The position numbers were made by a program, and so were the translations under genes. Shown here piece after piece: positions 1-64,000 of a stretch of 64,000 bases of DNA. The notes below the pieces were generated by a model. The model had not been told where the DNA came from. It saw only the letters and a list, made by a program, of their open reading frames with translations, and ran no database searches. The stretch lies in the NCBI GenBank assembly GCA_963702005.1, contig OY969696.1:96001-160000 (forward strand), written 5' to 3'. Numbering within the stretch: the first letter of the stretch is position 1; each line of letters starts with the position of its first letter. Source of the DNA: Candidatus Aminicenantes bacterium (GTDB lineage: Bacteria; Acidobacteriota; Aminicenantia; Aminicenantales; JAFGBC01).

Positions 1-51
1 CTTCCAGCGTGCGTCCAGCTCGACGTCTTCCCTTATGAAATCCGAGCGCAT
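1..51 (-). CDS. 5' end of a gene running off the left edge (MRSDFIREDVELDARWK...)
   Basis: ATG at 51 overlaps the TGA stop of 51..665 (TGATG coupling); frame is open to the window edge. Confidence 0.55.
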   Translation of the reverse strand, partial: MRSDFIREDVELDARWK

Positions 52-665
52 CACCATCTGCCGACCTCCAGCAGCCAGCGGCCCACGGAAACCGCAAGGA
101 TGGGGTCTGGATTTATCGTCCGCGGAGCCTGGATGACCTGGGGCTCTCCGACGAAGCTGCCGTGCCAGGTAAAGCCGGCGTCGAGGAGCGCGCGCGCCAT
201 TTTCAGAATCCTTGCCGGAATCGGCCTGTCATACTCCTCGACGCTCTGGAACCTCCATCTGACGTTGAGGCCGCGGAGCGGCACTCCGCGGATCTCGAAC
301 CTGCTGCCCGGCTCCTTGCTGAGCTTTGCAAGAGGCCGGAGACTAAGGCCCGCCCTGTTAGCAACGACGATGGCCTTGTTCGTGAGGTCGAAGAAAAACC
401 TGTCCTCCACTTCCAGGATGTGGTGCTTCACCTGGTTGCGGAATCCGAGCTCGTGCGCCGCCCTTGCGCCTTCGAGCGCCTCCCTGACGCCCTCCCTTTC
501 TTTCTTGATGAGCCAGCGGTATTCGGTCATTTCCTTGAGGCTCCGGGCCAGCCTCTCCCTTCTAGCCGGCTCCAGGACGCAGGACGAGAAGGCCTGAATG
601 GCCTCCTCGTTCCCGTTCGCCCTGTCCGCCAATACGTCGCTTTGCCGAAATTCACGTTCGTCCAA
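51..665 (-). CDS. hypothetical protein, 204 aa
   Basis: TTG start preceded by AGGAGG; third gene of a leftward operon; no motif recognised. Confidence 0.7.
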   Translation of the reverse strand: MDEREFRQSDVLADRANGNEEAIQAFSSCVLEPARRERLARSLKEMTEYRWLIKKEREGVREALEGARAAHELGFRNQVKHHILEVEDRFFFDLTNKAIVVANRAGLSLRPLAKLSKEPGSRFEIRGVPLRGLNVRWRFQSVEEYDRPIPARILKMARALLDAGFTWHGSFVGEPQVIQAPRTINPDPILAVSVGRWLLEVGRW

Positions 666-716
666 GAGGTCCTCCTTTTTTTCTTATTAATTCCGGGAGC
701 TTCGCTCCCGGCATCG

Positions 717-935
717 TCACGCCGCTTTTAGTGCCTTATCTCCATGTTCCCGCGCTTCTGAGTCGTTCTCTGCCTTCTCCTCCTTGACCTGACGTGCGTC
801 CCCCGACTTCTGCCCGTTCCCTTTGCCGGGATCGCGGCGAGAGTCGCTTGGACTCTCCCCTGTCTTCTTCGGCCATGAAGGCTCGAAGATGGCTAACATC
901 CTGAAATAGCTTTCGAGAAAGACGTGGTTACTCAT
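717..935 (-). CDS. small hypothetical protein, 72 aa
   Basis: AAGGAGG Shine-Dalgarno just upstream of the ATG; co-oriented with neighbours. Confidence 0.55.
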   Translation of the reverse strand: MSNHVFLESYFRMLAIFEPSWPKKTGESPSDSRRDPGKGNGQKSGDARQVKEEKAENDSEAREHGDKALKAA

Positions 936-981
936 CGTAACCTCCTTCTGCGAAGGGCTATAGCCCTCGCATTATTAAGTC

Positions 982-1179
982 CTATTCTGCGGTCCGTTCC
1001 CCAGTTCGGACGCCTGAAGCACTTAAGGGCTCTTTTGGCTTTACCTGAGGGAATTCCCAAATATCCTCGTGCCAGTGGAGATTGTTCTTGAGTAAAACAG
1101 GGTGTGAGGGTTCGCCTTTCAGGAGACCTCTTACAATCGGGCCGAGGACATGCTTTTTATTCCTGTTTGAGACGAACAT
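982..1179 (-). CDS. small hypothetical protein, 65 aa, first gene of the leftward operon
   Basis: AAAGGAGG RBS before the ATG; lies just downstream of the leftward promoter. Confidence 0.55.
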   Translation of the reverse strand: MFVSNRNKKHVLGPIVRGLLKGEPSHPVLLKNNLHWHEDIWEFPQVKPKEPLSASGVRTGERTAE

Positions 1180-1198
1180 GCCGACCTCCTTTCAATGA

Positions 1199-1292
1199 TG
1201 CCAATGTCTATACCTTTTGTATAATAGACATCATTGCTGCCAATGTCAAGACCTAATAGCTGCTTGACAACATCGCACTATTTTGATAGATT
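1199..1292. promoter_or_regulatory. back-to-back sigma70-type promoters with candidate operator repeats
   Basis: Rightward TTGACA(1264-1269)-N17-TAGATT(1287-1292); leftward TTGACA(1249-1244)-N17-TATTAT(1226-1221); direct repeat TGCCAATGTC at 1199-1208 and 1238-1247. Confidence 0.7.
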
Positions 1293-1298
1293 TAATTC

Positions 1299-1760
1299 AT
1301 GAAAAAATTCGGAGAGCTTCTAAAAGGATTTCGAGAAAGAGCCGGTCTATCTCAGTACGAGTTATCCGACCTGGTTAAAATCCACCCTTCCCATATAAGC
1401 AGGCTTGAAAGAGGGGAAAGGAAGCCGAGACTGAAGAACGTGATACGCTTCATCAATGCGCTTTGCCTTAACGAAGAAGACGGAAACAAGCTTCTTCAAG
1501 CGGCAGGCTATTCTTCGAAAATTAACAAACCCCTCGTTTTTCATTCGCCTTTAGCCTTATACAATTTTGATCCGGACATCGCGGATTTCGATGCGACGAA
1601 AATTAACAATCCGGCAATCAAAGCCGTTTATGAGGCGCTGTCCGATCCGGAGTTATCCACAGAAGCAAAAAAAGAAATTGCGGTATCAGTGAAATCTTTA
1701 GCAGATTGGCTTAGAGATAAGATGAAGAAAGAATATCTTTCCCAAGCGAAAAAGCATTGA
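1299..1760 (+). CDS. XRE/Cro-C1 family helix-turn-helix transcriptional regulator
   Basis: FGELLKGFRERAGLSQYELSDLVKIHPSHISRLERGERKP is a canonical HTH_3 signature. Confidence 0.9.
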   Translation: MKKFGELLKGFRERAGLSQYELSDLVKIHPSHISRLERGERKPRLKNVIRFINALCLNEEDGNKLLQAAGYSSKINKPLVFHSPLALYNFDPDIADFDATKINNPAIKAVYEALSDPELSTEAKKEIAVSVKSLADWLRDKMKKEYLSQAKKH

Positions 1761-3022
1761 ACGATTCGTTTCCTGATTTCCTATCGCTCAGTCACGCCTC
1801 ATATATAAGTAAAAGCCAAGAGTCGACAGGATATTTTAGCCCTCCTTACTTCGCCTTTATTCCTCATAAACTCAAGTCCTTCGATTCATACGAGCTAAAC
1901 TGGGCCTACAGTTTCTGGCATGAATTCTGGCACATGCGGAACAAGCAATGGTGCTATTTGGGCTCTTACGAGCTGATCCTCAACTATATTGCCGAAGATC
2001 TTTTGCTTTATGCCGCCAGCTCATCAATTTCTGATAAGACTTCGTTACAAAATAATCGTCATTTGAAGAAAGCTCTTGACATCGTAGAAAAGCTCTATCT
2101 GCTTCATCAGGTTTCTACCGTAGCAAATGAATTATCCCCTACCTATTACTTGCTAAACGAACGAACCCAATCGATTGTCTCATCTTCCCTGCAGGAATAT
2201 ATCTTGTCCACTTATTTCCCAAAGAAGAAATTTACTTCCCAACATGTCGCGGAGTATGTCCAAAAACACGGGGAGATCTTGCTTCGCAAACTTGAGAATG
2301 AGCCAGCTACCATAAGAAGGCCCGAGCATATCGAAGCATTCGTTTTAGGGACCTCGATAATTAATAAATGGCGTGATGTCTCTTACATTGACTCGATTCC
2401 TCTCCTGAGCATGCATATCAATATCTCTTATCTCGATCTATTCGAAAAAAATTTTAAATCACTGAGAAATCTAATCAAAAGCCTCCCCTTGCTGCTCAAT
2501 CCCGATTACCGTTTAAAAAAGATGGTTAAAGAAGGCGCCTTGCTCGTTTCTAGGAACAGGGAAAAGAACGATGCTCTATTTGTCTCAAACCTGCTCAGAA
2601 TGGCAACTCACAAAGACCTGCCGGCCAGCCTCAGAAAGAACAGAGCGGACATTAAAAGCCGATTGGACGAGGTCGTCAAGAGTGAAAGGACCGAGCGTCC
2701 TTCTCCGCGCAGAAAAATAAGTCAGCCAATCTTGATGTTCCCCACCGAAGCCGGAGATCTCTTCATTACTGAACCGGTCTACAAAAGAACCAACAAGATG
2801 GAAATCGTTCAAAGGATGCTTTCCATTTGCTATGCATCCGAATTGCTGTTAAGGTTATCGAGTTATTTCAGATACTCAAATGATATGCTTAGGGCCATCC
2901 GCTTCTCGCTAGCTTTTTTGAAGCAGAAGGTTAAAACCCCTTCCCTAATTTACGAACACATAGAACAAATATTGAAAAACAGCTTTGACAAGAAGATTAT
3001 CAATAGAATTATCCCTGAATAA
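1757..3022 (+). CDS. hypothetical protein with an N-terminal HExxH motif (possible zinc metallopeptidase)
   Basis: FWHEFWH motif near residue 55; TTG start overlaps the XRE stop codon (coupled). Confidence 0.6.
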   Translation: MNDSFPDFLSLSHASYISKSQESTGYFSPPYFAFIPHKLKSFDSYELNWAYSFWHEFWHMRNKQWCYLGSYELILNYIAEDLLLYAASSSISDKTSLQNNRHLKKALDIVEKLYLLHQVSTVANELSPTYYLLNERTQSIVSSSLQEYILSTYFPKKKFTSQHVAEYVQKHGEILLRKLENEPATIRRPEHIEAFVLGTSIINKWRDVSYIDSIPLLSMHINISYLDLFEKNFKSLRNLIKSLPLLLNPDYRLKKMVKEGALLVSRNREKNDALFVSNLLRMATHKDLPASLRKNRADIKSRLDEVVKSERTERPSPRRKISQPILMFPTEAGDLFITEPVYKRTNKMEIVQRMLSICYASELLLRLSSYFRYSNDMLRAIRFSLAFLKQKVKTPSLIYEHIEQILKNSFDKKIINRIIPE

Positions 3023-3383
3023 TTTTAATTGTTTCCTTTCCAAATACCATGTCCGGAAATCTTAGAAATGATTCTGCCCATACGACTGATTCTTCGTACA
3101 TTCTTGCCAGCTTCGCACGTTTTTTAAAAGACAGCATACCTGGGCTGCTTCCATAGGTTAAGATGATATAAGTTCCGCCCCTGTGATGAACCGCTTCATT
3201 TGCCAATCTTGCATATTTCTTTCCGCATTTTCCCAGTTCTTTAAGAGCGCCCAAGTGTTCCGCTGCCGAATACAAATCTTTTTTCCATCTTTTCAAATAA
3301 TGCGTGCTTCGCACAAATTTATCTAAGTACTCAGGCTCCATCTCAGAAGATGCCAGAATTTTATACCCTATTTTCGACATCAC
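3009..3383 (-). CDS. hypothetical protein, 124 aa
   Basis: Open frame in an AT-rich block, convergent with 1757..3022. Confidence 0.5.
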   Translation of the reverse strand: MMSKIGYKILASSEMEPEYLDKFVRSTHYLKRWKKDLYSAAEHLGALKELGKCGKKYARLANEAVHHRGGTYIILTYGSSPGMLSFKKRAKLARMYEESVVWAESFLRFPDMVFGKETIKIIQG

Positions 3384-3551
3384 ACCCAGATAATACTTTT
3401 TTCTGATAGTCCCACATCATGTTTTTGTTCCTTGGTTTTATATCTACCCTATCTGCATCCCCTCCCCCTCCCATTAAATGAGAATTCCTCCCGCGTTTCA
3501 GCGTCTTTCCTCATGAGGCCTCGGATCCGCGCAAGCGTCTTTTTCAGCAAA

Positions 3552-3582
3552 GCCGGGACGCCGGGATCTTCCCGGCCCCGGC
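3552..3582 (-). terminator. GC-rich hairpin, possible intrinsic terminator of 3617..3844
   Basis: GCCGGGGCCGGGA-AGA-TCCCGGCGTCCCGGC followed by TTT on the minus strand. Confidence 0.4.
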
Positions 3583-3616
3583 CGGGCCTCTTTCCATCTA
3601 TTCGGCGGACAGGATA

Positions 3617-3844
3617 TTATCTCAGGCTTCCTCCGATGCAATAAGCACAATTGTCGTAGCCTTCGGCATGGGCTTGGGCCAGGGTGTCCGGAGAGAACGT
3701 CCTGGCGTTGCCAGCGCGGATTATTTCATCAATCTGGCACCCTGAAGGGCTCTTATCCTCGCTGTCCAGGTCATGGACTTCATTCTTGCTCTTGTTGCCG
3801 CAAAACCTATTGCCATAAAGTGGATAGCCGAATCATCTCGACAT
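3617..3844 (-). pseudogene. small Cys-containing protein gene with an in-frame TGA at codon 4 (absent from the ORF track)
   Basis: GGGAGG RBS, then MSR*FGYPLYGNRFCGNKSKNEVHDLDSEDKSPSGCQIDEIIRAGNARTFSPDTLAQAHAEGYDNCAYCIGGSLR-TAA; TGA at 3835-3833. Confidence 0.65.
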
Positions 3845-4090
3845 GACTCAACCTCCCTTTTTTTATATGGTCTAGAAATGTATTGTTATTTAATGAGACA
3901 TTATCTTTTATATTAGGATTAACACCTAAAATTGGCTTATCCTTCTTTTTCTTCTTTTCATCTAAAAAGGCAATTTTTGCCAAGACAATTGATACTGATC
4001 TCTAATCTAATAACATATGAAAGGGAGGCATTAGGATCAAGGATGGGATAATATCCAACAAAATGTTAGTTTATGAAGGGGAGGTCTAAA

Positions 4091-4309
4091 ATGACGCGTG
4101 CGAAAATTGATTTAGTCAAAAGGAAACTCGAAGCTTCGGGAATTGCATCCATGGCCTCACGCGACGTCATAGATGCAAGTAATACAAATAAGGCGGCCAA
4201 TGCATGTCAGCCGGCTTGTGAGGCCTCGTGCCCACAAAATTGCTCGTCAACATGTAATACATGTAGCCCAAGCTGCACAACATGCCAGACTGGTGGATCT
4301 AAAAAGTAA
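4091..4309 (+). CDS. Cys-rich RiPP precursor peptide 1 (8 Cys; degenerate Tat-like leader)
   Basis: GGGAGG RBS before ATG 4091; core CQPACEASCPQNCSSTCNTCSPSCTTCQTGGSKK; paralog of 4341..4565; upstream of a radical SAM/SPASM gene. Confidence 0.85.
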   Translation: MTRAKIDLVKRKLEASGIASMASRDVIDASNTNKAANACQPACEASCPQNCSSTCNTCSPSCTTCQTGGSKK

Positions 4310-4340
4310 TCTTTAATGATTTAGTTGAAAAGAGGTCAAC

Positions 4341-4565
4341 ATGACCAATGAAAAGATCGATTTAGTACGAAGGAAATTATTAAAGTCAGGGCTTGCCGCG
4401 ATAGCCTCGGGCGGCCTTGTCGGCGCTGCTATCCTTGCCACCCCACATAAAGCTTCGGCGAATTGTCCGAGCGTTTGCTCAACTTCGTGTCCCGGAGATT
4501 GCTCGGTAACGTGTAATACATGTAGCCAAGGTTGCTCAACATGCCAGACTGGATCTAGCAAATAA
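4341..4565 (+). CDS. Cys-rich RiPP precursor peptide 2 (8 Cys; twin-arginine signal peptide)
   Basis: RRKLLK, hydrophobic SGLAAIASGGLVGAAILA and an ASA cleavage site; core NCPSVCSTSCPGDCSVTCNTCSQGCSTCQTGSSK. Confidence 0.88.
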   Translation: MTNEKIDLVRRKLLKSGLAAIASGGLVGAAILATPHKASANCPSVCSTSCPGDCSVTCNTCSQGCSTCQTGSSK

Positions 4566-4796
4566 GCCTGGTCAGCGTAATTTAATATTTCAATGGCAGC
4601 TTAATGATATTTCTGCTTTGAATTAGCCAAATTAGGAATAAGCAGTGGGTTGCTATATTTAAAGGAAGAATGAGGTTTATTTATTGATCTTTTTTTTAAA
4701 ATTAGCGATGGATATTTGGGAACAACAACTATATTTAGGCAACAGTTATTATTTAATGCTCAATTTGAAAATATATGATAAAAAAAGGAGGATGGC

Positions 4797-6230
4797 GTGC
4801 TAAATCAAGATAAAATATACCTTATAAATCCAAATTATGGAATAAGGAATGAAAAGACCAAAATATTAATATATGAGCAGGATCCAACAGATGGCGAAAT
4901 AGTAAAGTACAATTGTTTTAATCCAATTTATGGAATTTTTCTATCATTATTTGATGGGAAGAATACGTTCAAGGAAATTATCCAATTATACAGTCATTTA
5001 ATCGGCTCAAACTCATCCTTTGAAGATAATGCAAAGGGAATTGATAATTATATAAATCTACTTGAATCGAATTTTGGTCCAGAGTTGTTCCTGGATAAAA
5101 ATCAAATAGAATTAACAAATGTTCCAGAATACGATCCAATAAACTTTATCATTGACAAAAACGATATAGACCTATCCAATTCTCGTTTATCGGCGCCACT
5201 GAGTCTGAACTATGACGTGACGTTCAAATGCCCAAGAAATTGTATTTATTGTTATGCCGAGAATAATTATGCTCCGAGGATGACATTGCTCCCTCTTGAA
5301 CGAGTCAAAGAAATTATTGATGAAGCGAAAAATATTGGAGTAAAATATATTATTCTTGGGGGTGGAGATCCCTTCTCAAGGAAAGAATTTATTAAATTAT
5401 TGTCTTTAATCATAGAGAATGAAATAAAATATTTCGTATCAACAAAATCGTATTTATCTGAATACGTGTGCAAAGAATTACAAAAAATAGGGATGTTAAG
5501 AATTCAGGTAAGCATTGATTCAGCAAATGAAAAAACAGCTGATTTAATGACAGGCAGCAAAGGCTATTTTAAGCAGATAATCAGCTCTATAAAGAACCTG
5601 CAAAATAGTGGAATTGCTGTCAGATGCAAGGCAATAGTAACATCGCTAAATTTCAGAGAGATACCAAACCTCCTTTCATTCCTAGACACGCTAGGAATAA
5701 GGACGATTCAAGTGACTGGATATGGCATGTCAATGTATAGGCATTCTGAAAGCTTATTTATTACGAAGGAAGGTGAAAGATGGCTTTCAGAACGAGTAAA
5801 TGAGTTCAAGGACTTACATCCACATATAAAGATTATTTATGGAGGATTCGGATCAGAGTATCTGACCAAAGAAGATAAAGAGAGGGCCTGGAAAGGAAGA
5901 GCAAAATGTAGTGCTGGCAGAAGCGCATTGAATATTATTCCCAATGGCAAAGTTTCTTTTTGCGAACAGCTCCCCTCCACACCTGATTTTATCTTCGGTG
6001 ACCTAGCAAAACAATCGATCTTTGAAGCATGGAATTCTGACCAGCTAAAAGAATTACTGCTCCCAGATAAAAATAATTTTAAGGGAACTCCGTGTTTTGA
6101 TTGTGAAGAATTTATTGAATGCAATTCAGGCATGGGGAGATGCATAAGAGATTCTTTCAACATATTTAGATCAAAATATGCGCCGGATCCAAAATGTCCC
6201 AGAGTTATACAACCCGTTAAGATGTCATAA
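4797..6230 (+). CDS. radical SAM/SPASM peptide maturase with a probable N-terminal RRE (PqqD-like) domain
   Basis: CPRNCIYC (CxxxCxxC), GGGDPF, SPASM CSAGRS...GKVSFCEQ...CFDCEEFIEC...GRC...PDPKC; N-terminal FLSLFDGKNTFKEII winged-helix-like segment; AAGGAGG RBS with GTG start. Confidence 0.92.
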   Translation: MLNQDKIYLINPNYGIRNEKTKILIYEQDPTDGEIVKYNCFNPIYGIFLSLFDGKNTFKEIIQLYSHLIGSNSSFEDNAKGIDNYINLLESNFGPELFLDKNQIELTNVPEYDPINFIIDKNDIDLSNSRLSAPLSLNYDVTFKCPRNCIYCYAENNYAPRMTLLPLERVKEIIDEAKNIGVKYIILGGGDPFSRKEFIKLLSLIIENEIKYFVSTKSYLSEYVCKELQKIGMLRIQVSIDSANEKTADLMTGSKGYFKQIISSIKNLQNSGIAVRCKAIVTSLNFREIPNLLSFLDTLGIRTIQVTGYGMSMYRHSESLFITKEGERWLSERVNEFKDLHPHIKIIYGGFGSEYLTKEDKERAWKGRAKCSAGRSALNIIPNGKVSFCEQLPSTPDFIFGDLAKQSIFEAWNSDQLKELLLPDKNNFKGTPCFDCEEFIECNSGMGRCIRDSFNIFRSKYAPDPKCPRVIQPVKMS

Positions 6231-6290
6231 TTTGATAATTAAATCAAATTTATTTTATTGCTCTACGTTTTTTCCTGAAGGAGGATTTGG

Positions 6291-7445
6291 ATGCACAAGA
6301 AGATTCTGTTTATAGGATTAACTATAATTATCTCTACGTCATGTCTAGCTAACGATAGTAGACATTTCATTTTAGGCAAAGAACAGGGAGAGGGCAATTT
6401 AATATATCCATGGCATATTCAAGAGGGACCCGATGGAAACATATATGTTATGGACCAAGGTGATGCATATATAAAAGTATATTCTCCTGAAGGAAATTAT
6501 TTAAAGAGAATTGGAGGAAAAGGCCAAGGGCCAGGAGAATTTCAAAGAGCAGATGGCGCCAATTTTGGTTTTACACTGGGAGGCAAATTATATTTTACTG
6601 AATTCTTCGGAGGGCATAAGTGGATTACTTTGATCGATTTATCGGCGCGGCTAGATAAAGTTATTCATCCGGACATTGAACAAGCGTACGGTATTAACAA
6701 TTCTTTTTCTCTCGAAGATGGCGGATTTATTATCGAGGCCTGGTATAGTTCGATTCCAGAAATAAAAAGGGATTACTTTTTATACCATTATCCTCAATCT
6801 CTTTTAAGAATCGATTCAACCGGGAAGATCATTTCTGAAATAGTAAAGGCAAACTATTTTAAAACAATTTCCGCTTCAAGTAGCGGAGCGGATCAATGGC
6901 TTCCATATGTTCCAGCCTTCGCATGGACACCATATGATAAAGAATTAATACTCTTCTCGGATGGGCTTAATAATAAACTTAAGGTCTTTACTTACTCAGG
7001 ATCGTTTATTAATGAAATTAGGACTGAGCTTCCTGAACCAGAACCAGTTAAAGATAGTGATCTAAATGAGTGGAGAAGAACTAGGAGGGAAGCTATAAGA
7101 GATAGTTCGTGGTTTAATACGTTTGGAAAAGTGATTAATCAATATAAAAATTCCCTTTATGATAAGAAGCCAATTTTAGACAATATTTTTTCAACCCCTG
7201 ATGAGAATATCCTTATTGAAAGGTCGGTAAAAGAGGAGGGAACAAAAGAATTCTGGTTAATCGATAGAAATGGCAAAACAATCATTAAGACAGATATAGC
7301 TACTGAAAGATTAAGGATAGCTAAGCATTTCATATTCTTCATAGTAAAGGATGAAGAAGAAAATATTTTTGTTATTTGTTTGAAAAGAGTCGGGAATGAA
7401 AGCGAAGATCTTTTTACGGCACATAATATAAAAATATCGGAATAG
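6291..7445 (+). CDS. secreted 6-bladed beta-propeller (NHL-like) protein
   Basis: Signal peptide; DGNIYVMDQGDAYIKVYSPEGNYLKRIGGKGQGPGEF motif. Confidence 0.85.
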   Translation: MHKKILFIGLTIIISTSCLANDSRHFILGKEQGEGNLIYPWHIQEGPDGNIYVMDQGDAYIKVYSPEGNYLKRIGGKGQGPGEFQRADGANFGFTLGGKLYFTEFFGGHKWITLIDLSARLDKVIHPDIEQAYGINNSFSLEDGGFIIEAWYSSIPEIKRDYFLYHYPQSLLRIDSTGKIISEIVKANYFKTISASSSGADQWLPYVPAFAWTPYDKELILFSDGLNNKLKVFTYSGSFINEIRTELPEPEPVKDSDLNEWRRTRREAIRDSSWFNTFGKVINQYKNSLYDKKPILDNIFSTPDENILIERSVKEEGTKEFWLIDRNGKTIIKTDIATERLRIAKHFIFFIVKDEEENIFVICLKRVGNESEDLFTAHNIKISE

Positions 7446-7655
7446 TTGCCAATTTTCCCATTTATTCCCTGACTATTTGCGATTAATGGCCAGGCGAAAG
7501 ATTTCAATTTATCACTTCCAAAGATTAATAGTATCGATAAACATAATAGGCTAAATTGCAATTCATATTTCCAGATCATTGATTCATTTCCATGGAAATT
7601 CGAAGCCGATATGTTCAGGCTATTTTCTAAAAAGGGGACTTTTGAATATATTGCA

Positions 7656-8114
7656 TCATTCCATTTTCAACTTACAAAGAATTGTTATATGCGTTCCTAG
7701 CGCTTTATTTATTTTCCTCAATTTGCTCTCGATAAGATAAATATAATCATTTTTCTTAATCTTACACTTACGAAGATTAAATTGACAGTTTTTTAAATCC
7801 ACCGGGGAACAGACAAAATATTTCTTAAATTGCTTAATAAAATTCGAATAGTCGCCAAATCCCGATTCAAAGCATATTTCTGTCGTCGTTGTTTTAATAT
7901 TTGATCTCATTAAGCGTTTTGCTTCATATAATCGTCTTAAAATTACATATTTCTTAATTGTCAAACCAGTCTCTCTATGAAATACTCTCATTAAGTAATA
8001 TTTACTCAGATTGCATGCCTCAGATATTTCATTAAGAGAAATATCTGAATTAAATTCCTCGTTAATAAAAGATAGAGCATCGCGCACTCTTTGTGAAAAG
8101 ATACAATCTTTCAT
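7656..8114 (-). CDS. AraC-family HTH transcriptional regulator (DNA-binding domain only)
   Basis: ISLNEISEACNLSKYYLMRVFHRETG...RRLYEAKRLM...EICFESGFGDYSNFIKQFKKYF. Confidence 0.9.
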   Translation of the reverse strand: MKDCIFSQRVRDALSFINEEFNSDISLNEISEACNLSKYYLMRVFHRETGLTIKKYVILRRLYEAKRLMRSNIKTTTTEICFESGFGDYSNFIKQFKKYFVCSPVDLKNCQFNLRKCKIKKNDYIYLIESKLRKINKALGTHITILCKLKME

Positions 8115-8159
8115 TTCTATTGAAATTAGAGCAATTTTACAAATCTACCATCTTGTCCG

Positions 8160-8885
8160 TCATGCGCCCCAGGCCATATAGCCGAGCAATATAAATCCAA
8201 ATATATACGCCCAGGTCTGGAACGGCGGATAAATCCATGGAATAGATCTTGAAAGCTGCGCTAGCCGTGCGGCTTCCTTCGCGTCTTTAGAGGCGGCTTT
8301 GCGTTCGCTGAGATTTGCGGTGATCGACGGCAGAGCCGGCCTAAATCCTTTCCAGCTTCCTTTGCCTATCAAGAGGTCTGCTATCTGGCCGGAACGAGTT
8401 TCATAAACCGGCTTCGGATCGTCGTTAGATATTGGGCGGACGAAGTCAAAATAGGTGCTTATCAAGATGAGATATGCCAATAGCGGAACGCAGAAATTCC
8501 AAAATCTCAGCACGAACGCCGCAATCGCTTGACGCGGGTCCTGATGTCCATGCGAGCCACGCGGCGGGCTAAGAAGCACTTCGATGTGTTCGGAAGGCTC
8601 CTTTATTTCATGCTGCGCTGCGGCACGCAGGTTGAGAAGTTCGCGCAGAGCCAAATAAACGTTGCAGAAGGCTCCTAAAATAAAAATCGGGCCGAAGATG
8701 GGAAGGAATCCAACGTTGATGCTGCCGGCGAGCCAGCTCACTGGTGACTCGACCTCCCACGTCGGCAGCCGGCTGACGCCCGCGATAAGAAGAACGGTTC
8801 CGCTGGTGACCATGGCCAAACGGCCGAATCTCGCCCTGGCCGCGACATATGCTTCGAGAACATCCATTTTCTCAGCCTCCCTCAT
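8160..8885 (-). CDS. hypothetical membrane protein, 241 aa
   Basis: About four hydrophobic segments; ATGA overlap with the upstream nuclease gene. Confidence 0.65.
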   Translation of the reverse strand: MREAEKMDVLEAYVAARARFGRLAMVTSGTVLLIAGVSRLPTWEVESPVSWLAGSINVGFLPIFGPIFILGAFCNVYLALRELLNLRAAAQHEIKEPSEHIEVLLSPPRGSHGHQDPRQAIAAFVLRFWNFCVPLLAYLILISTYFDFVRPISNDDPKPVYETRSGQIADLLIGKGSWKGFRPALPSITANLSERKAASKDAKEAARLAQLSRSIPWIYPPFQTWAYIFGFILLGYMAWGA

Positions 8886-10273
8886 CTATGGTGCGTCGGC
8901 GGATTGCATTTCGAGCAGGGCTCGTAGCCCTTTCTCTTCGCCTCGTTCAGGGTAATCGCTATTTTGCTCTGGCTGAGATACTGGCAGCCGCTCCTGTGAT
9001 ACTTGGTGCCCGTCTCGGTTACATAGACGATTACGTCTTCGCCGGGCCTCCTTAAGGCCTCATTGGAATATCCAGAGCAGCCGGCCGAATTATAGGCGCG
9101 CACGCGAAAGGCGTATGCGAAGTCCGATGAAAGGCCAGAGTTCGTATAGGTCTCGCCATCGGCCGGGACCGTGGCTATCTGAGTCCAGTCGCCGCTTGAT
9201 TTCCGTTCTATTCTGAAGCCGGTTTCGTTTGTGGAATTATCATGCCACGCGAGTTTGACGGAAGTCGACGAAAGCGACGTGGCGGCCAGGCCCGAAGGCG
9301 CCCTGGGCAGCCCTGCCAGCGGCAGGAGCTCGATTACGACGGGCAGATGGTCCGAAGCCTCATATAAGGCGTTAGCAATCTTTATGGGGACGGCCTTGTT
9401 CGGAAGGACATTCACCGCTTTATTTAAATGCTTGCCGTCGTTGCCGTAGGCCTTGTAGCTGTTCTTGACGTAGGACAGCTTCGGGCTAGTGAGCAGGCCG
9501 TCCGATACCAGGACGAAGTCGAAGCGGTCGTCAAGGCCGCCGGAGGCGAAGCCCCCGCCGAGTTTCGCGTGAGTGGACTGGGTATGGAGGACCGCGAAAG
9601 CGGAGCCGTCGTGCCATTTCCCGGGCTTGCTGACCGGGTCGTTCACCCTGCCGTCGTTGTCGGCCTGGCTTCCCGTCAGGACCTGGTAGGCGGGCTCGTC
9701 GCTTTTGTAGAGGTTGAGGTCACCGCACACGAGAAACAGGCTGTTCGCCTTGAGGCCGTTCAGATAACTCCTAAGGGTCGTGGCCTCTCTCTCCCTCTCC
9801 TTCTCATAGCCCTGGCTAGCTTTTAAATGTGCAGAATAGACCCGGAAAACCGTTCCCGCGCCCGGTCCGGATTTCACTTTCAGGACGTACTCCGAAACGT
9901 TTCTCGGCGTATCCTGGATTTCCTTGTGCGAGACGAAGCCAATCGTCGATTTCCTATAAAAAAGGGCGTTGTCCGTATCCGTGTCCGGGTCGTCATAGAA
10001 CGGCGCCATCGCATACTTCCCCGGAGACGTGAAATTAATGACCTGGCTAAAAAACTCGTTTGCCCCTTCGAGGCTGAGCATCTCCTGGACGACGAGCACG
10101 TCCGGGCCGAGCCTGTCGACCACGAGGCGGAAGTCGTCCTCCCTGGCCGTTCCCGAGGACCCTGGGAAGTTCAGCAGGTTCCAGGTGGCGAGCTTGACGG
10201 CCTCCGAGGCGAGAGGCAGGAGGAAGAGGGCCAGAACGACGAAGAGAGAAAGAAAAAGCTTCCTTTTAGGCAT
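8882..10273 (-). CDS. secreted endonuclease/exonuclease/phosphatase (DNase I-like) with FN3 and C-terminal Zn-binding domains
   Basis: ATWNL, LVVQE, SAHLKA, CGDLN, DRFDF, SDHLPV; FN3 APSGLAATSLS...WHDNSTNETGFRIER; VYVTETGTKYHRSGC...GYEPCSKC. Confidence 0.9.
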   Translation of the reverse strand: MPKRKLFLSLFVVLALFLLPLASEAVKLATWNLLNFPGSSGTAREDDFRLVVDRLGPDVLVVQEMLSLEGANEFFSQVINFTSPGKYAMAPFYDDPDTDTDNALFYRKSTIGFVSHKEIQDTPRNVSEYVLKVKSGPGAGTVFRVYSAHLKASQGYEKEREREATTLRSYLNGLKANSLFLVCGDLNLYKSDEPAYQVLTGSQADNDGRVNDPVSKPGKWHDGSAFAVLHTQSTHAKLGGGFASGGLDDRFDFVLVSDGLLTSPKLSYVKNSYKAYGNDGKHLNKAVNVLPNKAVPIKIANALYEASDHLPVVIELLPLAGLPRAPSGLAATSLSSTSVKLAWHDNSTNETGFRIERKSSGDWTQIATVPADGETYTNSGLSSDFAYAFRVRAYNSAGCSGYSNEALRRPGEDVIVYVTETGTKYHRSGCQYLSQSKIAITLNEAKRKGYEPCSKCNPPTHHR

Positions 10274-10358
10274 TCGTTCCCCCTAATAACTTTTAATCCT
10301 CCCAAAAGCCAAGTCCAATATACAAATTTAGTCGTTTGATTGTCAAGGATTCGGAAAT
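10012..10358. repeat. direct repeat, copy 1 (promoter and 5' end of the EEP gene); partner at 12434..12790
   Basis: Near-identical stretches, e.g. GGGAAGTTCAGCAGGTTCCAGGTGGCGAGCTTGACGGCCTCCGAGGCGAGAGGCAGGAG and TTAATCCTCCCAAAAGCCAA. Confidence 0.9.
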
Positions 10359-10550
10359 GCGGGCGCCGAATCTACGAGCAAGGACAGAACTGAATCTTGA
10401 CCTCCATAGTAACCTTTTTGAGAGCTTTCTTCCTCCAAGGTCTTTCTCATTATACCTGGACCGATTTAAAGGGGGGGGCATCCCTGTATATAACCGGGTA
10501 TACCGAGCATAAAATTTTCTGAGCGGCCTGGATTATGGTGATTCTTCGTA

Positions 10551-10844
10551 CTATAACGAAAGGATTTTTGTCCTATTTTTTAGTACATTTCCTCCGGCAG
10601 GATCCAAAACCGATATGGTGACATTACATGTTTTGCCGGATGATCCGGGCGCACTGAACTCGAGAGGTTCAGTATGGGTCCCATCAGACGGCAAAGTTGT
10701 ATCAATGTAAGGTGGCGTTACGGTCGTCGCGCAAGGCACCTGGGCTTTCACCCTCACTTTTCGGCCTGCATCACTTCCCGTCCCTCTGATTCGACAAGTT
10801 ATTTCTTCAGCTTTTCCAGAAAATTTTTCGATCGATATCGCCAT
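10551..10844 (-). CDS. small beta-rich hypothetical protein, 97 aa
   Basis: AAAGGAG RBS; directly downstream of 10849..12294. Confidence 0.6.
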   Translation of the reverse strand: MAISIEKFSGKAEEITCRIRGTGSDAGRKVRVKAQVPCATTVTPPYIDTTLPSDGTHTEPLEFSAPGSSGKTCNVTISVLDPAGGNVLKNRTKILSL

Positions 10845-10848
10845 TTTA

Positions 10849-12294
10849 TTACTCCTTTGAGCCGGCTTGTTGGCTGAGGCCGCCGAAGAGCGCTAAGACA
10901 TGCGCGAGCTCCCGGACATTGAGGCTGACGCCGAATGACCATTCATGATTCCAGCCTCGTTTTTCTGAAGTTCCAGTATTTTCCTGAGTCTTTATAAAAG
11001 TGAAGGTCTGGCCTAAATGGATCCGGAAGAAAGGATTGATGCGCAGACCGATGCCGATAAAATACCAATTGTCTTCTCGATCCGCTTTATTAAGCTTTGT
11101 GAGCCCTAAGCCAACGGATAACGATACTAATTTCCACCACTTTTCTTTGCTCCACAATGCTGATGCACCGTTCGGATCGAATCTCCAAGGATGAATGTCA
11201 ATGACAAAAGCGGGCAAGACTGTTTCCGTTTTCGTAAGTCCAAAATAACCGACATTGAAACCCGCCCAGTGTTCGATTTCAGTAACTTCTAGATCCAGGA
11301 CTTCGAGGTCTTCCTGACGTAGGTTATTGACTGTAACCATGGCCAGATTGACCATAATTTCTTCAGTACCTTCAAGCGCTTTTTTTGCCGCCTGGATTGT
11401 TTGGGATTGATCAAGAATGGCCGGCACATATGTATAACTGGACTTGGAAAAATACGTCGTTTTATCCGATCCCAAGACGTTTTTAAGGTCAGTCTCGGAC
11501 ATCTTCGTCAAATCGTCAATCGTCAATTTATTCTCTTTAATTTTTGTCCAAAAATTTATGAACGTCTCTTTATTCGTCGCTTGCTTCGATACTTCATTGA
11601 TGTTTTTATCTTTTACTATTACTCTGAGCTCGGCAAGTTCATCATTGAGAATGGATTCATCGTAAGCGAAATCCTGGAATTGACTTACGTAATCGCGCAA
11701 TTTTTCGCTGAATATCTTTTCCTGAAATAGGTCTTCTATGCCTTTTTCCAAAGGATCCCCGGTCTTCATTCGAAGACTCTTTGCGATGTCGAGGTCCTTA
11801 ATGACCTGAAGAAAGAGAGCTTTTAACATTTCATTATAGGTCTCGGTTGGCACGGTTTCTTTGAATGAGGCGACAAAACCCCCGATGCCCTTTTTAAGAG
11901 CCTGATCGAGTTTCTCTTTAAACAAACTCTTTTGATCGTCCGTGATCGGCTTGAGGATACCCATGATTACTTGAACTCGGCTCTTTTGAGGGAATGGACC
12001 GATTTCGACACTCCAGGTGCGCTTGCCTTTGTCGGAAACGGCAACGTTAACAACTTTCTTATCAGTAGTTATAGTATTTAATTTGATGGTCAGGATAATG
12101 GAATCAATTTCTTGAGGGATATCCATGGCTTCGAGGATGATAATCTCGCCTGCAGGCAGAAGGCGGGAACCGATCAGTTTGAAATCCTTATCTAAGCTTA
12201 TCTTTACGGCAGCTTCCGATCTGACAGATACCATTAAAAATAGACAAATAGACAAAAAAATTAAAAGGGCTGGATAACAAATAATCTTTTTCAT
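10849..12294 (-). CDS. exported protein with a helical middle and amphipathic beta-strand C-terminus (possible outer-membrane protein)
   Basis: Start moved to ATG 12294 (MKKIICYPALLIFL..., signal peptide, RBS); C-terminal LSVGLGL, YFIGIGLRI and EWSFGVSLNV strands. Confidence 0.65.
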   Translation of the reverse strand: MKKIICYPALLIFLSICLFLMVSVRSEAAVKISLDKDFKLIGSRLLPAGEIIILEAMDIPQEIDSIILTIKLNTITTDKKVVNVAVSDKGKRTWSVEIGPFPQKSRVQVIMGILKPITDDQKSLFKEKLDQALKKGIGGFVASFKETVPTETYNEMLKALFLQVIKDLDIAKSLRMKTGDPLEKGIEDLFQEKIFSEKLRDYVSQFQDFAYDESILNDELAELRVIVKDKNINEVSKQATNKETFINFWTKIKENKLTIDDLTKMSETDLKNVLGSDKTTYFSKSSYTYVPAILDQSQTIQAAKKALEGTEEIMVNLAMVTVNNLRQEDLEVLDLEVTEIEHWAGFNVGYFGLTKTETVLPAFVIDIHPWRFDPNGASALWSKEKWWKLVSLSVGLGLTKLNKADREDNWYFIGIGLRINPFFRIHLGQTFTFIKTQENTGTSEKRGWNHEWSFGVSLNVRELAHVLALFGGLSQQAGSKE

Positions 12295-12400
12295 GATTCT
12301 TCCTTTCTTTATGACCGGAATTAAAATCCCCTTTTTTGCCAGCAACAAAACCCAAAAAAGCCACAGTGACCTACCGCCAAGCAATGTGCCACTCCCAGAG

Positions 12401-12697
12401 TTAGCATGCAAACCTCTGGGGCCGGCTTGCGGCCACGTATTTCCCGGGGACGGTGAAGTTCATCACGTTCGTGAGGAATTGGTTGCAGCCGGAGAGGTCG
12501 ATCATCTCCTGGGTGACCAGGATGTCGGGCGCGATCTTGTCGATCACCAGCCGGAAATCGTCTTCTCTGGCCGCGCCCGAAGAGCCCGGGAAGTTCAGCA
12601 GGTTCCAGGTGGCGAGCTTGACGGCCTCCGAGGCGAGAGGCAGGAGAAAAAGGGCCAAAACGACGAAGAGAGAAAGAAGAAGCTTCCTTTTAGGCAT
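12401..12697 (-). pseudogene. truncated duplicate of the N-terminus of the EEP nuclease 8882..10273
   Basis: First ~88 aa align closely (MPKRKL.LSLFVVLALFLLPLASEAVKLATWNLLNFPGSSG.AREDDFRLV), then the similarity breaks off. Confidence 0.9.
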
Positions 12698-12766
12698 TTG
12701 GTCCCCCTACAAAACTCTTAATCCTCCCAAAAGCCAATACCAATATAAATGTTTAGTCGTTGTTTT

Positions 12767-12850
12767 GTCAATGAGATTGAAATCGGAAATATAGACGCTT
12801 GGCTCTCCCTCTTAACAATCCAAAAAAATAATAAGTCAAGAAATCCTTGA
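12767..12850. repeat. intergenic repeat, ~85 bp; partner at 14935..15018
   Basis: Shared TCAATGAGATTGAAATCGGAAATATA.ACG...AGAAATCCTT. Confidence 0.75.
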
Positions 12851-12969
12851 CTTTTTTCCGTCCTGTTCCTAAATTGTTATCGAGGCGGGAAGGGGCGGAA
12901 AAGGTAATTTCGCTATTCCCTCCTATGAGGTGTTGTTTTACAGAAAGAGCGGCTTATAGGGAGGATATC

Positions 12970-13158
12970 ATGGGACCTAAATTCGTTGTCTTCAAGGATG
13001 CGTCGGGGCAATACCGCTTTCGCCTGGTCGCCCCGAACGGGGAAATCATAGCTACCAGCGAGGCGTATACCACCAAACAGGCCTGCCTTGACGGGATAGC
13101 AGCCGTCAAGAAGCATGGACCACTTGCTCCCATTGAGGACAAGCCTTCTGCATACTGA
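12970..13158 (+). CDS. YegP/DUF1508 family small protein
   Basis: KFVVFKDASGQYRFRLVAPNGEIIATSEAYTTKQACLDGIAAVK; GGGAGG RBS before ATG 12970. Confidence 0.9.
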   Translation: MGPKFVVFKDASGQYRFRLVAPNGEIIATSEAYTTKQACLDGIAAVKKHGPLAPIEDKPSAY

Positions 13159-13226
13159 GGGAAAAGCAAGGCCCTCGCCCACATTCAACAGGGCGGGGAG
13201 GATTCTAATTTAAGGAGGCCAAGACG

Positions 13227-13649
13227 ATGAGTGAACCGGAATGGCCCGTAATCGTGGCATTAGGGCTCATAGGCGGATTCGTGATCCTGGCGATGGTCGC
13301 TATTATTCGCATTAAACAAGATGAGTCCCGGAAGGCGCTACTCCTTCTGTTGTGGTCTTTTTTCGGTCCTATTATCGGAGTCGCATCCACATACTTCTTC
13401 ACGCGGACCGAAGTCAAACAAGCTCAGGTCCAAATGAAGGCCTCAGAGGAGAACGCGGCCAAGTTGGGAACCCAGCTTGAAGCCACACAGTTGCGAGCTC
13501 AGCAAGCAGAACAGCTCATAAAAGCTCAGGACATAGCATTAACGGAGTTTGTAAAAGTTCTGTCTCCCTATCAGCTTAAGACCCTTCACGCTGATGCTGC
13601 AGTTGCAGCGGCTTTAGACCGTCTTAAGGAATCCAATAACTATAAGTAA
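13227..13649 (+). CDS. two-TM membrane protein with a C-terminal coiled coil
   Basis: AAGGAGG RBS; two hydrophobic helices followed by a Q/A/E-rich heptad region. Confidence 0.75.
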   Translation: MSEPEWPVIVALGLIGGFVILAMVAIIRIKQDESRKALLLLLWSFFGPIIGVASTYFFTRTEVKQAQVQMKASEENAAKLGTQLEATQLRAQQAEQLIKAQDIALTEFVKVLSPYQLKTLHADAAVAAALDRLKESNNYK

Positions 13650-13852
13650 TTGAGTTGAGGGCTTTATTGAGATCGTCGCTCGTTGGCCTTCTGGCAAAGC
13701 CATCTTTTGGCCAGTCCTCGAAAAAACCAATATAATGGTTACAAAAGGCAGGTCCCGAATGTACTTACAGATAGTCCTCCTATTATCCAGCTAAAGGGGT
13801 AGACATCAAGGAAAAAAAGAACAAAACAAATATAGATGGAAGGAGGATAAAG

Positions 13853-14020
13853 ATGGCCGAGACATGCAAAACCTGCCACGGGAAGGGCAACGTTAAGTGC
13901 CCAAAATGTGATGGGAAGGGAAGAATATATCATTTTGTATCTGATTCCAAGTGTGACAATTGTAATGGATCTGGAGTTGTGAAGTGCGGAGTTTGTGAAG
14001 GGAAAGGGAAAATATACTGA
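13853..14020 (+). CDS. stand-alone DnaJ-type zinc finger microprotein, 55 aa (absent from the ORF track)
   Basis: AAGGAGG RBS; MAETCKTCHGKGNVKCPKCDGKGRIYHFVSDSKCDNCNGSGVVKCGVCEGKGKIY with four CxxCxGxG repeats. Confidence 0.88.
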   Translation: MAETCKTCHGKGNVKCPKCDGKGRIYHFVSDSKCDNCNGSGVVKCGVCEGKGKIY

Positions 14021-14087
14021 TATACATTTTAACAAGTTAAGTAAGCAGATAAAATACGGATAAAAGTTGAAAGGGAGGAACTATCTT

Positions 14088-14435
14088 ATGAAACTTATCA
14101 TTAAACGGGACCAGGAAGCAAAGACCGGATTATTAGGCGGTCATAAAGGAATGACATTCGTCCTTTCCTGTCGGGTCGAGATTACTCCAGAGGAGAAGGC
14201 TCTTATTGCCAAGTATAAGGCGGAATCACAACCATTAGTGTATTCAACTGACCGCGAAGGAAAGAGCATTCCAAAATATTTTGTATTTAGCCTCACGACA
14301 GGAATAACAGAGAGAACGCAGGACATTACTACCCTACTTAATAATGAAGAAATAATTAAAAAGGCATGCGCAGATTTTAAAACACTCTTAGAAGTAATGG
14401 CTAGCTTTGGCGGAGAAGAAGTGATCGAATTTTAA
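14088..14435 (+). CDS. hypothetical protein, 115 aa
   Basis: GGGAGG RBS before ATG 14088; open frame. Confidence 0.7.
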   Translation: MKLIIKRDQEAKTGLLGGHKGMTFVLSCRVEITPEEKALIAKYKAESQPLVYSTDREGKSIPKYFVFSLTTGITERTQDITTLLNNEEIIKKACADFKTLLEVMASFGGEEVIEF

Positions 14436-14780
14436 ATAATCAAAAAATATTAGATATTCTCCGCCACCAAACAGAACGTTCTATGCTCCGAATAGCTCTT
14501 GATTCGCGTAGCCTTAGCAGTATCGTCCCCCTCTTTGGGCCAGCCGCGGACATCTATTTCTTTTCCGCTAAGCTTATTGAATCCTAGTTGTGATGAAGCT
14601 ATGACGTGGTCAAGGTCGAGGGGTGGGTAGTTTGATCCGTGTGTATTCCATCAGGTGGCCAGCGTATTCTTCGTCAGGTGCCGCACGCTTGCCTTCTTGG
14701 CTCCATCCTCACATTAGCGGGCTTGGGAAATTCCCTCCTCTTCGGGCTTTGAAATTTCCCCCCCTATGTTAGTTCCCTTC

Positions 14781-14839
14781 GGTCTCGGGCTCTCGGATGA
14801 GGCCCGCCTTAAAGCAGGCTGCATCAAGAGCCCAAGACC
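14781..14839 (-). other. long imperfect hairpin in a non-coding gap (candidate structured RNA or ssDNA site)
   Basis: GGTCTCGGGCTCT..GATG..GCCCGCC pairs with AGCAGGC..CATC.AGAGCCCAAGACC; the C-A mismatches become G-U pairs on the minus strand. Confidence 0.55.
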
Positions 14840-14934
14840 GATGACGCCGGATTACGGCCGCTTGGGATGTAAACACGGGAACTTTAGGGTGGCGGTCAAC
14901 ATACGAACTCAGGTTGATACGGCCTAGAAGTTTT

Positions 14935-15018
14935 ATCAATGAGATTGAAATCGGAAATATATACGGCTAGCCCTCCCCCGTTGTGAGCTTGAGGACATAA
15001 ATACGCAGAGAAATCCTT
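14935..15018. repeat. intergenic repeat; partner of 12767..12850
   Basis: TCAATGAGATTGAAATCGGAAATATATACG...AGAAATCCTT. Confidence 0.75.
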
Positions 15019-15086
15019 AATAAAAATCCTCGCTCCGGCGTATCAGAATATGGTCTGGAAAATCAATCCAATACTGGAGGAGATTA

Positions 15087-16133
15087 ATGATCCACCCAAA
15101 AAGTATCGGGCTCTGGGGAATCCCCTTCATCGCCTTCGCCATTATCCCCGGTCCAGCCGCCAGCAGCCGGGAGCCGGAACGTCCAAAATTCTCGGTTACT
15201 ATCACCATCGGAATCGAAACGGCTGCGGACAAGGCGCAGGAGCCTTACCAGTTTTCATCGATCGGCTCAGCCGATTTCGACGCCCAAGGGAATATCTATG
15301 TCTTTGACTCCAAAGACTCCTGTATCAAGGTTTTCACAAAGACGGGCGATTTCCTGAGGAGATTCTTGAAACCGGGACAAGGCCCCGATGAAATCGAGAA
15401 CGCCTATGGTTTTAAAATTCTGAGGTCCAACAACCATATTTTCGTCCTGCATCAGCATGGTTTTCAGATCAAGGAATTCGACGAAGCCGGTCATTTCATC
15501 CGATCCCATCCCCTTCCGGAACAAGTCCTGAATGCCAGCTTCGTATTAATCGACGAAAAGCAGCTCCTCTACGTTGCTAGAATGAAATATGGAGAGACGC
15601 GTTTCAACAACTTGAAGATTCTGAGCCTTGAGACGAATAAGCTCATCCGGGAATTCGCTCCGGTGGACCTGGACTATTTTACGGGGCTTCAGAGAGTCGC
15701 GGTCAAGGATGGAATCGTCTGGACGTGCCCCGGAGACCTTTTAAGGGCCGAAGCTTTTGACCCGGAGACAGGGAGGAAACTCAAAACGATCCCTTTGGCC
15801 GAAGACTATGCGCCTCCTCAAGTTATCCGGTGGGGGAACAGCATCCAGAAATTCCGTCTATTCAACTATGCCCAGCCGTTTCTGATCGGCGACGATCTTT
15901 ATTTTATCATCGTCCGTCAATCCTTCACCAAAAAACCGGAAAGCATGCTGGACAAACCCCTAAAACGAGAGGCTAATGTCTATCGGCTGGCGGGGGATCG
16001 GCTGGTGGAGGAACAGGAGTTTCCCGAGTTCGATTTTCTACCGGAGTTTCTCGCCGCTTGGGAGAATAAGCTTCTCGTCTCAAGCTCAGGCTACGATCTT
16101 TATCCACGACTGAAGGTCATCGAACTCCATTAG
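15087..16133 (+). CDS. secreted 6-bladed beta-propeller (NHL-like) protein
   Basis: Signal peptide; DAQGNIYVFDSKDSCIKVFTKTGDFLRRFLKPGQGPDEI; GGAGG RBS. Confidence 0.85.
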   Translation: MIHPKSIGLWGIPFIAFAIIPGPAASSREPERPKFSVTITIGIETAADKAQEPYQFSSIGSADFDAQGNIYVFDSKDSCIKVFTKTGDFLRRFLKPGQGPDEIENAYGFKILRSNNHIFVLHQHGFQIKEFDEAGHFIRSHPLPEQVLNASFVLIDEKQLLYVARMKYGETRFNNLKILSLETNKLIREFAPVDLDYFTGLQRVAVKDGIVWTCPGDLLRAEAFDPETGRKLKTIPLAEDYAPPQVIRWGNSIQKFRLFNYAQPFLIGDDLYFIIVRQSFTKKPESMLDKPLKREANVYRLAGDRLVEEQEFPEFDFLPEFLAAWENKLLVSSSGYDLYPRLKVIELH

Positions 16134-16511
16134 ATCGCCTGAGCCGTCCCGGCAGCTGCCATGCGACCGCCCTTTCCTTCATTTCCCCTATCGTCCTCTC
16201 TTTTCTCCCTCTCCGGGGTCGACGGAGTGGCGCTGCGCCCAATGCGGGCTTCTAAGCAATCCAGACCGTGATGCCCACTCCGACTTTCTCCCCTTACTGC
16301 TAAAGCTGCATCGTGAAGAACTGCAAATTTGCCTGTTTCGGCCGGATGAAGGCCGGGCTAACGTATAGGGTGCATCTGGTTTCCTGAGCGAAAGCCGCAA
16401 GAGAAGCAGGTCTAGCTCGGCGATACCACCCTTTGGGGTGAAACAGCCTCGCCTTCATAGAGGATTATTAGGGAGTTTAAAAACCACCCCCTAAATCATT
16501 TTTAGAGGTTA

Positions 16512-18389
16512 TTGTCAATTCCCCGAAATTGTATTTATATTATCCTAAGAAGAACTGCCGAATTACGGGGGACGAAGGACCAGATTGAATTCCGAGAGAA
16601 CTCTCCAAGGAGGTTTCAAGGCTTGAGTAAAGAAGTAATTGAACTTAAGACCATTGAAGCTCAGCGCAAGGATGCGGAGGAGGCGCTTAGGGAGAGCGAG
16701 AAGCGCTACGGCGATTTGTTCGACAATGTGCCCATCGGACTTTACCGCACGACTCCATCAGGGGAGTGGCTGGATGGCAACCTGCGCTTGGCCAAAATGC
16801 TGGGCTACCCGACTCGTGAAGCGATGCTTGAAACGAATGCGGCTGCGAACTATTTGAATCCCGAGGACCGTGAAAAGTGGAAGACAAGCCTGGAGAAGGA
16901 TGGGGTGCTGGAAGATTTCGAGTCACGGCGTCTCCGCCAGGACGGGAGGACCATCTGGGTTAAGGACAGCGCCAGGGCCATAAAGGACAAGGAGGGGCAG
17001 ATTTCATGTTATGAAGGAGCCATCATGGACGTTACGGCGCAGAAGTGCGCCGAGGAAGCCCTGCACCTTGAAAGGGAACAACTCCTTTCGATCTTTAACA
17101 GCATCGATGAAATCATCTATGTAAGCGACCCGTCCACCTATAAAATCCTCTACGTAAACGATGCCCTTGTGCGTGCTTTCCAAAAGAATCCCGTCGCCGG
17201 CACATGTTATCAGGAGTTTCAGGGCCTGGACCGTCCGTGCGAATTCTGCACGAACGAGATTGTCCTGAAGAACAAGGGCGAATCTTATAGATGGGAATTC
17301 CATAATCCGGTTCTCAACAGGGATTATCACCTCATGGACCGGATCATCAAATGGCCGGATGGCCGCGACGTCAGGTTTGAAATGGCCATCGATATGACGG
17401 AGCGCATGAAGGCCGAGGAGGCCCTCCTGAGGCTGTCCAGCGCGGCCGAGCTTTCTCCGGACAGCATCGTGGTTTCCGACCTCGAAGGACGGATTGTTGA
17501 CGTCAACGCTGTAACACTCGAAAAGTACGGCGCCACGGACAAATCGGAGCTCATCGGCAAGAGCTCCTTCGAGCTGATCGCGCCCGAGGAGCGGGAACGG
17601 GCGATCGGGGGAATGGCCGAGGTGCTGAGCCAGGGCAAGGTCGAGTATCGGGAATACAGGATCGTCAACAAACTCGGCAACGTCATCCCCGTTGAAATGA
17701 GCGTCGCATTGATGAGGGACAAAGAAGGAAAACCAACTGGATTAGTAGGCGTCAGCCGCGACGTCACGGAACGGCAGCTCACTCAGGCTAAACTTCAGCG
17801 AAGCATGGCTCAACTCCAGACGACTCTGAAAGCCGCCATCAAAGCGCTCTCGTCGGCCATTGAAATGAGGGACCCCTACACGGCCGGCCACCAGGAGCGA
17901 GTAACGAAGCTCGCGACGGCCATCGCTCAGGAGATGGGACTGCTGCCGGAACAGATTGAGGGCCTCCAGGTCGCCGGCATCATTCATGACATTGGAAAGC
18001 TCAATGTTCCTGCCGAGATTCTTAGCAAGCCGACGACGCTAACGGACGTCGAATATTCGTTGATAAAAACGCATACGGAGGCAGGATTCAAGCTCCTTTG
18101 CAACATTGAATTCCCCTGGCCGGTCGCGGAGATCGTCTACCAACATCATGAATGCATGAATGGATCGGGATATCCGAGGGGATTGACGGACAAAGACATC
18201 CTCTTGGAGGCGAGAATCCTGAGCGTTGCCGACGTGGTCGAAGCCATGTCATCTCATCGTCCCTACAGGCCGGCTCTGGGCATCGAAAAAGCACTCCAGG
18301 AGATCATTCTCCGGAGAGGGACCTTGTATGACGCTGGGGTCGTTGATGCCTGTGTAAAGCTCTTTTCAGAAAAGCGATTTCAATTCTGA
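16512..18389 (+). CDS. multi-PAS domain HD-GYP cyclic-di-nucleotide phosphodiesterase (start uncertain)
   Basis: Three PAS/PAC units; RDPYTAGHQERV, HDIGK, HHECMNGSGYP, ADVVEAMSSHRPYR. Confidence 0.92.
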   Translation: MSIPRNCIYIILRRTAELRGTKDQIEFRENSPRRFQGLSKEVIELKTIEAQRKDAEEALRESEKRYGDLFDNVPIGLYRTTPSGEWLDGNLRLAKMLGYPTREAMLETNAAANYLNPEDREKWKTSLEKDGVLEDFESRRLRQDGRTIWVKDSARAIKDKEGQISCYEGAIMDVTAQKCAEEALHLEREQLLSIFNSIDEIIYVSDPSTYKILYVNDALVRAFQKNPVAGTCYQEFQGLDRPCEFCTNEIVLKNKGESYRWEFHNPVLNRDYHLMDRIIKWPDGRDVRFEMAIDMTERMKAEEALLRLSSAAELSPDSIVVSDLEGRIVDVNAVTLEKYGATDKSELIGKSSFELIAPEERERAIGGMAEVLSQGKVEYREYRIVNKLGNVIPVEMSVALMRDKEGKPTGLVGVSRDVTERQLTQAKLQRSMAQLQTTLKAAIKALSSAIEMRDPYTAGHQERVTKLATAIAQEMGLLPEQIEGLQVAGIIHDIGKLNVPAEILSKPTTLTDVEYSLIKTHTEAGFKLLCNIEFPWPVAEIVYQHHECMNGSGYPRGLTDKDILLEARILSVADVVEAMSSHRPYRPALGIEKALQEIILRRGTLYDAGVVDACVKLFSEKRFQF

Positions 18390-18474
18390 CGCCTTGCCTC
18401 GCCGGACCACTGGCCGCAGTTAACAAAAGGCTGTTAAAGGCGTAAAAGCCGCTCTTGAGCAAATGGTTTGATAC

Positions 18475-18609
18475 GGACCCGACCGAAATCGTCCATCCTA
18501 TGGCAACTGGCGAAGCCCTTTTTCCCCGGTTTCCATAAAAAGCGGTTCAAGGGCATCAGAATGGCCAATATGGTCGGGACTGGCGGGCCTTCAAAGCACC
18601 TTCAAAAAG
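18475..18609. repeat. dispersed repeat family R, full copy (part A 18475-18570 plus part B 18572-18609)
   Basis: GGACCCGACCGA.ATCGTCCATCCT...GCAACTGGCGAAGCC...AAAAAGCGG...ATCAGAATGGC matches 30069..30164 and 31225..31300; TCAAAGCACCTTCA matches 34035..34072. Confidence 0.8.
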
Positions 18610-18661
18610 TCCCTCTATTTCCTGTTAATTGCTAACACCCCTATCTTCTGTTCAATCAATT

Positions 18662-18866
18662 TTAATGCCTCATCACCAAGCTTCTCAGCACCTGGCCCAG
18701 CTTCGCCCAGGGATACAGGTTTGATACCTGTTCGGCGTCCGCTGAAGCGCATATGGCTTCATAGACCATCCTAGAGCCCTCCATCTCCAGCTTCCCGAGC
18801 ACCGGACTGAAATAGGCCTTGCGCTCCTGCGGGTGGCCGTAGTCCATGAACCAGTGCTGGATTCTG
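18662..18866 (-). pseudogene. duplicate 3' end of the metallophosphoesterase gene 31339..33144
   Basis: Encodes MDYGHPQERKAYFSPVLGKLEMEGSRMVYEAICAS.DAEQVSNLYPWAKLGQVLR, almost identical to the C-terminus of the 601 aa ORF. Confidence 0.92.
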
Positions 18867-18897
18867 GGTGAATAATGCTAAATGAAGTGCCTTGCTA

Positions 18898-19208
18898 AAT
18901 AAAGCCATATTTATCGATGTCATGTTTCGCTCCGCCTCCGTGCTGTCGCGCTGAGAGATCAAAGATCCCATTTCGAAGCGGGAGCTATCACGCTATACAG
19001 CTATAAAAGAGACCAAGGATAGGGCTGTTGATGAATTGCGGAAGTTGGGATTTGAGACAATCGGTCTTCCTGCCGACTTTGGCGTTTCGATTTCGGGATC
19101 ATCTGACCTTGTGCGTAAGACCTTTTGCGAGGGTAGTCTAGCAGTGCCGAGTCATTAGCAAAGTGGATTGAATGGGTTCGTATTCCGCTACCAGTAGAAT
19201 TCTACTGA
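18898..19208 (+). pseudogene. degraded small gene resembling a subtilase/sedolisin propeptide
   Basis: NKAIFIDVMFRSASVLSR*EIKDP...DRAVDELRKLGFE...FGVSISGSSDLVRKTF, then a frameshift to KWIEWVRIPLPVEFY*. Confidence 0.4.
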
Positions 19209-19533
19209 TCTGAAATCATCATGGGCTGGAGGTTATTTAGCCCCGAGATAGGGAGGATCAATTCTCTTTTATTAATCTCTCAGAAATTGGAATTTCTAGT
19301 CTAGAATTCGTTTTTTTGGTTGGCAGTGACGTTGGTAGGGAAGCAGTGGGCAATACCAACGCCTTTGGCGGTTTAATCGTGCTACTTTGATCAGTTGAAC
19401 TTACTACCCAAAGAACCGGCGTTATAAACAGCCGGGCAGAGGTGGGACGGCTCAACTATATCATTTTGTATTATCTATTGTCCTACGCTGGAACCCGGAA
19501 TGCTTAATTAATACTCATCAAACATATTTTGAA

Positions 19534-20013
19534 TTATCCGTAGGTATCTCCCGGGGGCGGCAGGTACACCGTTTTACCGGCTACATAAACAGACCGAATC
19601 GCCCCTCCGGCATGTTTTAATGGTACTGACCAAACGAGCTTATCTGGCGATCTATCATACGTAAGATAAGGCTCTCCGATAGTCTCATCCGGCTGAAGCA
19701 TTGTTGCAGCGCGGGATTTAATACGTTCGGCATCGAGCCAGTCCCCGGCCTCCGGGCATCCTGAAAGCTCACCAGCCCGGCGTTGAAATGTGGAAAAACG
19801 CACTATATTACCATCCGGTAGGAACTGGAAGAAGCCGGCAATATAGTTGCCTGCTGTAACCGCGACGTACCAGGAATGAAGCCGACCATCTGATTCCTTA
19901 ACCTCAATTGGCATAGCTATTTTAACGGACATGCCGACCAAGCTATTCCCCATCTTTCCGCTGCGTAGCAATTTTTGTGCCTGAATCCGGATTTGGCTGG
20001 CGTCCATTATCAA
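19534..20013 (-). CDS. hypothetical protein coupled to the papain-like peptidase
   Basis: Starts 10 nt after the peptidase stop; beta-rich composition like the peptidase N-terminal region. Confidence 0.65.
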   Translation of the reverse strand: MIMDASQIRIQAQKLLRSGKMGNSLVGMSVKIAMPIEVKESDGRLHSWYVAVTAGNYIAGFFQFLPDGNIVRFSTFQRRAGELSGCPEAGDWLDAERIKSRAATMLQPDETIGEPYLTYDRSPDKLVWSVPLKHAGGAIRSVYVAGKTVYLPPPGDTYG

Positions 20014-20022
20014 CCGACAGAA

Positions 20023-21213
20023 TTAAACCTCTTTAAGAACCGCAGTAAATGCGTATCGGTAAATATGTGCATTAAAGTTCTCCCATCTTGTAATAACGCC
20101 ACCGGCTTCCGGATGAGCGCAATCGGTAGGCGGCCACGGATCGTAGACCAGCAAGCCTTTAAAGGGGAGCTGGTTGGGAAGGTGGATCATTGAGTTGGTG
20201 TATCCGGCAACCGTTCGTGAATGACCGGGAAGGAAGCTTATTAGCGGACGGTTGGCTTTGATTTCGGTCGGATAGGTGGACCATGCCGGATTAGCGACAG
20301 CAGTAGCATCGAGGGTATTGGAAGATAGCTTCTCTATCGTATCCACGACTTTATGCTCATCTCCATACGGCAGACCATTGGGATGGTCGCAGGTTCCCAA
20401 ATCCATTTCAATGGCAAGGCGGGGCTGGCTGTATTGATAGCGATAGAAATTCATGAGCATTTCCACGCTGGCGGCGACGCACCAGACAGGGGTCTGCTGA
20501 CCGCGTAGCTCATAGCATGGATGATGGTCGTCATCCCGGGGCGAATAATGTATTTCACGCGTATCCACGAGTTTGATGATAATCTTATCTACATCGAAAA
20601 TCGACTTGTTGATAACAAGCGGATTAAGGCGGCTAACAGTCGGGGTGTCCCATACAGCCCTACGCTCTTTAAAGCTGCGCATTCTGGCAGTTTTAATCTC
20701 TGCGGGCATTTCCTCGATCAGGCTCCAGCGTTCGAAGTAAGACGGTTCCATAGGTTTATGCCGCGTAGATTGCGTCGGTACTTCCGCCCAGCTCTTCCAT
20801 TCAAGCATCAGCACTTCTTGCCCTTTCAAGAGAAACTGAATGGCTATTTTTGGGAAACTGTAAGCCACAAAACGGGCGCTATCAAACTGTATTGAACGGC
20901 TCTTTTTACGCGCCTCGGCGCTGGCCTGCTCTAGAATTGTTTTTTCATTCCACACTTCCCCCATAGTAACAGCTAATAGCAGCTCACCCAAGATATCGTT
21001 GGCCGCGATATCAGTATATCCGGCGGAAGTACGACCCCGGCTTAACGGCAAGCGGTAGAACAATATCGTGCCATTAATATCATAAACAGGTGTTCCAGTG
21101 GCCGGAACGCTGACTTTATCGAATTCACTGCCGAGGACTTCAGTGATGCGGAGGGCATTTAACTCAAAGCCCGCAAGACGCTGAATCTGTTTGATAGAGA
21201 CTGGCATATTCAT
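20023..21213 (-). CDS. papain-like cysteine peptidase (C39/C70-like) with an N-terminal extension
   Basis: QQTPVWCVAAS (Gln/Cys), GHSRTVAGY (His), LLVYDPWP (Asp); AAGGAG RBS; TTGACA-N16-TATATT upstream (21337-21310). Confidence 0.8.
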   Translation of the reverse strand: MNMPVSIKQIQRLAGFELNALRITEVLGSEFDKVSVPATGTPVYDINGTILFYRLPLSRGRTSAGYTDIAANDILGELLLAVTMGEVWNEKTILEQASAEARKKSRSIQFDSARFVAYSFPKIAIQFLLKGQEVLMLEWKSWAEVPTQSTRHKPMEPSYFERWSLIEEMPAEIKTARMRSFKERRAVWDTPTVSRLNPLVINKSIFDVDKIIIKLVDTREIHYSPRDDDHHPCYELRGQQTPVWCVAASVEMLMNFYRYQYSQPRLAIEMDLGTCDHPNGLPYGDEHKVVDTIEKLSSNTLDATAVANPAWSTYPTEIKANRPLISFLPGHSRTVAGYTNSMIHLPNQLPFKGLLVYDPWPPTDCAHPEAGGVITRWENFNAHIYRYAFTAVLKEV

Positions 21214-21440
21214 CTCCTTATATAAAGATTAAACTCCCCCCTGCCCTGTACTAAAGCAAGGCATCAAAAAGGAAACGGCCATTTCCCTTAAGCTACTAAA
21301 TGCATATTAAATATAGAATAATAATTGCAAATGTCAAGAGTAACACGCTCGGAAAGATTATATTTTTTTGAATAGGGAAATGGGTACATGCCGATAGGAA
21401 TTTCCTTTTTCCACCCAGCTTAATAGCGCCGGCTTCAGAC

Positions 21441-21784
21441 TCAGAATGAAACTTCCTCGCTCACCTCGGCCGCGATCAGGGCCTCTCACTTAAGTACCAA
21501 AAAATACCCCGCCAAACAAAAATGAAAAGGGCGGACTGCCCAATCCGGGCATCCATCCTTCTTTTCGAATAATCGCTGATAATAGCGGCAGACGTCTCTT
21601 GAACTTGGGCTCATCGGCACATACGATCTGATCGTGGATTCCCTCTCGGTCATCGGTCAGGAAGTGCGCCTCTTTGTCGGGCAAGAACTGCTTTAAAAAC
21701 ATACTTAAGCAGACGCTGGGACTTGTCCGTCTGGCTCATCGTTTTCCCGAAGTGCAGGTCGCTGACGTGAATGATCCGAATCAT
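21441..21784 (-). pseudogene. remnant of a calcineurin-like metallophosphoesterase gene (3' extent uncertain)
   Basis: AAGGAGG RBS, MIRIIHVSDLHFGK (DxH motif I), then frameshift and stop. Confidence 0.6.
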
Positions 21785-21870
21785 GGTGCCTCCTTCTTCA
21801 TGGGATACTCAATCAGGGCAATTGTTAGCGATAATCAGGCTATTAGGGAAAGCGCTCGCGTTCATGACTC

Positions 21871-22302
21871 TCAATTTCGTTGCTTATCTTTAGCGCATTC
21901 GTCATATTTTTCTAGGTGATCTAGGTCAAACCGAACAGAAGAAAAGAGGATTGGACCATCGAGCTTAATCGTGCAACTGTAATCGAACATTATTAGCCTT
22001 TGGCCATCGTAAACTTTTAATAGGTAATATGTCCGATGAGGGATAACTTCCAGGCGATATTTCTTCAAGAGTCTATAGCGGCTTTCGCTAACTTCTTTTT
22101 TGACGATACTCAACAAATTGGCCGCATCAAAATCATCGGGGATATTGCAGCCGTATTCTCCAATAACTTTGTCAGAAGCATACGTTACGGTGGAGCCAAG
22201 CGTTCCGTAATCTCTTTTTTGCTTTTCGATGCTTGATATACAGCAAGCCGCTGCGATCAGCAAGATTGCCGCAATAAAAAAGATCCGAATTTTCTTGGCC
22301 AT
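21871..22302 (-). CDS. probable lipoprotein or exported protein, 143 aa
   Basis: MAKKIRIFFIAAILLIAAAC signal with a lipobox-like Cys. Confidence 0.7.
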   Translation of the reverse strand: MAKKIRIFFIAAILLIAAACCISSIEKQKRDYGTLGSTVTYASDKVIGEYGCNIPDDFDAANLLSIVKKEVSESRYRLLKKYRLEVIPHRTYYLLKVYDGQRLIMFDYSCTIKLDGPILFSSVRFDLDHLEKYDECAKDKQRN

Positions 22303-22303
22303 T

Positions 22304-23221
22304 TTAGCCCCAGTAGGTCATGACGTTGGTCAGGGCATCGATGCCCGTATCAAGGTTCCAGTTTTTAATTACATCGGCGACGACAAAAGGAGATCTCAGA
22401 CCCTCGTACAACCTGTTCCAGGCATCGACGACATTTTTTACAGACCGTTCAAAGCCGTCCTCTAAGAACGTTCCAATATTTCCGCCCGGGAGTTTGACAT
22501 TTGCATAGTAATCCTGGTAATCCTGCGGAAAGTCATGCCTAATTTCCTCCGCAGTTTTGTATAAATATCTTTTTCCAAGACCAAGGTGTCTAAAAAAGGC
22601 CGCTATCTCGGAACCATCGATGGTATCAAGAGCGGTCGTGTATGTATCAAACCAGAGTCTCGGATTCGGATTATCTTTCCGGGCATAGGCCTTCCGTGCG
22701 AGGCCCTTCCAGAACTTCAACAATTCATCAAAGCCAGCATGATTTCTACAGAACCTTGGGATGTCTATGAACTCAGCATAGGTAATGTCAATATTCTTCT
22801 GCTTGAAGAATATCAGAGAATCCTGCGCCATCTCGCACGCGCAGTGCCTTGCCTTGTTTTGCGCGTAGGGCCCAACTATGGCTTCTACGATCGGATGGAT
22901 AGTAACGTCCGCGACCAGATGAGATACGTAGCCCATCAGCCAGACGAACGAAAGCTCGTCCGAATCCTGCCAGTCGGAAACCCGATTTTTTAATTGGCCA
23001 AATCCGAGCTCCACTATGAGGTTGGTTTTCTCATAATGCATGCAGTCAGCCCAATTAGTTTTGCCTGTCTTAAAACTAAGATATGGCAAGTCCGGGCTTA
23101 CTGAACCCAAAAACAAGAATTGCGAATACTTGTTGAGGATTCGCATGAGTCCCGTGCCCAGCAGTTCGCCTTTTCTCTTTGCTGCATCGCTTATGATGAA
23201 ATGAGTAAATGCCCCGGCCAT
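22304..23221 (-). CDS. zinc-dependent phospholipase C / P1-nuclease fold protein
   Basis: MAGAFTH, LGSVSPDLPY, MGYVSHLVADVTIHP, H.ACE; start set at ATG 23221 after AAGGAGGG. Confidence 0.85.
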   Translation of the reverse strand: MAGAFTHFIISDAAKRKGELLGTGLMRILNKYSQFLFLGSVSPDLPYLSFKTGKTNWADCMHYEKTNLIVELGFGQLKNRVSDWQDSDELSFVWLMGYVSHLVADVTIHPIVEAIVGPYAQNKARHCACEMAQDSLIFFKQKNIDITYAEFIDIPRFCRNHAGFDELLKFWKGLARKAYARKDNPNPRLWFDTYTTALDTIDGSEIAAFFRHLGLGKRYLYKTAEEIRHDFPQDYQDYYANVKLPGGNIGTFLEDGFERSVKNVVDAWNRLYEGLRSPFVVADVIKNWNLDTGIDALTNVMTYWG

Positions 23222-23297
23222 TTCCCCCTCCTTGCGGTTCTTTCTTTTTATCCCCTTTTTGCCTTTTCTCCGGGATCCGGAATCCCGTCCAGCCAAT

Positions 23298-24344
23298 TCA
23301 CCAGATTCTTTCAGCCTTCTTGCTTTCGACCTTGTCCTGGACGTCCTTGGGCAGGGACGACAGGAAATCCAGACCGGTCATTTGCTCAATCTCGTCTATC
23401 GATACGAGGTATTCGCCGTAAGCGTGGCCTCTCAGGTCCTTGTTGGGCAGGAGGAAGGCCAGCGCTTCCACGTCGTTCTGATTCTTGGCGTCGATGACGA
23501 TCTTGAAGAAGTGGGTGGGCACTGCGACGCTGTCCTTTCCGATCACGGGATAGGAAACCTTTTTATCGGCGACGGCGAATGCCGGACCCGTAATCACCGT
23601 CAGGGTGCCCTTCTGTTCCACCCATCCCCTCACGGCCTCCTCCAGGTCTTTCCAGATGCCCTGATTAAATCCAACGCCTACTTGCGGGGCCATGTTCGAG
23701 AGCAGGAAGCTCTCGGCCATCACTTTATCGCTTCTGCTCATGTCCGCAGCCGGCGCTTGGTGTCCCCTGTCGTAGCCGCTGCCCGCGTAGTCGCTCAGTT
23801 CGGCGCGGGAGCCATAAGGTATTGACGTGTCCGGCGCGAATGCGTTCGTCCGCTCGACTCCGCCGCTCAGGTCTCCGGGGCTTATCTCATACTGGACCCA
23901 TACCGGAATCTTCAGCCTGGCATCTTGGGCAAGCGCGTAGCCTTCCCGGAAACGTTCATACAAGGCCTCAGGCTTGCCGACTTTCAAATGGCGATTTGGC
24001 TGTGCCGTTTCTGCGCTTATCTTTTCTTCCGCTGCTGCCGGCGCTTCGACGGTCGCGCCTTCCGCCGTTCCCTCGCAGCGCCTCACGTACGTCTTGTAAA
24101 TCCAGCCCGCCTGCCCGGTGACGGGATTGGACACGTGATAATAGCCGGCCTTTCTGTTCGAGGCGTCGTCCGGATAGATCTGCAGCTGGGCGCCTTCCTC
24201 GACGGCGCAGACCACCGCAGACTTCTTTGTCGGGCCTTCATAAACGTCGGCTTTCCTCGTGACCCTGAGGAAGTCGGCGAACGACAAGCTCGACAGCAAC
24301 GAGAAAAGCAGGCCGAGCCATGCGAGAGATTTAATGGTTTTCAT
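23298..24344 (-). CDS. secreted DNA/RNA non-specific endonuclease (NucA/EndA-like His-Me finger) with an N-terminal SH3-like domain
   Basis: YDRGHQAPAAD, SFLLSNMAPQ, FNQGIWKDLE, VAVPTHFFK. Confidence 0.92.
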   Translation of the reverse strand: MKTIKSLAWLGLLFSLLSSLSFADFLRVTRKADVYEGPTKKSAVVCAVEEGAQLQIYPDDASNRKAGYYHVSNPVTGQAGWIYKTYVRRCEGTAEGATVEAPAAAEEKISAETAQPNRHLKVGKPEALYERFREGYALAQDARLKIPVWVQYEISPGDLSGGVERTNAFAPDTSIPYGSRAELSDYAGSGYDRGHQAPAADMSRSDKVMAESFLLSNMAPQVGVGFNQGIWKDLEEAVRGWVEQKGTLTVITGPAFAVADKKVSYPVIGKDSVAVPTHFFKIVIDAKNQNDVEALAFLLPNKDLRGHAYGEYLVSIDEIEQMTGLDFLSSLPKDVQDKVESKKAERIW

Positions 24345-24741
24345 TGGAGGCCTTGACGGCATGCTTTGCCAATTTTGCGGACAGCTTGGCCTGCCTTTCC
24401 TTTTCCGCGCTGCTCATGAAGCCCAGAACGTCCCTGAACAGCTTCACTGAAGCCTTGCTGCCGCCCGAAATTATGGCTCCGGTGATCACGTAGCCAAGAA
24501 AGTTCGTCTTGTCGGCAAGGATGATGATGCTGAGGGCGTCGAATTTCCACAAGAAGCAAACCAGGGCGCATACGAACAGGGAGATGAATTCCTTGGTGCC
24601 CTTGTCTTCGCAGTGCTTTATGAAAAGCCTGTTTTCGAAGATGATGGAAAGGCCCCGTTCAATCAGGAAGGCAAGGACGACGATCGTAACCAAGACCTCA
24701 AACGTTCTTTCCCAGTCGAGATGAAAAAGGTTCGGATCCAT
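24331..24741 (-). CDS. small multi-TM membrane protein (holin-like topology)
   Basis: Three hydrophobic segments, ITGAIISGGSK and a charged C-terminus; overlaps the nuclease start. Confidence 0.7.
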   Translation of the reverse strand: MDPNLFHLDWERTFEVLVTIVVLAFLIERGLSIIFENRLFIKHCEDKGTKEFISLFVCALVCFLWKFDALSIIILADKTNFLGYVITGAIISGGSKASVKLFRDVLGFMSSAEKERQAKLSAKLAKHAVKASNENH

Positions 24742-25055
24742 GGTTTTCCCCCTAAGCTTAAATTTATTTATCGCCCGGAATGGCGATTGCATCCCCCTTC
24801 GGCACTACTCTGAGACGAAAGCACGGGCACTGCTGGTTCCCCCTGCAAATAAAAGCGTTATTGCCAAGGCGTTGCGATTCCCCTCCAAAGACTCCTCTCC
24901 TCCCAATGCCCAATCCTACTCTAAAGAGTTAGTCGTAGTAATGTGGATGAGTTTGAAATTTTATTTAAATATCGGTTGACAACTAGAAGAATTGAGAAAA
25001 GAATATTATTGGGCAAAAGAAAGCTTCTAGTTGAAGAGGGGATTAATAATTCAAG

Positions 25056-26117
25056 ATGCCTAAGAAATCTCGGCAATTTTATTTAATCGGCGCAGTCATA
25101 TTAATTAACGTCGTTTTGATTGGACTAAATATTTTCATCATAAGGGAAAAGAAAAAAGAATTTAAAAGGCTCTCGGAGCTGAGAAAATCAACAGAGGCAA
25201 ACCAATTTTATGAAAATTCCTCCAAGGAATTCATGAATATGGATTGCCCCGAAATCGTAGCGAATTCCGTCGAGGGGAACGGAATCGCGCTTAGGCAATA
25301 CGCCGGAAGCGTAATAATCATTCAGTTCAGCAGATTCTATAAGGAGGATTTGCCCAATCTCGTCTATCTCCAGAACCTTGCCGACAAATATCGAAAATTG
25401 GGCGTTTTCCTGTTGTTCGTTAATACGAGAGGGAAGCAAGATGCGAGTGGGGTGGGAAAATTCGTTACTCTGTCCTACCCCGTCATTGAAGATGATGGAA
25501 CGATACGAGCTCAATTCAATGCGTATCCTGAGGATACGATCATCGTAGACCGCAATTTCAAGATCAAGTTCAAAAACGCCCGGTTTATAAAACCCATTAT
25601 CTACGACGAACTCATTAAGTGGCTTTTTGAAAATCGTGATCAACCAAAATCTTCGGCGCCAGAAGATTTATCCAAATCCATAAAAAGCCTAGTCTATTAT
25701 GACGTTTTGAAGAAAAAGATCATTAGAATGGAGCAAGTCCATAAGAAAATCGTTGCCACCTTCTCTGCTTCTTTGTGTACGGGCTGCGAGGAGAACAGCA
25801 GAATTCAACTATTAAAAGATCTTTCGAGCAAAATTGCTCCGGAAAAAGGGGAGATATTCCTGATCTTCGGGAAAGGCAACAATCCAGATGCGATTCGGCA
25901 ATATGCCATGGTTCAAGAATGGGAGAAAGTTCCCTTCAATATCGGCGTCATCGAGGGCTCCGTCGATATAGATGAAGGTCTTTATTATCAGCTTTTCAAG
26001 CTCGACATTGATCCAAGAACCCTCGTTTTCGATTCGGCCAGAAAGCCGATATTCGTCGAATCCCGTAAAAACACAAATTCGCTTAGCATTGATCCATTAT
26101 TGCGAATGATAAAATGA
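25056..26117 (+). CDS. membrane-anchored tandem thioredoxin-fold (TlpA/redoxin-like) protein
   Basis: N-terminal TM helix; first redoxin domain (YPEDTIIVDRNFKIKF) lacks CxxC; second domain has LCTGC and DPRTLVFD; TTGACA at 24976 upstream. Confidence 0.75.
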   Translation: MPKKSRQFYLIGAVILINVVLIGLNIFIIREKKKEFKRLSELRKSTEANQFYENSSKEFMNMDCPEIVANSVEGNGIALRQYAGSVIIIQFSRFYKEDLPNLVYLQNLADKYRKLGVFLLFVNTRGKQDASGVGKFVTLSYPVIEDDGTIRAQFNAYPEDTIIVDRNFKIKFKNARFIKPIIYDELIKWLFENRDQPKSSAPEDLSKSIKSLVYYDVLKKKIIRMEQVHKKIVATFSASLCTGCEENSRIQLLKDLSSKIAPEKGEIFLIFGKGNNPDAIRQYAMVQEWEKVPFNIGVIEGSVDIDEGLYYQLFKLDIDPRTLVFDSARKPIFVESRKNTNSLSIDPLLRMIK

Positions 26118-27256
26118 AGCAACCGAGGGTGCTGATAATTCTCATTTTAGGAACAAGTTGTCTATTAACGGGCTATCGGAATGCTCCAGCATCGCGGACG
26201 ATTAGCAAGTTGGAAAAAAGATCTGAGAGACATCGGTCTGTTTTGACCAAAAATGCAGCACTCCTAGGCATTTCAGACAAAGAACGAATCACTTCTCTTG
26301 AAGAAATAGGCAAAATAGAAAACGGGTTTAGCAGCGCTGATGATAACTATTTTGAAAACATCAATTCAGTTTGCTTGGACGCCAATAATAATTTATACGT
26401 TGCCGATTCTGGAGTCCATAAAATATTCAAATTTAACGATCGAGGGAAATTTCTGTTTTCTTTTGGAAAACTGGGTCAGGATAAGGCAGAATTCTTGGGA
26501 ACAATGAGGATTTCTATAGGCAACGATGGGAAGCTCTACATAACCGATGATGGAAATTGGCGTTTGTCTATTTATGATCTGGAAGGACATTTTATCCAGC
26601 AGTTCCCGATAGACAAGTATATCTATGACATCGCTCTAGCGAAATCGAATGGCGATATATACCTCATCTCGCCAAGTGGAATAAGTCTAATCGATTACTA
26701 TGATAAAGAAATGCATCTGAAAGGCTCCTTGGTTGAATATTCTAGCCACCTTGATTTCCCCTATGAAGTCCCTCCGAAAAAAATGCTTAAATTAATGTCT
26801 AGGCCGTCGATCATTGATTTAAAAAAACTCATGACCAAAAAGGATGAACTAATTCTCGTTTCTAATAATTCGCTATTTATCTTTTTGATAGATAACGATC
26901 ATAGGATTAAAAACAAATTCAGAATCGCGCATCCTCGGCTTATAGAGAATTATATAAAGCGCTTAAAGGAAATAGAGTTAAAAGGAGGCTGGCTCCAGTG
27001 CTTTGGCTCAGCATTTCTCGATAGCAAAGAGAACATTTGTCTTTGTTATTACAACACGGACATAGAGCAACCCGAGATCTATCGATATAGCACAAACGGG
27101 TTTTTTATCGATGTTATAAGAATGAATGTATCCGGCGAAAACGAAGCCCAATCGAATCGTGTCCTCGAGGCTTGCGATAGCAAAGGTAATATGTATTCAA
27201 TTGATTCGAATTTACAAAAAATCGTTATTTATCGAGAAAAAAGGGAACATGAATAA
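26114..27256 (+). CDS. secreted 6-bladed beta-propeller (NHL repeat) protein
   Basis: DANNNLYVADSGVHKIFKFNDRGKFLFSFGKLGQ..AEF; ATGA overlap with the redoxin gene. Confidence 0.85.
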   Translation: MKQPRVLIILILGTSCLLTGYRNAPASRTISKLEKRSERHRSVLTKNAALLGISDKERITSLEEIGKIENGFSSADDNYFENINSVCLDANNNLYVADSGVHKIFKFNDRGKFLFSFGKLGQDKAEFLGTMRISIGNDGKLYITDDGNWRLSIYDLEGHFIQQFPIDKYIYDIALAKSNGDIYLISPSGISLIDYYDKEMHLKGSLVEYSSHLDFPYEVPPKKMLKLMSRPSIIDLKKLMTKKDELILVSNNSLFIFLIDNDHRIKNKFRIAHPRLIENYIKRLKEIELKGGWLQCFGSAFLDSKENICLCYYNTDIEQPEIYRYSTNGFFIDVIRMNVSGENEAQSNRVLEACDSKGNMYSIDSNLQKIVIYREKREHE

Positions 27257-27307
27257 CGTTGGTTTCAAAATTGGAGTTAATTACCCTAATTTCATAGGAG
27301 GTGCAAG

Positions 27308-27610
27308 ATGAAAAAAGGGTTGCGTGGAGGGATTCTTGCTATGTTCGTTCTCCTCTGTGTCATGACCGTTGCCAATCTCGTGTATTCTACGTGGCCTTGT
27401 GAGCTAGCAGGCCCAACTAGTCAGTGCAATCATATAGCAACCCTGTACTGTCGCGGCATCTGCGGCGGCACAGGTAAGTGCCAAAGTGTCATTTGGAATT
27501 ACAATTTCTGTAATGATGAAATGTGCTATGAGAGATATGTAATCATATGCACAGATGGAAGAGAATATTCTTATGATTGCAATAGCAATGCTGGCTTCTG
27601 TCCGAAATGA
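27308..27610 (+). CDS. secreted Cys-rich peptide, 100 aa (10 Cys in the predicted mature part)
   Basis: AGGAGGT RBS; Sec-type signal, then WPCELAGPTSQC...YC..IC....KC...FC...MC...IC...DC...FCPK. Confidence 0.8.
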   Translation: MKKGLRGGILAMFVLLCVMTVANLVYSTWPCELAGPTSQCNHIATLYCRGICGGTGKCQSVIWNYNFCNDEMCYERYVIICTDGREYSYDCNSNAGFCPK

Positions 27611-27698
27611 AGGCCTTAAGCATATAAATATAAATCGACTGATTTAAGGACCTATTTTCGGCCTTGGATTATAAGGAGTATTTCTGTTCAAGTCAAAA

Positions 27699-29852
27699 TT
27701 GAAGGTGGCAGGTTTTTCATTTCCATTAGGATTAATGAAGATTGCCATGCGTAGAACCATTAATATAATCTTAACTGGGATTATATGCTATCAATTGATA
27801 GCGTCCACCGCAGCTTCTCATTTCAGTCAGACCCAAAATAAAAATGGTCAGATAGCTCTTCAACATGAAGTGACCGTAACGCTCAAGCTGGTCCAGGTTC
27901 AGGTCGTGGACAAGCGCGGGCAACCCGTGACCGGCCTGGAAAAATCGGATTTCGCGCTCAAGGACAACGGGAAACCGAGAGTGATCACGGATTTCGAAAA
28001 GCACATCTCGCCCGAGGCGGCCATACCGCCTGAACCGCCAAGCCCGGCTTCCTCCGGAGTTTCTTCAAGATTGAATAGAAAGTTCATGTTCTTCTTTGAT
28101 TTCGCCTTCAACACTCCGACCGGAGTTAGAAAATCCAAAGAAGCGGCCCTAGATTTCATCGATACCCGGATCAGTCCCGATGATGAGATCGGGGTCGTTT
28201 CATATTCCGCTCGGATGGGCTTGAAGCTCCACGAATTCTTGACCCGAGACCACGCCAAAGTGCGCCAACTCGTCGCTAGCCTGGGCGGAGCACAGGCCAT
28301 GGGCAGGGCGATCGACCTGGGAGATCGCTATTTGGCCGATATGGAAGCCTTAGAGGGAGCCCTGTCGGCTGGAGGACGGGGTGAGTTTATTAATTCGAGT
28401 GCAATTACAGCTAAGATTAATCGAATCAACTATGAAGGTTTTGTGACTGATTTCGCAACTCAGGTCAAGGATTTGGCCTCAACCCTCGGGTATGTTCCAG
28501 GTCAGAAGAATATTATTTTCTTCTCGTCCGGAATTACCAATTTTGTTCTATACGGAAAGCGCCTTGAAGGAACCGCGGGCTATTATGGATCCTTAAGCGA
28601 TAACTGGGGAAACTCGGCTTTACGGGAAGCCTTTTCAGATATGAGTAAAGCGCTGGCCTCCTCCAACTGCATCATTTACACGGTCAATGTCCTAGGCCAA
28701 GCATCCGGCCGCTTCGATGATAGAATGTTATTTCAAGGGTCCGGTTCCTACGATGATAAAAACCTGTCGGGTGATTTGTCGCTCAAGCAATTAGCGAGCG
28801 AAACGGGCGGCCGCTATTTCGACAATGTAAAAAATTATTCGACGATCAATGAGGAAATCCAGAAATCGACCGGCTCCTATTATGTCTTAGGCTATTACAT
28901 CGATGATAAAATAGATGGCAAGTATCATAAGGTCGAGGTCGAGGTCAAACGGAAGGGCTGCCGGGTTTTTGGCCAAAAAGGATATTTTGATCCGAAGCCG
29001 TTCTCTGAACATACGGCGAACGAAAAGCTCCTTCAGCTGATCGACCTGGCCCTGAGCGATCGTCCTTATCTCCAGGAAGCCGTCAATTTTCCGCTGATCG
29101 TCCTGCCCTATGCCCTTGGAGCCAAAGCCGGACTCGCCCTCCTGGCCAAGGTCCCGGCGGGAATGAACAAGCAAATAGCCGGGAAGAAAGCCGAGATCGT
29201 GACCCTCGTCTTCGATCAGAAGCAGGATATGGTAGCGTTTAAAAGGGAAGAGGTCGCCGGGTGGCCCGGGTCGGAGGAGGACGCGTTCGTTTCGTCCCTG
29301 ATCTCTCTTGATCCCGGCGAATACCAATGCCGGGTGGTTCTGAGAAATATGGAAACCGGACTGGGCGCCCGAGGCTCCTGCCGCGTCTCTATACCCGGGG
29401 GCCAGGGTTCGAGATTCATGCTGCTGGCGCCGCTCATCCTCAGGCCGGGGAAAGGAACCGTATTTGTGAACGGCGCGACCGCGACGGTTAAGAATCCGGC
29501 CCGAGTTCTTTTCACCGATATCTATCCTTTCGACACGGAGCGATATTGTCCGCTCACGGAGCCGCTCGCTGGAACGAATACGGAGATCTCGGTTGTTGTC
29601 CGTTGCCAGGGATCCGGCCTCCGGAATCCGGAATTGGTCTTTTCCGCCCAGCTCGTCGCCGTTTCCTCGGGAGAGATCGTCCCGGTTTCGACTTCGGCCG
29701 TCAAACAATCGGAAAACGGTCAGGCGTTCGTGTCCGAATTGCGGCTCATAACGGGAGAGCTCAAGCCGGGCGAATATACCCTGACCTTGTTCGCGGGCGA
29801 GAAGAATTCGGGGCAGAGCTCGACGGCGACATGCAGCTTCAAGGTCGACTGA
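27699..29852 (+). CDS. VWA domain protein of the Acidobacterial VWFA-related type (likely start 27747)
   Basis: VTVTLKLVQVQVVDKRGQPVTGLEKSDF, KNIIFFSSG, LKQLASETGGRYF, SYYVLGYY...GKYHKVEVEVKRKG. Confidence 0.88.
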   Translation: MKVAGFSFPLGLMKIAMRRTINIILTGIICYQLIASTAASHFSQTQNKNGQIALQHEVTVTLKLVQVQVVDKRGQPVTGLEKSDFALKDNGKPRVITDFEKHISPEAAIPPEPPSPASSGVSSRLNRKFMFFFDFAFNTPTGVRKSKEAALDFIDTRISPDDEIGVVSYSARMGLKLHEFLTRDHAKVRQLVASLGGAQAMGRAIDLGDRYLADMEALEGALSAGGRGEFINSSAITAKINRINYEGFVTDFATQVKDLASTLGYVPGQKNIIFFSSGITNFVLYGKRLEGTAGYYGSLSDNWGNSALREAFSDMSKALASSNCIIYTVNVLGQASGRFDDRMLFQGSGSYDDKNLSGDLSLKQLASETGGRYFDNVKNYSTINEEIQKSTGSYYVLGYYIDDKIDGKYHKVEVEVKRKGCRVFGQKGYFDPKPFSEHTANEKLLQLIDLALSDRPYLQEAVNFPLIVLPYALGAKAGLALLAKVPAGMNKQIAGKKAEIVTLVFDQKQDMVAFKREEVAGWPGSEEDAFVSSLISLDPGEYQCRVVLRNMETGLGARGSCRVSIPGGQGSRFMLLAPLILRPGKGTVFVNGATATVKNPARVLFTDIYPFDTERYCPLTEPLAGTNTEISVVVRCQGSGLRNPELVFSAQLVAVSSGEIVPVSTSAVKQSENGQAFVSELRLITGELKPGEYTLTLFAGEKNSGQSSTATCSFKVD

Positions 29853-30068
29853 CGAATATTTTTTCGTCCCGTAAGTATCATGTTCTAATCCGAGGCTCCA
29901 GCAGAAGTTCCCCCATTTATTAGGAATCGAATAGTCCAGGCTGAAGCGTAATTGGGGTTGGGGGGCAAGGACGATGAGAGACTACGGACTCCGGTCGTGC
30001 GACTGAACAGACAGTGCTTGATCCCGTTGGCCAGTGCATAGAGCCGAAAGTCCGGGCGGGGATGATAT

Positions 30069-30164
30069 GGACCCGACCGATATCGTCCATCCTGGCGCAA
30101 CTGGCGAAGCCGTTTTTCCTCAGTTCCCGCAAAAAGCGGCTTTAAAGTATCAGAATGGCTAATA
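30069..30164. repeat. repeat family R, part A
   Basis: Close match to 18475..18570. Confidence 0.8.
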
Positions 30165-30677
30165 GGGCAAAGGCAGAGGGCACAATAATCCATCTTCAGA
30201 AAGATCCTCGGCCGTCCATAGAATGGAGAAACCCTTATATATCATAGGCTCAAGAGCGTTTGTCGCACCGAAGCAGCAGCCCCCCTCGCCTATCAGGAAC
30301 TTCAGATGGCCTCCGAGACAGAGGGTGAGCGTTTTTCATGATCCCGTCGTTTCCTTAGAGGAGAGGTCGGTCGGATTTTCAGCACTTTTGAGCTTTCCTG
30401 TGGCCTTTACGTCCGCCTACAGCTCTTCTTGAGAGCAATTTGACATATAATGACGCTGCGCTTTATCATTCCTAACGATGGAGGGGGAAAAGGGTATATA
30501 TATTCTCATCGAGCCGGAGCAGCAGAAAAGGAAATTACTATTAATAATGAAGTTTTCAGCATGGAGAAATCAATAAAATCCTACTTGTGGCAAAAAAGGC
30601 AATATCGAATCAAAAATAGAACTTCCCGAAATATATCACGAATACTTGATATTCGGTAGAGGAGAGGAGAAATAGAG

Positions 30678-31106
30678 ATGAAATTAAAAAAGGCAATCCG
30701 AATTTGCGTACTCATGGCTATACTTATTGCTCTACTAGGTGTCCTCGGTCCGTACCTCTCTCATCGCCTTCAGGACAACTGGGCTTTCATGGGGATGGGA
30801 GTAGGCGTTACGGTCATATCATTCTTCGGTCTCTTGGTTCTTTGTCAGACCAACGAGGAGCGGTGGAAAATCACCGCAGACACCATGCGAACAGCTATCG
30901 CTGGGACCATTGTGATCGTATACCTGGTCCTGGTTGGAACAGTGGCCTTTATATCGAAGGGTAAGATGGCGGAAATCACTCGAACGATGATAACGAACTT
31001 CACTGCCATCGTAGGTATTGTCATTGCATTCTATTTCGGATCGTCGGCTTACATCCAAGCACAAAGGGAAAAGCAGGAGAACAAAAGAGCCAAATCTGAC
31101 GAGTGA
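30678..31106 (+). CDS. four-TM membrane protein
   Basis: Strong GGAG-rich RBS; four hydrophobic helices; IAFYFGSS motif. Confidence 0.75.
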   Translation: MKLKKAIRICVLMAILIALLGVLGPYLSHRLQDNWAFMGMGVGVTVISFFGLLVLCQTNEERWKITADTMRTAIAGTIVIVYLVLVGTVAFISKGKMAEITRTMITNFTAIVGIVIAFYFGSSAYIQAQREKQENKRAKSDE

Positions 31107-31224
31107 AAGAAACAGGCACGCCCCTTTGAAGGTACGCGTCAAGTAGGCGGTCATACCCGGGGGCTGCCGATAAGCTCCTCCCAAATTCATATGACGAAAG
31201 GCCTAATCCCTCTCAAGATCGAGA

Positions 31225-31300
31225 GGACCGAACTGGGGTAACCGGCAAAGCCGTTCTTCGGCTTTTCCCCAAAATGCAGCTTTTTGATATCAGAATGGCA
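31225..31300. repeat. repeat family R, diverged part A
   Basis: AACCGGCAAAGCCGTT...AAAATGCAGCTTTT..TATCAGAATGGC. Confidence 0.6.
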
Positions 31301-31338
31301 AGCGCTTATAAGGACACTTGCTCCTTTTCTCAAACGAG

Positions 31339-33144
31339 TCAAAACTCCATCACCACTCTTCTCAGCACCTGGCCCAGCTTCGCCCAGGGATACAGATTGG
31401 ATACCTGTTCGGCGTCCGTTGAAGCGCATATGGCTTCGTAGACCATCCTGGAGCCCTCCATCTCCAGCTTCCCGAGCACCGGGCTGAAATAGGCCTTGCG
31501 CTCCTGCGGATGGCCGTAATCCATGCGCCAGTGCGGGTTCTTCGCCCAGGCGGTTGGTTCTCTTGAGGCCTCGTTCGTCGTCCCGGCGCATATGCCATAG
31601 ACCGGCTTGCCCTGGCCGTCCGCGCCAATTTTCTTGAAGAACTCCACATGGTCATGCCCCTTGATGAAGGCCCTGACGCCCTTCTTCAGGGCGATGCCGG
31701 TTATCCCCGTTTGCTCGATTTTCCCGGGGTCCAGTCCATGCCTCAGACAATCGCCGTTCGTGAAAACCGGACCCATGCCGCGAGCTCCCTTTTTGGTTCC
31801 GAAAACATTGGTCGGGTATCCGCCGACGACATGATGAAGGATGATGATTTTCAGATCGGCGTTGCTCCTGTCCATCTCGTCCGCATACCAGGCTTTTTGA
31901 GCGGTCCCCAGCGTGTAATCTTCCGGGCTAGCCGGATATGCTTTCAGGTAGCCTCTGGCATCGAGGAAGACGAATTCAAATCCGCCGTCCTTCCAGAACG
32001 CTTTGTAGTAATTCTGGTCCGTCGAACCGCCTTCCGGCGTGCCGGGCTGACGCCATAACCTCTTCCTCCATTTCACCGCGAATGGCCGGGTTGCTTTCCA
32101 TCCGTCCTCTCCGTCGTGATTCCCAACGGCGTCGAAAATTGAACACAGGGGAGTGAGCAAGGACAGCGTTTTCCTCTCGCGCCCCCACAGGTTTTTAAGA
32201 TTGCCGTCAACGTCGCCTGGCGGAAGACCCTGTCTGGCATAATGGTAAACGCCTATCATGTCTCCCACCATGAGGATAATGTCCGGCTGTTCGCCCTTGT
32301 TGAAGATGTAAGCCGCCGCTTCCGCAAGATGGAACGTATTCCTGAGGTGGCCGGGTTTCAGATTTTCAAGCTTGCTGCCTTTGAAGCAATACGGATCCTT
32401 GAGCAGTTTTTCAAAGAAATAGTGAAAATATTCTCCATCCAGGCCGCTGGCGGCCGGGCTTTTCTTGCTGCCAGGCAGCGGCTCCGCCTTGATGAAATTA
32501 TCATCAAACAGGTGCGGGTCCGCGATGACATACGCCATCATTCTTTTCTTGTATTTCGGGTGCCCGAAACGGCAGGATGGCGAAACCGGCCTCTTCCTGC
32601 CTTTTCCGCACAGCATCACTTGATAATAAATTTCCTCGCTTTCGATTTCGTCGACGGGAATGAGCGCGTCCGCGTCGCCTTTGACGCCGCTTAGTCTGTA
32701 AACCCGCCGGCCCGCTGAGCGCGCCGACAAATCGGGCCTGTCGCTTAACGTTATTTCCAGGTCCACATTCTCCTTTGTTCCTATGCTGATGCATACGTAG
32801 TGAGGATTCTTGTCTATCGCCACGGCCCTTTCGAACGCCTTTCGAGGGACGAAGCAATTATCCGGGTTCGATATCTGGAGCAACCTCACGGGATCCATCA
32901 GAAGCGAGTCTCCCCTGAGATGCACGATTCTTGGCATGTATTTGAGCTCGGGAGGCCATGGACGGAGGGCGCCGAATGTTTCCATCTGTTCTTCGGCCCA
33001 GGCCTTGAGATTCCATCCGCCTTGCGAATACGCGCTTTCTCGTCTTCCTGGGATATGGGATGCCATCAGGCCGTCAGGCAACAGCGCCGCGGCCAGGCCG
33101 GCCGCCATGCCCGAGCCGAGCCTGATGAACTCCCTCCTGGCCAT
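31339..33144 (-). CDS. Tat-exported calcineurin-like metallophosphoesterase
   Basis: MARREFIRLG Tat motif; ADPH, VGD, GNHD, LHH and GHDH motifs. Confidence 0.88.
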   Translation of the reverse strand: MARREFIRLGSGMAAGLAAALLPDGLMASHIPGRRESAYSQGGWNLKAWAEEQMETFGALRPWPPELKYMPRIVHLRGDSLLMDPVRLLQISNPDNCFVPRKAFERAVAIDKNPHYVCISIGTKENVDLEITLSDRPDLSARSAGRRVYRLSGVKGDADALIPVDEIESEEIYYQVMLCGKGRKRPVSPSCRFGHPKYKKRMMAYVIADPHLFDDNFIKAEPLPGSKKSPAASGLDGEYFHYFFEKLLKDPYCFKGSKLENLKPGHLRNTFHLAEAAAYIFNKGEQPDIILMVGDMIGVYHYARQGLPPGDVDGNLKNLWGRERKTLSLLTPLCSIFDAVGNHDGEDGWKATRPFAVKWRKRLWRQPGTPEGGSTDQNYYKAFWKDGGFEFVFLDARGYLKAYPASPEDYTLGTAQKAWYADEMDRSNADLKIIILHHVVGGYPTNVFGTKKGARGMGPVFTNGDCLRHGLDPGKIEQTGITGIALKKGVRAFIKGHDHVEFFKKIGADGQGKPVYGICAGTTNEASREPTAWAKNPHWRMDYGHPQERKAYFSPVLGKLEMEGSRMVYEAICASTDAEQVSNLYPWAKLGQVLRRVVMEF

Positions 33145-33246
33145 CCTGCCGCCGGCCGCGGCCTCACTGGAGGATTTAAATACCTCTTGCTTATTAAGAA
33201 TTGGGTCAGTTGGCGAGTTTGCATATAAAGGACAATTGACAAGGAA

Positions 33247-33864
33247 GTGGAGAGGATGGATATCCGAGGCGATTTAAGAATTAAATACCTGGAAAAAGAA
33301 GATGTTTTCAGGCTTTTCAGAGCGATTCCTGCGCACTGCTACCGCGACAGAGCCATGTTTGACCTGATATATCGGCATGGTTTGAGAAGAATTGAAGTCA
33401 CCTGGCTGAGAAATGATTGGATTGGCAAAAGCCGCATCTGGATTAAGCGAGCGAAAAACGGAGTCTCTCAGGAATATAATCTTCACCCTGACTCGCAGAA
33501 GCTCATCAGCAGGTATCTCATCCAAAGGGGAGAAGCTGCAAACCCTTTCCTATTCATTGGCAGGGAAAGCGGGGAGAACAAATCAATTTCGAAGGGAATG
33601 ATTTATCATCTGTTCAGAAAATACGCGGAAAAAGCTAAGATTCCTCCGGATAAAAGGTTCGTTCACGTTCTAAGACACTCGATTGCCGTCCATCTTTTGA
33701 ATGCGGGATGGGACATTAGCGACGTCCAGGATTGGCTTGGCCACAAGGATGTCAGAAACACGTTAATCTACGGAAAAATCTCGAATAAGAGAAGGGATAT
33801 GCAGTTTCAAAAATTACTAAGGTCTGGGGAAATCGCCGATACTTTGGCGGAAAGCGGGGTTTAG
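33247..33864 (+). CDS. short tyrosine recombinase (catalytic domain only, FimB/FimE-like size)
   Basis: HGLRRIE (R), RAKNG (K), HVLRHS (HxxR), LGH, TLIY (Y). Confidence 0.92.
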   Translation: MERMDIRGDLRIKYLEKEDVFRLFRAIPAHCYRDRAMFDLIYRHGLRRIEVTWLRNDWIGKSRIWIKRAKNGVSQEYNLHPDSQKLISRYLIQRGEAANPFLFIGRESGENKSISKGMIYHLFRKYAEKAKIPPDKRFVHVLRHSIAVHLLNAGWDISDVQDWLGHKDVRNTLIYGKISNKRRDMQFQKLLRSGEIADTLAESGV

Positions 33865-34034
33865 AGGGCTGAAAATGAGTTGTTTAATTTATGCATTAAC
33901 ATTAACTTAGGTCATATTCTACATGAAATAACGAATTTGTAAAGTCCTTATTTATCCGCGTTATCTGCATCCCCTCATCGACCTAAATATTGCCTTCATA
34001 TTCTCAATTCCTTTTTTCTTCTAATCGCTAAAAC

Positions 34035-34072
34035 GGTCATGACGGGCGGACCGTCAAAGCACCTTCATAAAG
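34035..34072. repeat. repeat family R, part B
   Basis: GGTCATGACGGGCGGACCGTCAAAGCACCTTCATAAAG vs GGTCGGGACTGGCGGGCCTTCAAAGCACCTTCAAAAAG at 18572-18609. Confidence 0.65.
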
Positions 34073-34106
34073 CTCCTCAAATGCTTAAACTTTAGGGATA
34101 ACCCCA

Positions 34107-36196
34107 TCAGAGTCTCTTAATAGGAATTGGCTTGACTAAATAGCGTTCCTGGACTATTTCACCTTTAAGAAGTTTGTCCGTTATAGAAAATATCGTATCA
34201 ATATAAACGGAAAGATTCTGATCGATAGTTCCTACGATTGTGTCAGTCCTGTCGATAAGAAATATATTTTGCATTTCTATGGTATTGTTGAATCCAACAA
34301 TTCCAAAATTACGGTTTTCTAGATCATTTGCTAATTGTGCGCAAAGAGCAGTATATACACCTAGAGCCATTTCATCATTGCAGCAGAATATCCCTTGATA
34401 TTTAGATAAATCTGCGTCTTCAATAAAATTCGTGAAAACATATTGAGCCTTCTGGCGCTGAAAACCTCCAGAAGAAAGAATCTTTACTCGGCTATCAGGA
34501 TAAGCTTGATTAACGAACTCCATAAATCCAAGAATTCTTGCTTGTGAATGAGGGGCATCCTCAATGCCCGGCATAGCTAGGAAATTTACCCTTCCTATAT
34601 CACTAGGAATTTTTCCTAAAAGCATCTTAGCAGCCATTCGTCCACCTTCTCTATTGTCAATTTGGACAATAGGAGGAACTTGGTAATTATTTTTATGGAA
34701 GAATTCATAACCGAAGAACTCGGTATCAATTGTCATCAACGGAGCCTTAATATTAATAAAATATTTCTGAAACAAATCCATAAAAGCACGAGATGGAGAT
34801 GGAACCATTATGATCAGGTCGGGCTTATGTATTTCAAGAATACTATTCATTTCAGCCAGAATAGCGGTCATGCATGCAGAATCGTAATCGGCAAGAGGGT
34901 CTGGTGCTACCATGGAGAACACCATGCCACGCTTGTGCGCGAGAGCGGCCAAGCGACTTACAAAATCAGCCCAGAATCCAAGTCTAACTGAAACATAAGG
35001 AAAAAAAAGAATTCGCGGAGAATCGTGGACAGTTAAAACTTGAGAAGAAGGACTCTTTTTTTCTTCTTTGACTCTAGCGAAGTTTCTTGGTCCTTTAAGG
35101 CTAATGATTTGTTATTTAACTCTTGCCAGATCAAAGCTTCAATTTCCTGAGAACGAACATCTGAAATATCCAGACTGCCGCGCATTTCATCAAGGAACTT
35201 GCGTTCTTCTTCTTGTATAATTCCATCCACAAGAGACATTCGCACAGCGTTGATATATATCTTCTCTACATCAATCTCGGCAGGACCGATTTTATCTGTA
35301 AAAAAGGAGCCAAATCTTTCTTTGAAGTCTTCAAATATCCGATCAGCTTTATAAATATTACCAGTGTGATGGCAAAGGTATTCTATGTTATGTTTTAAAT
35401 CGCTACTCTGAAGCATGAAAACCTCATCCATTGAATAAATAATTAAGGGATGGATAGCAAAAGCAGGAATCTCATTATCCGGACCACATATAAAGAGCTG
35501 TTTGTCGAAACCAATTAAGGATTTCTCTCTTGGAGCTATATAATCACCCATTGAAACTTTAGATGTTCCCATAAGGCGGTACAATGTATGAACAAAACTA
35601 TGACGTTCAACTCGAATTTCTGATAGGTATACTAAGGGAATACGACTTAAGATATTCAAGTGCAGAAGCAGATCAATGACAGCTTTTTCAAGTATAGGAG
35701 TATATTTTTCTATATGATCACTTTGTGGAGATCCATGTCCTGCAGTTTTATTGCGATAAGTGACCATCAGTTCCATAAACCCGAACATTGTAGCAGTATC
35801 ATATTGAGTCCCTTTTCCTGGTTCTAAAAATTCTTTAATAGAATTAAATCCAGCTAATAGATTAATACGCTCCTTACTTTTCTCAAAGATATCTGGAGGA
35901 AACACCGATATTCCAGCTAATTGATTATATTTACTGCATAATCGGAAGAGATTTAACCAATGACCTAATGAAGGCCTCATAATATAAGTCAATGCAAAGT
36001 TAATCTTTTGGTCATCATGGGTAGTTTGAAGGTATTGAGCAATTGTGATGCATGAACAATACATAATTGTTGTTTCGAACAGATAACGTATTTTATTCCA
36101 TCTATCAAGCGTATCCCTCGCACCCAGCACCTTCTCATAACATTTTGCAATCGGATAAGGATATTCATGAAGGATCGACTCTACAATATTATCCAT
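34107..36196 (-). pseudogene. single frameshifted gene: unknown N-terminal domain, TerB-like segment and LacI-type sugar-binding domain
   Basis: The frame of 34107..34952 stays open to 35111 (RILFFPYVSVRLGFWADFVSRL) without an ATG and overlaps 35033..36196 across an A7 tract (35056-35062); IDNREGGRMAA and CCNDEMALG binding-protein motifs. Confidence 0.7.
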
Positions 36197-36494
36197 CTCA
36201 ACACTTCCTTATTTATTGTTTTAATAGAATTCAAATGGCATTAATCTTGCCATCGAAATTTTAACTCCCCCATTTTCCTTTTTCCCTTTTATCTCGAATT
36301 CATTACATCATAAGAAAAATCTGATGTCAATTCCGATGGTTACTTTGCGGCCTATGTTTCAAGTTATAATAATTTTTCATAAGAATTATAATTAGAATGA
36401 AAACTGAGCCTCTTTAAACGCAATAATAGCATCTTCTGCGCATACCCAATTTTAATCCCTCTTCTTAATTCGTTTTCTACCTCTGGGGATTCCC

Positions 36495-37157
36495 ATGAAA
36501 AAGAAGCTCTCCTCTTTCGATTCTGAGAAGGATGTTTGGTATTACCAGCCTAAGATTTACATAGATACGAAGAGCCTGACCTATTCTCTTTACGACGAGT
36601 CCCCCGAATTCCGGTCATTCCTGTCCCGCGACCTGTCGAGGAAACTTGTCGACGGGCTAGATTCTCTTCTTGAGAACGGGAATGACAAGAATAAGGGCAA
36701 ACTGAAGAAGAGAAACGGCCAGAACGGCTCGGACATGGGCGCGCTACTGAAGACGAACGGGAAGCTGAAGAAGCCGGTAATCAGCTTCTTTGCCGACAAG
36801 GCTAAGGTCCTTAAGGAAGAGATAGATAAAATCAACCAAGACGCGGAGGAGCGGAAAAGACTTCACAGAGAAACGAAGGATGAAATATGTGCCGATTCGA
36901 AAGAGATCAGAAGGCTGCTGCAGGAAATCTCGCTATATTCGCCGGGAACGAAGCACTCGATTGACTTGCGACGAATAGAGCTTGAACGGGAGATGCTCGG
37001 CCTACGGAAGGAATCGAGAATTGCGGGCCTTTCATTATGGAAGGATTCCGTAATGCTTCGCCACGAGCTGCGCGAAATCATTTTCGAGTATCAGGCGCTG
37101 AAAAGGATGGCGGAGCTGGTCGAGAACGGAGGCGGCAAGAATGGCGTTTCAGGGTGA
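36495..37157 (+). CDS. coiled-coil hypothetical protein, 220 aa
   Basis: Long charged heptad C-terminal half; GC-rich codon usage like the ATPase gene. Confidence 0.75.
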   Translation: MKKKLSSFDSEKDVWYYQPKIYIDTKSLTYSLYDESPEFRSFLSRDLSRKLVDGLDSLLENGNDKNKGKLKKRNGQNGSDMGALLKTNGKLKKPVISFFADKAKVLKEEIDKINQDAEERKRLHRETKDEICADSKEIRRLLQEISLYSPGTKHSIDLRRIELEREMLGLRKESRIAGLSLWKDSVMLRHELREIIFEYQALKRMAELVENGGGKNGVSG

Positions 37158-37215
37158 GTCCGCCGACCACGAGAATGTAACTTCATAAGCCTAGAAATAA
37201 GCAAACCTGGAAATT

Positions 37216-37590
37216 TCAAAAAGCCCTGTTCGGCTGGGCCAAGGTAACGAGCGAGTTCAGGGCTTCCTCTTTCTGATTGTGCATGAAAACGAAGCCGTAA
37301 TAGACGTAGATCGCATCGCCCCTGTTCTCCGTCCTCAGCGTCGCGGACTTAATACTCGAAAGTTCTTCCTTTCTGAGATAAAGGCTGATGTTCCTGAGGA
37401 GCTTCGAAGCATTAAGTATCTCCAGCCCCACGGCCCTTTTCATGTCGGCATCGAAGTCTATGATGAAATCTCCTATCTCGACGCTTCCCTTGGCCTTTTC
37501 GCTGCCCCTGTGCAGGAGCAGGATGTCATCTTCCACGTCATACGAGAATTGCGTTTCGGCTTTCATTTCCACCACATCCTTTTCTGCCAT
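37216..37590 (-). CDS. DUF2283 family protein (putative antitoxin)
   Basis: FSYDVEDDILLLHR....KGSVEIGDFIIDFD....AVGLEILNASKLL. Confidence 0.85.
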   Translation of the reverse strand: MAEKDVVEMKAETQFSYDVEDDILLLHRGSEKAKGSVEIGDFIIDFDADMKRAVGLEILNASKLLRNISLYLRKEELSSIKSATLRTENRGDAIYVYYGFVFMHNQKEEALNSLVTLAQPNRAF

Positions 37591-37880
37591 TTGTTTACTA
37601 TTTCATAGGCAGTCTTGACCTTTATCCTTTCGTTCAGAGTGATTATGAGGCCGAGCGTCCTGGCCCTGCTCAGCCTGAACCATAATTTATACTTGAATTC
37701 CGAGGGATTTAAAGATTCCTGCTCCGTCGCCCTGATCAGGTTTTTCGGGTTCATCAGGTTCTGCCTGATGACTTCTTCTTTTATGCCCCTGTAGGCGCGG
37801 TCCTGCGCTACATGGGACGATATGATTATTTTGTCCTCTCCAAAGCTTTTAAGCCACTCCCTCAGATTCTGGCGCTTCAT
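37563..37880 (-). CDS. putative RelE-fold/DUF4258-like toxin paired with DUF2283
   Basis: IIISSHV..DRAYRGI.EE.I...L...P...IKVKTAY; basic protein overlapping the DUF2283 start. Confidence 0.6.
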   Translation of the reverse strand: MKRQNLREWLKSFGEDKIIISSHVAQDRAYRGIKEEVIRQNLMNPKNLIRATEQESLNPSEFKYKLWFRLSRARTLGLIITLNERIKVKTAYEIVNKWQKRMWWK

Positions 37881-38025
37881 GCGAACCGATATGCCTATTT
37901 GGCCTGAGTTCATAAATGCTTTTTGACGAACCCCTGCGGCTCATCTACTCTCTGCATTCCATCATCCGCATATTCCGCCTTCTGCATCGGCCAGCCTCTT
38001 CATTAAGCTTTCCGTCGTTTCGTTA

Positions 38026-40059
38026 ATGGGCATGTCTTTTCAGGATGAGGTCGAGGCGCTTTTCCGCAAGCTGAAGCCTGTCCTGGGCAAGGAAATCGAC
38101 TCCCTCTGGCTGGCTTACCATACCCAGACCGACCCGCGTTCCCGGGCTGAGATCCTGGGCATCCTTTACTCCCTGGCCTCCCAATACCTCGACGAGACGT
38201 TTGACAAGCAGCTTCTTCTCTCGCTTCCGGACGCCGGCGATATCGCGGGCGACCACGAAATCGGCAAAGTCGTCTACGCCGGGCGCGAGCTGCATCCCTT
38301 CGGCCTGCGCGAAAACGAATGGCTCCGCCACATAGGTATTTTCGGGACGACCGGCTCGGGGAAGACCAACTGCGCCTTCGTCCTGCTCTCGAAACTGCTC
38401 AAAATGCGAAAACCCTTCCTGGTGTTCGACTGGAAGCGCAATTACCGCGACCTGCTCGCCCTTCCGGATTTTGCCGGGCTGAAGGTCTACACGATTGGCC
38501 GGGAAGAGTCGCCGCTTCTCTTCAATCCCCTGATTCCTCCGCCGGGGACGGGCGCCCAGACGTGGCTCAAGAAGCTCATCGAGGTCATGTGCCATGCCTA
38601 TTTCCTTGGGGAGGGAGTAGCATACCTGCTTCAGAAAGCGATTGACCAGGCCTACTCGGATTCAGGAGTCTACTACGAGCAGGCCGGCGCCTTTCCGACC
38701 TTCCGGGACGTGCTCAATATTCTGGAGAAAACGGAAGTCAAGGGCAGAAAAGCGCTTTGGATGGATTCGACGCTGCGAACCCTGGGCGTCCTCTGCTTCG
38801 GCGAATTCGGCCGCGTCCTGAACGCGGCGAAGCCATCGCCTCTCGCTTCCCTGCTTTCCGAGAACGCGGTTCTGGAGCTCGACAGCCTGACGAATTCCGA
38901 CAAGACCTTCTTCATCGAGGCGCTACTGCTGTGGATTCACCATTTCCGTCTTTCGCAGCCGGAGCGCGAAACCTTCAAGCATGCCATCCTGATAGAGGAG
39001 GCGCACCACATACTCCTGAGGAAGAAGCAGGAGGCCACTGGCAGCGAGGCGGTTACGGACGTCATCCTCCGAGAGATCCGAGAGCTCGGCGAGGCGATAA
39101 TCCTGATAGACCAGCATCCCTCGCTTATTTCGATTCCGGCGCTTGGCAATACGTATACGACTCTATGCTTCGGGCTGAAGCACAGGGCGGACATGTTCAC
39201 CATTTCCGAATCGCTTTTGCTGGCGAAAGACGAGGTCGACTTCCTGGGCCAGCTTGAGACCGGGACGGCGATTGTGAAGCTCCAGGGCCGCTATTTCAAG
39301 CCCTTCCTTGTGCGCATCCCTCTTTTTCAAATACGGAAAGGAATCGTATCCGATTCCGAAGTCAGAAGCCGGATGGCAGGAAATTTGGCTGAAAACGGGG
39401 TTGTCAGGCTTGAACGCGGCCTTCGCGGCATTGTCAGCTCTCTTGAAGGTATTGTTAATAAAGGGGGCGGACAGGTTATTCTGGAGGCAGACGAACGCCG
39501 CTTCCTGGAGGACATCGCAATCCATCCCATTTCAGGCGTGGTGGCGCGCTATACGAGGCTCGGAATGAACAGATACAGGGGCAACCAGATACAGAACAGG
39601 CTTCAAGACAATAAGCTGATTTCGTGGCGCCCCGTTTCAACGAGCTCCGGCCGGCTTAAGGTCCTGGTCCTCACGGACTCCGGGAAGAAGGCGATTCCTG
39701 ACGTCAGGGTCGAGAAGGTCTTCCAGAAGAACGAGTCCTGGGAGCATGCCGTCGCGAAGGCGAAGGTCGCGGACCACTACCGCGCGCTGGGATACAAGGT
39801 CACGCTGGAATACAAGCTTCCGGGCGGCCGGGCCGTGGACGTGGTCGCTGAGAAGGACGGGAAGCGCATCGCTATCGAAATTGAGACGGGGAAATCGGAT
39901 ACGATTTACAATATCAGAAAGGATCTGGAGGCGGGGTTTGAGGAGATTGTCGTAATCTGCTTTCGCAAAGAAAATAAAGAAAATATCCTTTCTGAATTGA
40001 CAAATCTTGGATTGAACAAAAGCGATAAAGTAAAGCTACTGGGAGTCGAAGATATTTGA
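38026..40059 (+). CDS. HerA/DUF87-like (FtsK-HerA/VirB4 superfamily) ATPase fused to a C-terminal PD-(D/E)xK nuclease domain
   Basis: HIGIFGTTGSGKT, LVFDWK, ILIEEAHH, LREIRELG..IILIDQHP; C-terminal EYKL...AVDVVAEKDGKRIAIEIETG. Confidence 0.88.
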   Translation: MGMSFQDEVEALFRKLKPVLGKEIDSLWLAYHTQTDPRSRAEILGILYSLASQYLDETFDKQLLLSLPDAGDIAGDHEIGKVVYAGRELHPFGLRENEWLRHIGIFGTTGSGKTNCAFVLLSKLLKMRKPFLVFDWKRNYRDLLALPDFAGLKVYTIGREESPLLFNPLIPPPGTGAQTWLKKLIEVMCHAYFLGEGVAYLLQKAIDQAYSDSGVYYEQAGAFPTFRDVLNILEKTEVKGRKALWMDSTLRTLGVLCFGEFGRVLNAAKPSPLASLLSENAVLELDSLTNSDKTFFIEALLLWIHHFRLSQPERETFKHAILIEEAHHILLRKKQEATGSEAVTDVILREIRELGEAIILIDQHPSLISIPALGNTYTTLCFGLKHRADMFTISESLLLAKDEVDFLGQLETGTAIVKLQGRYFKPFLVRIPLFQIRKGIVSDSEVRSRMAGNLAENGVVRLERGLRGIVSSLEGIVNKGGGQVILEADERRFLEDIAIHPISGVVARYTRLGMNRYRGNQIQNRLQDNKLISWRPVSTSSGRLKVLVLTDSGKKAIPDVRVEKVFQKNESWEHAVAKAKVADHYRALGYKVTLEYKLPGGRAVDVVAEKDGKRIAIEIETGKSDTIYNIRKDLEAGFEEIVVICFRKENKENILSELTNLGLNKSDKVKLLGVEDI

Positions 40060-40100
40060 TCGGCTAACATGCTCATAATCAACTTTTTTATTTCTCTTTG

Positions 40101-41606
40101 CTAGCCTTCTTTATTTTTTCTTTCTTTTTCAATTTGAAATTGAACATCACAAAATGCCTTGCCAATTTCTCTGACTAAGTTCTGCATTGTAATGATTGTA
40201 ATCAATCTCTCCATTGTAGGTTTGGTCGCTAAAAGACAGGTCGTTATCTGATGCAAAGATATGACAGCATTCTTGGCAGGATCAGCCAAACCATAATTGC
40301 TGGGTCCTGCTAAAAGAACTTCTTGTAATGAATTGTTCTGAATTAATCCAAGTCTGAATTTAAGACTTTTTGAACCAGCATGTACATTAATACAAGCCAT
40401 TTTATAAAAAGGTCTCCACGTGTCCATTTTTATTGATTCTTCTATTTCTTTGAAATTCCTATCCCTCAAGATATTGCTGGGAACCCATCCGTAATCGCTA
40501 CAGAAATCTCTGCCATATTTAGCGCAGACGACATCTCTGCCTCTTTTCAATTCTTGAAATTGATTTCTTGTTAATGGCTTAAATCCTAATCTCTTGCAGT
40601 GTTTTTGGTATTCTTTCGCTTCCTTATAATTCTCGATAATTGTATGAGTTAGATATCTCTCTGCAATACTTCTCCCATGTTTACTTAGAAAAAATGAAAT
40701 AACTGCCAGCTCATGCAAACTTCTCCAACGAGCGAATGCTCCATCTGCCAAACCGCTCTTAAGGAGTGTCATTATCTCAAAGAATATTTGACACCCGCGA
40801 GCATGTATTCTGGTAAGAGCCTCAAAAAGAAAATCCTGATTTCTGGCTGCTTCTTCTCTATGTTTGTTATTGAATTCTTCTCCTGATTCTAAGGCCATCA
40901 CATAAAACATTTCTAACAAATCAACTGGCTTTTGCCATCTCTTCATCAATCGGTTTTCAAATCCTTCTTGATAACTTCTTCTCTCTGTTAACATTTTTGA
41001 ACTTGTCTTCTTAAGTTCGTTCAATAATACTTCCGCAGATTTGGGCAACGTTTTCGACATTATGTTATTTATCATTTTTGATATTTTCTTAGAATCAGGA
41101 ATTTCTTTGCCGGCACTAATTATTGCTTCAAGAATCAACGTACAAAACCAATCGTCAGAATTTCCATTAGTTTTCCCTCTCTTGGTAATATCACTTTTTA
41201 AATTATCAACGGTTTTTTTACATGAAGAAATGTCCATTACCCCTTCCAATTCCGATAACAATTTGTAACAGTTCTCATCAACAATCTTTAATTTATTTCT
41301 AAAGGCTTGATAAAATTCAGAATTGACTGCCCCTTTATTTGAACCAGTCCTAATAGTCTGGTTACACCTATCAAAAATATCTTTAAACTCTTTATTTATC
41401 TTTTTTAAGTCACTCTTTGATAAATCAAATTCTTTTATATTTTCTTCTGTAAGATTACGCTCAAAATTGCTAATGATATTGCTGTAAAAAAATCCTTCAA
41501 CAATGCTTACCGCTTCATTTTGAATTACCACTGATTTTGCGTATTTAGAGACCATCTCTTTAGATTGTTCAATCAGTTGCTCAAGTTTATCTAAAAATTC
41601 ATTCAT
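40101..41606 (-). CDS. DUF5677-like (HEPN-related) protein
   Basis: IMTLLKSGLADGAFARWRSLHEL...YGW...YKMACINVHA; AT-rich insert. Confidence 0.75.
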   Translation of the reverse strand: MNEFLDKLEQLIEQSKEMVSKYAKSVVIQNEAVSIVEGFFYSNIISNFERNLTEENIKEFDLSKSDLKKINKEFKDIFDRCNQTIRTGSNKGAVNSEFYQAFRNKLKIVDENCYKLLSELEGVMDISSCKKTVDNLKSDITKRGKTNGNSDDWFCTLILEAIISAGKEIPDSKKISKMINNIMSKTLPKSAEVLLNELKKTSSKMLTERRSYQEGFENRLMKRWQKPVDLLEMFYVMALESGEEFNNKHREEAARNQDFLFEALTRIHARGCQIFFEIMTLLKSGLADGAFARWRSLHELAVISFFLSKHGRSIAERYLTHTIIENYKEAKEYQKHCKRLGFKPLTRNQFQELKRGRDVVCAKYGRDFCSDYGWVPSNILRDRNFKEIEESIKMDTWRPFYKMACINVHAGSKSLKFRLGLIQNNSLQEVLLAGPSNYGLADPAKNAVISLHQITTCLLATKPTMERLITIITMQNLVREIGKAFCDVQFQIEKERKNKEG

Positions 41607-41772
41607 TTTTCCCTCATTAAGCTATCTGCTAATGAAACATAAAAGCTATTTCAAAAAGAATTCGCGTATTTCAACAATGCTGCTAATTTTGACGCATATC
41701 TTTTTGCTTCGCTGCGTAGAGCTAAAGTTATATTAAGCCTCTATCGAAAATTCTTTGTCGAAAATATTATTG

Positions 41773-42060
41773 TTATCTTGTAGAACGCTTTAAAATCTTT
41801 CCTTTCTCATTCATTACACCCACAGTGGTTCCTTCTGTTCTATCAAGAGCCTCGTTAAGAATATCATTTGGGACCCCAAGATATACCGGCTTTTTAAATC
41901 CCTGTAATTGCTTAATTCCTTCGGACAGTTTGTTTTTATTTATCTCAACTTCAACGGCGTATTTTGGAGTGTTTACGTCTGGACCTTCTGTGGGTTCATA
42001 TTTTGTTCCTCGTGCTTTGGCGATTTTTTCAGCGACCTTATCATGTTTGCTTTGAGACAT
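41773..42060 (-). CDS. small PD-(D/E)xK-like protein, 95 aa
   Basis: SKHD...GPDV....AVEVE...GIKQL; AAGGAGG RBS. Confidence 0.65.
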   Translation of the reverse strand: MSQSKHDKVAEKIAKARGTKYEPTEGPDVNTPKYAVEVEINKNKLSEGIKQLQGFKKPVYLGVPNDILNEALDRTEGTTVGVMNEKGKILKRSTR

Positions 42061-42231
42061 TGGTAACCTCCTTGCTTCTTATTATATAACGCGTTCAAGA
42101 ATTATCAAAAGCATATTCCGCATCAAATTATAGAATCTGGACTGGCCAAAGAAAAAGGAGCTAGACTAATAGAGTCTGTGTTATTGACTACAGAAACAGA
42201 AAACAAGCAATAAAATATGTTAAAAATAAAC

Positions 42232-43044
42232 TCAATATGTTCTTTGATCAGTAATTTCTTGTTCGGCCTCGATCCCATTTGAGGCCAAAAAAACTTTTAA
42301 TTCTTCGTATCGTTCTCTAATTGATTTAACTCTTATTATTTTAGGACTGAAAAATAAACTCAATTCGCTAATTTTATCATTTCTTGTTTCCGACTTGTAA
42401 AATAGCGGTGCAAGCAATCGTAATAAGTTTGATGCGGTATCCAGATTTTGTTCCTCTTGTCTTGAAAAAGCATTCACAGCGAATCTCAAAGAACCAATTA
42501 CTATATCAACGAGCGATCCAAAATGGGATTGTCCAATAGCACTATAGTGATAACCTATAATATGATTTAATCTTAAGGTTCTCGAATAGGGTAGTCCCCT
42601 AACGCCGGTAGATAGTTTTTCCCTCAGATGGGCATCAATTTGCTTGTCGCTGAAGCGATCAATTAGCATCAATCCATGAGAGCAGAATCTTTTCAATAGA
42701 CAATCAAAATGATATGCAACTCTATTTATTTCGTTTTTTCTAGCATCCTCGGGGCTCGTGGCTATTTTATGGTGAATCAGAGAAACTAGAATAACACATC
42801 CAGTCTCCACTGCCTTCTGAACTATTCTTTGTTTAAGCTCAACAAATTCTTCATGTTTAAGTTTATTGGGGCGTGGATTGAACTTGAGTAGAAAATCATT
42901 GGGAATACATTTATCCAGTCGAAGTTTGTATATTTCGTCAGATAGAGTCTTTGCCTTCGCTGAGTCAATAACGACTCCGCCATATATAAAGAAAACATTT
43001 TCTGCTGGTCTTAGATTTGTCTCATCAGAATACATTAGATACAT
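42232..43044 (-). CDS. DUF3800 family (RNase H-like fold) protein
   Basis: MYLMYSDET...FFIYGGVVI...GLMLIDR...SLVDIVIG. Confidence 0.8.
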   Translation of the reverse strand: MYLMYSDETNLRPAENVFFIYGGVVIDSAKAKTLSDEIYKLRLDKCIPNDFLLKFNPRPNKLKHEEFVELKQRIVQKAVETGCVILVSLIHHKIATSPEDARKNEINRVAYHFDCLLKRFCSHGLMLIDRFSDKQIDAHLREKLSTGVRGLPYSRTLRLNHIIGYHYSAIGQSHFGSLVDIVIGSLRFAVNAFSRQEEQNLDTASNLLRLLAPLFYKSETRNDKISELSLFFSPKIIRVKSIRERYEELKVFLASNGIEAEQEITDQRTY

Positions 43045-43293
43045 GAGCTTTTTCCCCCTTCCATTTTAATTCTACTGCAAAACACGAATTCACAATAGAT
43101 ATAGCTAATCTGCATATTCCACAACCTTAAAAGCAAGCCTTCTAAACTTTTCAGCGGTCTAAAAAGAAACCCTAGTAAATTTTCCTTATCTGCATGATCC
43201 GCAAATCTCCCTAAATGCTTTTCAAATTTATCAGCTTTGGCTATCACAAAAAAGAATAATAACGATCAGAATTGACTTCGAAAAATGCCAAGT

Positions 43294-43875
43294 CTAAGCA
43301 TACGGATCATGCTTAGCGGATTCTATCCAGTCCGACTCTGATGAGGGATCAATCGTTGATAGTTCATTTAGAATAGATTCGACGGTCAAAATGGCATCAG
43401 CGCTATGATTTTCCGTAACCCAGTCTTCCTCTTCAACGATTTCAGATACTTTTTTCCTTCTGGTTTTATAATGAACGAGCCTGTCCCTAAGCTTGAAAAG
43501 TTCTTTTAGCCTTTCATATGACTGTCCATCGGTGTCTAGCGCTTTTCCTGTTATCAATTTTGGAATCAGGATCCACTTGCTCACAGGACTCAGTTTATCC
43601 AGATGGTTATCGAAATAGCTTCTTGAAAATCTTTCAATCGCATAATTGTTTATGAATGCTTCAAGAGTGAGAGCGCTAAAAATGACTGATACCATTGCGG
43701 AGCGTTGAATCGCGGCATTTTTCTCACATACGTAGTCGACATCACGGTCATCCTTCACTATCCTGGCTTCGCGCTCCGAAACAAGCCTCTCCACGTGCTT
43801 GTGATGTCTATATGCAATCGCGAAGAATGTCTTGTGCCTGGTAAAAACTACTTCATGATCATGCTCTTTGTCCAC
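43294..43875 (-). CDS. HEPN-domain protein
   Basis: FSALTLEAFIN and LRDRLVHYK (RxxxxH). Confidence 0.75.
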   Translation of the reverse strand: MDKEHDHEVVFTRHKTFFAIAYRHHKHVERLVSEREARIVKDDRDVDYVCEKNAAIQRSAMVSVIFSALTLEAFINNYAIERFSRSYFDNHLDKLSPVSKWILIPKLITGKALDTDGQSYERLKELFKLRDRLVHYKTRRKKVSEIVEEEDWVTENHSADAILTVESILNELSTIDPSSESDWIESAKHDPYA

Positions 43876-44086
43876 GAAAAACTCCTTAGCTCAAGGGATA
43901 AAGTCATTTTATTCGATTAAACGCATATTCTGCAATTTTCCTCAGAAGCCTTTCTAAGCATATCGCCAATTCCAATCCGATTTGTCAAATCGGCCTTTTT
44001 GTTTATATTTTTCAAATATTTTATAGGCATAATCAGCAATCCGTATAAACAGCCTTTAAAAAAGCATTATCAATACCCTCTTGGGT

Positions 44087-45124
44087 ATGACTGAGGCTCG
44101 GCCAATAATTATTAATCCTGAAATCCTCAACGAAACCTATATCCTGGTCAATACCTCAGTAAGGGAACCCCATTTAGAAGAGCTCCTTCGCTGTTTGAGG
44201 CCCGGCTTTGACAGGAAGAAGCCGATGCATGCCTGGCTATTCGGCGAGCCAGGAACCGGGAAAACCCTCCTGGTCAAGCACGTTCTCGGAAAGATGAGCA
44301 GGGAAGCCCTGGTGGGCGGCGCCTACATTAACTGCTGGGAGCAGAATTCCTTTTATTCGGTTCTTGATAAGCTCGTCAGAGAGCTCAGGATGCTCGGAGC
44401 CGAAAAGCTCAACTCATCCTTCAAGCTCGAAAGGCTCAAGATGTTCATCGGCAACAGGCCGTTCATAATAGTCCTGGACGAAATCGACAAGCCCAAAAGG
44501 GAAGAAAGGGATTCGATTCTCTATAACCTCTGCAACGTCGGCAATGTCGGCCTCGTCTGCGTGTCCAATTCCCGGTCCGTCCTGTATTCCATGGACGAGA
44601 GGATAAAGTCCAGGCTGAATGCAAGGCAGATTGAATTCCGCCCTTATGCTCAAGATGACCTGTTTTGCATCCTGAAGCAGAGGGCGGAGCTGGCGCTAAG
44701 TCCCGGCTCATGTAACGAGGCGACATTGAGGAAAATAGCAGAACTGGCCGAAGGCGACGCGCGCGTCGCCATCCAGACGCTGAAGAACGCCGCTTACAAT
44801 GCGGAGAAAGACGCCGGCAAAACCATAAACGAAAACCACATCAAAGACGGCTTCACTTCAGCCAAGGGCACGAAAAAGACCTATCTGCTCGAAAAGCTGA
44901 CGAGCCATCACCGCCTTCTTTGCGATTTGGTCGCTGAAAGGGGGAAGATCAATTCCGGAGAGCTCTGGCAGGCCTATCTGGACAGGTGCGATTCGCTTTC
45001 CAAGCCGCCCATCGCTTTGCGCACGTTTTCCGAATACATGAACAAGCTCATCGAGCTCGGCCTGGTCCGGTGGGACCGGGCGCTTGTACGAGGCAAAGTG
45101 CGCGTTTTCACAATGCCGAGCTAG
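44087..45124 (+). CDS. cdc6: Orc1/Cdc6-family AAA+ replication initiator with a C-terminal winged helix
   Basis: GEPGTGKT, YINC, IIVLDEID, RIKSRL, F.PY...L..IL..R, GDARVAI, wHTH RTFSEYMNKLIELGLV. Confidence 0.9.
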   Translation: MTEARPIIINPEILNETYILVNTSVREPHLEELLRCLRPGFDRKKPMHAWLFGEPGTGKTLLVKHVLGKMSREALVGGAYINCWEQNSFYSVLDKLVRELRMLGAEKLNSSFKLERLKMFIGNRPFIIVLDEIDKPKREERDSILYNLCNVGNVGLVCVSNSRSVLYSMDERIKSRLNARQIEFRPYAQDDLFCILKQRAELALSPGSCNEATLRKIAELAEGDARVAIQTLKNAAYNAEKDAGKTINENHIKDGFTSAKGTKKTYLLEKLTSHHRLLCDLVAERGKINSGELWQAYLDRCDSLSKPPIALRTFSEYMNKLIELGLVRWDRALVRGKVRVFTMPS

Positions 45125-45213
45125 CGGGGGTGTTTTTTAGATTTTTCCTGTATGCGCGATTTGGCCTTTATCATTCATTAATATCTCCAACAACAACGGC
45201 TAATAAAACAGAC

Positions 45214-45280
45214 GTTTAAACATTTGTTTAAACATTTTTGATCCCTCTTGTAGCATATAAGTTTAAACACCCGTTTAAAC
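45214..45280. repeat. four GTTTAAAC palindromes in two 12-bp-period pairs (candidate origin or protein-binding array)
   Basis: GTTTAAAC starts at 45214, 45226, 45261 and 45273 in AT-rich non-coding DNA ~90 bp after cdc6. Confidence 0.85.
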
Positions 45281-45482
45281 AAAGTTATTTATTTCTCCGC
45301 GCAGATTATGAACCATGACCGAATATTCCGGGGACCGGAGGATCCTAAAAGATACGATGGGGAAAGGGTTCCAGACATGACGCGCGAAGAGATACTACGG
45401 ATACTAGCAATTCCATGTCCTCGTTGGTCTAGCCGATTCGTCTCCATCCATTGAACAGGAGGATGTATATTGGGAAGGGATT

Positions 45483-46184
45483 ATGATAAAACTCAGACAC
45501 GTCATTCGTAAGGCAAAGCTGGAACTTGAATACCAGTTTATGAAAGTCAGCGGAAAAACGAACCTCGGGTATCCTTACTCGGAAGTATATGCTGATTTCA
45601 AGCTGCGCTATCGCAGCCATTCGAGCCGTTTCTGGGACAACATAGCAAAAGACATGGAAAAAGAGATAATCGTCCATGGATTGGATGATTTCCGCAAGCT
45701 TCATTTTATCCAATATTTCAGCATCAATGCCGCCAACGCGAATAACGTGGGTGCCTTCGCGGACATAATGAAATACACGGGATGGGAACTGAACAAGAGA
45801 ATCACGATTTGCGAGATAGGCGGCGGCTATGGGGGTCTTGCCTACATGTTCCTGAAACTCATGCCGAATGCTCATTATATCCTCGTAGATATACCACAAA
45901 CACTTATTCTAGCCCATCGTTTTTTGAATGGGTTGGGTATTGCCGACAGGTGCGAGTTTCTAGTGCCGGATGAGATAAGGAACGTCAAACCTGACCTTTG
46001 GATAAACGTAGACAGCTTCCAGGAGCTTACCTATCACATAATTGATGATTATTTCAGTTACATCAAGAACAATCCGGGATATCTCTACATGAAGGAGCTG
46101 GAAACCAACCACAATTCTGTCGACGGCGTACATTCTGAATATCGACGACTACCCGTTCAAGAGGAACATGCGGATAATCGATAG
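45483..46184 (+). CDS. putative sugar O-methyltransferase (class I SAM-dependent)
   Basis: ICEIGGGYGGLA, YILVDIP, DLWINVDSFQE. Confidence 0.8.
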   Translation: MIKLRHVIRKAKLELEYQFMKVSGKTNLGYPYSEVYADFKLRYRSHSSRFWDNIAKDMEKEIIVHGLDDFRKLHFIQYFSINAANANNVGAFADIMKYTGWELNKRITICEIGGGYGGLAYMFLKLMPNAHYILVDIPQTLILAHRFLNGLGIADRCEFLVPDEIRNVKPDLWINVDSFQELTYHIIDDYFSYIKNNPGYLYMKELETNHNSVDGVHSEYRRLPVQEEHADNR

Positions 46185-46418
46185 AAAGGTCCTGCCGCAA
46201 AGGATACGATTTGACAACTGTAGCGGGATATGGGAGCCGTATGTCGTGATGTTCATAAAGATAAAGAAGGAGACTGGTGTATGAAACTCAACTCGGACGA
46301 TTGGTTCATAATAATAATGGTGACGTTGCTGGTGATAGGCATCGCATCCGACCTCATACTGAAGCTACATAAAATATAGCCGTTCAATCGCCGCCGTGTG
46401 AGGCGTTAAAAAGAAAAT

Positions 46419-46639
46419 ATGAAAATCGGGTTATATAACTTGGAGCCGAAGATCGTCAATTATGTGTTATGTTCTCATCGGATACTGGTCCAACAAAAGA
46501 GGAAGACATGATGAGAATGATGCAACTGAGATCCCTCGGCATCGACTCTTTCGTGATGCCCTATAACAAGCAGGATTATTACTACCGAGTATTTGCCAGG
46601 TGGGTCAACTTCAAGGTGATTTTTGAATCAATACCTTAG
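46419..46639 (+). pseudogene. internally deleted remnant of a phage-type radical-SAM-like gene
   Basis: MKIGLYNLEPKIVN joined to MCYVLIGYWS / EEDMMR...LGIDSFVMPYNK...FARWVN with frameshift and stop; family recognised from memory. Confidence 0.5.
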
Positions 46640-46895
46640 GAGTTGTATCACCAAAATCCGAATAAACACATCAAATAATTTTCGAGGCGCCTATCAAACT
46701 TGTTTTGATCCAGGTAATTGCTTCAGATTACTGCCAATATGTTCTTGATCTTTTAGGAAACTCTGAACAACCTGTCAACATGGATTTAATTCATAGTCTT
46801 TATACGGTATGTAAACAAAGAAAATCCTCTGTGTCTGGTCCAGAATAGCCATTCTTATCTGCATTGACCGTATCCCATTTGGCATCTCCATGTGG

Positions 46896-46993
46896 GCACT
46901 TTCGGAATATATGACAGGCTGATTGAGCTCGGCCTGGTCCGGCGGGTCAGGGCCCTGGTCAGGGGGAAGGTTAGGGCGTTTAGAGCCGACTGA
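46896..46993 (+). repeat. diverged duplicate of the cdc6 3' end (45021..45124)
   Basis: GAGCTCGGCCTGGTCCGG shared; encodes RLIELGLVRRVRALVRGKVRAF vs KLIELGLVRWDRALVRGKVRVF. Confidence 0.85.
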
Positions 46994-47093
46994 AATTGAT
47001 CTTGTGTGGACAGAATCGATATTAACATGTCGTAATATTTGGACTATCATAATACTAACTTGATAGGGAAAGTGAATTCTCTTTTGCAACAAA

Positions 47094-48542
47094 ATGAATA
47101 AAACAAATTCAGTTCCGAGAATTTTTTTGAGCTCTACAGTAAAAGGCAATACTCCTGATGATCCTGGTCTCGGGCCCTATCGGGGAAAAATTGAAGAAAT
47201 GATAATTAGCAAATTCAGATGGAAATGCATCCGTTCTGAGGGGACTGGTGCTGAATTTTGGGGATCGAATATTTCCGCCTGCCTTGATGCTGTGGCATGT
47301 GCGGATTTATACATAGGTATTTTTTGGAAAAGATACGGACCCATCATAGCTGATTCAGGCTTGCCTCTGACTGAAATGGAATTTTATAGGGCATTGAATC
47401 TAAAAAAGCCCATGAGAATTTATGTAATTGAATCTGAACAAAGAGAGCCTTCACTCCAATTATTCTTGGATTGGGTCAAACATGAACAATTCTTAATCTT
47501 CTGCAAAATAGACGAATTATTACAGAAAATTGGGGAAGGCTTGGAATATTTTGGGAAAAAATGGCCGTCAAATAGACTTCTCTTATCTCTTGTACCACCT
47601 TCCTACATAGATGAGATTCTAAATAAATTGGATTTATTGCCTCAAGAATTGTGTATTTTTAGGACGGAGCCAAAATTTGACATCTTTGACAAAGACCTTG
47701 TTTCAAAAAAATTGAAGAACATGAAGACCTTTCATGAGCTGTATAAGTATGAAGAAGTAATAGGTGAGGGTTGGCAGGTTCTTAACATGCTTAGATTCAA
47801 ACCTCCCCACATATATAAAGAATTTCGCAGATTCTGGATTTCTTTTTTATCTATGTGGGAGGATTCATGTAATTGGTATGGCTATATTCAGGGATCAGTT
47901 GGCAGCCTATGGGCAGCAAAGTCATTGCGTGAAATCTATCGTCTATCTGAAGCATGGTCCTTGTTCAATTCCTCTGCCGGTATCATATCAAGCAACTTAT
48001 ACGCCTTAGCTACTTCGATCGAGGCTAAAGCTACGCTTATTAACATTCCTGCATGGAAAGATATTTTATCAAATCAAGCAAGACAACTGCTTTTTCAATC
48101 ACTCGACTATGTAAATCTATCATTTTGTAGAGGAGTTGCGATATCCGTCGCGGCCTGTTCCATAAGAGGCAATATTAATCGAAAACTAGGCAATTTCGAC
48201 GAGTCGATTGAAAGCCATTTAATGGCGAAAGAAAGATGCACCTCGGATGAAGGCCTGGGTATGCAGATCTCTCATATTGGAAGAGCGAAAATTCTAAAAA
48301 AAGACAAGGATGGGCTTAAAGTTTTGGAAGAAGGAGTAATAATCTGTAAAAATCTCCAGTCGCCATCAGAAGTTCGCACCCTAAAAGCTCTAGGTCAAGG
48401 CCTAGTTGAAATAGGGGAATTTGACAGAGCTGAAGAAATAGGCAAAAACGCTCTTCATCTTGCAGAGAAAAGGAAACTTGGTCATCAACTTGAATCGATA
48501 AGAGCATTGATGAAAAAGATAAAGGCTAAAAAAGGCAACTGA
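47094..48542 (+). CDS. DUF4062 (TIR-like fold) domain protein with TPR-like C-terminal helices
   Basis: RIFLSST, CLDAVACADLYIGIFWKRYG, LTEMEFYRA...KP; helical repeat C-terminus. Confidence 0.8.
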   Translation: MNKTNSVPRIFLSSTVKGNTPDDPGLGPYRGKIEEMIISKFRWKCIRSEGTGAEFWGSNISACLDAVACADLYIGIFWKRYGPIIADSGLPLTEMEFYRALNLKKPMRIYVIESEQREPSLQLFLDWVKHEQFLIFCKIDELLQKIGEGLEYFGKKWPSNRLLLSLVPPSYIDEILNKLDLLPQELCIFRTEPKFDIFDKDLVSKKLKNMKTFHELYKYEEVIGEGWQVLNMLRFKPPHIYKEFRRFWISFLSMWEDSCNWYGYIQGSVGSLWAAKSLREIYRLSEAWSLFNSSAGIISSNLYALATSIEAKATLINIPAWKDILSNQARQLLFQSLDYVNLSFCRGVAISVAACSIRGNINRKLGNFDESIESHLMAKERCTSDEGLGMQISHIGRAKILKKDKDGLKVLEEGVIICKNLQSPSEVRTLKALGQGLVEIGEFDRAEEIGKNALHLAEKRKLGHQLESIRALMKKIKAKKGN

Positions 48543-48658
48543 GATTATTTCTCGTATCGACAATAACAACGTTTTTTCAGAATGCATCCTTCAATGCTCA
48601 GTTGTATAAACATCCATTTAAACATAATAATTTATATCCCCCTTCCGATTTTTCTATA

Positions 48659-48853
48659 ATGGTCCGCATCCAGGCGTTCAAGGGAAGCAACAAGTTAAAA
48701 AACGGCATGAAGGGCAAAGAATATCAGCGTCACTTCATCATAATCCCCCAGGCCCTTGTGACGGCGCTGGGCTGGAAGAAGGGCGATGAGATGGACTTCA
48801 TGATAGAAAGGGATAAAATATACTTGAAGAAACAGAAGGCTTTATCGATTTAA
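48659..48853 (+). CDS. AbrB/MazE/SpoVT-like DNA-binding protein
   Basis: HFIIIPQALVTALGWKKGDEMDF. Confidence 0.8.
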   Translation: MVRIQAFKGSNKLKNGMKGKEYQRHFIIIPQALVTALGWKKGDEMDFMIERDKIYLKKQKALSI

Positions 48854-48890
48854 AGAACATCAAGAGGAGATTTATCTCCAATATAGGAAC

Positions 48891-51092
48891 ATGATCATGC
48901 CTGATGACCTCAAAGATCAGGAATTTAGAAAAAAGCTACGAGAAGCCCACGACTTTGCCCTACAAGAAAAAGAAAAAGCTAAGCGGCAAATCGAGCACAT
49001 AATTGTCGACTTAGATCCCATTGAACTGCTATCGCATATTGCTTTTATCTCGCAATATATTCCAGAGGGCAATCCTGAAATCAATCAAAATATAAGGGAA
49101 TATCCATCTCTACAATTCTTATCTGGCCTTTATCTGAAATTTCGTGAACCAGGGACTAGGCATCCCGAGAACAAAGAAATCGAAATGCTCTTGGAAACTG
49201 TCGAGAGTTATTTCACCTTTTTCATGCAAGACTTAATCCTTCAGAGTTTCAAAAAGGATACGGTATCAGATACCGACGGGTTAATTCTCCAGGCAAGACT
49301 GCAGAGAATTGTCCGTCAAGTTAATGCGACAATATATCCTTTCCAACTCGATATACTTATTCGTGATTTGTTCTCCCATTTTGATGATTACTTTTTAAGA
49401 ACAGTAGGCTTTAGGGCGTCAAAAGCGTTGGAGTTTGGCAGGAAGATCATTAATAGGTACGAGAGACTTATAAACAAGCGATATGAAGAATCGAGATTAG
49501 CTTATATTAATGCAAAAGAAGAATTGAGAGATCCGGTAAAAGGCCCCGCCATCAAGGAACTGATGGGAAAAAACATATCCGAACAGGATTATCTTAACTC
49601 ATATTCCGCTTTCTTGTTATTTTCAAATACAAAAGATCTTTTCGTTTTTAACCCTGACGAGGCATGCAGGGAAGAAGGCATTTCCGACATTGCCGAATTT
49701 AAGAGCTATTTGACTACTCTAAGCTGTAGATTCGGAGACAATCAGACTTTCGACAATTTCCTAGATAATAATGTCATATCCACAAGACCATTTATCTGGG
49801 CTGATGAAGGAAGATATTTTGCGCCCATTTCCCAAGATTTGCTTTACAACCTTCCCCGTTTTCTCGAATTAATCCTGGAGCCGGAAAAGGCTTCCCAGTC
49901 TAGCACCTGGCAGAAGTATCAGTCAAAACGAGCGCGTTTCGTTGAGGATCGGATATATGAATATTTTTCCCGGCTCTTTCCAAAGGACAGAATCTACCGG
50001 AACGTCAAATATGTTTTTCAAGGCAAAGAATGCGAAGCTGACATAATTATTTTATATGATAATAAAACCTTCTTAATAGAATCTAAATCCGGATCATTTA
50101 CTGAACAAGCCCAGAGGGGAGGAATTGACAGTCTAAAAAAAGACCTTAAGAAACTAGTCGAAGAGGCTCACCAACAAGGGAAACGAACGATAGACTATAT
50201 CAAATCAGGTGAAGTTGCCGTTTTTACGGATATGTCCGGGAATAAAGCGCTAGAATTGAACCGCAATTCGAACAAGATTTTCATTGTCAGCGTTACTCTC
50301 GAGCCTTTGATGAGTTTTTCAGCAAGTCTAAAAAATCTCGGGTCGTTGGGCCTATTTGTAGATAACGAATACCCGTGGTCAGTTCATCTCAATGAACTAG
50401 ACATCGTCACCAAACATCTTCCATCGCCTACTATCTTCATCCATTATTTGGAAAATCGCCTGCAAGCTATAGATGAGAACATATTTCATGCTTTTGATGA
50501 GCTCTCTTTCTTGGGTTGGTATTTAAAGCAGGGCAATTTCATCGTTCCGCGCACTAAAGATGACAAAAAGCCAAATATAGTAACGCTCGCTTCTGATTGG
50601 GTGGCCGCGTTTGACGATCATTATTTATTCGGCAAAGCGAGTCCGCAGCTCATAATTGAAGAGGACCTCCTCAAAGTCGTTCGTATCCTAGAATATATTA
50701 ATCCAATAGGCTATTCTGATATCTCAAGTGCACTCCTTGACTTTGATCATGATGCAAGAAAGCTAATATTTGGTAAAATAAATGAACTAATAGAATTATC
50801 TAAGAACGATCATAAGCCGCACGATTTCTCCGTTCTCTACAAAGAAGTATTGGATACTGGCCTCACTTTTATGACCATTCTAGAAAGGCATCGATTAAGA
50901 GAACGCCTTGGTTCTTACTGCACCATAAAGAAATACCAGATGAAAGCAAGAAGGTGGATTGGCATTGGGAGAGACGTGTCAGATGAACGTTGGTACGTCA
51001 ATGAGTTCGCTTTTCTAGATAACCCCTGGGAACATAATTCCAAAATGGATAAACTGTTAAGAGTTTTCCCCATGAGAGATAAGGGTAAATGA
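48891..51092 (+). CDS. large protein with a NERD-like PD-(D/E)xK nuclease domain
   Basis: RARFVE...YRNVKY....EADIIILYDNKTFLIESKS...AHQQ. Confidence 0.75.
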   Translation: MIMPDDLKDQEFRKKLREAHDFALQEKEKAKRQIEHIIVDLDPIELLSHIAFISQYIPEGNPEINQNIREYPSLQFLSGLYLKFREPGTRHPENKEIEMLLETVESYFTFFMQDLILQSFKKDTVSDTDGLILQARLQRIVRQVNATIYPFQLDILIRDLFSHFDDYFLRTVGFRASKALEFGRKIINRYERLINKRYEESRLAYINAKEELRDPVKGPAIKELMGKNISEQDYLNSYSAFLLFSNTKDLFVFNPDEACREEGISDIAEFKSYLTTLSCRFGDNQTFDNFLDNNVISTRPFIWADEGRYFAPISQDLLYNLPRFLELILEPEKASQSSTWQKYQSKRARFVEDRIYEYFSRLFPKDRIYRNVKYVFQGKECEADIIILYDNKTFLIESKSGSFTEQAQRGGIDSLKKDLKKLVEEAHQQGKRTIDYIKSGEVAVFTDMSGNKALELNRNSNKIFIVSVTLEPLMSFSASLKNLGSLGLFVDNEYPWSVHLNELDIVTKHLPSPTIFIHYLENRLQAIDENIFHAFDELSFLGWYLKQGNFIVPRTKDDKKPNIVTLASDWVAAFDDHYLFGKASPQLIIEEDLLKVVRILEYINPIGYSDISSALLDFDHDARKLIFGKINELIELSKNDHKPHDFSVLYKEVLDTGLTFMTILERHRLRERLGSYCTIKKYQMKARRWIGIGRDVSDERWYVNEFAFLDNPWEHNSKMDKLLRVFPMRDKGK

Positions 51093-51160
51093 TGTTCTTA
51101 TCTTCTTAATCCGCACCCCCCTTCCGAAACCCTTTTCTTTTCTCCTCTTTACTTCCTCTG

Positions 51161-51277
51161 ATGAATCATCAATCAGCGGAGAACGAGCTTCCAAAATGGG
51201 TCAAGCTCGTAAACAGGGCGCTGCGGGGGGATCTGACCCTCGAAGACATCGGCCTCCCCCGGAAGGCGTCAGAATGA
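51161..51277 (+). CDS. microprotein, 38 aa
   Basis: MNHQSAENELPKWVKLVNRALRGDLTLEDIGLPRKASE; ATGA-coupled to 51274. Confidence 0.4.
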   Translation: MNHQSAENELPKWVKLVNRALRGDLTLEDIGLPRKASE

Positions 51278-51495
51278 ATGAAGTCCACATCCTTGACATC
51301 AAGCTTATTGGCGCGGGGATAGTTTTCATTGCCTTCGCCTTGATTGTCGTTCTGGGCTTTGCTCTTGGGCCTTATCTTGAAGTCGCTTCGCCTAAGGATG
51401 GAAAGCTACTTATCTTAGCTTCTGCAATTTCCCTCGGAGTGATGATTGCTACTGCCTGTTTCATAATCTACTCAATGTTTAAACACAAAGAATAA
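51274..51495 (+). CDS. small two-TM membrane protein
   Basis: Two clear hydrophobic helices from MNEVHILD. Confidence 0.6.
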   Translation: MNEVHILDIKLIGAGIVFIAFALIVVLGFALGPYLEVASPKDGKLLILASAISLGVMIATACFIIYSMFKHKE

Positions 51496-51621
51496 GCTGA
51501 TTCTGGAAAGCTTCATGAGCATAAAAAGCAGTTCGGAATCTAAATTTCACCTTTGACCTTATCCGCACAAATCGCATCCTTTTCTAATAAGCGATTTTAA
51601 AAGTCTTACCTATTCCCCTAT

Positions 51622-51732
51622 ATGGAATTCAAAAACGTGGCTGAACTTTGCGATTTCGTTGACGAAGAAGCGAGGAAAAGGGTCAATAGAATTCTATTAA
51701 CACAAGATAAAAGTGCCCATTATGATAGCTGA
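51622..51732 (+). CDS. microprotein, 36 aa
   Basis: MEFKNVAELCDFVDEEARKRVNRILL...; TTTTAAAA box at 51595-51602; overlaps the next gene. Confidence 0.4.
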   Translation: MEFKNVAELCDFVDEEARKRVNRILLTQDKSAHYDS

Positions 51733-51952
51733 TCATTCCAGAACAATAATCAAAATGAGGGACGCCGAAATCCTCGACGATTACGTAGTCAGGGTACTCC
51801 GGTCAGTAAATGTTCCTGTTTGCATAAATACAATTGCCGTTTTAACTGGCCTTGCTCCTCATAGGGTGTGCAAGGTATTGAACAGACTGGAGCAGGATAA
51901 AAGGATAAGGAAAACAACAAATATCCGCCATGCCTATTGGCAGTTTATATGA
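51713..51952 (+). CDS. small winged-helix DNA-binding protein
   Basis: VVRVLRS...INTIAVLTGLAPHRVCKVLNRLEQDKRI...YW. Confidence 0.65.
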   Translation: MPIMIADHSRTIIKMRDAEILDDYVVRVLRSVNVPVCINTIAVLTGLAPHRVCKVLNRLEQDKRIRKTTNIRHAYWQFI

Positions 51953-53172
51953 GCTCTCGCGGACATTACCTGTTTCTTGAGGGCCGGTTCCTCGGCTTCA
52001 ACGGGTTCTTTGACTCCCATTTGTCCGAGAATTTCGATAACCCTGGTCTTTATCATCTCATCCACCATCTTCGGTGTTATCATGCCCAGAACTTTCTTCT
52101 CCTTGTTTCCGAGTTCCAGGGCTGAAGCGATGTCCAGCGGCCTCGCGCATCTCTGACATATTTTTGCCTCGAATTCGTTAGTCTTTCCGCAAATACTGCA
52201 TTCCTTAAACTGCAGTATTTTGTGGCTTTCGATATCCTCAGGCTTCTTCAGGCCGTGAATCTCCAGGATCGCCTCGTCTACGTCCCTTCCCGAAAGGTGA
52301 ACGTAAACCCTCGGCATGCCGGAGCCCTGAACCCATCCCAGATACTCGCACATCTGGGCTTCCGTCAGTTTGTTGGCCAAGTACGTCGCCCTCGAATGTC
52401 TGAACAGGTGGGGATTGACCTTCTTTCGGATTCCGCCCTTTTCGGCGACTGACTTCAGCATCTCCCTTACCGAGTTGTATTTCAGGCCCTTGTCCCGGTT
52501 CTTCGTTCCTATGCTCGCCCACAAAAATGCTTTCGGGTCGTTTTTGTTGGCACAGTGCGCAATCCAGTTTGACAGATACGGAGTCGAATTCACGAGCAGG
52601 ATCCTGCGGGAGCCTGTCTTCCCCGATACCCTGATGGCGCACGTCGGTTCTTCGAACGCCACATCCTTGATTCTCATGGTCAGTATTTCGCCTATCCTGC
52701 AGCCGGATTCGTAGAGAACGGAAATCAGCGCTTTGTCCCGGATGTTTACCGCGTTTTCTATCAGCTTCCTGATGTCCTCCTGCGTTAGCAGGTCCTCGGG
52801 CAATTTAGCGTTTGCCTTTTTTAGCGTGGTCCTGATCCACCTGACCTCTTCTGGATAGGTGTCTTCCGTCTGCCTCAGCCATCGCCAGAATTTCTTTATC
52901 GTCACCTTGTAGTCATGTTTTGTCCAGTCCATGTATGCGGATTGTTCGATTTCAGCGACCAGTCTCTTGATATCTTCCTTCGTCGCTGCCTCCAGGTCCG
53001 TCCCAAGCATCTTGGCTATATTTCGCAAATAGCCTCGATACTTATCCACTCTCGCCTTTGTCAAGCCCTCGGCGTAGCAATCGTTGGCGAATTTATCAAT
53101 TAGCTCTTCGTTCTCCTTCGAGATATTCTTAATTCTATAAGTGAGGCTGGATGCCTTCTTCATGGGTCTCAT
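51934..53172 (-). CDS. tyrosine integrase with a C-terminal zinc ribbon (archaeal-type architecture)
   Basis: LYESGCRIGE, SGKTG, HLFRHSRAT, LGWVQGSGMPRVYVH, CSIC...CQRC; AGGAGG RBS. Confidence 0.92.
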   Translation of the reverse strand: MRPMKKASSLTYRIKNISKENEELIDKFANDCYAEGLTKARVDKYRGYLRNIAKMLGTDLEAATKEDIKRLVAEIEQSAYMDWTKHDYKVTIKKFWRWLRQTEDTYPEEVRWIRTTLKKANAKLPEDLLTQEDIRKLIENAVNIRDKALISVLYESGCRIGEILTMRIKDVAFEEPTCAIRVSGKTGSRRILLVNSTPYLSNWIAHCANKNDPKAFLWASIGTKNRDKGLKYNSVREMLKSVAEKGGIRKKVNPHLFRHSRATYLANKLTEAQMCEYLGWVQGSGMPRVYVHLSGRDVDEAILEIHGLKKPEDIESHKILQFKECSICGKTNEFEAKICQRCARPLDIASALELGNKEKKVLGMITPKMVDEMIKTRVIEILGQMGVKEPVEAEEPALKKQVMSARAHINCQ

Positions 53173-53477
53173 GCTAATAACCTCCTCTGGAACTTTTTAT
53201 TCAAGACCCTCTAAGCTACTATAGAAACAAGATGCACTCCTGGGGCTTCCTATCTCAGTAGTAACTTAGAAGATTGTCTTGTTTTATCTTTAGGAATAGT
53301 TCTACTTAAAGCTTATGGTTAGCCACGCCTGGAAACTTGAGTGTAAATAGGCATACCAGGTCTTCGGCATGCTGCTGGAGGATCCTGAGTTCAGGGAGAT
53401 GCTTGTGAGGAAGGCGGAGACGGCTAAAAATAAAACAACCGGTTAATTAGAATTCCAATGACAATCCCTGGTCCATC

Positions 53478-53909
53478 CTAACAAATAAAGCTACCTTTTA
53501 AAGGCGCCTTCACTCCAATATTTTTTATAGAGACTGTATCGTCATGAGGGAAGGAATCCTTACATTCATCATTGCAAATTGGTTTAGTATGGTAGATTAA
53601 GCAGCATTCGACTTTTTGCCTTCTTGAAGTCCCAAGTTCACACTTGGCTACTTTTAAAAGCGTGTAATTTGTGCAATTTTTTTCCCAACATGACCACTTC
53701 TCGTGTCCTTCGATTCTTGTTCGGACTTTGTCGGCTTCGCCAATATAAAGTAGCTTATAAGATGATGCATCCCATTTATTAGGTTCGGTAGACCTCTTCC
53801 CACAGATAATCATATAAATTCCTTCTCCATCTGGGACATCAGATGGTATTGCGTCTTTTTTTATTTCCCATACGCCATCCCAATTTAAGGTTACGCTTAT
53901 TGTTTCCAT
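53478..53909 (-). CDS. GIY-YIG nuclease family protein
   Basis: GIYMII...LLYIGEA..VRTRIEGH...VE..LI...P..N. Confidence 0.85.
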   Translation of the reverse strand: METISVTLNWDGVWEIKKDAIPSDVPDGEGIYMIICGKRSTEPNKWDASSYKLLYIGEADKVRTRIEGHEKWSCWEKNCTNYTLLKVAKCELGTSRRQKVECCLIYHTKPICNDECKDSFPHDDTVSIKNIGVKAPLKGSFIC

Positions 53910-54025
53910 ATCTGTATCCCTTTTTATTATATATATAACATTTTAAACCTTTTTCTAGAACCTTAAAAGCAAAATCCGCAATCTTGCCGGGTCAATTTCT
54001 AAAATACCCTCCTCAAACCTTGAAC

Positions 54026-54175
54026 ATGATTCCTGAAAACCCGCGAAGGACATACGCTTTCACCTGTCCCGGGTGTCTGACGACCTTCCATCTTTACGCC
54101 TGGGAAACCGAGGAAGGCGTTCCCAAGTGCAATTACTGCATGATCCCTCTCGAAAGGATTAAGGAGCGGAGGTGA
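54026..54175 (+). CDS. zinc-ribbon microprotein
   Basis: FTCPGC...PKCNYC; first gene of a coupled GC-rich operon. Confidence 0.65.
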   Translation: MIPENPRRTYAFTCPGCLTTFHLYAWETEEGVPKCNYCMIPLERIKERR

Positions 54176-54178
54176 AGC

Positions 54179-54637
54179 ATGAACCTGGAAGAGATGGAAC
54201 ATGAGAAGCAGGTCGAACGCCTGCGAACGGTCCTGAGGTCGGAGAAGGGCACGCTGCCGGGCTTCCTGGCTCTTTTCGCGCTGCGCCATCACGCGATAAT
54301 GGGCCACAAGCCGGAGCTTTCCCTCAGGCCGAGCCTGCGCTGGTATCTGGGCCAGCTCGCCAAGGAATACATCCGCCGCTATTACGCCGAGGCAAAGGAA
54401 GCGATGGAGAGTTTCGCGGCGATCGGCCTGGTGGAGGCCAGGGACGGAGAGCAGGAAGGCCAGAAGGACTTCGTCCTCAGGGAGGCGTTGGTCCCGGCGC
54501 TGCGCGAGGTCCTCGAAGAGGTCTTCGGCAAAGAGACGGTCGAGGACACGGTCGCCAAGGCGAAGTTCTACAAGGAGCCGGCCTACGGGCCGGAGCGCGG
54601 CCGTGCCGGCGCCAAGGCGGGGAGGTCGGAAGAATGA
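54179..54637 (+). CDS. hypothetical protein, possible winged helix
   Basis: GGAGGTGA RBS; GC3-rich codons; ATGA overlap with the next gene. Confidence 0.7.
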   Translation: MNLEEMEHEKQVERLRTVLRSEKGTLPGFLALFALRHHAIMGHKPELSLRPSLRWYLGQLAKEYIRRYYAEAKEAMESFAAIGLVEARDGEQEGQKDFVLREALVPALREVLEEVFGKETVEDTVAKAKFYKEPAYGPERGRAGAKAGRSEE

Positions 54638-55065
54638 AAGGCGAAATCGAGAGAATCTGGAAGAACAAGACCGGCGACGGCCGGCTCTACAACGTGCTCC
54701 AGATAGGCGGAGAACGGTATTCCCTGTGGGAGGAGAACTACCTCGACAAGCTGCACGAGGGCCAGACGCTGGAATTCGACTTCAGTGAGGCGGGCGACTA
54801 CAAGAACATCTGCAAAATCTACGAGCCGGCGGGAACCGGGAAGCAGGCGGGCAAAGAGGAGCAGCCGCCGGAGACGGCAGGGAACGGCCAAAACCAGAAG
54901 GCGCGCCAGATCGTGAGGATGAGCTGCCTGCGCTCGGCCAGCCAGATCCTGGGCGGGTCGAGAATCCCGGCAGGCGAGCGCGCCGGCAAGACGATAGAAA
55001 TCGCGAAGAAGTTCGAGAAATACATCGGCGACGACAGCATCCCAGGACCCGGCGAGGACGACTGA
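54634..55065 (+). CDS. putative single-stranded DNA-binding protein (OB-like N-terminus, acidic tail)
   Basis: Beta-rich N-terminus (YNVLQIGGERYSLW...GDYKNI), QIVRMSCL helix and PGEDD acidic end. Confidence 0.5.
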   Translation: MKGEIERIWKNKTGDGRLYNVLQIGGERYSLWEENYLDKLHEGQTLEFDFSEAGDYKNICKIYEPAGTGKQAGKEEQPPETAGNGQNQKARQIVRMSCLRSASQILGGSRIPAGERAGKTIEIAKKFEKYIGDDSIPGPGEDD

Positions 55066-55112
55066 AAACAGGAGGGGGAATCCGGGCTGGTCAAGACCAT
55101 CCGGGCGGAAGC

Positions 55113-55436
55113 ATGCAGTCCAGACGGGATAGCGGTCAATCCGAATTCCTGAGAGCCCTCGGACGCTACCACAGACCGAGAACGGGCGAAACAATCATCA
55201 CGAGGCATGGAGAGGCGAAAATCTCGCTTATCCTGTCTTACGCGGGCGTCGTCGGAGAGATGGAGGCGTGCGGCATGTCCGGCAAAGACATCGAAAAATT
55301 CAAGGCGCGAGTCGAGCATTTCTTCGGCAACAAGAGGAGCAGGTATTTCGAGTGCGAGCTGGCTTATACGGACGGAGAAACGGAGCGCATCGACTGGAGC
55401 GAATACCTGGCGATGAAGAACGAGGGAAAAAGGTGA
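55113..55436 (+). CDS. hypothetical protein, 107 aa
   Basis: Co-oriented with the operon; GC3-rich. Confidence 0.55.
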   Translation: MQSRRDSGQSEFLRALGRYHRPRTGETIITRHGEAKISLILSYAGVVGEMEACGMSGKDIEKFKARVEHFFGNKRSRYFECELAYTDGETERIDWSEYLAMKNEGKR

Positions 55437-55727
55437 TCTTACGGCGACGGAAAGAAGCGCGGTCCTGGGCGGGCAGGGGTTCAGCGTAAGAACCAAGAAG
55501 ATCTATCAGAGGGACCTGACCTCAGACTGCTGGTCCGTCCAGGTCTGGGGCCTCGGCTACTGCTCGGGCTTCGGGGATTACGGCCAGATGTGCGAGTTCC
55601 TGGCCACGGACGAATGCGGCGGGCAGGTGATACGCAAGCGCATTCTGTCCGGCGGCTTCCCGGTTTCCGGCCTCCCCGACGCCCCATCAGAGCGGCAAAA
55701 AGGATGATCCACAAAAAAGGGATGCTC

Positions 55728-55970
55728 ATGAAAGGGAAAATCTACGCGCTGGTAAAGAACTTCGCATGGACAAACCATGATGTCGAGTTATTTAGAACGG
55801 CCAAAGAGGCCGAACTGGCTTTCAAACGCTATACCGGCATCGCTTTCAGTAAGCAATACCTTTGCCAGGACGATGAGGAATACAACGAGAAGTTTTCCGA
55901 GACGAAAATCTATGAACTGGCTTTGCCGGATTTTCTTGCGTTCACCAAAGGCAAACCGAGGAGGCGATGA
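55728..55970 (+). CDS. stand-alone paralog of the N-terminal domain of the RadC-like protein 56157..56864
   Basis: KIYALVKNF...NHDVEL...F..YTG......Y...D...Y.EKFSET.IY.L.LP aligns with the next gene. Confidence 0.7.
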   Translation: MKGKIYALVKNFAWTNHDVELFRTAKEAELAFKRYTGIAFSKQYLCQDDEEYNEKFSETKIYELALPDFLAFTKGKPRRR

Positions 55971-56156
55971 ATCTGTACGAGAAATGTCCGCTGGAACCAA
56001 GAAGAAGGTCAAGGCGCGAGCTCAAGGACTCGCATTTCGACGGCTATAAATACAAGGGCTATCGGGTCAGGCGGGCGATTCTCCTGGGCAAATTCCCCGT
56101 CTCCGGGCTTCCGGAGGCCGGATCGGGCGCCGGGCCGTAGGGAGGCTTTCGTTTCC

Positions 56157-56864
56157 ATGAAAAAGTCCAAAATCTTCGTCCTGGTGAAGAATTTCGAGGG
56201 CGTCAACCACGAGGCCGAGCTCTGCCCGAGCTTCGGGGAGGCCAGGAAGCGCTTCCGCCAATACACGGGCTTCGGCTACAACGACAAATACTGCGACCCC
56301 GAAAGCGACCGCTACGAAGAGAAGTTCTCGGAGACGCGGATATACGGGCTGGAGCTCCCTCCTTACCTGAGCGTCTCGCCGGGCCGGGGAAGAAGCCGGC
56401 GCCTGAAGGACTCGGGCTTCGACGGCTTCGAATACAAGGGCTACAGGGTCAAGACGAAGCTCGTGGTCGAGGGCCACAGCAAATACAAGCCGCTGAAGCT
56501 CGGAAGCTCCCATGAGGTCTACGCCGCCTTCCGCAGCCTTTCGGACAGCGACCGGGAGCGCTTCTACTCGGTCCTGCTCGACTGCAAGAACGCCGTCATC
56601 GGCGTCGACATGGTGAGCCAGGGCTCGGGCAACTCTGCGGCCGTCGTGCCCATGGAAGTGTTCAAGCCGGCCCTGCTCGCCTCGGCGGTGGCGGTCGTCT
56701 TCGTGCATTCCCACCCTTCGGGCGATCCGGAACCGTCGTTCCCAGACATCGCGCTCACCCGCGACCTCAAGCAGGCCGGCGAATTGCTCGGGGTCAAGGT
56801 CCTGGACCACGTCATCATCGGCAGGGAAAAGTTCTACAGCTTTGCGGACAAGGGTGGCATATGA
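56157..56864 (+). CDS. RadC-like JAB/MPN domain protein with an unusual N-terminal domain
   Basis: ERFYSVLLD, PMEVFKPA, VHSHPSGDPEPS..D, LDHVIIG. Confidence 0.9.
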   Translation: MKKSKIFVLVKNFEGVNHEAELCPSFGEARKRFRQYTGFGYNDKYCDPESDRYEEKFSETRIYGLELPPYLSVSPGRGRSRRLKDSGFDGFEYKGYRVKTKLVVEGHSKYKPLKLGSSHEVYAAFRSLSDSDRERFYSVLLDCKNAVIGVDMVSQGSGNSAAVVPMEVFKPALLASAVAVVFVHSHPSGDPEPSFPDIALTRDLKQAGELLGVKVLDHVIIGREKFYSFADKGGI

Positions 56865-57082
56865 AGAAACCCGGCGAGCGCATGCACGAAGTGAGGGTCC
56901 GGCTCGATCGGCTGCGCCGCTACCGAGGCTGCTCGGACCTGGTCGAGACCTACTGCTGCTCGGCGACTCCCTGCTATTACGTCGACTTTCCGGCGCTCGG
57001 CTACGGCGGCTACTTCCAGACGGCCGATGTCGAAATCAGGAGGCGGGAGCATCGAAGCGATAAAGAAGGAATTGTCGGTTGA
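56861..57082 (+). CDS. hypothetical protein, 73 aa
   Basis: ATGA overlap with the radC-like gene. Confidence 0.55.
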   Translation: MKKPGERMHEVRVRLDRLRRYRGCSDLVETYCCSATPCYYVDFPALGYGGYFQTADVEIRRREHRSDKEGIVG

Positions 57083-57374
57083 AGAAACGATGAAGCGCTA
57101 TCCCAGGCTGACCGCGCACGTGATAGCCGAGTCTCTCGGCTACGCCACGCCTTCGCGGGCGGCAGCCATCGTCAGGGACGCAAAAGAGCGCCGGCCGAAT
57201 TATTGCGAATGGATCGACGCCTGCTACGGCTGCGACCCGCTGCCGGCGGTGAAGAACGCAATAAGGAACAGGCACAATCACAGCGGCTTCATGGCCGAAT
57301 ACAAGCTCGCGCTGGCGTTGGTGCGCCGCGCAATCGACACGGGCGACGAGCCGGTCTTCGCGAGCTGGTTTTAA
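57027..57374 (+). CDS. hypothetical protein (true start probably 57072 or 57090)
   Basis: Co-oriented; GC3-rich. Confidence 0.6.
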   Translation: MSKSGGGSIEAIKKELSVEETMKRYPRLTAHVIAESLGYATPSRAAAIVRDAKERRPNYCEWIDACYGCDPLPAVKNAIRNRHNHSGFMAEYKLALALVRRAIDTGDEPVFASWF

Positions 57375-57393
57375 GCGGGGTTGAGGTGGGAAA

Positions 57394-57684
57394 GTGACGA
57401 AATTCGATACGGACGGGGAGAATCTTTACATCGACGGCAAGAAGGTCCTGCGCGGTTGGGAGTCGTTCTCGGGCTGGTACTGGTTCGCTACCGAGAAAGT
57501 CCGGAAGCAGTTGAGCGATTTCGGCAACGGAAAGGGAGTCCCCGATACCATCTATTTCGGGCTGGTCCAGGGCTTCGAGGAGGAATGGGGCTATTTCAGC
57601 CAAGCAGAAATCGAGAGCCTGAAGCCTAAAACTTGGGAGATCCCGAAGGAGAATCTGCCTTATGCGGGAAGGAGAAGACGATAG
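57394..57684 (+). CDS. DUF2958-like small protein
   Basis: GWYWFATE...IYFGLVQGFEEEWGYFS..EIESL. Confidence 0.7.
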   Translation: MTKFDTDGENLYIDGKKVLRGWESFSGWYWFATEKVRKQLSDFGNGKGVPDTIYFGLVQGFEEEWGYFSQAEIESLKPKTWEIPKENLPYAGRRRR

Positions 57685-57687
57685 CAG

Positions 57688-58122
57688 ATGAAATCCACTA
57701 AATTCATGTCGGCGGAAGAAAAGGGGAAAGTGCTTAAAGACTGGCAGCGCTTCATAGCAAGTGATTTCAGCAGGGCATATTTCACCCATTCTCTCTATAA
57801 CCACCTGATTCAACATTGCTCTTTCATCGCGCACTACAACGAGCAGGGTTTTTATGGTTCTTATTTCGAAGATCCGGGGAAGACGCTGAAATTCCTGAAA
57901 CAGTTTGACGGGGATTATGGCTGCAAAAGCGTCGAGTATGGGTCAGGATACTGGCTAACGAACGAGGAGTATAGGGACATTAACTCTGCCATGATAAATG
58001 CCCTCCAGCCGCATAAGAAAACGATATATTCAGGACTGAAGCAAAAAACAAGGGAGACAAAATTACGGCAGATGGAGAAATTGAGAATTGAAATAGAGGA
58101 GTTAGATCGACGAGGTGACTGA
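57688..58122 (+). CDS. hypothetical protein of mobile-element type
   Basis: FTHSLYNHLIQHCSFIAHYN..GFY..YF motif; within the operon. Confidence 0.65.
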   Translation: MKSTKFMSAEEKGKVLKDWQRFIASDFSRAYFTHSLYNHLIQHCSFIAHYNEQGFYGSYFEDPGKTLKFLKQFDGDYGCKSVEYGSGYWLTNEEYRDINSAMINALQPHKKTIYSGLKQKTRETKLRQMEKLRIEIEELDRRGD

Positions 58123-58321
58123 AATGGGAACGCACACCGTCCATACGGATTGCGTTAAATGCAGGGGAAAAGATTCTTTAATCTATACGTTTGACACGAG
58201 AAATCCAATTTCGGGCGAGGCCTTCTGCCTTAACTGCGGCCGTTATTACAGCACTATTGAGAAGAAGCTGGCCAAAAAAGAATTGACAGAATTGAGAAAA
58301 GAATACGGATGGGGTGACTGA
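58115..58321 (+). CDS. zinc-ribbon small protein
   Basis: CVKC...CLNCG. Confidence 0.65.
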   Translation: MTEMGTHTVHTDCVKCRGKDSLIYTFDTRNPISGEAFCLNCGRYYSTIEKKLAKKELTELRKEYGWGD

Positions 58322-58664
58322 GACGAGCTATTACCTTACCGTCGCCGACCAGGGCCTTAAAGCCAAAAAGGACATCTCTGACGAACTCAAAAAGCTATAC
58401 GATGAAAACAAGGTTTATCTCTATTGGCACTGGGAAAACGGTTTCGTTGGCTTAGACGATGGATATTTCAGATGGGACGAGGATTTCTTCCAGGACCTGC
58501 TTGCGCTAAAATCCATTGGCGTCAGGGGAGACATGACGGCTCAAGGCGAAGAAGGCGAGCACTATAAGTATGTCATAAATAACAGAGCCGTGAAGGAATA
58601 TTACGGCACAGTCAGGTTTCCAAAAAAGCCCGCCAGGGTAATCAAAGGCAATATGGACCTATAG
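58314..58664 (+). CDS. hypothetical protein, 116 aa
   Basis: Overlapping GTG start; GEEGE motif. Confidence 0.6.
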   Translation: MTETSYYLTVADQGLKAKKDISDELKKLYDENKVYLYWHWENGFVGLDDGYFRWDEDFFQDLLALKSIGVRGDMTAQGEEGEHYKYVINNRAVKEYYGTVRFPKKPARVIKGNMDL

Positions 58665-59137
58665 TAATTTGATTTTAAGGGTGATTGATTGGACCCTGAT
58701 ATTTGCTGATACAACAAGGAGTCAAGGTGATAGAAACCTTCGCACGGAAATCAACCGCTAACAATCCATCTGGACCATTAGAATTCTACTTGAAAAACCG
58801 GTTCAAAATAGAACGCAATAATTCTGATTTTCAACTTGTACGCTTAGAGTTAAAATGAGAAACGCTATTTTTTTATGAGATTTCCTAACACAAAGGAGAT
58901 TATAACGAAAACTGTGTAAACCTCATTGAATAGGTAAAATGAATCAAGGAGGTTCCATTGACACTTGACCGGGACGAACTGAAAAAACTGCTCAAGAAAA
59001 CGGCTGGCCAAGCTGAAAGGTTCCCGATGGCTCGGGATACTCGATACCTAGCGCATCATATGGACGAAATCAAGGGCCGGAGCGAGGCAACCTTTTTCGA
59101 GTTACAATCGTCTTCTAAATAGAAAGGAAGGTTTGTT

Positions 59138-60598
59138 ATGGAGACTGAAAAATCGGCGGCTCGAATCAAATCAGCCATGGCGACCGGCGTTTTGTTTATT
59201 GCCGTTCTCTTAGGGATCTGCCGGGAGCTGGCGGCGCAGGGCCCGGCCGTCTCCTATTATTATCATCCCCAAACGGAACTTTCCTGGGCCCGCTGCGAGG
59301 TCCGACTGGCGGGAAGCTCTCGGCAGAAGATTCCGTTCCTGCCCGTCGTCTGTTCCAGCTTCAGGCACGCGTCGATGGGGATTGGAAATTACGAAAAAGA
59401 TGTCTTAATTGACGGTCCCATCGTCTTCGTCGGAAACGGGATTCCTGGGGCTGGTGCCCCGGACTGTTACACTGGGAAAAGGGCGGATTACACCGACGGC
59501 CGGATTGATGTTTCGGGATGCATCGTCATTTTCTGCTATGACATGGCCGACGGCATCGAGGCAAAGAGGGGAAAGGAATTCCCTCTCTCCAGGCGGATTG
59601 CCGAAGCTGCCGCACGGAAAGCGGCTGCCGTCGTCGTTTTCTCGTCCACTAAAGAGTTCCCGTTCCCGACCGTCGGGTACGACCGGGAGGATCAAATCCC
59701 CGACATTCCGGTCATCGCCGTGACGAAGAGCTCGATTCTGAACATTTTGGCCAGCGCCGGGGAGGACGGAGAGGCTCTGTTGAAAAACTGGGCGGAATCC
59801 GGCAATCCTCTCAAATCCCGAGTCCTCATCTCCCGCTTGTCGCTCAAAATCAGGGGCCGGTTTGACAAGATCGAGACCGAAAATTTTCTCTTCCGGTTCA
59901 TGAATGATTCGATCCCCGGAGACCAGATGGCCGAACTGGCCCGCGTTAACGAGAAGGCCTTGGCGCTTCTCCGGAAGCTCTTCGAGGAAGAGAAAGGTCT
60001 ACGCTGGGAAAAAAGCCCGGTTTATTACTTCCGCGACTATGACATCAAACTTTTTTATACGCACCATTGGGGGCTAGGCTGGGCCACCGGGGAAGGGACA
60101 TACATGGTACACGAGGGAGGTGCACCAAACTTCCCCTTAGTCGCGCATGAAAACGCCCACATCCTGATGTTCGCGAACTGGGGAGGCTCATCTTCTTTTC
60201 TCTCGGAAGGGATCGGGAGATACGCCGAGGCCGAAGCTGGCGACCGGGACGAAAATGACCGCTTGACGGTTCAATATCTCAAGGAAGGGAAGCTCTTCCG
60301 TTTGAAGGATATGTTATCTTTCGACATCGGAATGCCCGGCCAAGAAACGGAGGTCGGATACCCCGCCTCCGGCTCCTTCGTCGGATTCCTCATCCGCTTG
60401 CACGGCCTCAAGTCTCTCAAGGAGGCCTACAGGCTCGTCGCCCGGACCGAGGACGGAGGAAAAAGCGATGATATCTGGCGGAAGGCGGCCGGGAAATCCC
60501 TCGCCGACCTGGAACGAGAATGGCTGACCGGCCTGGCGAAAGGCCATCCGGAGGACGCCGACGCCGTCCGCGCCTATCTCGCGAAACTAGCCAAATAG
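59138..60598 (+). CDS. secreted PA-domain plus gluzincin (peptidase MA-like) protein
   Basis: Signal peptide; GPIVFVGNGI..DCY...DVSGCIVI (PA domain); VAHENAH and SFLSEGIGRY; YPASGSFVGFL. Confidence 0.85.
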   Translation: METEKSAARIKSAMATGVLFIAVLLGICRELAAQGPAVSYYYHPQTELSWARCEVRLAGSSRQKIPFLPVVCSSFRHASMGIGNYEKDVLIDGPIVFVGNGIPGAGAPDCYTGKRADYTDGRIDVSGCIVIFCYDMADGIEAKRGKEFPLSRRIAEAAARKAAAVVVFSSTKEFPFPTVGYDREDQIPDIPVIAVTKSSILNILASAGEDGEALLKNWAESGNPLKSRVLISRLSLKIRGRFDKIETENFLFRFMNDSIPGDQMAELARVNEKALALLRKLFEEEKGLRWEKSPVYYFRDYDIKLFYTHHWGLGWATGEGTYMVHEGGAPNFPLVAHENAHILMFANWGGSSSFLSEGIGRYAEAEAGDRDENDRLTVQYLKEGKLFRLKDMLSFDIGMPGQETEVGYPASGSFVGFLIRLHGLKSLKEAYRLVARTEDGGKSDDIWRKAAGKSLADLEREWLTGLAKGHPEDADAVRAYLAKLAK

Positions 60599-60885
60599 TG
60601 ACCATTCCGGGTTCGTCGTCATTTCCTACGATTCCGGGGCATGTGGTCTATAACAGTTTTTCAGAATACACCGGAACCGAGCCGCCAAACCTCGAACCAA
60701 CTGGTCAATTTTCATCCTTTTCCTTGAATTCCACCTGCTGCTGAATTCTTAAGGATTCTTCCTGGCCTAGAGTCGAGAGATACCTCAAGACCATGGAGAT
60801 CGACGAGTGGCCCAGATGGTGCTGGAGGGCTTTAGAGTTTCCGGTCTGCCTCAGCCCAAAAAGCAAAACGCAGCTCTGTCACTTG

Positions 60886-60965
60886 CAGCCAAGAATCGGG
60901 AGCTTGAAGCCAAAGACTTGGGAGATCCCGAAGGAGAATCTGCCGTATTCGGGGAGAAGAAAATA
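60886..60965 (+). repeat. duplicate 3' end of the DUF2958-like gene (57597..57684)
   Basis: ACTTGGGAGATCCCGAAGGAGAATCTGCC shared exactly. Confidence 0.88.
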
Positions 60966-60994
60966 ATAGACTAGAAAGGCAGTTATAAGCAGAC

Positions 60995-62737
60995 TCAATT
61001 ACAGTATTTTGTAATGAAGTTTTTATCAATATAAATTTCTTTAGATAGCTCGTCTTTTAGCCATTTTTTAAAAATGGATGGACTTAGCCTTTCACCTCCA
61101 AAGATATTACAAGAAATCATATAACACCTTTTTCGTGTCCTAGCTAGAGCCACAATTAATCTATATATATCTCTATTACTGGGAGGCGTTTTTTGAGGGA
61201 AATGATTTTCATTAACTCCAACGATAAATACGTACTGAGCCGCTAAGCCTTTTGAGCCCTCAAATGAAGTACAAAGAATATAAGGTGTATCAACTTCTTT
61301 TCCCAATATTTCTTTCTGTGTTTTGGCTTCTTCTTTATAATTTTGCAGTTTTGATTCTATCTCTTCTAAAGAAAGGCATAGAGTGGCTTCGATTGTTTTT
61401 TGTTCTACAACGTTCAGATCATTGCCGCATAATATTTTATTTACTATATTCGATATTTTCTGATGTTTAGAGATATATTTTTTTGATGAGATGAAATCAT
61501 ATATGTCGCGCTTTTCCGAAATTGCCTTTCTAATAATTTTATTGATATTAGTGCAAGGATCACAATGCAATAATATACGCCAGCCCAAACGAGATTTGCC
61601 ATTTTTTACTACGGATTTATACCCATCTAAAATATTTATTACATCATCCTCTCGTTTTTTTTCCGCAACATAGTCGAACTTTTCATTCAATTCCTTCCTA
61701 ACACCTTCAAGGAATTGTCCGGGTCCAATGATCAATGCTGTTGGTTCCTTCAATCTTTTTGATTCCCTAATATATGAAGCTGGAATTTCGGATATCTCTT
61801 TTACGATAAATTTCCCTATATAATGGCAATTTTTCCTTTCCACAGTACAGTTCACGTTAATAATATGGGGATGTCTCTTACTATCTTCTTCTTTGTCTGG
61901 AGGAAAATACTTGAACAGTTTATTCACCCTCCCATCTAAACGTCCATTTTCCTTTGCGATACAGACTATTTTATTAACAGCATCAACAATGATTCTCGTA
62001 CATCTCGAACAATAAGGCAGTTCGAATCTTTGATATTCCGAATCATGAATTAACCGCCTGATGTAATCAGGTGAAGCCTGTTTAAAAGCATACAGTGCTT
62101 GATCATCGTCACCTACTATCAATACTGGACTCTTCCTAGACAGAACTTCGACCAAGCTTATCTCCAAAAAGTTAAAATCTTGATATTCATCAACAACAAT
62201 CAGAGGGTAATTGCGAATTCGATTTGGATAAGTTTCATAATATTTAATAACTCGGTATACAGAGTCAGAATGGCCAGCTGCATTATAATAATCCCCGATC
62301 TTTAACGTTGATTTAATTACTTCATCATTTTTTAGCCCAAAAAAGCACCTTTCAATATTCTCATCACTATTTTTATCAAGTTCAAGAATATCAAAATCCT
62401 CTTCAATTACTTTAAGAATATTCGGATAATACTCAAACGCTTCATTCTTGAAACTATGAACTATCGATTTACAATAAGCATGAAAAGTTGAAACTTTTGC
62501 CAACCCTGCCAACTCAATTTTCAAGTCAGCGACTAGATTTTTTATAAAAGTAAGAGCTAACCCTTCTTCACCAGAAGCATCCTTAAGCTTTCTAAATAAG
62601 GACTTAAATATATATGTTTTTCCTGTTCCAGGACCGGCAATTATCAATTTTTTCCGGCTTGGCGAATTCATGATTGCGTCAGTATATTTCTTGCGGTCCT
62701 TTTTATAGAAATCCATATCAAAGTCATTCATAAACAA
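60995..62737 (-). CDS. UvrD/Rep-like SF1 helicase (compact, GajB-like)
   Basis: AGPGTGKT, STFHAY, IVVDEYQD, VGDDDQALYAF, CSRC, SKGL, YRLIVALARTR. Confidence 0.88.
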   Translation of the reverse strand: MFMNDFDMDFYKKDRKKYTDAIMNSPSRKKLIIAGPGTGKTYIFKSLFRKLKDASGEEGLALTFIKNLVADLKIELAGLAKVSTFHAYCKSIVHSFKNEAFEYYPNILKVIEEDFDILELDKNSDENIERCFFGLKNDEVIKSTLKIGDYYNAAGHSDSVYRVIKYYETYPNRIRNYPLIVVDEYQDFNFLEISLVEVLSRKSPVLIVGDDDQALYAFKQASPDYIRRLIHDSEYQRFELPYCSRCTRIIVDAVNKIVCIAKENGRLDGRVNKLFKYFPPDKEEDSKRHPHIINVNCTVERKNCHYIGKFIVKEISEIPASYIRESKRLKEPTALIIGPGQFLEGVRKELNEKFDYVAEKKREDDVINILDGYKSVVKNGKSRLGWRILLHCDPCTNINKIIRKAISEKRDIYDFISSKKYISKHQKISNIVNKILCGNDLNVVEQKTIEATLCLSLEEIESKLQNYKEEAKTQKEILGKEVDTPYILCTSFEGSKGLAAQYVFIVGVNENHFPQKTPPSNRDIYRLIVALARTRKRCYMISCNIFGGERLSPSIFKKWLKDELSKEIYIDKNFITKYCN

Positions 62738-62762
62738 TATCCCTTTGACTGGGATAATATCA

Positions 62763-62857
62763 GAATAGGTTTACTTCTCGCAATCGATAATCAAGACCTT
62801 AAGACATTGAATGTCAAGAAGAAGGACTTGCCGTATGCGGGGAGGAGAAGAGATTAA
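62763..62857 (+). repeat. third, more diverged copy of the DUF2958-like 3' end
   Basis: AAGAAGGACTTGCCGTATGCGGGGAGGAGAAGAGATTAA encodes KKDLPYAGRRRD* vs KENLPYAGRRRR*. Confidence 0.7.
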
Positions 62858-62867
62858 ACGGAAGGTG

Positions 62868-63062
62868 ATGAAAACGGACAGAGTAAAGCTCACTGTTGAA
62901 GATATAGAGCCGCTGGAAAAGACTATTGAAAAATACGCTTCTATGGGAAGCGGCCTTATCTGGTATAAAGGTGTTGGATGGGACTGGAGAATGGCGATAT
63001 ATGCACTTGAGGATTTGAAGGCAAGGAGGCATGAATACAAAAAGCAGAATTCTAGAGAATAA
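62868..63062 (+). CDS. hypothetical protein, 64 aa
   Basis: Follows the third repeat copy as backbone genes follow the first; purine-rich upstream sequence. Confidence 0.5.
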   Translation: MKTDRVKLTVEDIEPLEKTIEKYASMGSGLIWYKGVGWDWRMAIYALEDLKARRHEYKKQNSRE

Positions 63063-63076
63063 AAAAAAGGATTTAT

Positions 63077-63772
63077 TTAATGAGTTTGCTGAATTTTTGA
63101 ATAATTATAGCATTTTTTTTGAAGAGAACACTTTTCACACTTAGGATTACGTGGAGAACATATTAAAGCGGTAAAATCAACTATCCCCAGATTCGCTTTT
63201 TTGGGATTGTTACATGACGCGTACTTTTTTGCAATCCCAATGATATATCTATCCCTTCTTCCTTCTTTAGTTGTAGAAATTCCAAAATATCTCTTAAATA
63301 TTCTTACTATATTACTGTCAACAGCCCATTCTGGCTTGTTGAAAGCCACAGAAAGGACCATGCCGGATACATAATCGCCTGTTCCTGGCATCTTGATTAG
63401 ATCCTCTCTTTTCTTTGGAATTCTTCCATCATAATTTTTTACCAAGTATCGGCAGACTTTTTTGAAATTTTTAACTCTCCATAATAGCCCCAAAGGATAA
63501 AGAATTTTGTGAATATTTTTTAAATTTGTTCTTGCAACGTCATTTGGATCGCTGAATTCAGAAAAAAACTTATTATATACATCCACCACCTGATCTGCTT
63601 TTGTCCTCTGAAGCATCATTTCGGCGATCAGAATTCTGAATGGATCGGAGGTTTCCCTCCATGGATATTTTCTCTCATTCCTGTTAAACCATCGAACAAT
63701 TTTATTCCTGAATTTGACAATATCTTTTTCAGCAGGAAGTTTTTCTCTGTCTGCTAACAAATCAGCATTCAT
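63077..63772 (-). CDS. HhH-GPD DNA glycosylase with Fe-S loop (MutY N-terminal / T:G mismatch glycosylase type)
   Basis: RKYPWR..DPFRILIAEMMLQRT, MPGTGDY, VDSNIVR, CSPRNPKCEKCSLQKKC; no MutT-like C-terminal domain. Confidence 0.88.
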   Translation of the reverse strand: MNADLLADREKLPAEKDIVKFRNKIVRWFNRNERKYPWRETSDPFRILIAEMMLQRTKADQVVDVYNKFFSEFSDPNDVARTNLKNIHKILYPLGLLWRVKNFKKVCRYLVKNYDGRIPKKREDLIKMPGTGDYVSGMVLSVAFNKPEWAVDSNIVRIFKRYFGISTTKEGRRDRYIIGIAKKYASCNNPKKANLGIVDFTALICSPRNPKCEKCSLQKKCYNYSKIQQTH

Positions 63773-63777
63773 GATTT

Positions 63778-64000
63778 CTAAGTCCTAATTTTCAAGATTA
63801 GATTCAATAATATCTGCACCATTTCTGGAATTTTCATTCCATCTATTTCATTCTTCTGTTCCACATATTGCATAATATTATGTGCTTTCGAATTGGCATA
63901 CCTTCTGAATGGTTTGCACAGTTCCAAAAACTTATCTATATATGACTGTTCTTCCTGAGTGAATTGATTTTTATTCTGATCCAGATTTTCAATAAGCGTG
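63778..64000 (-). CDS. 3' end of a gene entering from the right edge (HEPN-like motif)
   Basis: ...FLELCKPFRRYANSKAHNIMQY...LILKIRT-TAG at 63780-63778. Confidence 0.55.
   Translation of the reverse strand, partial: TLIENLDQNKNQFTQEEQSYIDKFLELCKPFRRYANSKAHNIMQYVEQKNEIDGMKIPEMVQILLNLILKIRT

What the first reader, a model, noticed from the sequence alone, without database searches (positions are those of the whole stretch)
4091..8114. Candidate new RiPP system: Tat-signal 8-Cys precursors, radical SAM/SPASM maturase and secreted beta-propeller
Seen: two paralogous peptides with identical spacing C-x3-C-x3-C-x3-C-x3-C-x2-C-x3-C-x2-C and Ser/Thr/Asn-rich cores. An RRE-bearing radical SAM/SPASM gene, a secreted NHL propeller and a convergent AraC follow, all in one AT-rich block. 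No protease or ABC exporter is present. Known: SPASM enzymes make Cys thioether crosslinks (sactipeptides, ranthipeptides such as SCIFF), and CXXX-repeat radical SAM targets are catalogued but poorly characterised. Inference: the leader doubles as a twin-arginine signal (RRKLLK-hydrophobic-ASA), so the crosslinked peptide could leave via Tat and be matured by signal peptidase, replacing a dedicated peptidase/transporter. This is the best candidate for an undescribed system here.
Basis: partly seen in the sequence, partly recalled or inferred. Interest (0 to 1): 0.85.

Follow-up and report, generated by a model that had tools for sequence, protein, structure and literature searches.

The report
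Cysteine-repeat peptide cluster with export-signal leader
Two small eight-cysteine peptides sit beside a radical SAM enzyme that most likely cross-links them, and one peptide's leader also looks like a general export signal, an unusual but not unprecedented way to get such a peptide out of the cell.

Summary
Peptide A (4091-4309) and peptide B (4341-4565) share the same eight-Cys spacing. They are followed by a radical SAM/SPASM enzyme, a six-bladed NHL propeller with an N-terminal hydrophobic signal, and a convergent short AraC-type regulator.

The RiPP reading is well supported:
- The enzyme models confidently and aligns over its full length with RiPP maturases such as SuiB.
- A predicted complex puts the conserved N-terminal leader motif on the enzyme's N-terminal domain (0.73, best control 0.00).
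- All 6 relatives' loci I could read carry Cys-rich peptides just upstream.

The Tat reading is only partly supported. Peptide B has RRKLLK, a hydrophobic core and ASA. Peptide A has KR and no hydrophobic core. None of the 6 relatives' loci has such a leader.

The precursor type is catalogued but uncharacterised. B scores 31 bits against NCBIfam TIGR04117 (cut-off 50), mostly through its leader.

The propeller belongs to a far larger family and may be a bystander.

Verdict: a new variant of a known kind, of moderate interest. Chemistry and export are untested. The contigs of the closest maturase homologs could not be read.

The parts
4091..4309 (+). Precursor peptide A, 72 aa. Leader is residues 1-38 (4091-4204): it keeps the N-terminal motif KIDLV-K-RKL but has KR instead of RR and no hydrophobic stretch, and ends ANA. 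Core is residues 39-72 (4205-4306) with 8 Cys.
   Evidence: ORF and RBS. Cys spacing and hydropathy maximum 0.75. Alignment with B. A copy with one substitution exists in public data as P0048. NCBIfam TIGR04117 scores only 7.3 bits.
4341..4565 (+). Precursor peptide B, 74 aa. Signal-like leader is residues 1-40 (4341-4460): RR at residues 10-11 (4368-4373), hydrophobic stretch at residues 16-33 (4386-4439), ASA at residues 38-40 (4452-4460). Core is residues 41-74 (4461-4562) with 8 Cys.
   Evidence: hydropathy maximum 2.0 at residues 21-33. TIGR04117 at 31.3 bits and TIGR02811 formate_TAT. Protein atlas look-alikes. Predicted complex with the maturase.
4797..6230 (+). Radical SAM/SPASM peptide maturase, 477 aa, GTG start after AGGAGG. 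N-terminal RRE-like domain is roughly residues 1-100 (4797-5096). The C145-x3-C149-x2-C152 motif lies at 5229-5252. The SPASM region, with conserved C371, C389, C433, C436, C442, C449 and C467, lies at 5907-6197.
   Evidence: Pfam. TIGR04085 SPASM at 30.6 bits, cut-off 27. Invariant Cys in 32 homologs. AF2 model, pLDDT 93.8. Foldseek SuiB, SkfB, PqqE, CteB. PDB sequence search.
6291..7445 (+). Six-bladed NHL/DUF5128 beta-propeller, 384 aa, with an N-terminal hydrophobic helix (residues 4-18) ending at a Cys. It is exported, or possibly a lipoprotein. Whether it belongs to the system is unproven.
   Evidence: Pfam PF17170. AF2 pLDDT 86.9. Foldseek NHL domains, E 4e-11. 304 homologs at E<=1e-3, with the three named rows all from Ca. 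Aminicenantes MAGs.
7656..8114 (-). Short AraC/XylS-type regulator, 152 aa: the HTH pair only, with no sensor domain. Convergent with the propeller gene.
   Evidence: PF12833 at 63.9 bits and PF00165. NCBIfam matches cover only the C-terminal HTH parts of AraC-family models.
4566..4796 (+). AT-rich spacer (GC 0.30) between the precursor genes and the maturase gene. It holds an imperfect long hairpin followed by a U8 run. No significant structure.
   Evidence: Fold z-score -1.26. No terminator-like site on the + strand here. No Rfam family.

Best explanation
This is a compact RiPP cluster of the catalogued but uncharacterised 'CXXX-repeat radical SAM target' kind.

Proposed steps:
1. The maturase's N-terminal RRE-like domain binds the leader motif shared by both peptides (KIDLV-[K/R]-RKL and the residues after it). 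This step is predicted, not shown.
2. The radical SAM core, with two SPASM auxiliary clusters, then installs several intramolecular cross-links from the eight Cys. These are most likely thioethers to nearby Ser, Thr, Asn or other residues. This is inferred by analogy with SPASM enzymes that act on Cys-rich peptides.
3. Peptide B's leader also has the three-part build of a general export signal of Tat type. B is therefore probably exported by a housekeeping translocase (Tat rather than Sec) and trimmed by signal peptidase I after ASA. This would explain the missing protease and ABC exporter. This step is inferred.
4. Peptide A keeps the recognition motif and the core but has lost the export features, so it cannot leave the same way.
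5. The short AraC-type protein is the likely local regulator.
6. The propeller's role is open.
For: Enzyme:
- Radical_SAM plus SPASM domains.
- CxxxCxxC and seven SPASM-region Cys are conserved across 32 homologs, six invariant and C436 at 90% or more.
- Model pLDDT 93.8.
- Aligned over 485-490 columns with SuiB (E 3.6e-19), and also hits SkfB, PqqE and CteB.

Pairing:
- Predicted complex of maturase and peptide B scores ipSAE 0.73 (runs 0.72-0.75), best of 3 controls 0.00. That mark was reached by 116 of 157 solved complexes and 2 of 215 mismatched pairs. The runs agree in at least 35% of contacts. Partner pLDDT is at least 49.
- The interface is maturase residues 42-47, 64-84 and 114-121 with peptide residues 1, 6, 8-10, 12-13, 16-23 and 25-28. 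That is the part of the leader conserved between A and B, plus B's hydrophobic stretch.

Context:
- 6 of 6 loci holding full-length relatives of the maturase (27-33% identity: L001, L002, L003, L081, L082, L083) have Cys-rich small ORFs directly upstream on the same strand.
- ABC genes lie near 3 of the 6 (L001, L002, L083). None lies in 4091-8114.

Export signal in B:
- RRKLLK, hydropathy maximum 2.0, ASA.
- TIGR02811 'TAT target' at E 4e-4 for the leader alone.
- An ad hoc RR + hydrophobic + AxA filter passes 2 of 410 window ORFs: B and one antisense ORF.

Family:
- B scores 31.3 bits against TIGR04117.
- 25 of 30 atlas hits fall in the set headed by clusters auto-named for that family.

Precedent for a signal peptide serving as RiPP leader: the bufferins, which use Sec (PMC11626156, passages read).
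Against: - Peptide A lacks RR and a hydrophobic stretch, so 'Tat leader' is not a property of the pair.
- 0 of the 6 relatives' loci has a signal-like leader. The Paenibacillus leaders carry a similar K-R-x-L-L-[K/R] motif in an ordinary helical leader, so RRKLLK may simply be the family's recognition motif.
- The predicted complex buries R10-L13 against the enzyme.
- Pfam TAT_signal scores 8.4 bits against a cut-off of 22.7.
- No family cut-off is reached by either peptide or by the maturase.
- In the complex, the partner's own fold is uncertain (pLDDT about 50), and my own alignments were used, so the calibration holds only roughly.
- A sequence-level RRE signal is seen in only 1 of 32 homologs.
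- No chemistry, export or expression was measured.
- The genome's Tat genes could not be checked.
- Nothing ties the propeller to the maturase. It has 304 or more homologs against about 35 for the maturase. None of 34 contig lengths of maturase homologs recurs among the 120 listed propeller homologs. That is a weak test.
Confidence: 0.55

Rival explanations
1. This is an ordinary leader-dependent RiPP, and the Tat look is a coincidence. RRKLLK is the RRE recognition motif of this maturase family. B's Gly/Ala-rich stretch is just leader sequence. The modified peptides stay in the cell, or leave through an unlinked transporter and protease.
For: - A has KR and no hydrophobic stretch, yet keeps the motif and the core.
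- Paenibacillus relatives carry K-R-x-L-L-[K/R] in non-signal leaders.
- The predicted interface includes R10, K12 and L13.
- Pfam TAT_signal is below its cut-off.
- 0 of 6 relatives' loci has signal-like leaders.
- My ad hoc filter also passed one spurious antisense ORF among 410.
Against: - B combines RR, an 18-residue hydrophobic stretch, a basic residue before the site and ASA at the exact leader-core junction.
- B's leader alone hits a Tat-target model.
- Most of B's TIGR04117 score comes from the leader: the core alone scores 6.6 bits against 31.3 for the whole peptide. This suggests a catalogued family shares that signal-like N-terminus.
- The cluster lacks the ABC genes seen near 3 of the 6 relatives.
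Confidence: 0.3
2. The peptide is exported through Sec, not Tat. B's leader is a general signal peptide, as in the bufferins, and the modified small peptide goes through SecYEG.
For: - Sec-signal RiPPs exist (PMC11626156, passages; PMC12452194, passages).
- A hydropathy of 2.0 is compatible with either route.
- No Tat-specific model reaches its cut-off.
Against: - The RR-x-L-L-K motif and the basic residue in the c-region are Tat-like. That reading of the motif is recalled textbook knowledge, not a tool result.
- The only signal-type model hit is a Tat-target family.
Confidence: 0.1
3. This is not a RiPP. B is a small Tat-exported Cys-rich metal- or cluster-binding protein, and the radical SAM gene is an unrelated neighbour.
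For: Tat commonly carries cofactor-bearing proteins, and eight Cys could bind metal. Both points are general knowledge. No tool result points specifically this way.
Against: - The predicted peptide-maturase complex passes its controls.
- The enzyme has the build of RiPP maturases.
- Cys-rich peptides accompany 6 of 6 relatives.
- The NCBIfam family that B resembles is defined as a radical SAM target.
Confidence: 0.05

Closest known systems
NCBIfam TIGR04117 'Cys-Xaa-Xaa-Xaa repeat radical SAM target protein' (Syntroph_Cxxx). The atlas links its look-alike clusters to Pfam PF27846.
   Same: - A small precursor with Cys-x3 repeats beside a radical SAM enzyme.
- B matches over residues 3-69 at E 1.7e-7.
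- Most of the score comes from the leader and hydrophobic part, so that family probably has a similar N-terminus.
- 25 of 30 atlas hits fall in the set headed by clusters named for this family.
   Different: - Below the cut-off: 31.3 bits against 50 for B, and 7.3 for A.
- An exhaustive search of 1.84 billion representatives found no significant relative other than the cluster's own two peptides.
- I could not see any member sequence or the family's text.
- I found no paper on the family.
Thioether-forming radical SAM/SPASM RiPP maturases and their peptides: sactipeptides (AlbA, SkfB, CteB) and ranthipeptides (PapB/PapA freyrasin, with six CX3D motifs)
   Same: - N-terminal RRE-like domain, radical SAM core and full SPASM domain.
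- Multi-Cys core with 3-residue spacing.
- Structural hits to SkfB and CteB.
- PapB links Cys to Asp or Glu within CX3D/E motifs (PMC9413430, passages).
   Different: - No family model is reached: AlbA 61.7 bits against 850, StsB 57.1 against 625, and the SCIFF maturase 14.7 against 425 on the C-terminal part only.
- The cores have almost no Asp or Glu (one each), so the acceptors must differ.
- The cross-link chemistry here is unmeasured.
- Whether the 29%-identical Paenibacillus polymyxa homolog P0030 is PapB could not be checked.
Bufferins and oxazolins (MNIO-modified RiPPs with Sec signal peptides)
   Same: - A Cys-containing precursor whose N-terminus is a general export signal.
- No dedicated exporter or protease.
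- The product is delivered to the periplasm (PMC11626156, passages).
   Different: - Different enzyme class (MNIO/DUF692 with a DUF2063 partner, against radical SAM/SPASM).
- A Sec-type rather than Tat-type signal.
- In bufferins the signal peptide is dispensable for modification. Here the signal region itself is predicted to be the enzyme's docking site.
SuiB/SuiA (streptide) and PqqE/PqqD-type RRE-dependent radical SAM/SPASM enzymes
   Same: SuiB is the best full-length structural match (E 3.6e-19). PqqE is the best PDB sequence match (E 7.1e-33).
   Different: - Those enzymes make C-C cross-links on non-Cys residues.
- NCBIfam PqqE scores 92.5 against 381, and MftC 103 against 265.

Membership tests
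Radical SAM/SPASM RiPP maturase | CxxxCxxC radical SAM cluster motif and Radical_SAM domain | tested here: met
   C145, C149 and C152 are invariant in 32 homologs. PF04055 scores 92.6 bits, cut-off 29.5.
Radical SAM/SPASM RiPP maturase | SPASM domain with the seven-Cys set for two auxiliary clusters | tested here: met
   PF13186 scores 39.5 bits, cut-off 21.5. TIGR04085 scores 30.6, cut-off 27. C371, C389, C433, C442, C449 and C467 are invariant, and C436 is conserved at 90% or more.
Radical SAM/SPASM RiPP maturase | N-terminal RiPP recognition element (PqqD-like winged helix) that binds the leader | tested here: inconclusive
   For: the model has strands then three helices in residues 7-93. 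The full-length alignment to SuiB covers 485-490 columns. The leader is predicted to dock on residues 42-47, 64-84 and 114-121. Against: residues 1-135 match no Pfam or NCBIfam family, and PqqD is found in 1 of 32 homologs.
Radical SAM/SPASM RiPP maturase | Adjacent precursor peptide or peptides, conserved in relatives | tested here: met
   Two precursors lie upstream here. Cys-rich small ORFs lie upstream in 6 of 6 relatives' loci read.
NCBIfam TIGR04117 CXXX-repeat radical SAM target | Score at or above the curated cut-off of 50 bits | tested here: not met
   B scores 31.3 bits (E 1.7e-7). A scores 7.3 bits.
NCBIfam TIGR04117 CXXX-repeat radical SAM target | Cys-x3 repeats in a small protein next to a radical SAM enzyme | tested here: met
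   The Cys gaps are 3,3,3,3,2,3,2 in both peptides. The maturase gene starts 232 bases downstream of B's stop codon.
Twin-arginine (Tat) signal peptide | RR consensus in the n-region (recalled consensus S/T-R-R-x-F-L-K) | tested here: inconclusive
   B has V-R-R-K-L-L-K. A has V-K-R-K-L-E-A. Pfam TAT_signal scores 8.4 bits on B, cut-off 22.7. TIGR02811 scores 20.6 bits, cut-off 48.45.
Twin-arginine (Tat) signal peptide | Hydrophobic h-region followed by an AxA signal peptidase site | tested here: inconclusive
   B: maximum 13-residue hydropathy 2.0, with ASA at residues 38-40 just before the core. A: maximum 0.75, with ANA present but no h-region. No dedicated signal-peptide predictor was available.
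Twin-arginine (Tat) signal peptide | Tat-dependent export and presence of tatA/tatC in the host | not testable with these tools
   Only the 64-kb window is available, and the Pfam scans of its ORFs of 150 aa or more turned up no Tat gene. Export needs an experiment.
Sactipeptide / ranthipeptide | Cys sulfur to alpha-, beta- or gamma-carbon thioether cross-links | not testable with these tools
   Needs mass spectrometry or NMR of the modified peptide.
Sactipeptide / ranthipeptide | Maturase reaches a curated model of a characterised thioether synthase | tested here: not met
   AlbA scores 61.7 bits against 850, and StsB 57.1 against 625. The SCIFF maturase scores 14.7 against 425 for the C-terminal part.
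Mycofactocin / PQQ maturases | Reaches the curated MftC or PqqE cut-off | tested here: not met
   MftC scores 103 bits against 265. PqqE scores 92.5 against 381.35.
NHL / DUF5128 six-bladed beta-propeller | Pfam gathering score and a six-bladed propeller fold | tested here: met
   PF17170 scores 26.1 bits, cut-off 22.9. Model pLDDT is 86.9. The best PDB matches are NHL domains at E 4e-11, target-normalised TM 0.62-0.67.
AraC/XylS transcription regulators | Double HTH DNA-binding domain | tested here: met
   PF12833 scores 63.9 bits, cut-off 33.6, and PF00165 has two stretches. At 152 aa it has no sensor domain.

The most novel reading that the evidence does not exclude
One stretch of peptide B serves two machines in turn. 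In the cytoplasm the maturase's RRE-like domain clamps the twin-arginine and hydrophobic regions of the leader. This both recruits the core for cross-linking and hides the export signal, much as Tat proofreading chaperones do for cofactor enzymes. Only the released, cross-linked peptide is then taken by Tat and trimmed by signal peptidase. That would be the first Tat-routed radical SAM RiPP, with a built-in 'modify before export' checkpoint. Peptide A, which keeps the clamp motif but not the signal, would be a non-exported partner or competitor.
Probability: 0.25. Interest if true: 0.8.

Novelty: new variant of a known kind. Interest (0 to 1): 0.55.

Why it matters
RiPP clusters normally carry their own protease and exporter. 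The bufferin authors write that, to their knowledge, bufferins (which use Sec) are the first RiPPs shown to use a general export signal in the native producer (PMC11626156, passages).

A radical SAM-modified peptide that leaves by a housekeeping translocase would extend that logic to a second, much larger enzyme class. If the route is Tat, it would extend it to a pathway built for pre-folded cargo.

It would also give genome miners a new rule: look for signal-bearing Cys-repeat ORFs beside SPASM enzymes that lack transporters.

The CXXX-repeat target family is catalogued but has no known chemistry. This two-precursor, one-enzyme cluster is a small, tractable entry point for finding out.

Tried and rejected
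- **Word-index homolog search with peptide B:** found only itself, among 2 candidates.
- **Exhaustive HMMER search with B over 1.84 billion representatives:** 3 hits. These were B itself, peptide A's near-copy P0048, and a Cys-free Ser/Thr/Gly repeat protein of 2229 aa that I reject as compositional.
- **tblastn of B against plasmids:** nothing below E = 1.
- **Genome-contig scan with the maturase profile:**
  - The first try failed because the alignment was too diverse.
Only 3 of its 80 loci are true full-length relatives.
  - The window's own genome and the relatives at 37-48% identity were not retrieved.
  - A scan of all 8051 small ORFs in the 80 loci for four Cys at 2-3 residue spacing found one relevant peptide, in L001.
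- **Cluster-member look-up for names and organisms:** The organisms and accessions of the homologs therefore stayed unknown.
- **Contig-length matching between maturase and propeller homologs:** 0 of 34 matched among the 120 propeller rows listed. This is a weak test. Many contigs are 2-6 kb, and only the best 120 of 304 rows were shown.
- **Other propellers in the window (15087-16133, 26114-27256):** they share only a blade motif with the propeller at 6291-7445. They are not recent paralogs.
- **Attenuator or terminator between precursors and maturase:** not significant. No Rfam family matched.
- **Haft's 2011 survey of radical SAM targets:** could not be read. The DOI and a PMC id recalled from memory are not held.
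- **Literature searches:**
  - No paper holds 'CXXX repeat' together with 'radical SAM'.
  - No paper holds the NCBIfam name.
  - No paper holds radical SAM, twin-arginine, RiPP and leader peptide together.
  - Twin-arginine with SPASM gave 3 irrelevant papers.
  - Twin-arginine with RiPP and precursor gave 33 papers. The 12 listed are irrelevant by title and abstract.
- **C39-like peptidase at 20023-21213 as the missing protease:** rejected. It lies about 12 kb away, and the two leaders share no Gly-Gly site.

Full report
**What is there**

On the + strand lie two small ORFs with good ribosome-binding sites. Peptide A runs 4091-4309 (72 aa). Peptide B runs 4341-4565 (74 aa). Both end in a core whose eight Cys are spaced 3,3,3,3,2,3,2. 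The cores are rich in Ser and Thr: A has S6, T5, N2 of 34 residues, and B has S8, T5, N1 of 33. The peptides are 55% identical as protein and 65% as DNA.

Conservation is split in two. The first 23 residues are largely conserved, including K5-I6-D7-L8-V9, R11-K12-L13, S16-G17 and A22-S23. Nearly every Cys-flanking position of the core is conserved too. The segment between these two parts has diverged.

Cys-dense ORFs are rare in the window. Only 3 of 410 ORFs of 40 aa or more hold 6 or more Cys in 30 residues.

Downstream follow three genes:
- a 477-aa radical SAM/SPASM protein (4797-6230);
- a 384-aa propeller (6291-7445);
- a convergent 152-aa AraC-type HTH protein (7656-8114, minus strand).

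One correction concerns composition. The low-GC block is the enzyme (0.35), the propeller (0.35), the AraC gene (0.29) and the spacer (0.30). The peptide genes are 0.47-0.49, and the whole window is a GC mosaic of 0.34-0.58.

**The enzyme**

- It has the CxxxCxxC motif (C145, C149, C152).
- It has seven conserved Cys in the SPASM region, six invariant and one at 90% or more, in an alignment of 32 homologs.
- It reaches the Pfam Radical_SAM and SPASM cut-offs and the NCBIfam SPASM domain cut-off.
- It reaches no curated equivalog. The best is MftC at 103 bits against a cut-off of 265, then PqqE at 92.5 against 381 and AlbA at 61.7 against 850.
- An AlphaFold2 model is confident (pLDDT 93.8).
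- The closest solved folds are RiPP maturases. SuiB aligns over 485-490 columns at E 3.6e-19. SkfB, PqqE and CteB follow.
- By sequence profile the best solved relative is PqqE at E 7.1e-33.

The N-terminal 100 or so residues fold as strands followed by three helices, as a recognition element would. At sequence level this domain matches nothing, and only 1 of 32 homologs is recognised as PqqD. I therefore call the RRE 'likely', not shown.

The family is small and mostly metagenomic. About 35 proteins score E below 1e-56, and the best is 48% identical.

**Do the peptides belong to the enzyme?**

Two independent lines say yes.

First, a predicted complex of the full enzyme (with its alignment) and peptide B passed its controls:
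- It scored 0.73 (three runs, 0.72-0.75), against 0.00 for the best of three controls.
- That mark was reached by 116 of 157 solved complexes and 2 of 215 mismatched pairs.
- The runs agree in at least 35% of contacts.
- The partner's pLDDT is only about 50.
- My own alignments were used, so the calibration holds only roughly.
- This supports binding. It does not show it.
- The confident contacts join enzyme residues 42-47, 64-84 and 114-121 to peptide residues 1, 6, 8-10, 12-13, 16-23 and 25-28. That is the leader, including the motif that A and B share.

Second, I could read six loci holding full-length relatives of the enzyme (27-33% identity). All six have Cys-rich small ORFs directly upstream on the same strand:

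| Locus | Organism | Upstream Cys-rich ORFs |
|---|---|---|
| L001 | Bacillota MAG | 1 |
| L002 | Pseudoalteromonas | 3 |
| L003 | Pseudoalteromonas | 3 |
| L081 | Paenibacillus peoriae plasmid | 2 |
| L082 | Mesorhizobium plasmid | 1 |
| L083 | Rhizobium plasmid | 1 |

The Paenibacillus cores even end like the window's, with C-[QS]-T-G.

**What kind of precursor?**

- B matches NCBIfam TIGR04117, 'Cys-Xaa-Xaa-Xaa repeat radical SAM target protein', at E 1.7e-7. The score of 31.3 bits is below the cut-off of 50. A scores only 7.3 bits.
- In the protein atlas, 25 of 30 nearest clusters form one set. Its top rows are auto-named for that family, are 78-93 aa long, and Bacteroidota is the commonest phylum among the few members with a record. 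The recognition value of 1902 is below the 2300 that most known-family proteins reach, so this is a lead only.
- An exhaustive search of 1.84 billion representatives found no significant relative beyond the cluster's own peptides.
- I found no paper on this family.

The precursors are thus distant relatives of a catalogued but uncharacterised kind. They are not members by the curated test.

**The Tat question**

Peptide B's first 40 residues have the full three-part build:
- V-R-R-K-L-L-K in the n-region;
- an 18-residue Gly/Ala-rich hydrophobic stretch (maximum 13-residue hydropathy 2.0);
- a c-region with a basic residue;
- A-S-A exactly at the leader-core junction.

The leader alone hits the Tat-target family TIGR02811 (E 4e-4, 20.6 bits, cut-off 48.45). 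A crude filter for RR, a hydrophobic stretch and AxA passes 2 of 410 window ORFs. The other one is an antisense artefact.

Several results weigh against the Tat reading:
- Pfam TAT_signal gives only 8.4 bits.
- Peptide A has K-R-K-L-E-A and a polar segment (maximum hydropathy 0.75) where B is hydrophobic.
- None of the six relatives' loci has a signal-like leader.
- The Paenibacillus leaders carry K-R-x-L-L-[K/R] inside ordinary helical leaders, so the 'Tat motif' may be the family's recognition motif.
- The predicted complex puts R10, K12 and L13 in the interface.

One result points the other way. Scanning sub-stretches of B against TIGR04117 gave these scores:

| Residues of B | Bits |
|---|---|
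| 42-74 (core alone) | 6.6 |
| 30-74 | 16.5 |
| 20-74 | 20.8 |
| 10-74 | 26.3 |
| 1-74 (whole) | 31.3 |

Most of the match therefore comes from the leader and its hydrophobic part. This implies that the catalogued family has a B-like N-terminus. I could not look at its members.

**Missing exporter**

ABC genes lie beside 3 of the 6 relatives' loci (L001, L002, L083). None lies within 4091-8114. The nearest peptidase-like gene, a C39-like protein, is 12 kb away. This fits export by a housekeeping route but does not prove it.

**Propeller and regulator**

The propeller models well (pLDDT 86.9). Its best structural matches are six-bladed NHL domains (E 4e-11). It has an N-terminal hydrophobic helix ending at a Cys, so it is exported or lipid-anchored. 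No signal predictor was available to test this.

It has at least 304 homologs at E up to 1e-3, 44-66% identical among the 120 listed. The three named rows come from Candidatus Aminicenantes MAGs. That is far more homologs than the maturase has. None of 34 maturase-homolog contig lengths recurs among the 120 listed propeller rows, though this is a weak test. Two other distant DUF5128 propellers lie in the same window. I therefore treat the propeller as a possible bystander from an expanded family.

A 99%-identical propeller fragment (P0051) and peptide B (P0046) are each recorded on a contig of 3501 bases. A one-substitution variant of peptide A (P0048) also exists. So a near-identical copy of the cluster exists elsewhere in public data.

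The AraC protein is only the DNA-binding half.

**Most likely mechanism**

- Predicted: the enzyme docks on the shared leader motif.
- Inferred by analogy with AlbA, SkfB, CteB and PapB (PapB per PMC9413430, passages): it makes several thioether cross-links from the eight Cys. The acceptors are probably the conserved Ser, Thr or Asn next to the Cys, because Asp and Glu are almost absent.
- Inferred: B then leaves by a general translocase, more likely Tat than Sec, and is cut after ASA.
- Open: the fate of A and the role of the propeller.

**Comparison and novelty**

Using a general signal peptide as a RiPP leader has a precedent in the MNIO-modified bufferins. Their authors describe it as rare, and the route is Sec (PMC11626156, passages; PMC12452194, passages, where 'Tat' and 'twin-arginine' do not occur). 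I found no paper that links a twin-arginine signal to a radical SAM RiPP. The library does not hold most subscription journals.

The finding is therefore a new variant of a known kind, not a new category.

**What stayed unchecked**

- The contigs of the closest maturase homologs (metagenome collection closed).
- The member sequences of TIGR04117 and PF27846.
- The host's Tat genes.
- All chemistry and export.

Noticed in passing
window 15087-16133 (+) and 26114-27256 (+): Two more DUF5128/NHL six-bladed propeller genes lie in the same window. They resemble the 6291-7445 propeller only in one blade motif. The family looks expanded in this genome. The named homologs of the 6291-7445 protein come from Ca. 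Aminicenantes MAGs.
   Followed up: partly
window 20023-21213 (-): A 396-aa protein has a C39-like peptidase domain (Peptidase_C39_2, E 3.8e-6). It lies about 12 kb from the peptide genes. I could find no link to them.
   Followed up: no
window 22304-24362 (-): A zinc-dependent phospholipase C domain protein and a non-specific DNA/RNA endonuclease are adjacent on the same strand. They look like a pair of secreted degradative enzymes.
   Followed up: no
window 8160-10273 (-): An operon at GC 0.54-0.57 abuts the low-GC block. It encodes a 463-aa protein with a signal-like N-terminus, an endonuclease/exonuclease/phosphatase domain and an FN3 domain, followed by a 241-aa protein of no known family.
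   Followed up: no
window 38026-62737: A run of island-type genes lies in DNA of alternating GC (0.34-0.58): HerA-like DUF87 (38026-40059), DUF5677 (40101-41606), DUF4062 (47094-48542), a tyrosine integrase (51934-53172) and a UvrD-type helicase (60995-62737). The whole window looks like variable, horizontally acquired sequence.
   Followed up: no
window 1299-3022 (+): An XRE-type HTH gene (1299-1760) overlaps by 4 bases the start of a 421-aa ORF that matches no family. This may be a two-gene module of unknown function just upstream of the cluster.
   Followed up: no
window 8849-9055 (+): An ORF antisense to the 8882-10273 gene passes my ad hoc RR + hydrophobic + AxA filter. This shows the filter's false-positive rate is about 1 in 400 ORFs.
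   Followed up: yes
L002 2593-7679 and L003 2270-7299 (Pseudoalteromonas): Three short Cys-containing peptides are followed by three tandem radical SAM/SPASM genes, and in L002 by an ABC ATPase gene. This is a larger, apparently undescribed relative of the cluster, with ordinary leaders.
   Followed up: partly
L081 4992-6421 (Paenibacillus peoriae plasmid): The maturase homolog is annotated there as two separate CDS, 'radical SAM protein' and 'SPASM domain-containing protein'. It may be split or frameshifted in that record.
   Followed up: no
window 4560-4700 (+): A long imperfect hairpin followed by a run of eight U lies between the precursor genes and the maturase gene. It is not better than shuffled sequence (z -1.26).
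   Followed up: yes

What the first reader, a model, noticed from the sequence alone, without database searches (positions are those of the whole stretch)
36400..58700. Archaeal-type mobile element backbone embedded in bacterial sequence
Seen: Orc1/Cdc6, a HerA-like ATPase-nuclease, a DUF2283 pair, an AbrB-like gene and an integrase with LGW(x)nYVH plus a CxxC-CxxC tail, flanked on both sides by bacterial-type exported proteins (VWA and propellers left, PA-gluzincin right). Known: Orc1/Cdc6 is the archaeo-eukaryotic initiator and is common on archaeal integrative elements, and Zn-ribbon integrases of this form are typical of archaea. Inference: a cross-domain transfer, or a little-described bacterial element family that replicates with Cdc6.
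Basis: partly seen in the sequence, partly recalled or inferred. Interest (0 to 1): 0.8.

Follow-up and report, generated by a model that had tools for sequence, protein, structure and literature searches.

The report
Cdc6–HerA–integrase mobile element in bacterium
A bacterial chromosome carries two diverged copies of a mobile-element core built from an archaeal-style Orc1/Cdc6 protein, a HerA-type DNA pump with a nuclease-like tail and a zinc-ribbon integrase, and the same core recurs in many environmental bacterial contigs.

Summary
The host is a closed 4.31 Mb bacterial chromosome with a bacterial rRNA operon, DnaA-DnaN and RpoB, so an archaeal contig is excluded.

The region is not a single stray transfer. 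A second collinear copy, 42-88% identical at protein level, lies at 3.11-3.13 Mb of the same chromosome. The same gene order recurs in 80 metagenome loci and one Eubacteriales MAG contig: p220, HerA-wHTH-nuclease, cargo, Cdc6, AbrB-like, tyrosine integrase, then an OB-fold/RadC arm. Two of those loci have plainly bacterial flanks.

None of 40 order-level relatives or 400 phylum-level genomes carries this Cdc6. Named relatives are mixed: several bacterial phyla, plus Asgard, DPANN and other archaeal MAGs.

A rare GTTTAAAC box marks the Cdc6 and AbrB promoters across the family.

The whole window lies inside a 78 kb island at tRNA-Val, so the "bacterial flanks" are island cargo.

Best reading (0.5): an integrative element family with archaeal-type core genes living in bacteria. 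Replication by Cdc6 is inferred, not shown.

Main rival (0.25): a HerA/FtsK-Orc/Cdc6 "capture" defence module of the kind described in 2024.

I class it as a new variant of a known kind.

The parts
33247..33864 (+). Small tyrosine recombinase (205 aa, catalytic domain only), an optional left-end gene of the module.
   Evidence: Pfam Phage_integrase E 4.6e-27. It matches tyrosine-type invertase models over nearly their whole length. It is 72% identical to the copy-B gene. It lies directly upstream of p220 in L016 and L049. A conserved promoter-like stretch with ATTTAAA lies upstream in all 4.
34107..36196 (-). Cargo insertion between the small recombinase and p220: a periplasmic-binding-protein-like gene and a 387-aa gene with no family match.
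   Evidence: GC 0.36-0.39. Absent from copy B and from L016 and L049 at this place. Pfam Peripla_BP_4 E 3.8e-19.
36400..37157 (+). Conserved leader of about 100 nt plus p220, a 220-aa coiled-coil-looking protein whose gene is tightly followed or overlapped by the ATPase gene in most members.
   Evidence: No family in Pfam, NCBIfam, PHROGs or PADLOC. 79% identical to copy B. Found in 15 of 81 loci. The upstream conservation starts about 100 nt before the ATG.
37216..37913 (-). Two-gene insertion: a DUF2283 protein and a partner with a weak DUF4258 hit. Probably a toxin-antitoxin-like cassette.
   Evidence: DUF2283 E 8.9e-6. DUF4258 E 0.079. Absent from copy B, where p220 and the ATPase gene overlap. 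Present at the same place in L050 at 78-87% identity.
38026..40059 (+). HerA/FtsK-superfamily ATPase (residues about 75-440) fused to a winged-helix-like domain (about 488-556) and a PD-(D/E)xK-like C-terminal domain (about 572-673).
   Evidence: (CedD model 93.7 bits, far below its cut-off of 600). 76% identical to copy B. Found in 36 of 81 loci.
40101..43875 (-). Variable cargo: a DUF5677 protein of 501 aa and four small genes.
   Evidence: GC 0.34-0.42. DUF5677 E 2.2e-26 and phrog_27456 E 1.1e-70. Not shared with copy B. DUF5677 homologues sit at the same slot in L047 and L070.
44081..45124 (+). Orc1/Cdc6-family AAA+ protein with lid and C-terminal winged-helix region.
   Evidence: 59% identical to copy B. 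494 relatives at E<=0.001 in the word-indexed search.
45206..45283 (.). Two dyads GTTTAAAC-N4-GTTTAAAC (four boxes) just downstream of Cdc6.
   Evidence: The window has 5 boxes against 0.93 expected, with 0 of 100 shuffles reaching 5. The same dyad sits at -54 of 8 of 14 AbrB-like ORFs in other members.
45483..48542 (+). Variable cargo: a methyltransferase-like gene, a small minus-strand ORF and a DUF4062-TPR protein.
   Evidence: TIGR04371 E 2.7e-21. DUF4062 E 6.1e-6. GC 0.39-0.44. Absent from copy B. The DUF4062-TPR protein is also found downstream of Cdc6 in L028 and L030.
48604..48853 (+). Degenerate dyad (GTATAAAC-N4-ATTTAAAC) and promoter, then the AbrB/MazE-type small regulator (probable start 48659).
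   Evidence: Homologues occur in 13 of 81 loci, usually between Cdc6 and the integrase.
48891..51495 (+). A 733-aa protein with a NERD nuclease-related domain, and a 99-aa protein. Shared with copy B but with few other members.
   Evidence: NERD E 1.4e-4. 63% and 88% identical to the copy-B genes. NERD homologues appear only in L047 and L058.
51713..51952 (+). Small HTH-like ORF abutting the integrase gene (weak call).
   Evidence: HTH_Crp_2 E 8.2e-4, below the Pfam cut-off. No homologue in copy B.
51934..53172 (-). Tyrosine integrase of 412 aa with a C-terminal CxxC...CxxC zinc ribbon.
   Evidence: (best model is archaeal XerA, 134.6 bits, below its cut-off of 220). It is only 42% identical to the copy-B integrase, which lies on the other strand. 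Found in 23 of 81 loci.
53478..53909 (-). 143-aa ORF with only weak GIY-YIG-like hits.
   Evidence: GIY-YIG domains at E 0.05-0.15. 80% identical homologue next to the integrase in L060.
53984..57684 (+). Conserved right arm: nine small genes including an OB-fold protein (54634-55065) and a RadC-like JAB protein (56157-56864).
   Evidence: 46-88% identical and collinear with copy B. Partly present in L028, L041, L045 and L063. RadC E 4.3e-37. The OB-fold model has pLDDT 75.3. Its matches to SSB, RPA, LEF-3 and cold-shock folds are weak, best E 7e-3 and none at <=0.001.
57688..58664 (+). Three small genes private to this copy, one a CxxC...CxxC protein.
   Evidence: No homologue in copy B or elsewhere in the genome. 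No family apart from a weak Zn_ribbon_Elf1 hit, E 0.0059.
60894..60961 (+). 68-nt remnant copy of the 3' end of the last right-arm gene (57609-57676).
   Evidence: 88% identical. A 26-aa tblastn match.
62925..63022 (+). 98-nt remnant matching a right-arm stretch that only copy B retains.
   Evidence: 80% identical to genome 3,133,952-3,134,050.

Best explanation
Window 33.2-58.7 kb, with its strict core at 36.4-57.7 kb, is one member of a family of integrative mobile elements. The conserved backbone is p220, a HerA/FtsK-type ATPase fused to a winged helix and a nuclease-like domain, an Orc1/Cdc6 protein, a small AbrB-type regulator, a zinc-ribbon tyrosine integrase, and an arm of small genes that includes an OB-fold protein and RadC. 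Variable, low-GC cargo sits in fixed slots between the backbone genes.

Proposed working, all inferred. The integrase inserts and excises the element. The AbrB-type protein and/or the Cdc6 winged helix act at the shared GTTTAAAC boxes in the Cdc6 and AbrB promoters and so set the switch between quiescence and activity. Cdc6 either marks an element origin for replication of the excised circle or acts as the activating switch. The ATPase-wHTH-nuclease, with p220, recognises, cuts and pumps element DNA for transfer, partition or resolution. The OB-fold/RadC arm handles single-stranded DNA on entry.

The family lives in several bacterial phyla and has relatives in archaeal MAGs. This genome acquired it twice, each time within a tRNA-linked island.
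For: Shown:
- Two collinear copies lie in one closed bacterial chromosome, with backbone identities of 42-88% and different cargo.
- Compact members carry p220, ATPase, Cdc6 and integrase within about 5 kb (L076), or the whole backbone within about 10 kb (L045).
- The Cdc6 family was found in 0 of 40 order-level relatives and 0 of 400 phylum-level genomes searched.
- Backbone GC is 0.45-0.64 and cargo GC 0.34-0.44, against 0.604 for the genome.
- The integrase is swapped and inverted between the two copies.
- Flanks are bacterial in L044 (TolC, RND adaptor) and L081 (GspE/F, PilM, histidine kinase).
- A shared cis-element exists. GTTTAAAC lies within 120 nt upstream of Cdc6 in 23 of 71 loci (40 of 71 with one mismatch or fewer), and as a dyad at exactly -54 of 8 of 14 AbrB ORFs. 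The loci hold 76 boxes in 648,804 bases against about 10 expected. The genome has only 11 boxes, 5 of them in the window and 1 lying 84 nt upstream of the second Cdc6.
- Cdc6 has intact ATPase motifs and aligns end to end with a solved archaeal Orc1/Cdc6.
- The chromosome has its own DnaA.
- In the Cdc6 quick tree the element family forms one clade (SH-aLRT 93), separate from haloarchaeal plasmid and virus Orc1 (99). The two copies of this genome are not sisters; copy B pairs with L049 (100).
Against: - No att sites for the module itself were found in this genome or in L045.
- No excised or empty-site form could be looked for, because no public run holds the stretch.
- No replicative helicase, primase or polymerase was seen in the backbone. 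The genome has no convincing MCM: the best Pfam MCM hit is 35.6 bits, and the control genomes show that this model also hits ordinary bacteria. How an Orc1/Cdc6 would start replication in a bacterium is therefore unexplained.
- No conjugation or capsid genes were found.
- Both copies lie inside larger islands that have their own terminal integrase at a tRNA gene. The module may now move only as a passenger.
- HerA/FtsK plus Orc/Cdc6 plus wHTH plus nuclease is the domain set that a 2024 paper reads as a defence system.
- Labels on MAG proteins are unreliable for mobile DNA.
Confidence: 0.5

Rival explanations
1. The p220, HerA-wHTH-nuclease and Cdc6 genes form an anti-invader 'HerA/FtsK capture' defence system. 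Cdc6 would localise the complex on DNA, the ATPase would reel in foreign DNA, and the nuclease would cut it. The integrase and the small-gene arm would merely be the vehicle, or neighbours in a defence island.
For: PMC10853773 (passages read) describes mobile neighbourhoods that combine Orc/CDC6, HerA/FtsK, wHTH and an active REase, and proposes this mechanism. PMC12839542 (passages read) repeats it. The ATPase matches PADLOC HerA, DndH and mad8 models at E 2.4e-12 to 1e-5, and its fold matches DndH-C and the SIR2/HerA defence ATPases. The cargo slots hold defence-like genes (NERD, DUF4062-TPR, toxin-antitoxin-like pair, methyltransferase). Other members carry type I R-M, Cas4-like and ProA/Hhe-like genes.
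Against: The published class has an inactive REase 'invariably inserted' between the AAA+ core and the wHTH of the Orc/CDC6 protein. Here Cdc6 is 347 aa and aligns end to end with canonical archaeal Orc1/Cdc6, with no such insert. ATPase and Cdc6 are split by 0-6.5 kb of changing cargo, which is unusual for one operon-encoded machine. Cdc6 stays linked to the integrase even in members without the ATPase (L077, L081, L083). Cdc6 also shares a promoter box with the AbrB-type regulator, which looks like element-level regulation. No PADLOC model matched Cdc6 beyond a weak mad8 hit at E 1.3e-4. The paper's supplementary data could not be read, so this exact family may or may not be listed there.
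Confidence: 0.25
2. The region is a mobile element, but Cdc6 is not a replication initiator. It would be a damage- or stress-activated transcription switch that turns on the anti-repressor and integrase, as Orf8 does in haloarchaeal virus SNJ2 and as Orc1-2 does in Sulfolobales.
For: PMC10123103 (abstract read) reports an Orc1/Cdc6 homologue of a temperate archaeal virus that controls integrase expression through a small repressor module. According to that paper's section headings, a toxin-antitoxin pair lies within the same orf4-orf8 region. SNJ2 Orf8 is among the 9 phage-collection hits, at 30.7% identity. Here Cdc6 lies upstream of a small regulator and the integrase, and the Cdc6 and regulator promoters share the GTTTAAAC box. 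No helicase partner is present.
Against: The regulator here is AbrB-type, not the wHTH of SNJ2. No homologue of SNJ2 Orf7 was sought. In the quick tree SNJ2 Orf8 falls in the haloarchaeal group, not with this family. The boxes could equally be origin-recognition sites.
Confidence: 0.3
3. The region is a decayed, immobile remnant kept only as a passenger of the larger tRNA-Val island, with no present activity of its own.
For: The whole window lies between tRNA-Val and a 73-nt, 90% repeat of its 3' part. No module-level att was found. Right-arm fragments at 60.9 and 62.9 kb show past rearrangement. In L028 the ATPase is truncated right next to a tRNA-Val.
Against: All backbone ORFs are intact in both copies, with catalytic motifs conserved. 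The backbone is under enough constraint to keep its order across members only 50% identical.
Confidence: 0.12
4. The region is an integrated virus (provirus) whose ATPase packages the genome.
For: FtsK/HerA ATPases package DNA in membrane-containing icosahedral viruses (PMC4158269 and PMC6563490, passages read). There is a weak hit to a terminase PHROG over the P-loop only. The look-alikes of the OB-fold gene in the ESM Atlas are phage hypothetical proteins, score 0.94.
Against: No capsid, portal, tail or lysis family was found in 30 proteins scanned against PHROGs. A scan of the viral-contig collection gave 4 distant matches only, at 19-38% identity. At 677 aa with a wHTH and a nuclease-like domain, the ATPase is unlike the short packaging ATPases (that comparison is recalled, not tested).
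Confidence: 0.04
5. The region is an assembly chimera, or archaeal DNA mis-joined to a bacterial genome.
For: The island's composition differs from the genome's (0.45 against 0.60 GC). Reads could not be examined.
Against: The assembly is a single closed contig. A second collinear but diverged copy lies 3 Mb away. The island is bounded by a tRNA gene and its repeat. Host-family paralogues are interleaved in the island.
Confidence: 0.02

Closest known systems
HerA/FtsK-Orc/CDC6 mobile gene neighbourhoods ('HerA/FtsK capture systems'), Nucleic Acids Res 2024, PMC10853773 (passages read)
   Same: An Orc/CDC6-clade AAA+ protein is coupled with a HerA/FtsK ATPase, a wHTH and a restriction-endonuclease-fold domain. 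The association is mobile and patchily distributed, and found in bacteria.
   Different: The published class has an inactive REase inserted inside the Orc/CDC6 protein; here Cdc6 is canonical in length and alignment. The main text does not contain the words 'integrase' or 'tyrosine recombinase'. Here the pair is part of a larger conserved backbone with an integrase, an AbrB-type regulator, an OB-fold/RadC arm and cargo slots. The supplementary data were not readable.
Archaeal integrated elements encoding Orc1/Cdc6, HerA-like ATPases and integrases (dark-matter islands, PMC4158269; thaumarchaeal integrated elements, PMC6563490; passages read)
   Same: The repertoire is the same. In archaeal dark-matter islands the commonest families include integrases, the HerA-like helicase arCOG00280 and the Orc/Cdc6 family arCOG00467. 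Thaumarchaeal integrative-conjugative and cryptic elements carry Cdc6/Orc1 as the presumed replication protein.
   Different: The host here is a bacterium with DnaA and no MCM. Family members have bacterial flanks. No one-to-one synteny with a described archaeal element was tested.
SNJ2-type Orc1/Cdc6-centred lysogeny switch of haloarchaeal pleolipoviruses (PMC10123103, abstract and section list read)
   Same: An Orc1/Cdc6 homologue on an integrating element lies close to a small DNA-binding regulator and a tyrosine integrase. A toxin-antitoxin pair lies in the same region.
   Different: The regulator fold is different (AbrB-type). There are no virion genes. The host is bacterial. SNJ2 Orf8 is only 30.7% identical and falls outside the family clade.
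Haloarchaeal plasmid and virus Orc1/Cdc6 genes
   Same: These are the only homologues seen on sequenced plasmids and phages. There are 453 plasmid records, and all 30 best rows and all 40 spread rows are archaeal. There are 9 haloarchaeal viruses. The two plasmid records opened have a PD-(D/E)xK nuclease gene right after Cdc6.
   Different: Identity is 23-33%, and they form a separate clade in the quick tree. Those replicons are archaeal.
Actinomycete integrative and conjugative elements (integrase, replication initiator, single FtsK-like TraB translocase).
   Same: The minimal logic of integrase, one initiator and one FtsK/HerA-superfamily DNA pump would be a working analogy.
   Different: There is no homology shown to TraB. 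The Pfam FtsK_SpoIIIE hit is E 0.0077, below its cut-off. The initiator is of a different family. On sequenced plasmids, 39 records (19 of them Streptomyces) match only the ATPase half, at identities shown of 26-31%, and none covers 80% of the protein.

Membership tests
Orc1/Cdc6 family (NCBIfam TIGR02928) | Whole-protein score above the curated cut-off | tested here: met
   186.2 bits against a cut-off of 181.3, a narrow pass. The equivalog models for cellular ORC1-type proteins are not reached: 143.6 against 354, and 129 against 501.
Orc1/Cdc6 family (NCBIfam TIGR02928) | Intact AAA+ motifs: Walker A, Walker B, sensor and arginine residues | tested here: met
   G55, G58, T59, G60, K61, T62, D133, E134, R174, R178 and R228 are invariant in 30 relatives. 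They align with the same motifs of 2qby_A and 2v1u_A.
Orc1/Cdc6 family (NCBIfam TIGR02928) | C-terminal winged-helix DNA-binding domain | tested here: inconclusive
   The alignment to 2qby_A runs to residue 330 and to 2v1u_A to residue 339. Pfam Cdc6_C scores only 19 bits against a cut-off of 25.1. The protein was not folded.
Orc1/Cdc6 family (NCBIfam TIGR02928) | Origin binding and helicase loading | not testable with these tools
   No origin was mapped. The GTTTAAAC boxes are candidates only.
HerA/FtsK-Orc/CDC6 capture systems (PMC10853773) | Orc/CDC6 ATPase, HerA/FtsK ATPase and wHTH in one neighbourhood | tested here: met
   The wHTH is read from the secondary-structure pattern of the model at residues 488-556 and from JGI 'MarR family' names on homologues.
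HerA/FtsK-Orc/CDC6 capture systems (PMC10853773) | An active restriction-endonuclease-fold domain | tested here: inconclusive
   The acidic motif E595/D605/E618/E620 is conserved. CoiA_nuc hits at E 0.025. There was no PDB sequence hit, and no domain-level fold search was run.
HerA/FtsK-Orc/CDC6 capture systems (PMC10853773) | Inactive REase inserted between the AAA+ core and the C-terminal wHTH of the Orc/CDC6 protein ('invariably') | tested here: not met
   The protein is 347 aa. Its alignment to 386-387-aa archaeal Orc1/Cdc6 chains is gap-poor and end to end.
Tyrosine recombinase / integrase | Catalytic domain with R...HxxR...Y | tested here: met
   Phage_integrase E 5e-23. The sequence shows ...SGCRIGE..., HLFRHSRAT and VYVH.
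Archaeal XerA (NF040815) | Score above the curated cut-off | tested here: not met
   134.6 bits against a cut-off of 220. It is the best-scoring model but not an equivalog.
Integrative element delimited by att repeats | Direct repeats at both ends of the module | tested here: not met
   None was found for the 25 kb module. Repeats were found only for the enclosing island: the tRNA-Val 3' part repeated at genome 167,426-167,498.
Conjugative element (type IV secretion) | Relaxase, VirB4/VirD4 and mating-pair genes | tested here: not met
   Only sub-threshold TraG/TrwB P-loop hits on the ATPase. No relaxase or T4SS family was found in the 38 proteins scanned.
Provirus | Capsid, portal, tail or lysis genes | tested here: not met
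   None among the 30 proteins scanned against PHROGs.

The most novel reading that the evidence does not exclude
A family of mobile elements replicates in bacteria, which have DnaA and no MCM, from an origin defined by an archaeo-eukaryotic-type Orc1/Cdc6. Cdc6 would hand the origin either to the host's bacterial helicase or to the element's own hexameric HerA-type ATPase. The same element family would move between Asgard or DPANN archaea and several bacterial phyla.
Probability: 0.15. Interest if true: 0.85.

Novelty: new variant of a known kind. Interest (0 to 1): 0.6.

Why it matters
Orc1/Cdc6 is the hallmark initiator of archaeal and eukaryotic replication. Bacterial copies are annotated in databases but hardly studied.

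This case offers a tractable setting: a closed bacterial genome with two intact, diverged copies, a defined backbone, a candidate operator or origin box, and dozens of natural variants.

Three questions become testable. Can an Orc-type protein start replication in a bacterial cell, and with which helicase? Is the recurrent HerA-Cdc6 pairing a defence device or the engine of a mobile element? How freely do such elements cross the archaea-bacteria divide?

The fixed cargo slots also make the family a source of candidate defence genes.

Tried and rejected
- att search: BLAST with short words between the left and right zones of both copies, and k-mer matching around the left junction, gave only chance-level hits. 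The same held for the compact member L045. ATTTAAA as an end marker did not hold up.
- Split-integrase idea (small recombinase as the C-terminal half of an SSV-type split gene): rejected. The ORF has its own conserved promoter and start in 4 of 4 members, and stops lie 0-10 codons upstream.
- Reads: no public run holds more than 0.06 of the sampled words of 31-38 kb.
- Empty-site search in relatives: the left flank is syntenic in G001-G003 only up to about genome 89.6 kb. The right side (180-200 kb) has no synteny with them. No simple empty site could therefore be defined.
- Whole-contig search of the long metagenome contigs was not possible, as they are not held.
- The first genome-contig scan used a single protein and found only 2 loci.
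- Complex prediction of the ATPase with p220 gave no verdict, score 0.00. This is neither for nor against binding.
- ESM Atlas for p220: best score 0.75, no lead.
- A PDB sequence search with the ATPase C-terminus found nothing.
- tRNA and Rfam scans of the window found nothing.
- Literature searches for a description of bacterial Cdc6-integrase elements found none beyond the two papers on capture systems. Subscription journals and supplements are not covered.

Full report
**What is there**

- An Orc1/Cdc6-family protein lies at 44081-45124 (+). NCBIfam TIGR02928 scores 186.2 bits against a cut-off of 181.3.
- A 677-aa HerA/FtsK-superfamily ATPase lies at 38026-40059 (+).
- A DUF2283 gene lies at 37216-37590 (-). 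It overlaps a partner at 37563-37913 that gives only a weak DUF4258 hit.
- An AbrB/MazE-type small gene lies at 48602-48853 (+).
- A 412-aa tyrosine integrase lies at 51934-53172 (-). It has the LGW...YVH stretch and a CxxC...CxxC tail.

Cdc6 aligns from residue 8 to 330 with a solved archaeal Orc1/Cdc6 (2qby_A, E 2.5e-27). It keeps all AAA+ motifs.

The ATPase model (pLDDT 78.8) matches HerA, the DndH C-domain, SIR2/HerA, VirB4 and TrwB. After residue 485 the model shows a winged-helix-like unit and then an alpha/beta domain. That domain carries an invariant E595/D605/E618/E620 motif. Calling it a nuclease is an inference: the only family hit is CoiA_nuc at E 0.025, and a PDB sequence search found nothing.

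**The host is a bacterium**

- The window is bases 96,001-160,000 of a single 4,309,361-base contig.
- That contig has a bacterial 16S-tRNA-tRNA-23S operon, DnaA (550 bits) next to DnaN and RpoB.
- Genome GC is 0.604, the window's is 0.46.
- There is no convincing MCM. The best hit is 35.6 bits with a model that also hits ordinary bacteria.

**A second copy and a family**

BLAST of the window against its own genome found a collinear second copy at about 3,109,194-3,134,415. The table lists the shared genes in order.

| Shared gene | Protein identity between copies |
|---|---|
| 205-aa recombinase (33247-33864) | 72% |
| p220 | 79% |
| ATPase | 76% |
| Cdc6 | 59% |
| 733-aa NERD-domain protein | 63% |
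| 99-aa protein | 88% |
| Integrase (opposite strand) | 42% |
| Nine small genes at 53984-57684, including RadC | 46-86% |

Three stretches are not shared:
- 34.1-36.2 kb;
- the DUF2283 cassette, which in copy B is absent so that p220 and the ATPase gene overlap;
- 40.1-43.9 kb and 45.5-48.5 kb.

These unshared stretches have GC 0.34-0.50. Backbone genes have GC 0.45-0.64.

A profile scan of metagenome contigs gave 345 relatives, of which 80 loci were kept. One Eubacteriales MAG contig came from the genome collection. BLASTP of the window's 38 proteins against ORFs of these 81 loci shows the same order again and again: p220, ATPase, variable cargo, Cdc6, AbrB-like, integrase, then the small-gene arm.

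| Backbone gene | Loci with a homologue (of 81) |
|---|---|
| Cdc6 | 78 |
| ATPase | 36 |
| Integrase | 23 |
| p220 | 15 |
| AbrB-like | 13 |
| OB-fold gene | 9 |

Compact members hold the four core genes in about 5 kb (L076), or the whole backbone in about 10 kb (L045). A sub-group (L077, L081, L083) has Cdc6 and the integrase but no ATPase within 10 kb. The DUF2283 cassette sits at the same place in L050.

**Where the family lives**

- The family was found in none of the 40 order-level relatives searched with the protein.
- It was found in none of the 400 phylum-level genomes searched with a 30-sequence profile at E<=1e-20. That search scored only a few candidates per genome.
- L044 has TolC and RND-adaptor neighbours. 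L081 has GspE/GspF/PilM and a histidine kinase directly beside Cdc6.

Names given by sources are mixed:

| Protein | Bacterial labels | Archaeal labels |
|---|---|---|
| Cdc6 | Aminicenantes/Aminicenantales (4 clusters) | Helarchaeota (1) |
| ATPase | Aminicenantes (2); Thermodesulfobacteriota (1, on a 1.0 Mb contig) | Lokiarchaeia (1, on a 64 kb contig) |
| Integrase | Pseudomonadota (1, 69% identity) | Aenigmarchaeota (4), Nitrososphaerales (1), Thermoplasmatales (1), all at 45-53% |

On sequenced plasmids, Cdc6 homologues (453 records, all under 60% identity) were archaeal in all 30 best and all 40 spread rows shown. Among phages there were only 9 haloarchaeal viruses. The viral-contig scan gave only 4 distant matches. 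The ATPase's full architecture is on no sequenced plasmid: 39 records match, and none covers 80% of the protein.

A quick maximum-likelihood tree was built with 73 rows. I used every second full-length representative and dropped the rest. The careful search did not finish, the root is at the midpoint, and no cellular archaeal Orc1 is included. Its main results are:
- All context-bearing members fall in one clade (SH-aLRT 93), apart from the haloarchaeal plasmid and virus proteins (99).
- The Helarchaeota-labelled protein is sister to L044, whose flanks are bacterial.
- The two copies of this genome are not sisters. Copy B pairs with L049 (100), so the genome acquired the element twice.

**A shared cis-element**

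GTTTAAAC is rare. The genome has 11 copies. The window has 5, against 0.93 expected, and 0 of 100 shuffles reach 5.

- Four of the window's boxes form two dyads (GTTTAAAC-N4-GTTTAAAC) at 45,206-45,283, just after Cdc6.
- Across the family, an exact box lies within 120 nt upstream of Cdc6 in 23 of 71 loci with enough upstream sequence (40 of 71 with one mismatch or fewer). The offsets cluster near -78 and -37.
- The dyad lies at exactly -54 of 8 of 14 AbrB-like ORFs, overlapping a promoter-like -35/-10.
- The window's own AbrB gene has a degenerate dyad at the same offset.
- Copy B has a box 84 nt upstream of its Cdc6.

Whether these are operators or origin-recognition sites cannot be told from sequence.

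**The larger setting**

- Just left of the window, tRNA-Val(CAC) lies at genome 89,457-89,531. It abuts a 385-aa integrase.
- The 3' part of this tRNA is repeated at 167,426-167,498 (73 nt, 90%). It is repeated again at about 172.2, 175.2, 177.2 and 198.3 kb.
- The whole window therefore lies inside a 78 kb island, window coordinates -6,515 to 71,498, which heads a tandem array at tRNA-Val.
- The second copy lies in a 52 kb stretch bounded by a 16-nt repeat (E about 0.01-0.02). One copy of that repeat is inside tRNA-Leu(TAA).
- Both islands also share a left module on the other strand. It comprises an integrase, a RemA-like protein, small genes and a second ATPase of the same length, 24-28% identical to the main one. 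This module was not found next to the Cdc6 module in the metagenome loci.
- In L028 and L030 a tRNA-Val(CAC), 72 of 75 bases identical to this genome's, lies directly beside a truncated ATPase.
- Synteny with relatives stops at about 89.6 kb on the left. It does not resume by 200 kb.

**How it probably works**

The linkage of a recombinase with a fixed backbone, cargo slots, integrase swapping, patchy distribution and double acquisition all point to an integrative mobile element (confidence 0.5). The roles within it are inferred.

- The integrase would handle insertion and excision.
- The AbrB-type protein and the GTTTAAAC boxes would handle control.
- Cdc6 would act as initiator or as switch.
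- The ATPase-wHTH-nuclease with p220 would process or pump DNA.
- The arm would handle single-stranded DNA. Its OB-fold protein (model pLDDT 75.3; best fold matches are SSB, RPA, LEF-3 and cold-shock proteins at E 7e-3 to 7e-2, none at <=0.001) and RadC support this only weakly.

Against an autonomous replicon: there is no helicase, primase or polymerase gene in the backbone, no module-level att was found, and no excised form could be sought.

**Rivals**

1. Defence module. A 2024 paper (PMC10853773, passages read) and a 2026 follow-up (PMC12839542) describe mobile neighbourhoods that join Orc/CDC6, HerA/FtsK, wHTH and REase domains, and read them as anti-invader 'capture systems'. The domain set here is the same. 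However, the defining inactive REase insert in the Orc protein is absent. The two genes are separated by changing cargo. Cdc6 stays with the integrase when the ATPase is missing. I give this 0.25.
2. Cdc6 as switch. The SNJ2 precedent (PMC10123103, abstract read) makes a regulatory role for Cdc6 plausible (0.3). This is compatible with the element reading.
3. Remnant (0.12), provirus (0.04) and chimera (0.02) are less likely, for the reasons given in their entries.

**Novelty**

Cdc6-bearing integrated elements are well known in archaea. The HerA-Orc/Cdc6 pairing in bacteria has been noted.

I did not find in print the whole backbone with integrase, AbrB-type regulator, shared box and OB-fold/RadC arm, nor its spread in bacterial contigs with archaeal-labelled relatives. 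Six searches were run. Supplements and subscription journals were not covered. I therefore class it as a new variant of a known kind.

Noticed in passing
outside the window: genome 89,457-167,498 (window -6,543 to 71,498), and further repeats at genome about 172.2, 175.2, 177.2 and 198.3 kb: tRNA-Val(CAC) abuts a 385-aa integrase. Five direct repeats of the tRNA's 3' part lie downstream. This looks like a tandem array of integrated elements, the first of which (78 kb) contains the whole window.
   Followed up: partly
outside the window: genome 89,488-95,618 (L097:11488-17618) and genome 3,091,053-3,098,327: A second conserved module heads both islands. It comprises an integrase, a RemA-like protein, small genes and a 675-aa ATPase of the same family, which is split into 367- and 306-aa ORFs in island A. 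The two islands' versions are 30-65% identical. The ATPase is 24-28% identical to the main ATPase.
   Followed up: partly
window 60995-63772: Low-GC pair (0.33-0.35) on the minus strand. One gene is a UvrD-like helicase matching PADLOC GajB models (E 9.6e-27). The other is a MutY/HhH-GPD-like protein matching the PADLOC 'Type II nicking endonuclease' model (E 2.1e-47). Fragments of the element's right arm lie on both sides of the helicase gene.
   Followed up: no
window 4797-7445: A radical SAM/SPASM enzyme lies next to a beta-propeller protein in the lowest-GC part of the window (0.34-0.37). Further propeller genes lie at 15087-16133 and 26114-27256.
   Followed up: no
window 24949-27399, 27856-29902 and 23308-24753: Near-identical paralogous stretches lie elsewhere in the chromosome: 94% at 564,112, 92% at 1,828,723 and 86% at 4,148,969. 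Island genes therefore belong to recently duplicated families.
   Followed up: no
window 10070-10362 / 12494-12786 and 18671-18865 / 31348-31541: Internal direct repeats of 293 nt (85%) and 195 nt (93%) occur within the window.
   Followed up: no
L099:6656-6768 and L099:13305-13418 (genome about 186.7 and 193.3 kb): A repeat of about 113 nt has more than 30 copies at 88-95% identity spread over many contigs of the same-genus genome G001. It looks like a miniature repeat element.
   Followed up: no
L101 and L102 (haloarchaeal plasmids): In both plasmid records opened, the Cdc6/Cdc18 gene closest to the window's is followed directly by a gene annotated as PD-(D/E)XK nuclease family protein.
   Followed up: no
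L028:52-126 and L030:53-127: A tRNA-Val(CAC), 72 of 75 bases identical to the host's, lies directly upstream of a truncated ATPase gene of the same element family.
   Followed up: partly
L077:15811-16674 and L083:8999-9859: In the members without the ATPase, a Cas4-like nuclease gene (E 1.5e-12 and 5.3e-14, both below the model's cut-off) follows the OB-fold gene. L083 then carries a 1734-aa ProA/Hhe-like helicase.
   Followed up: no
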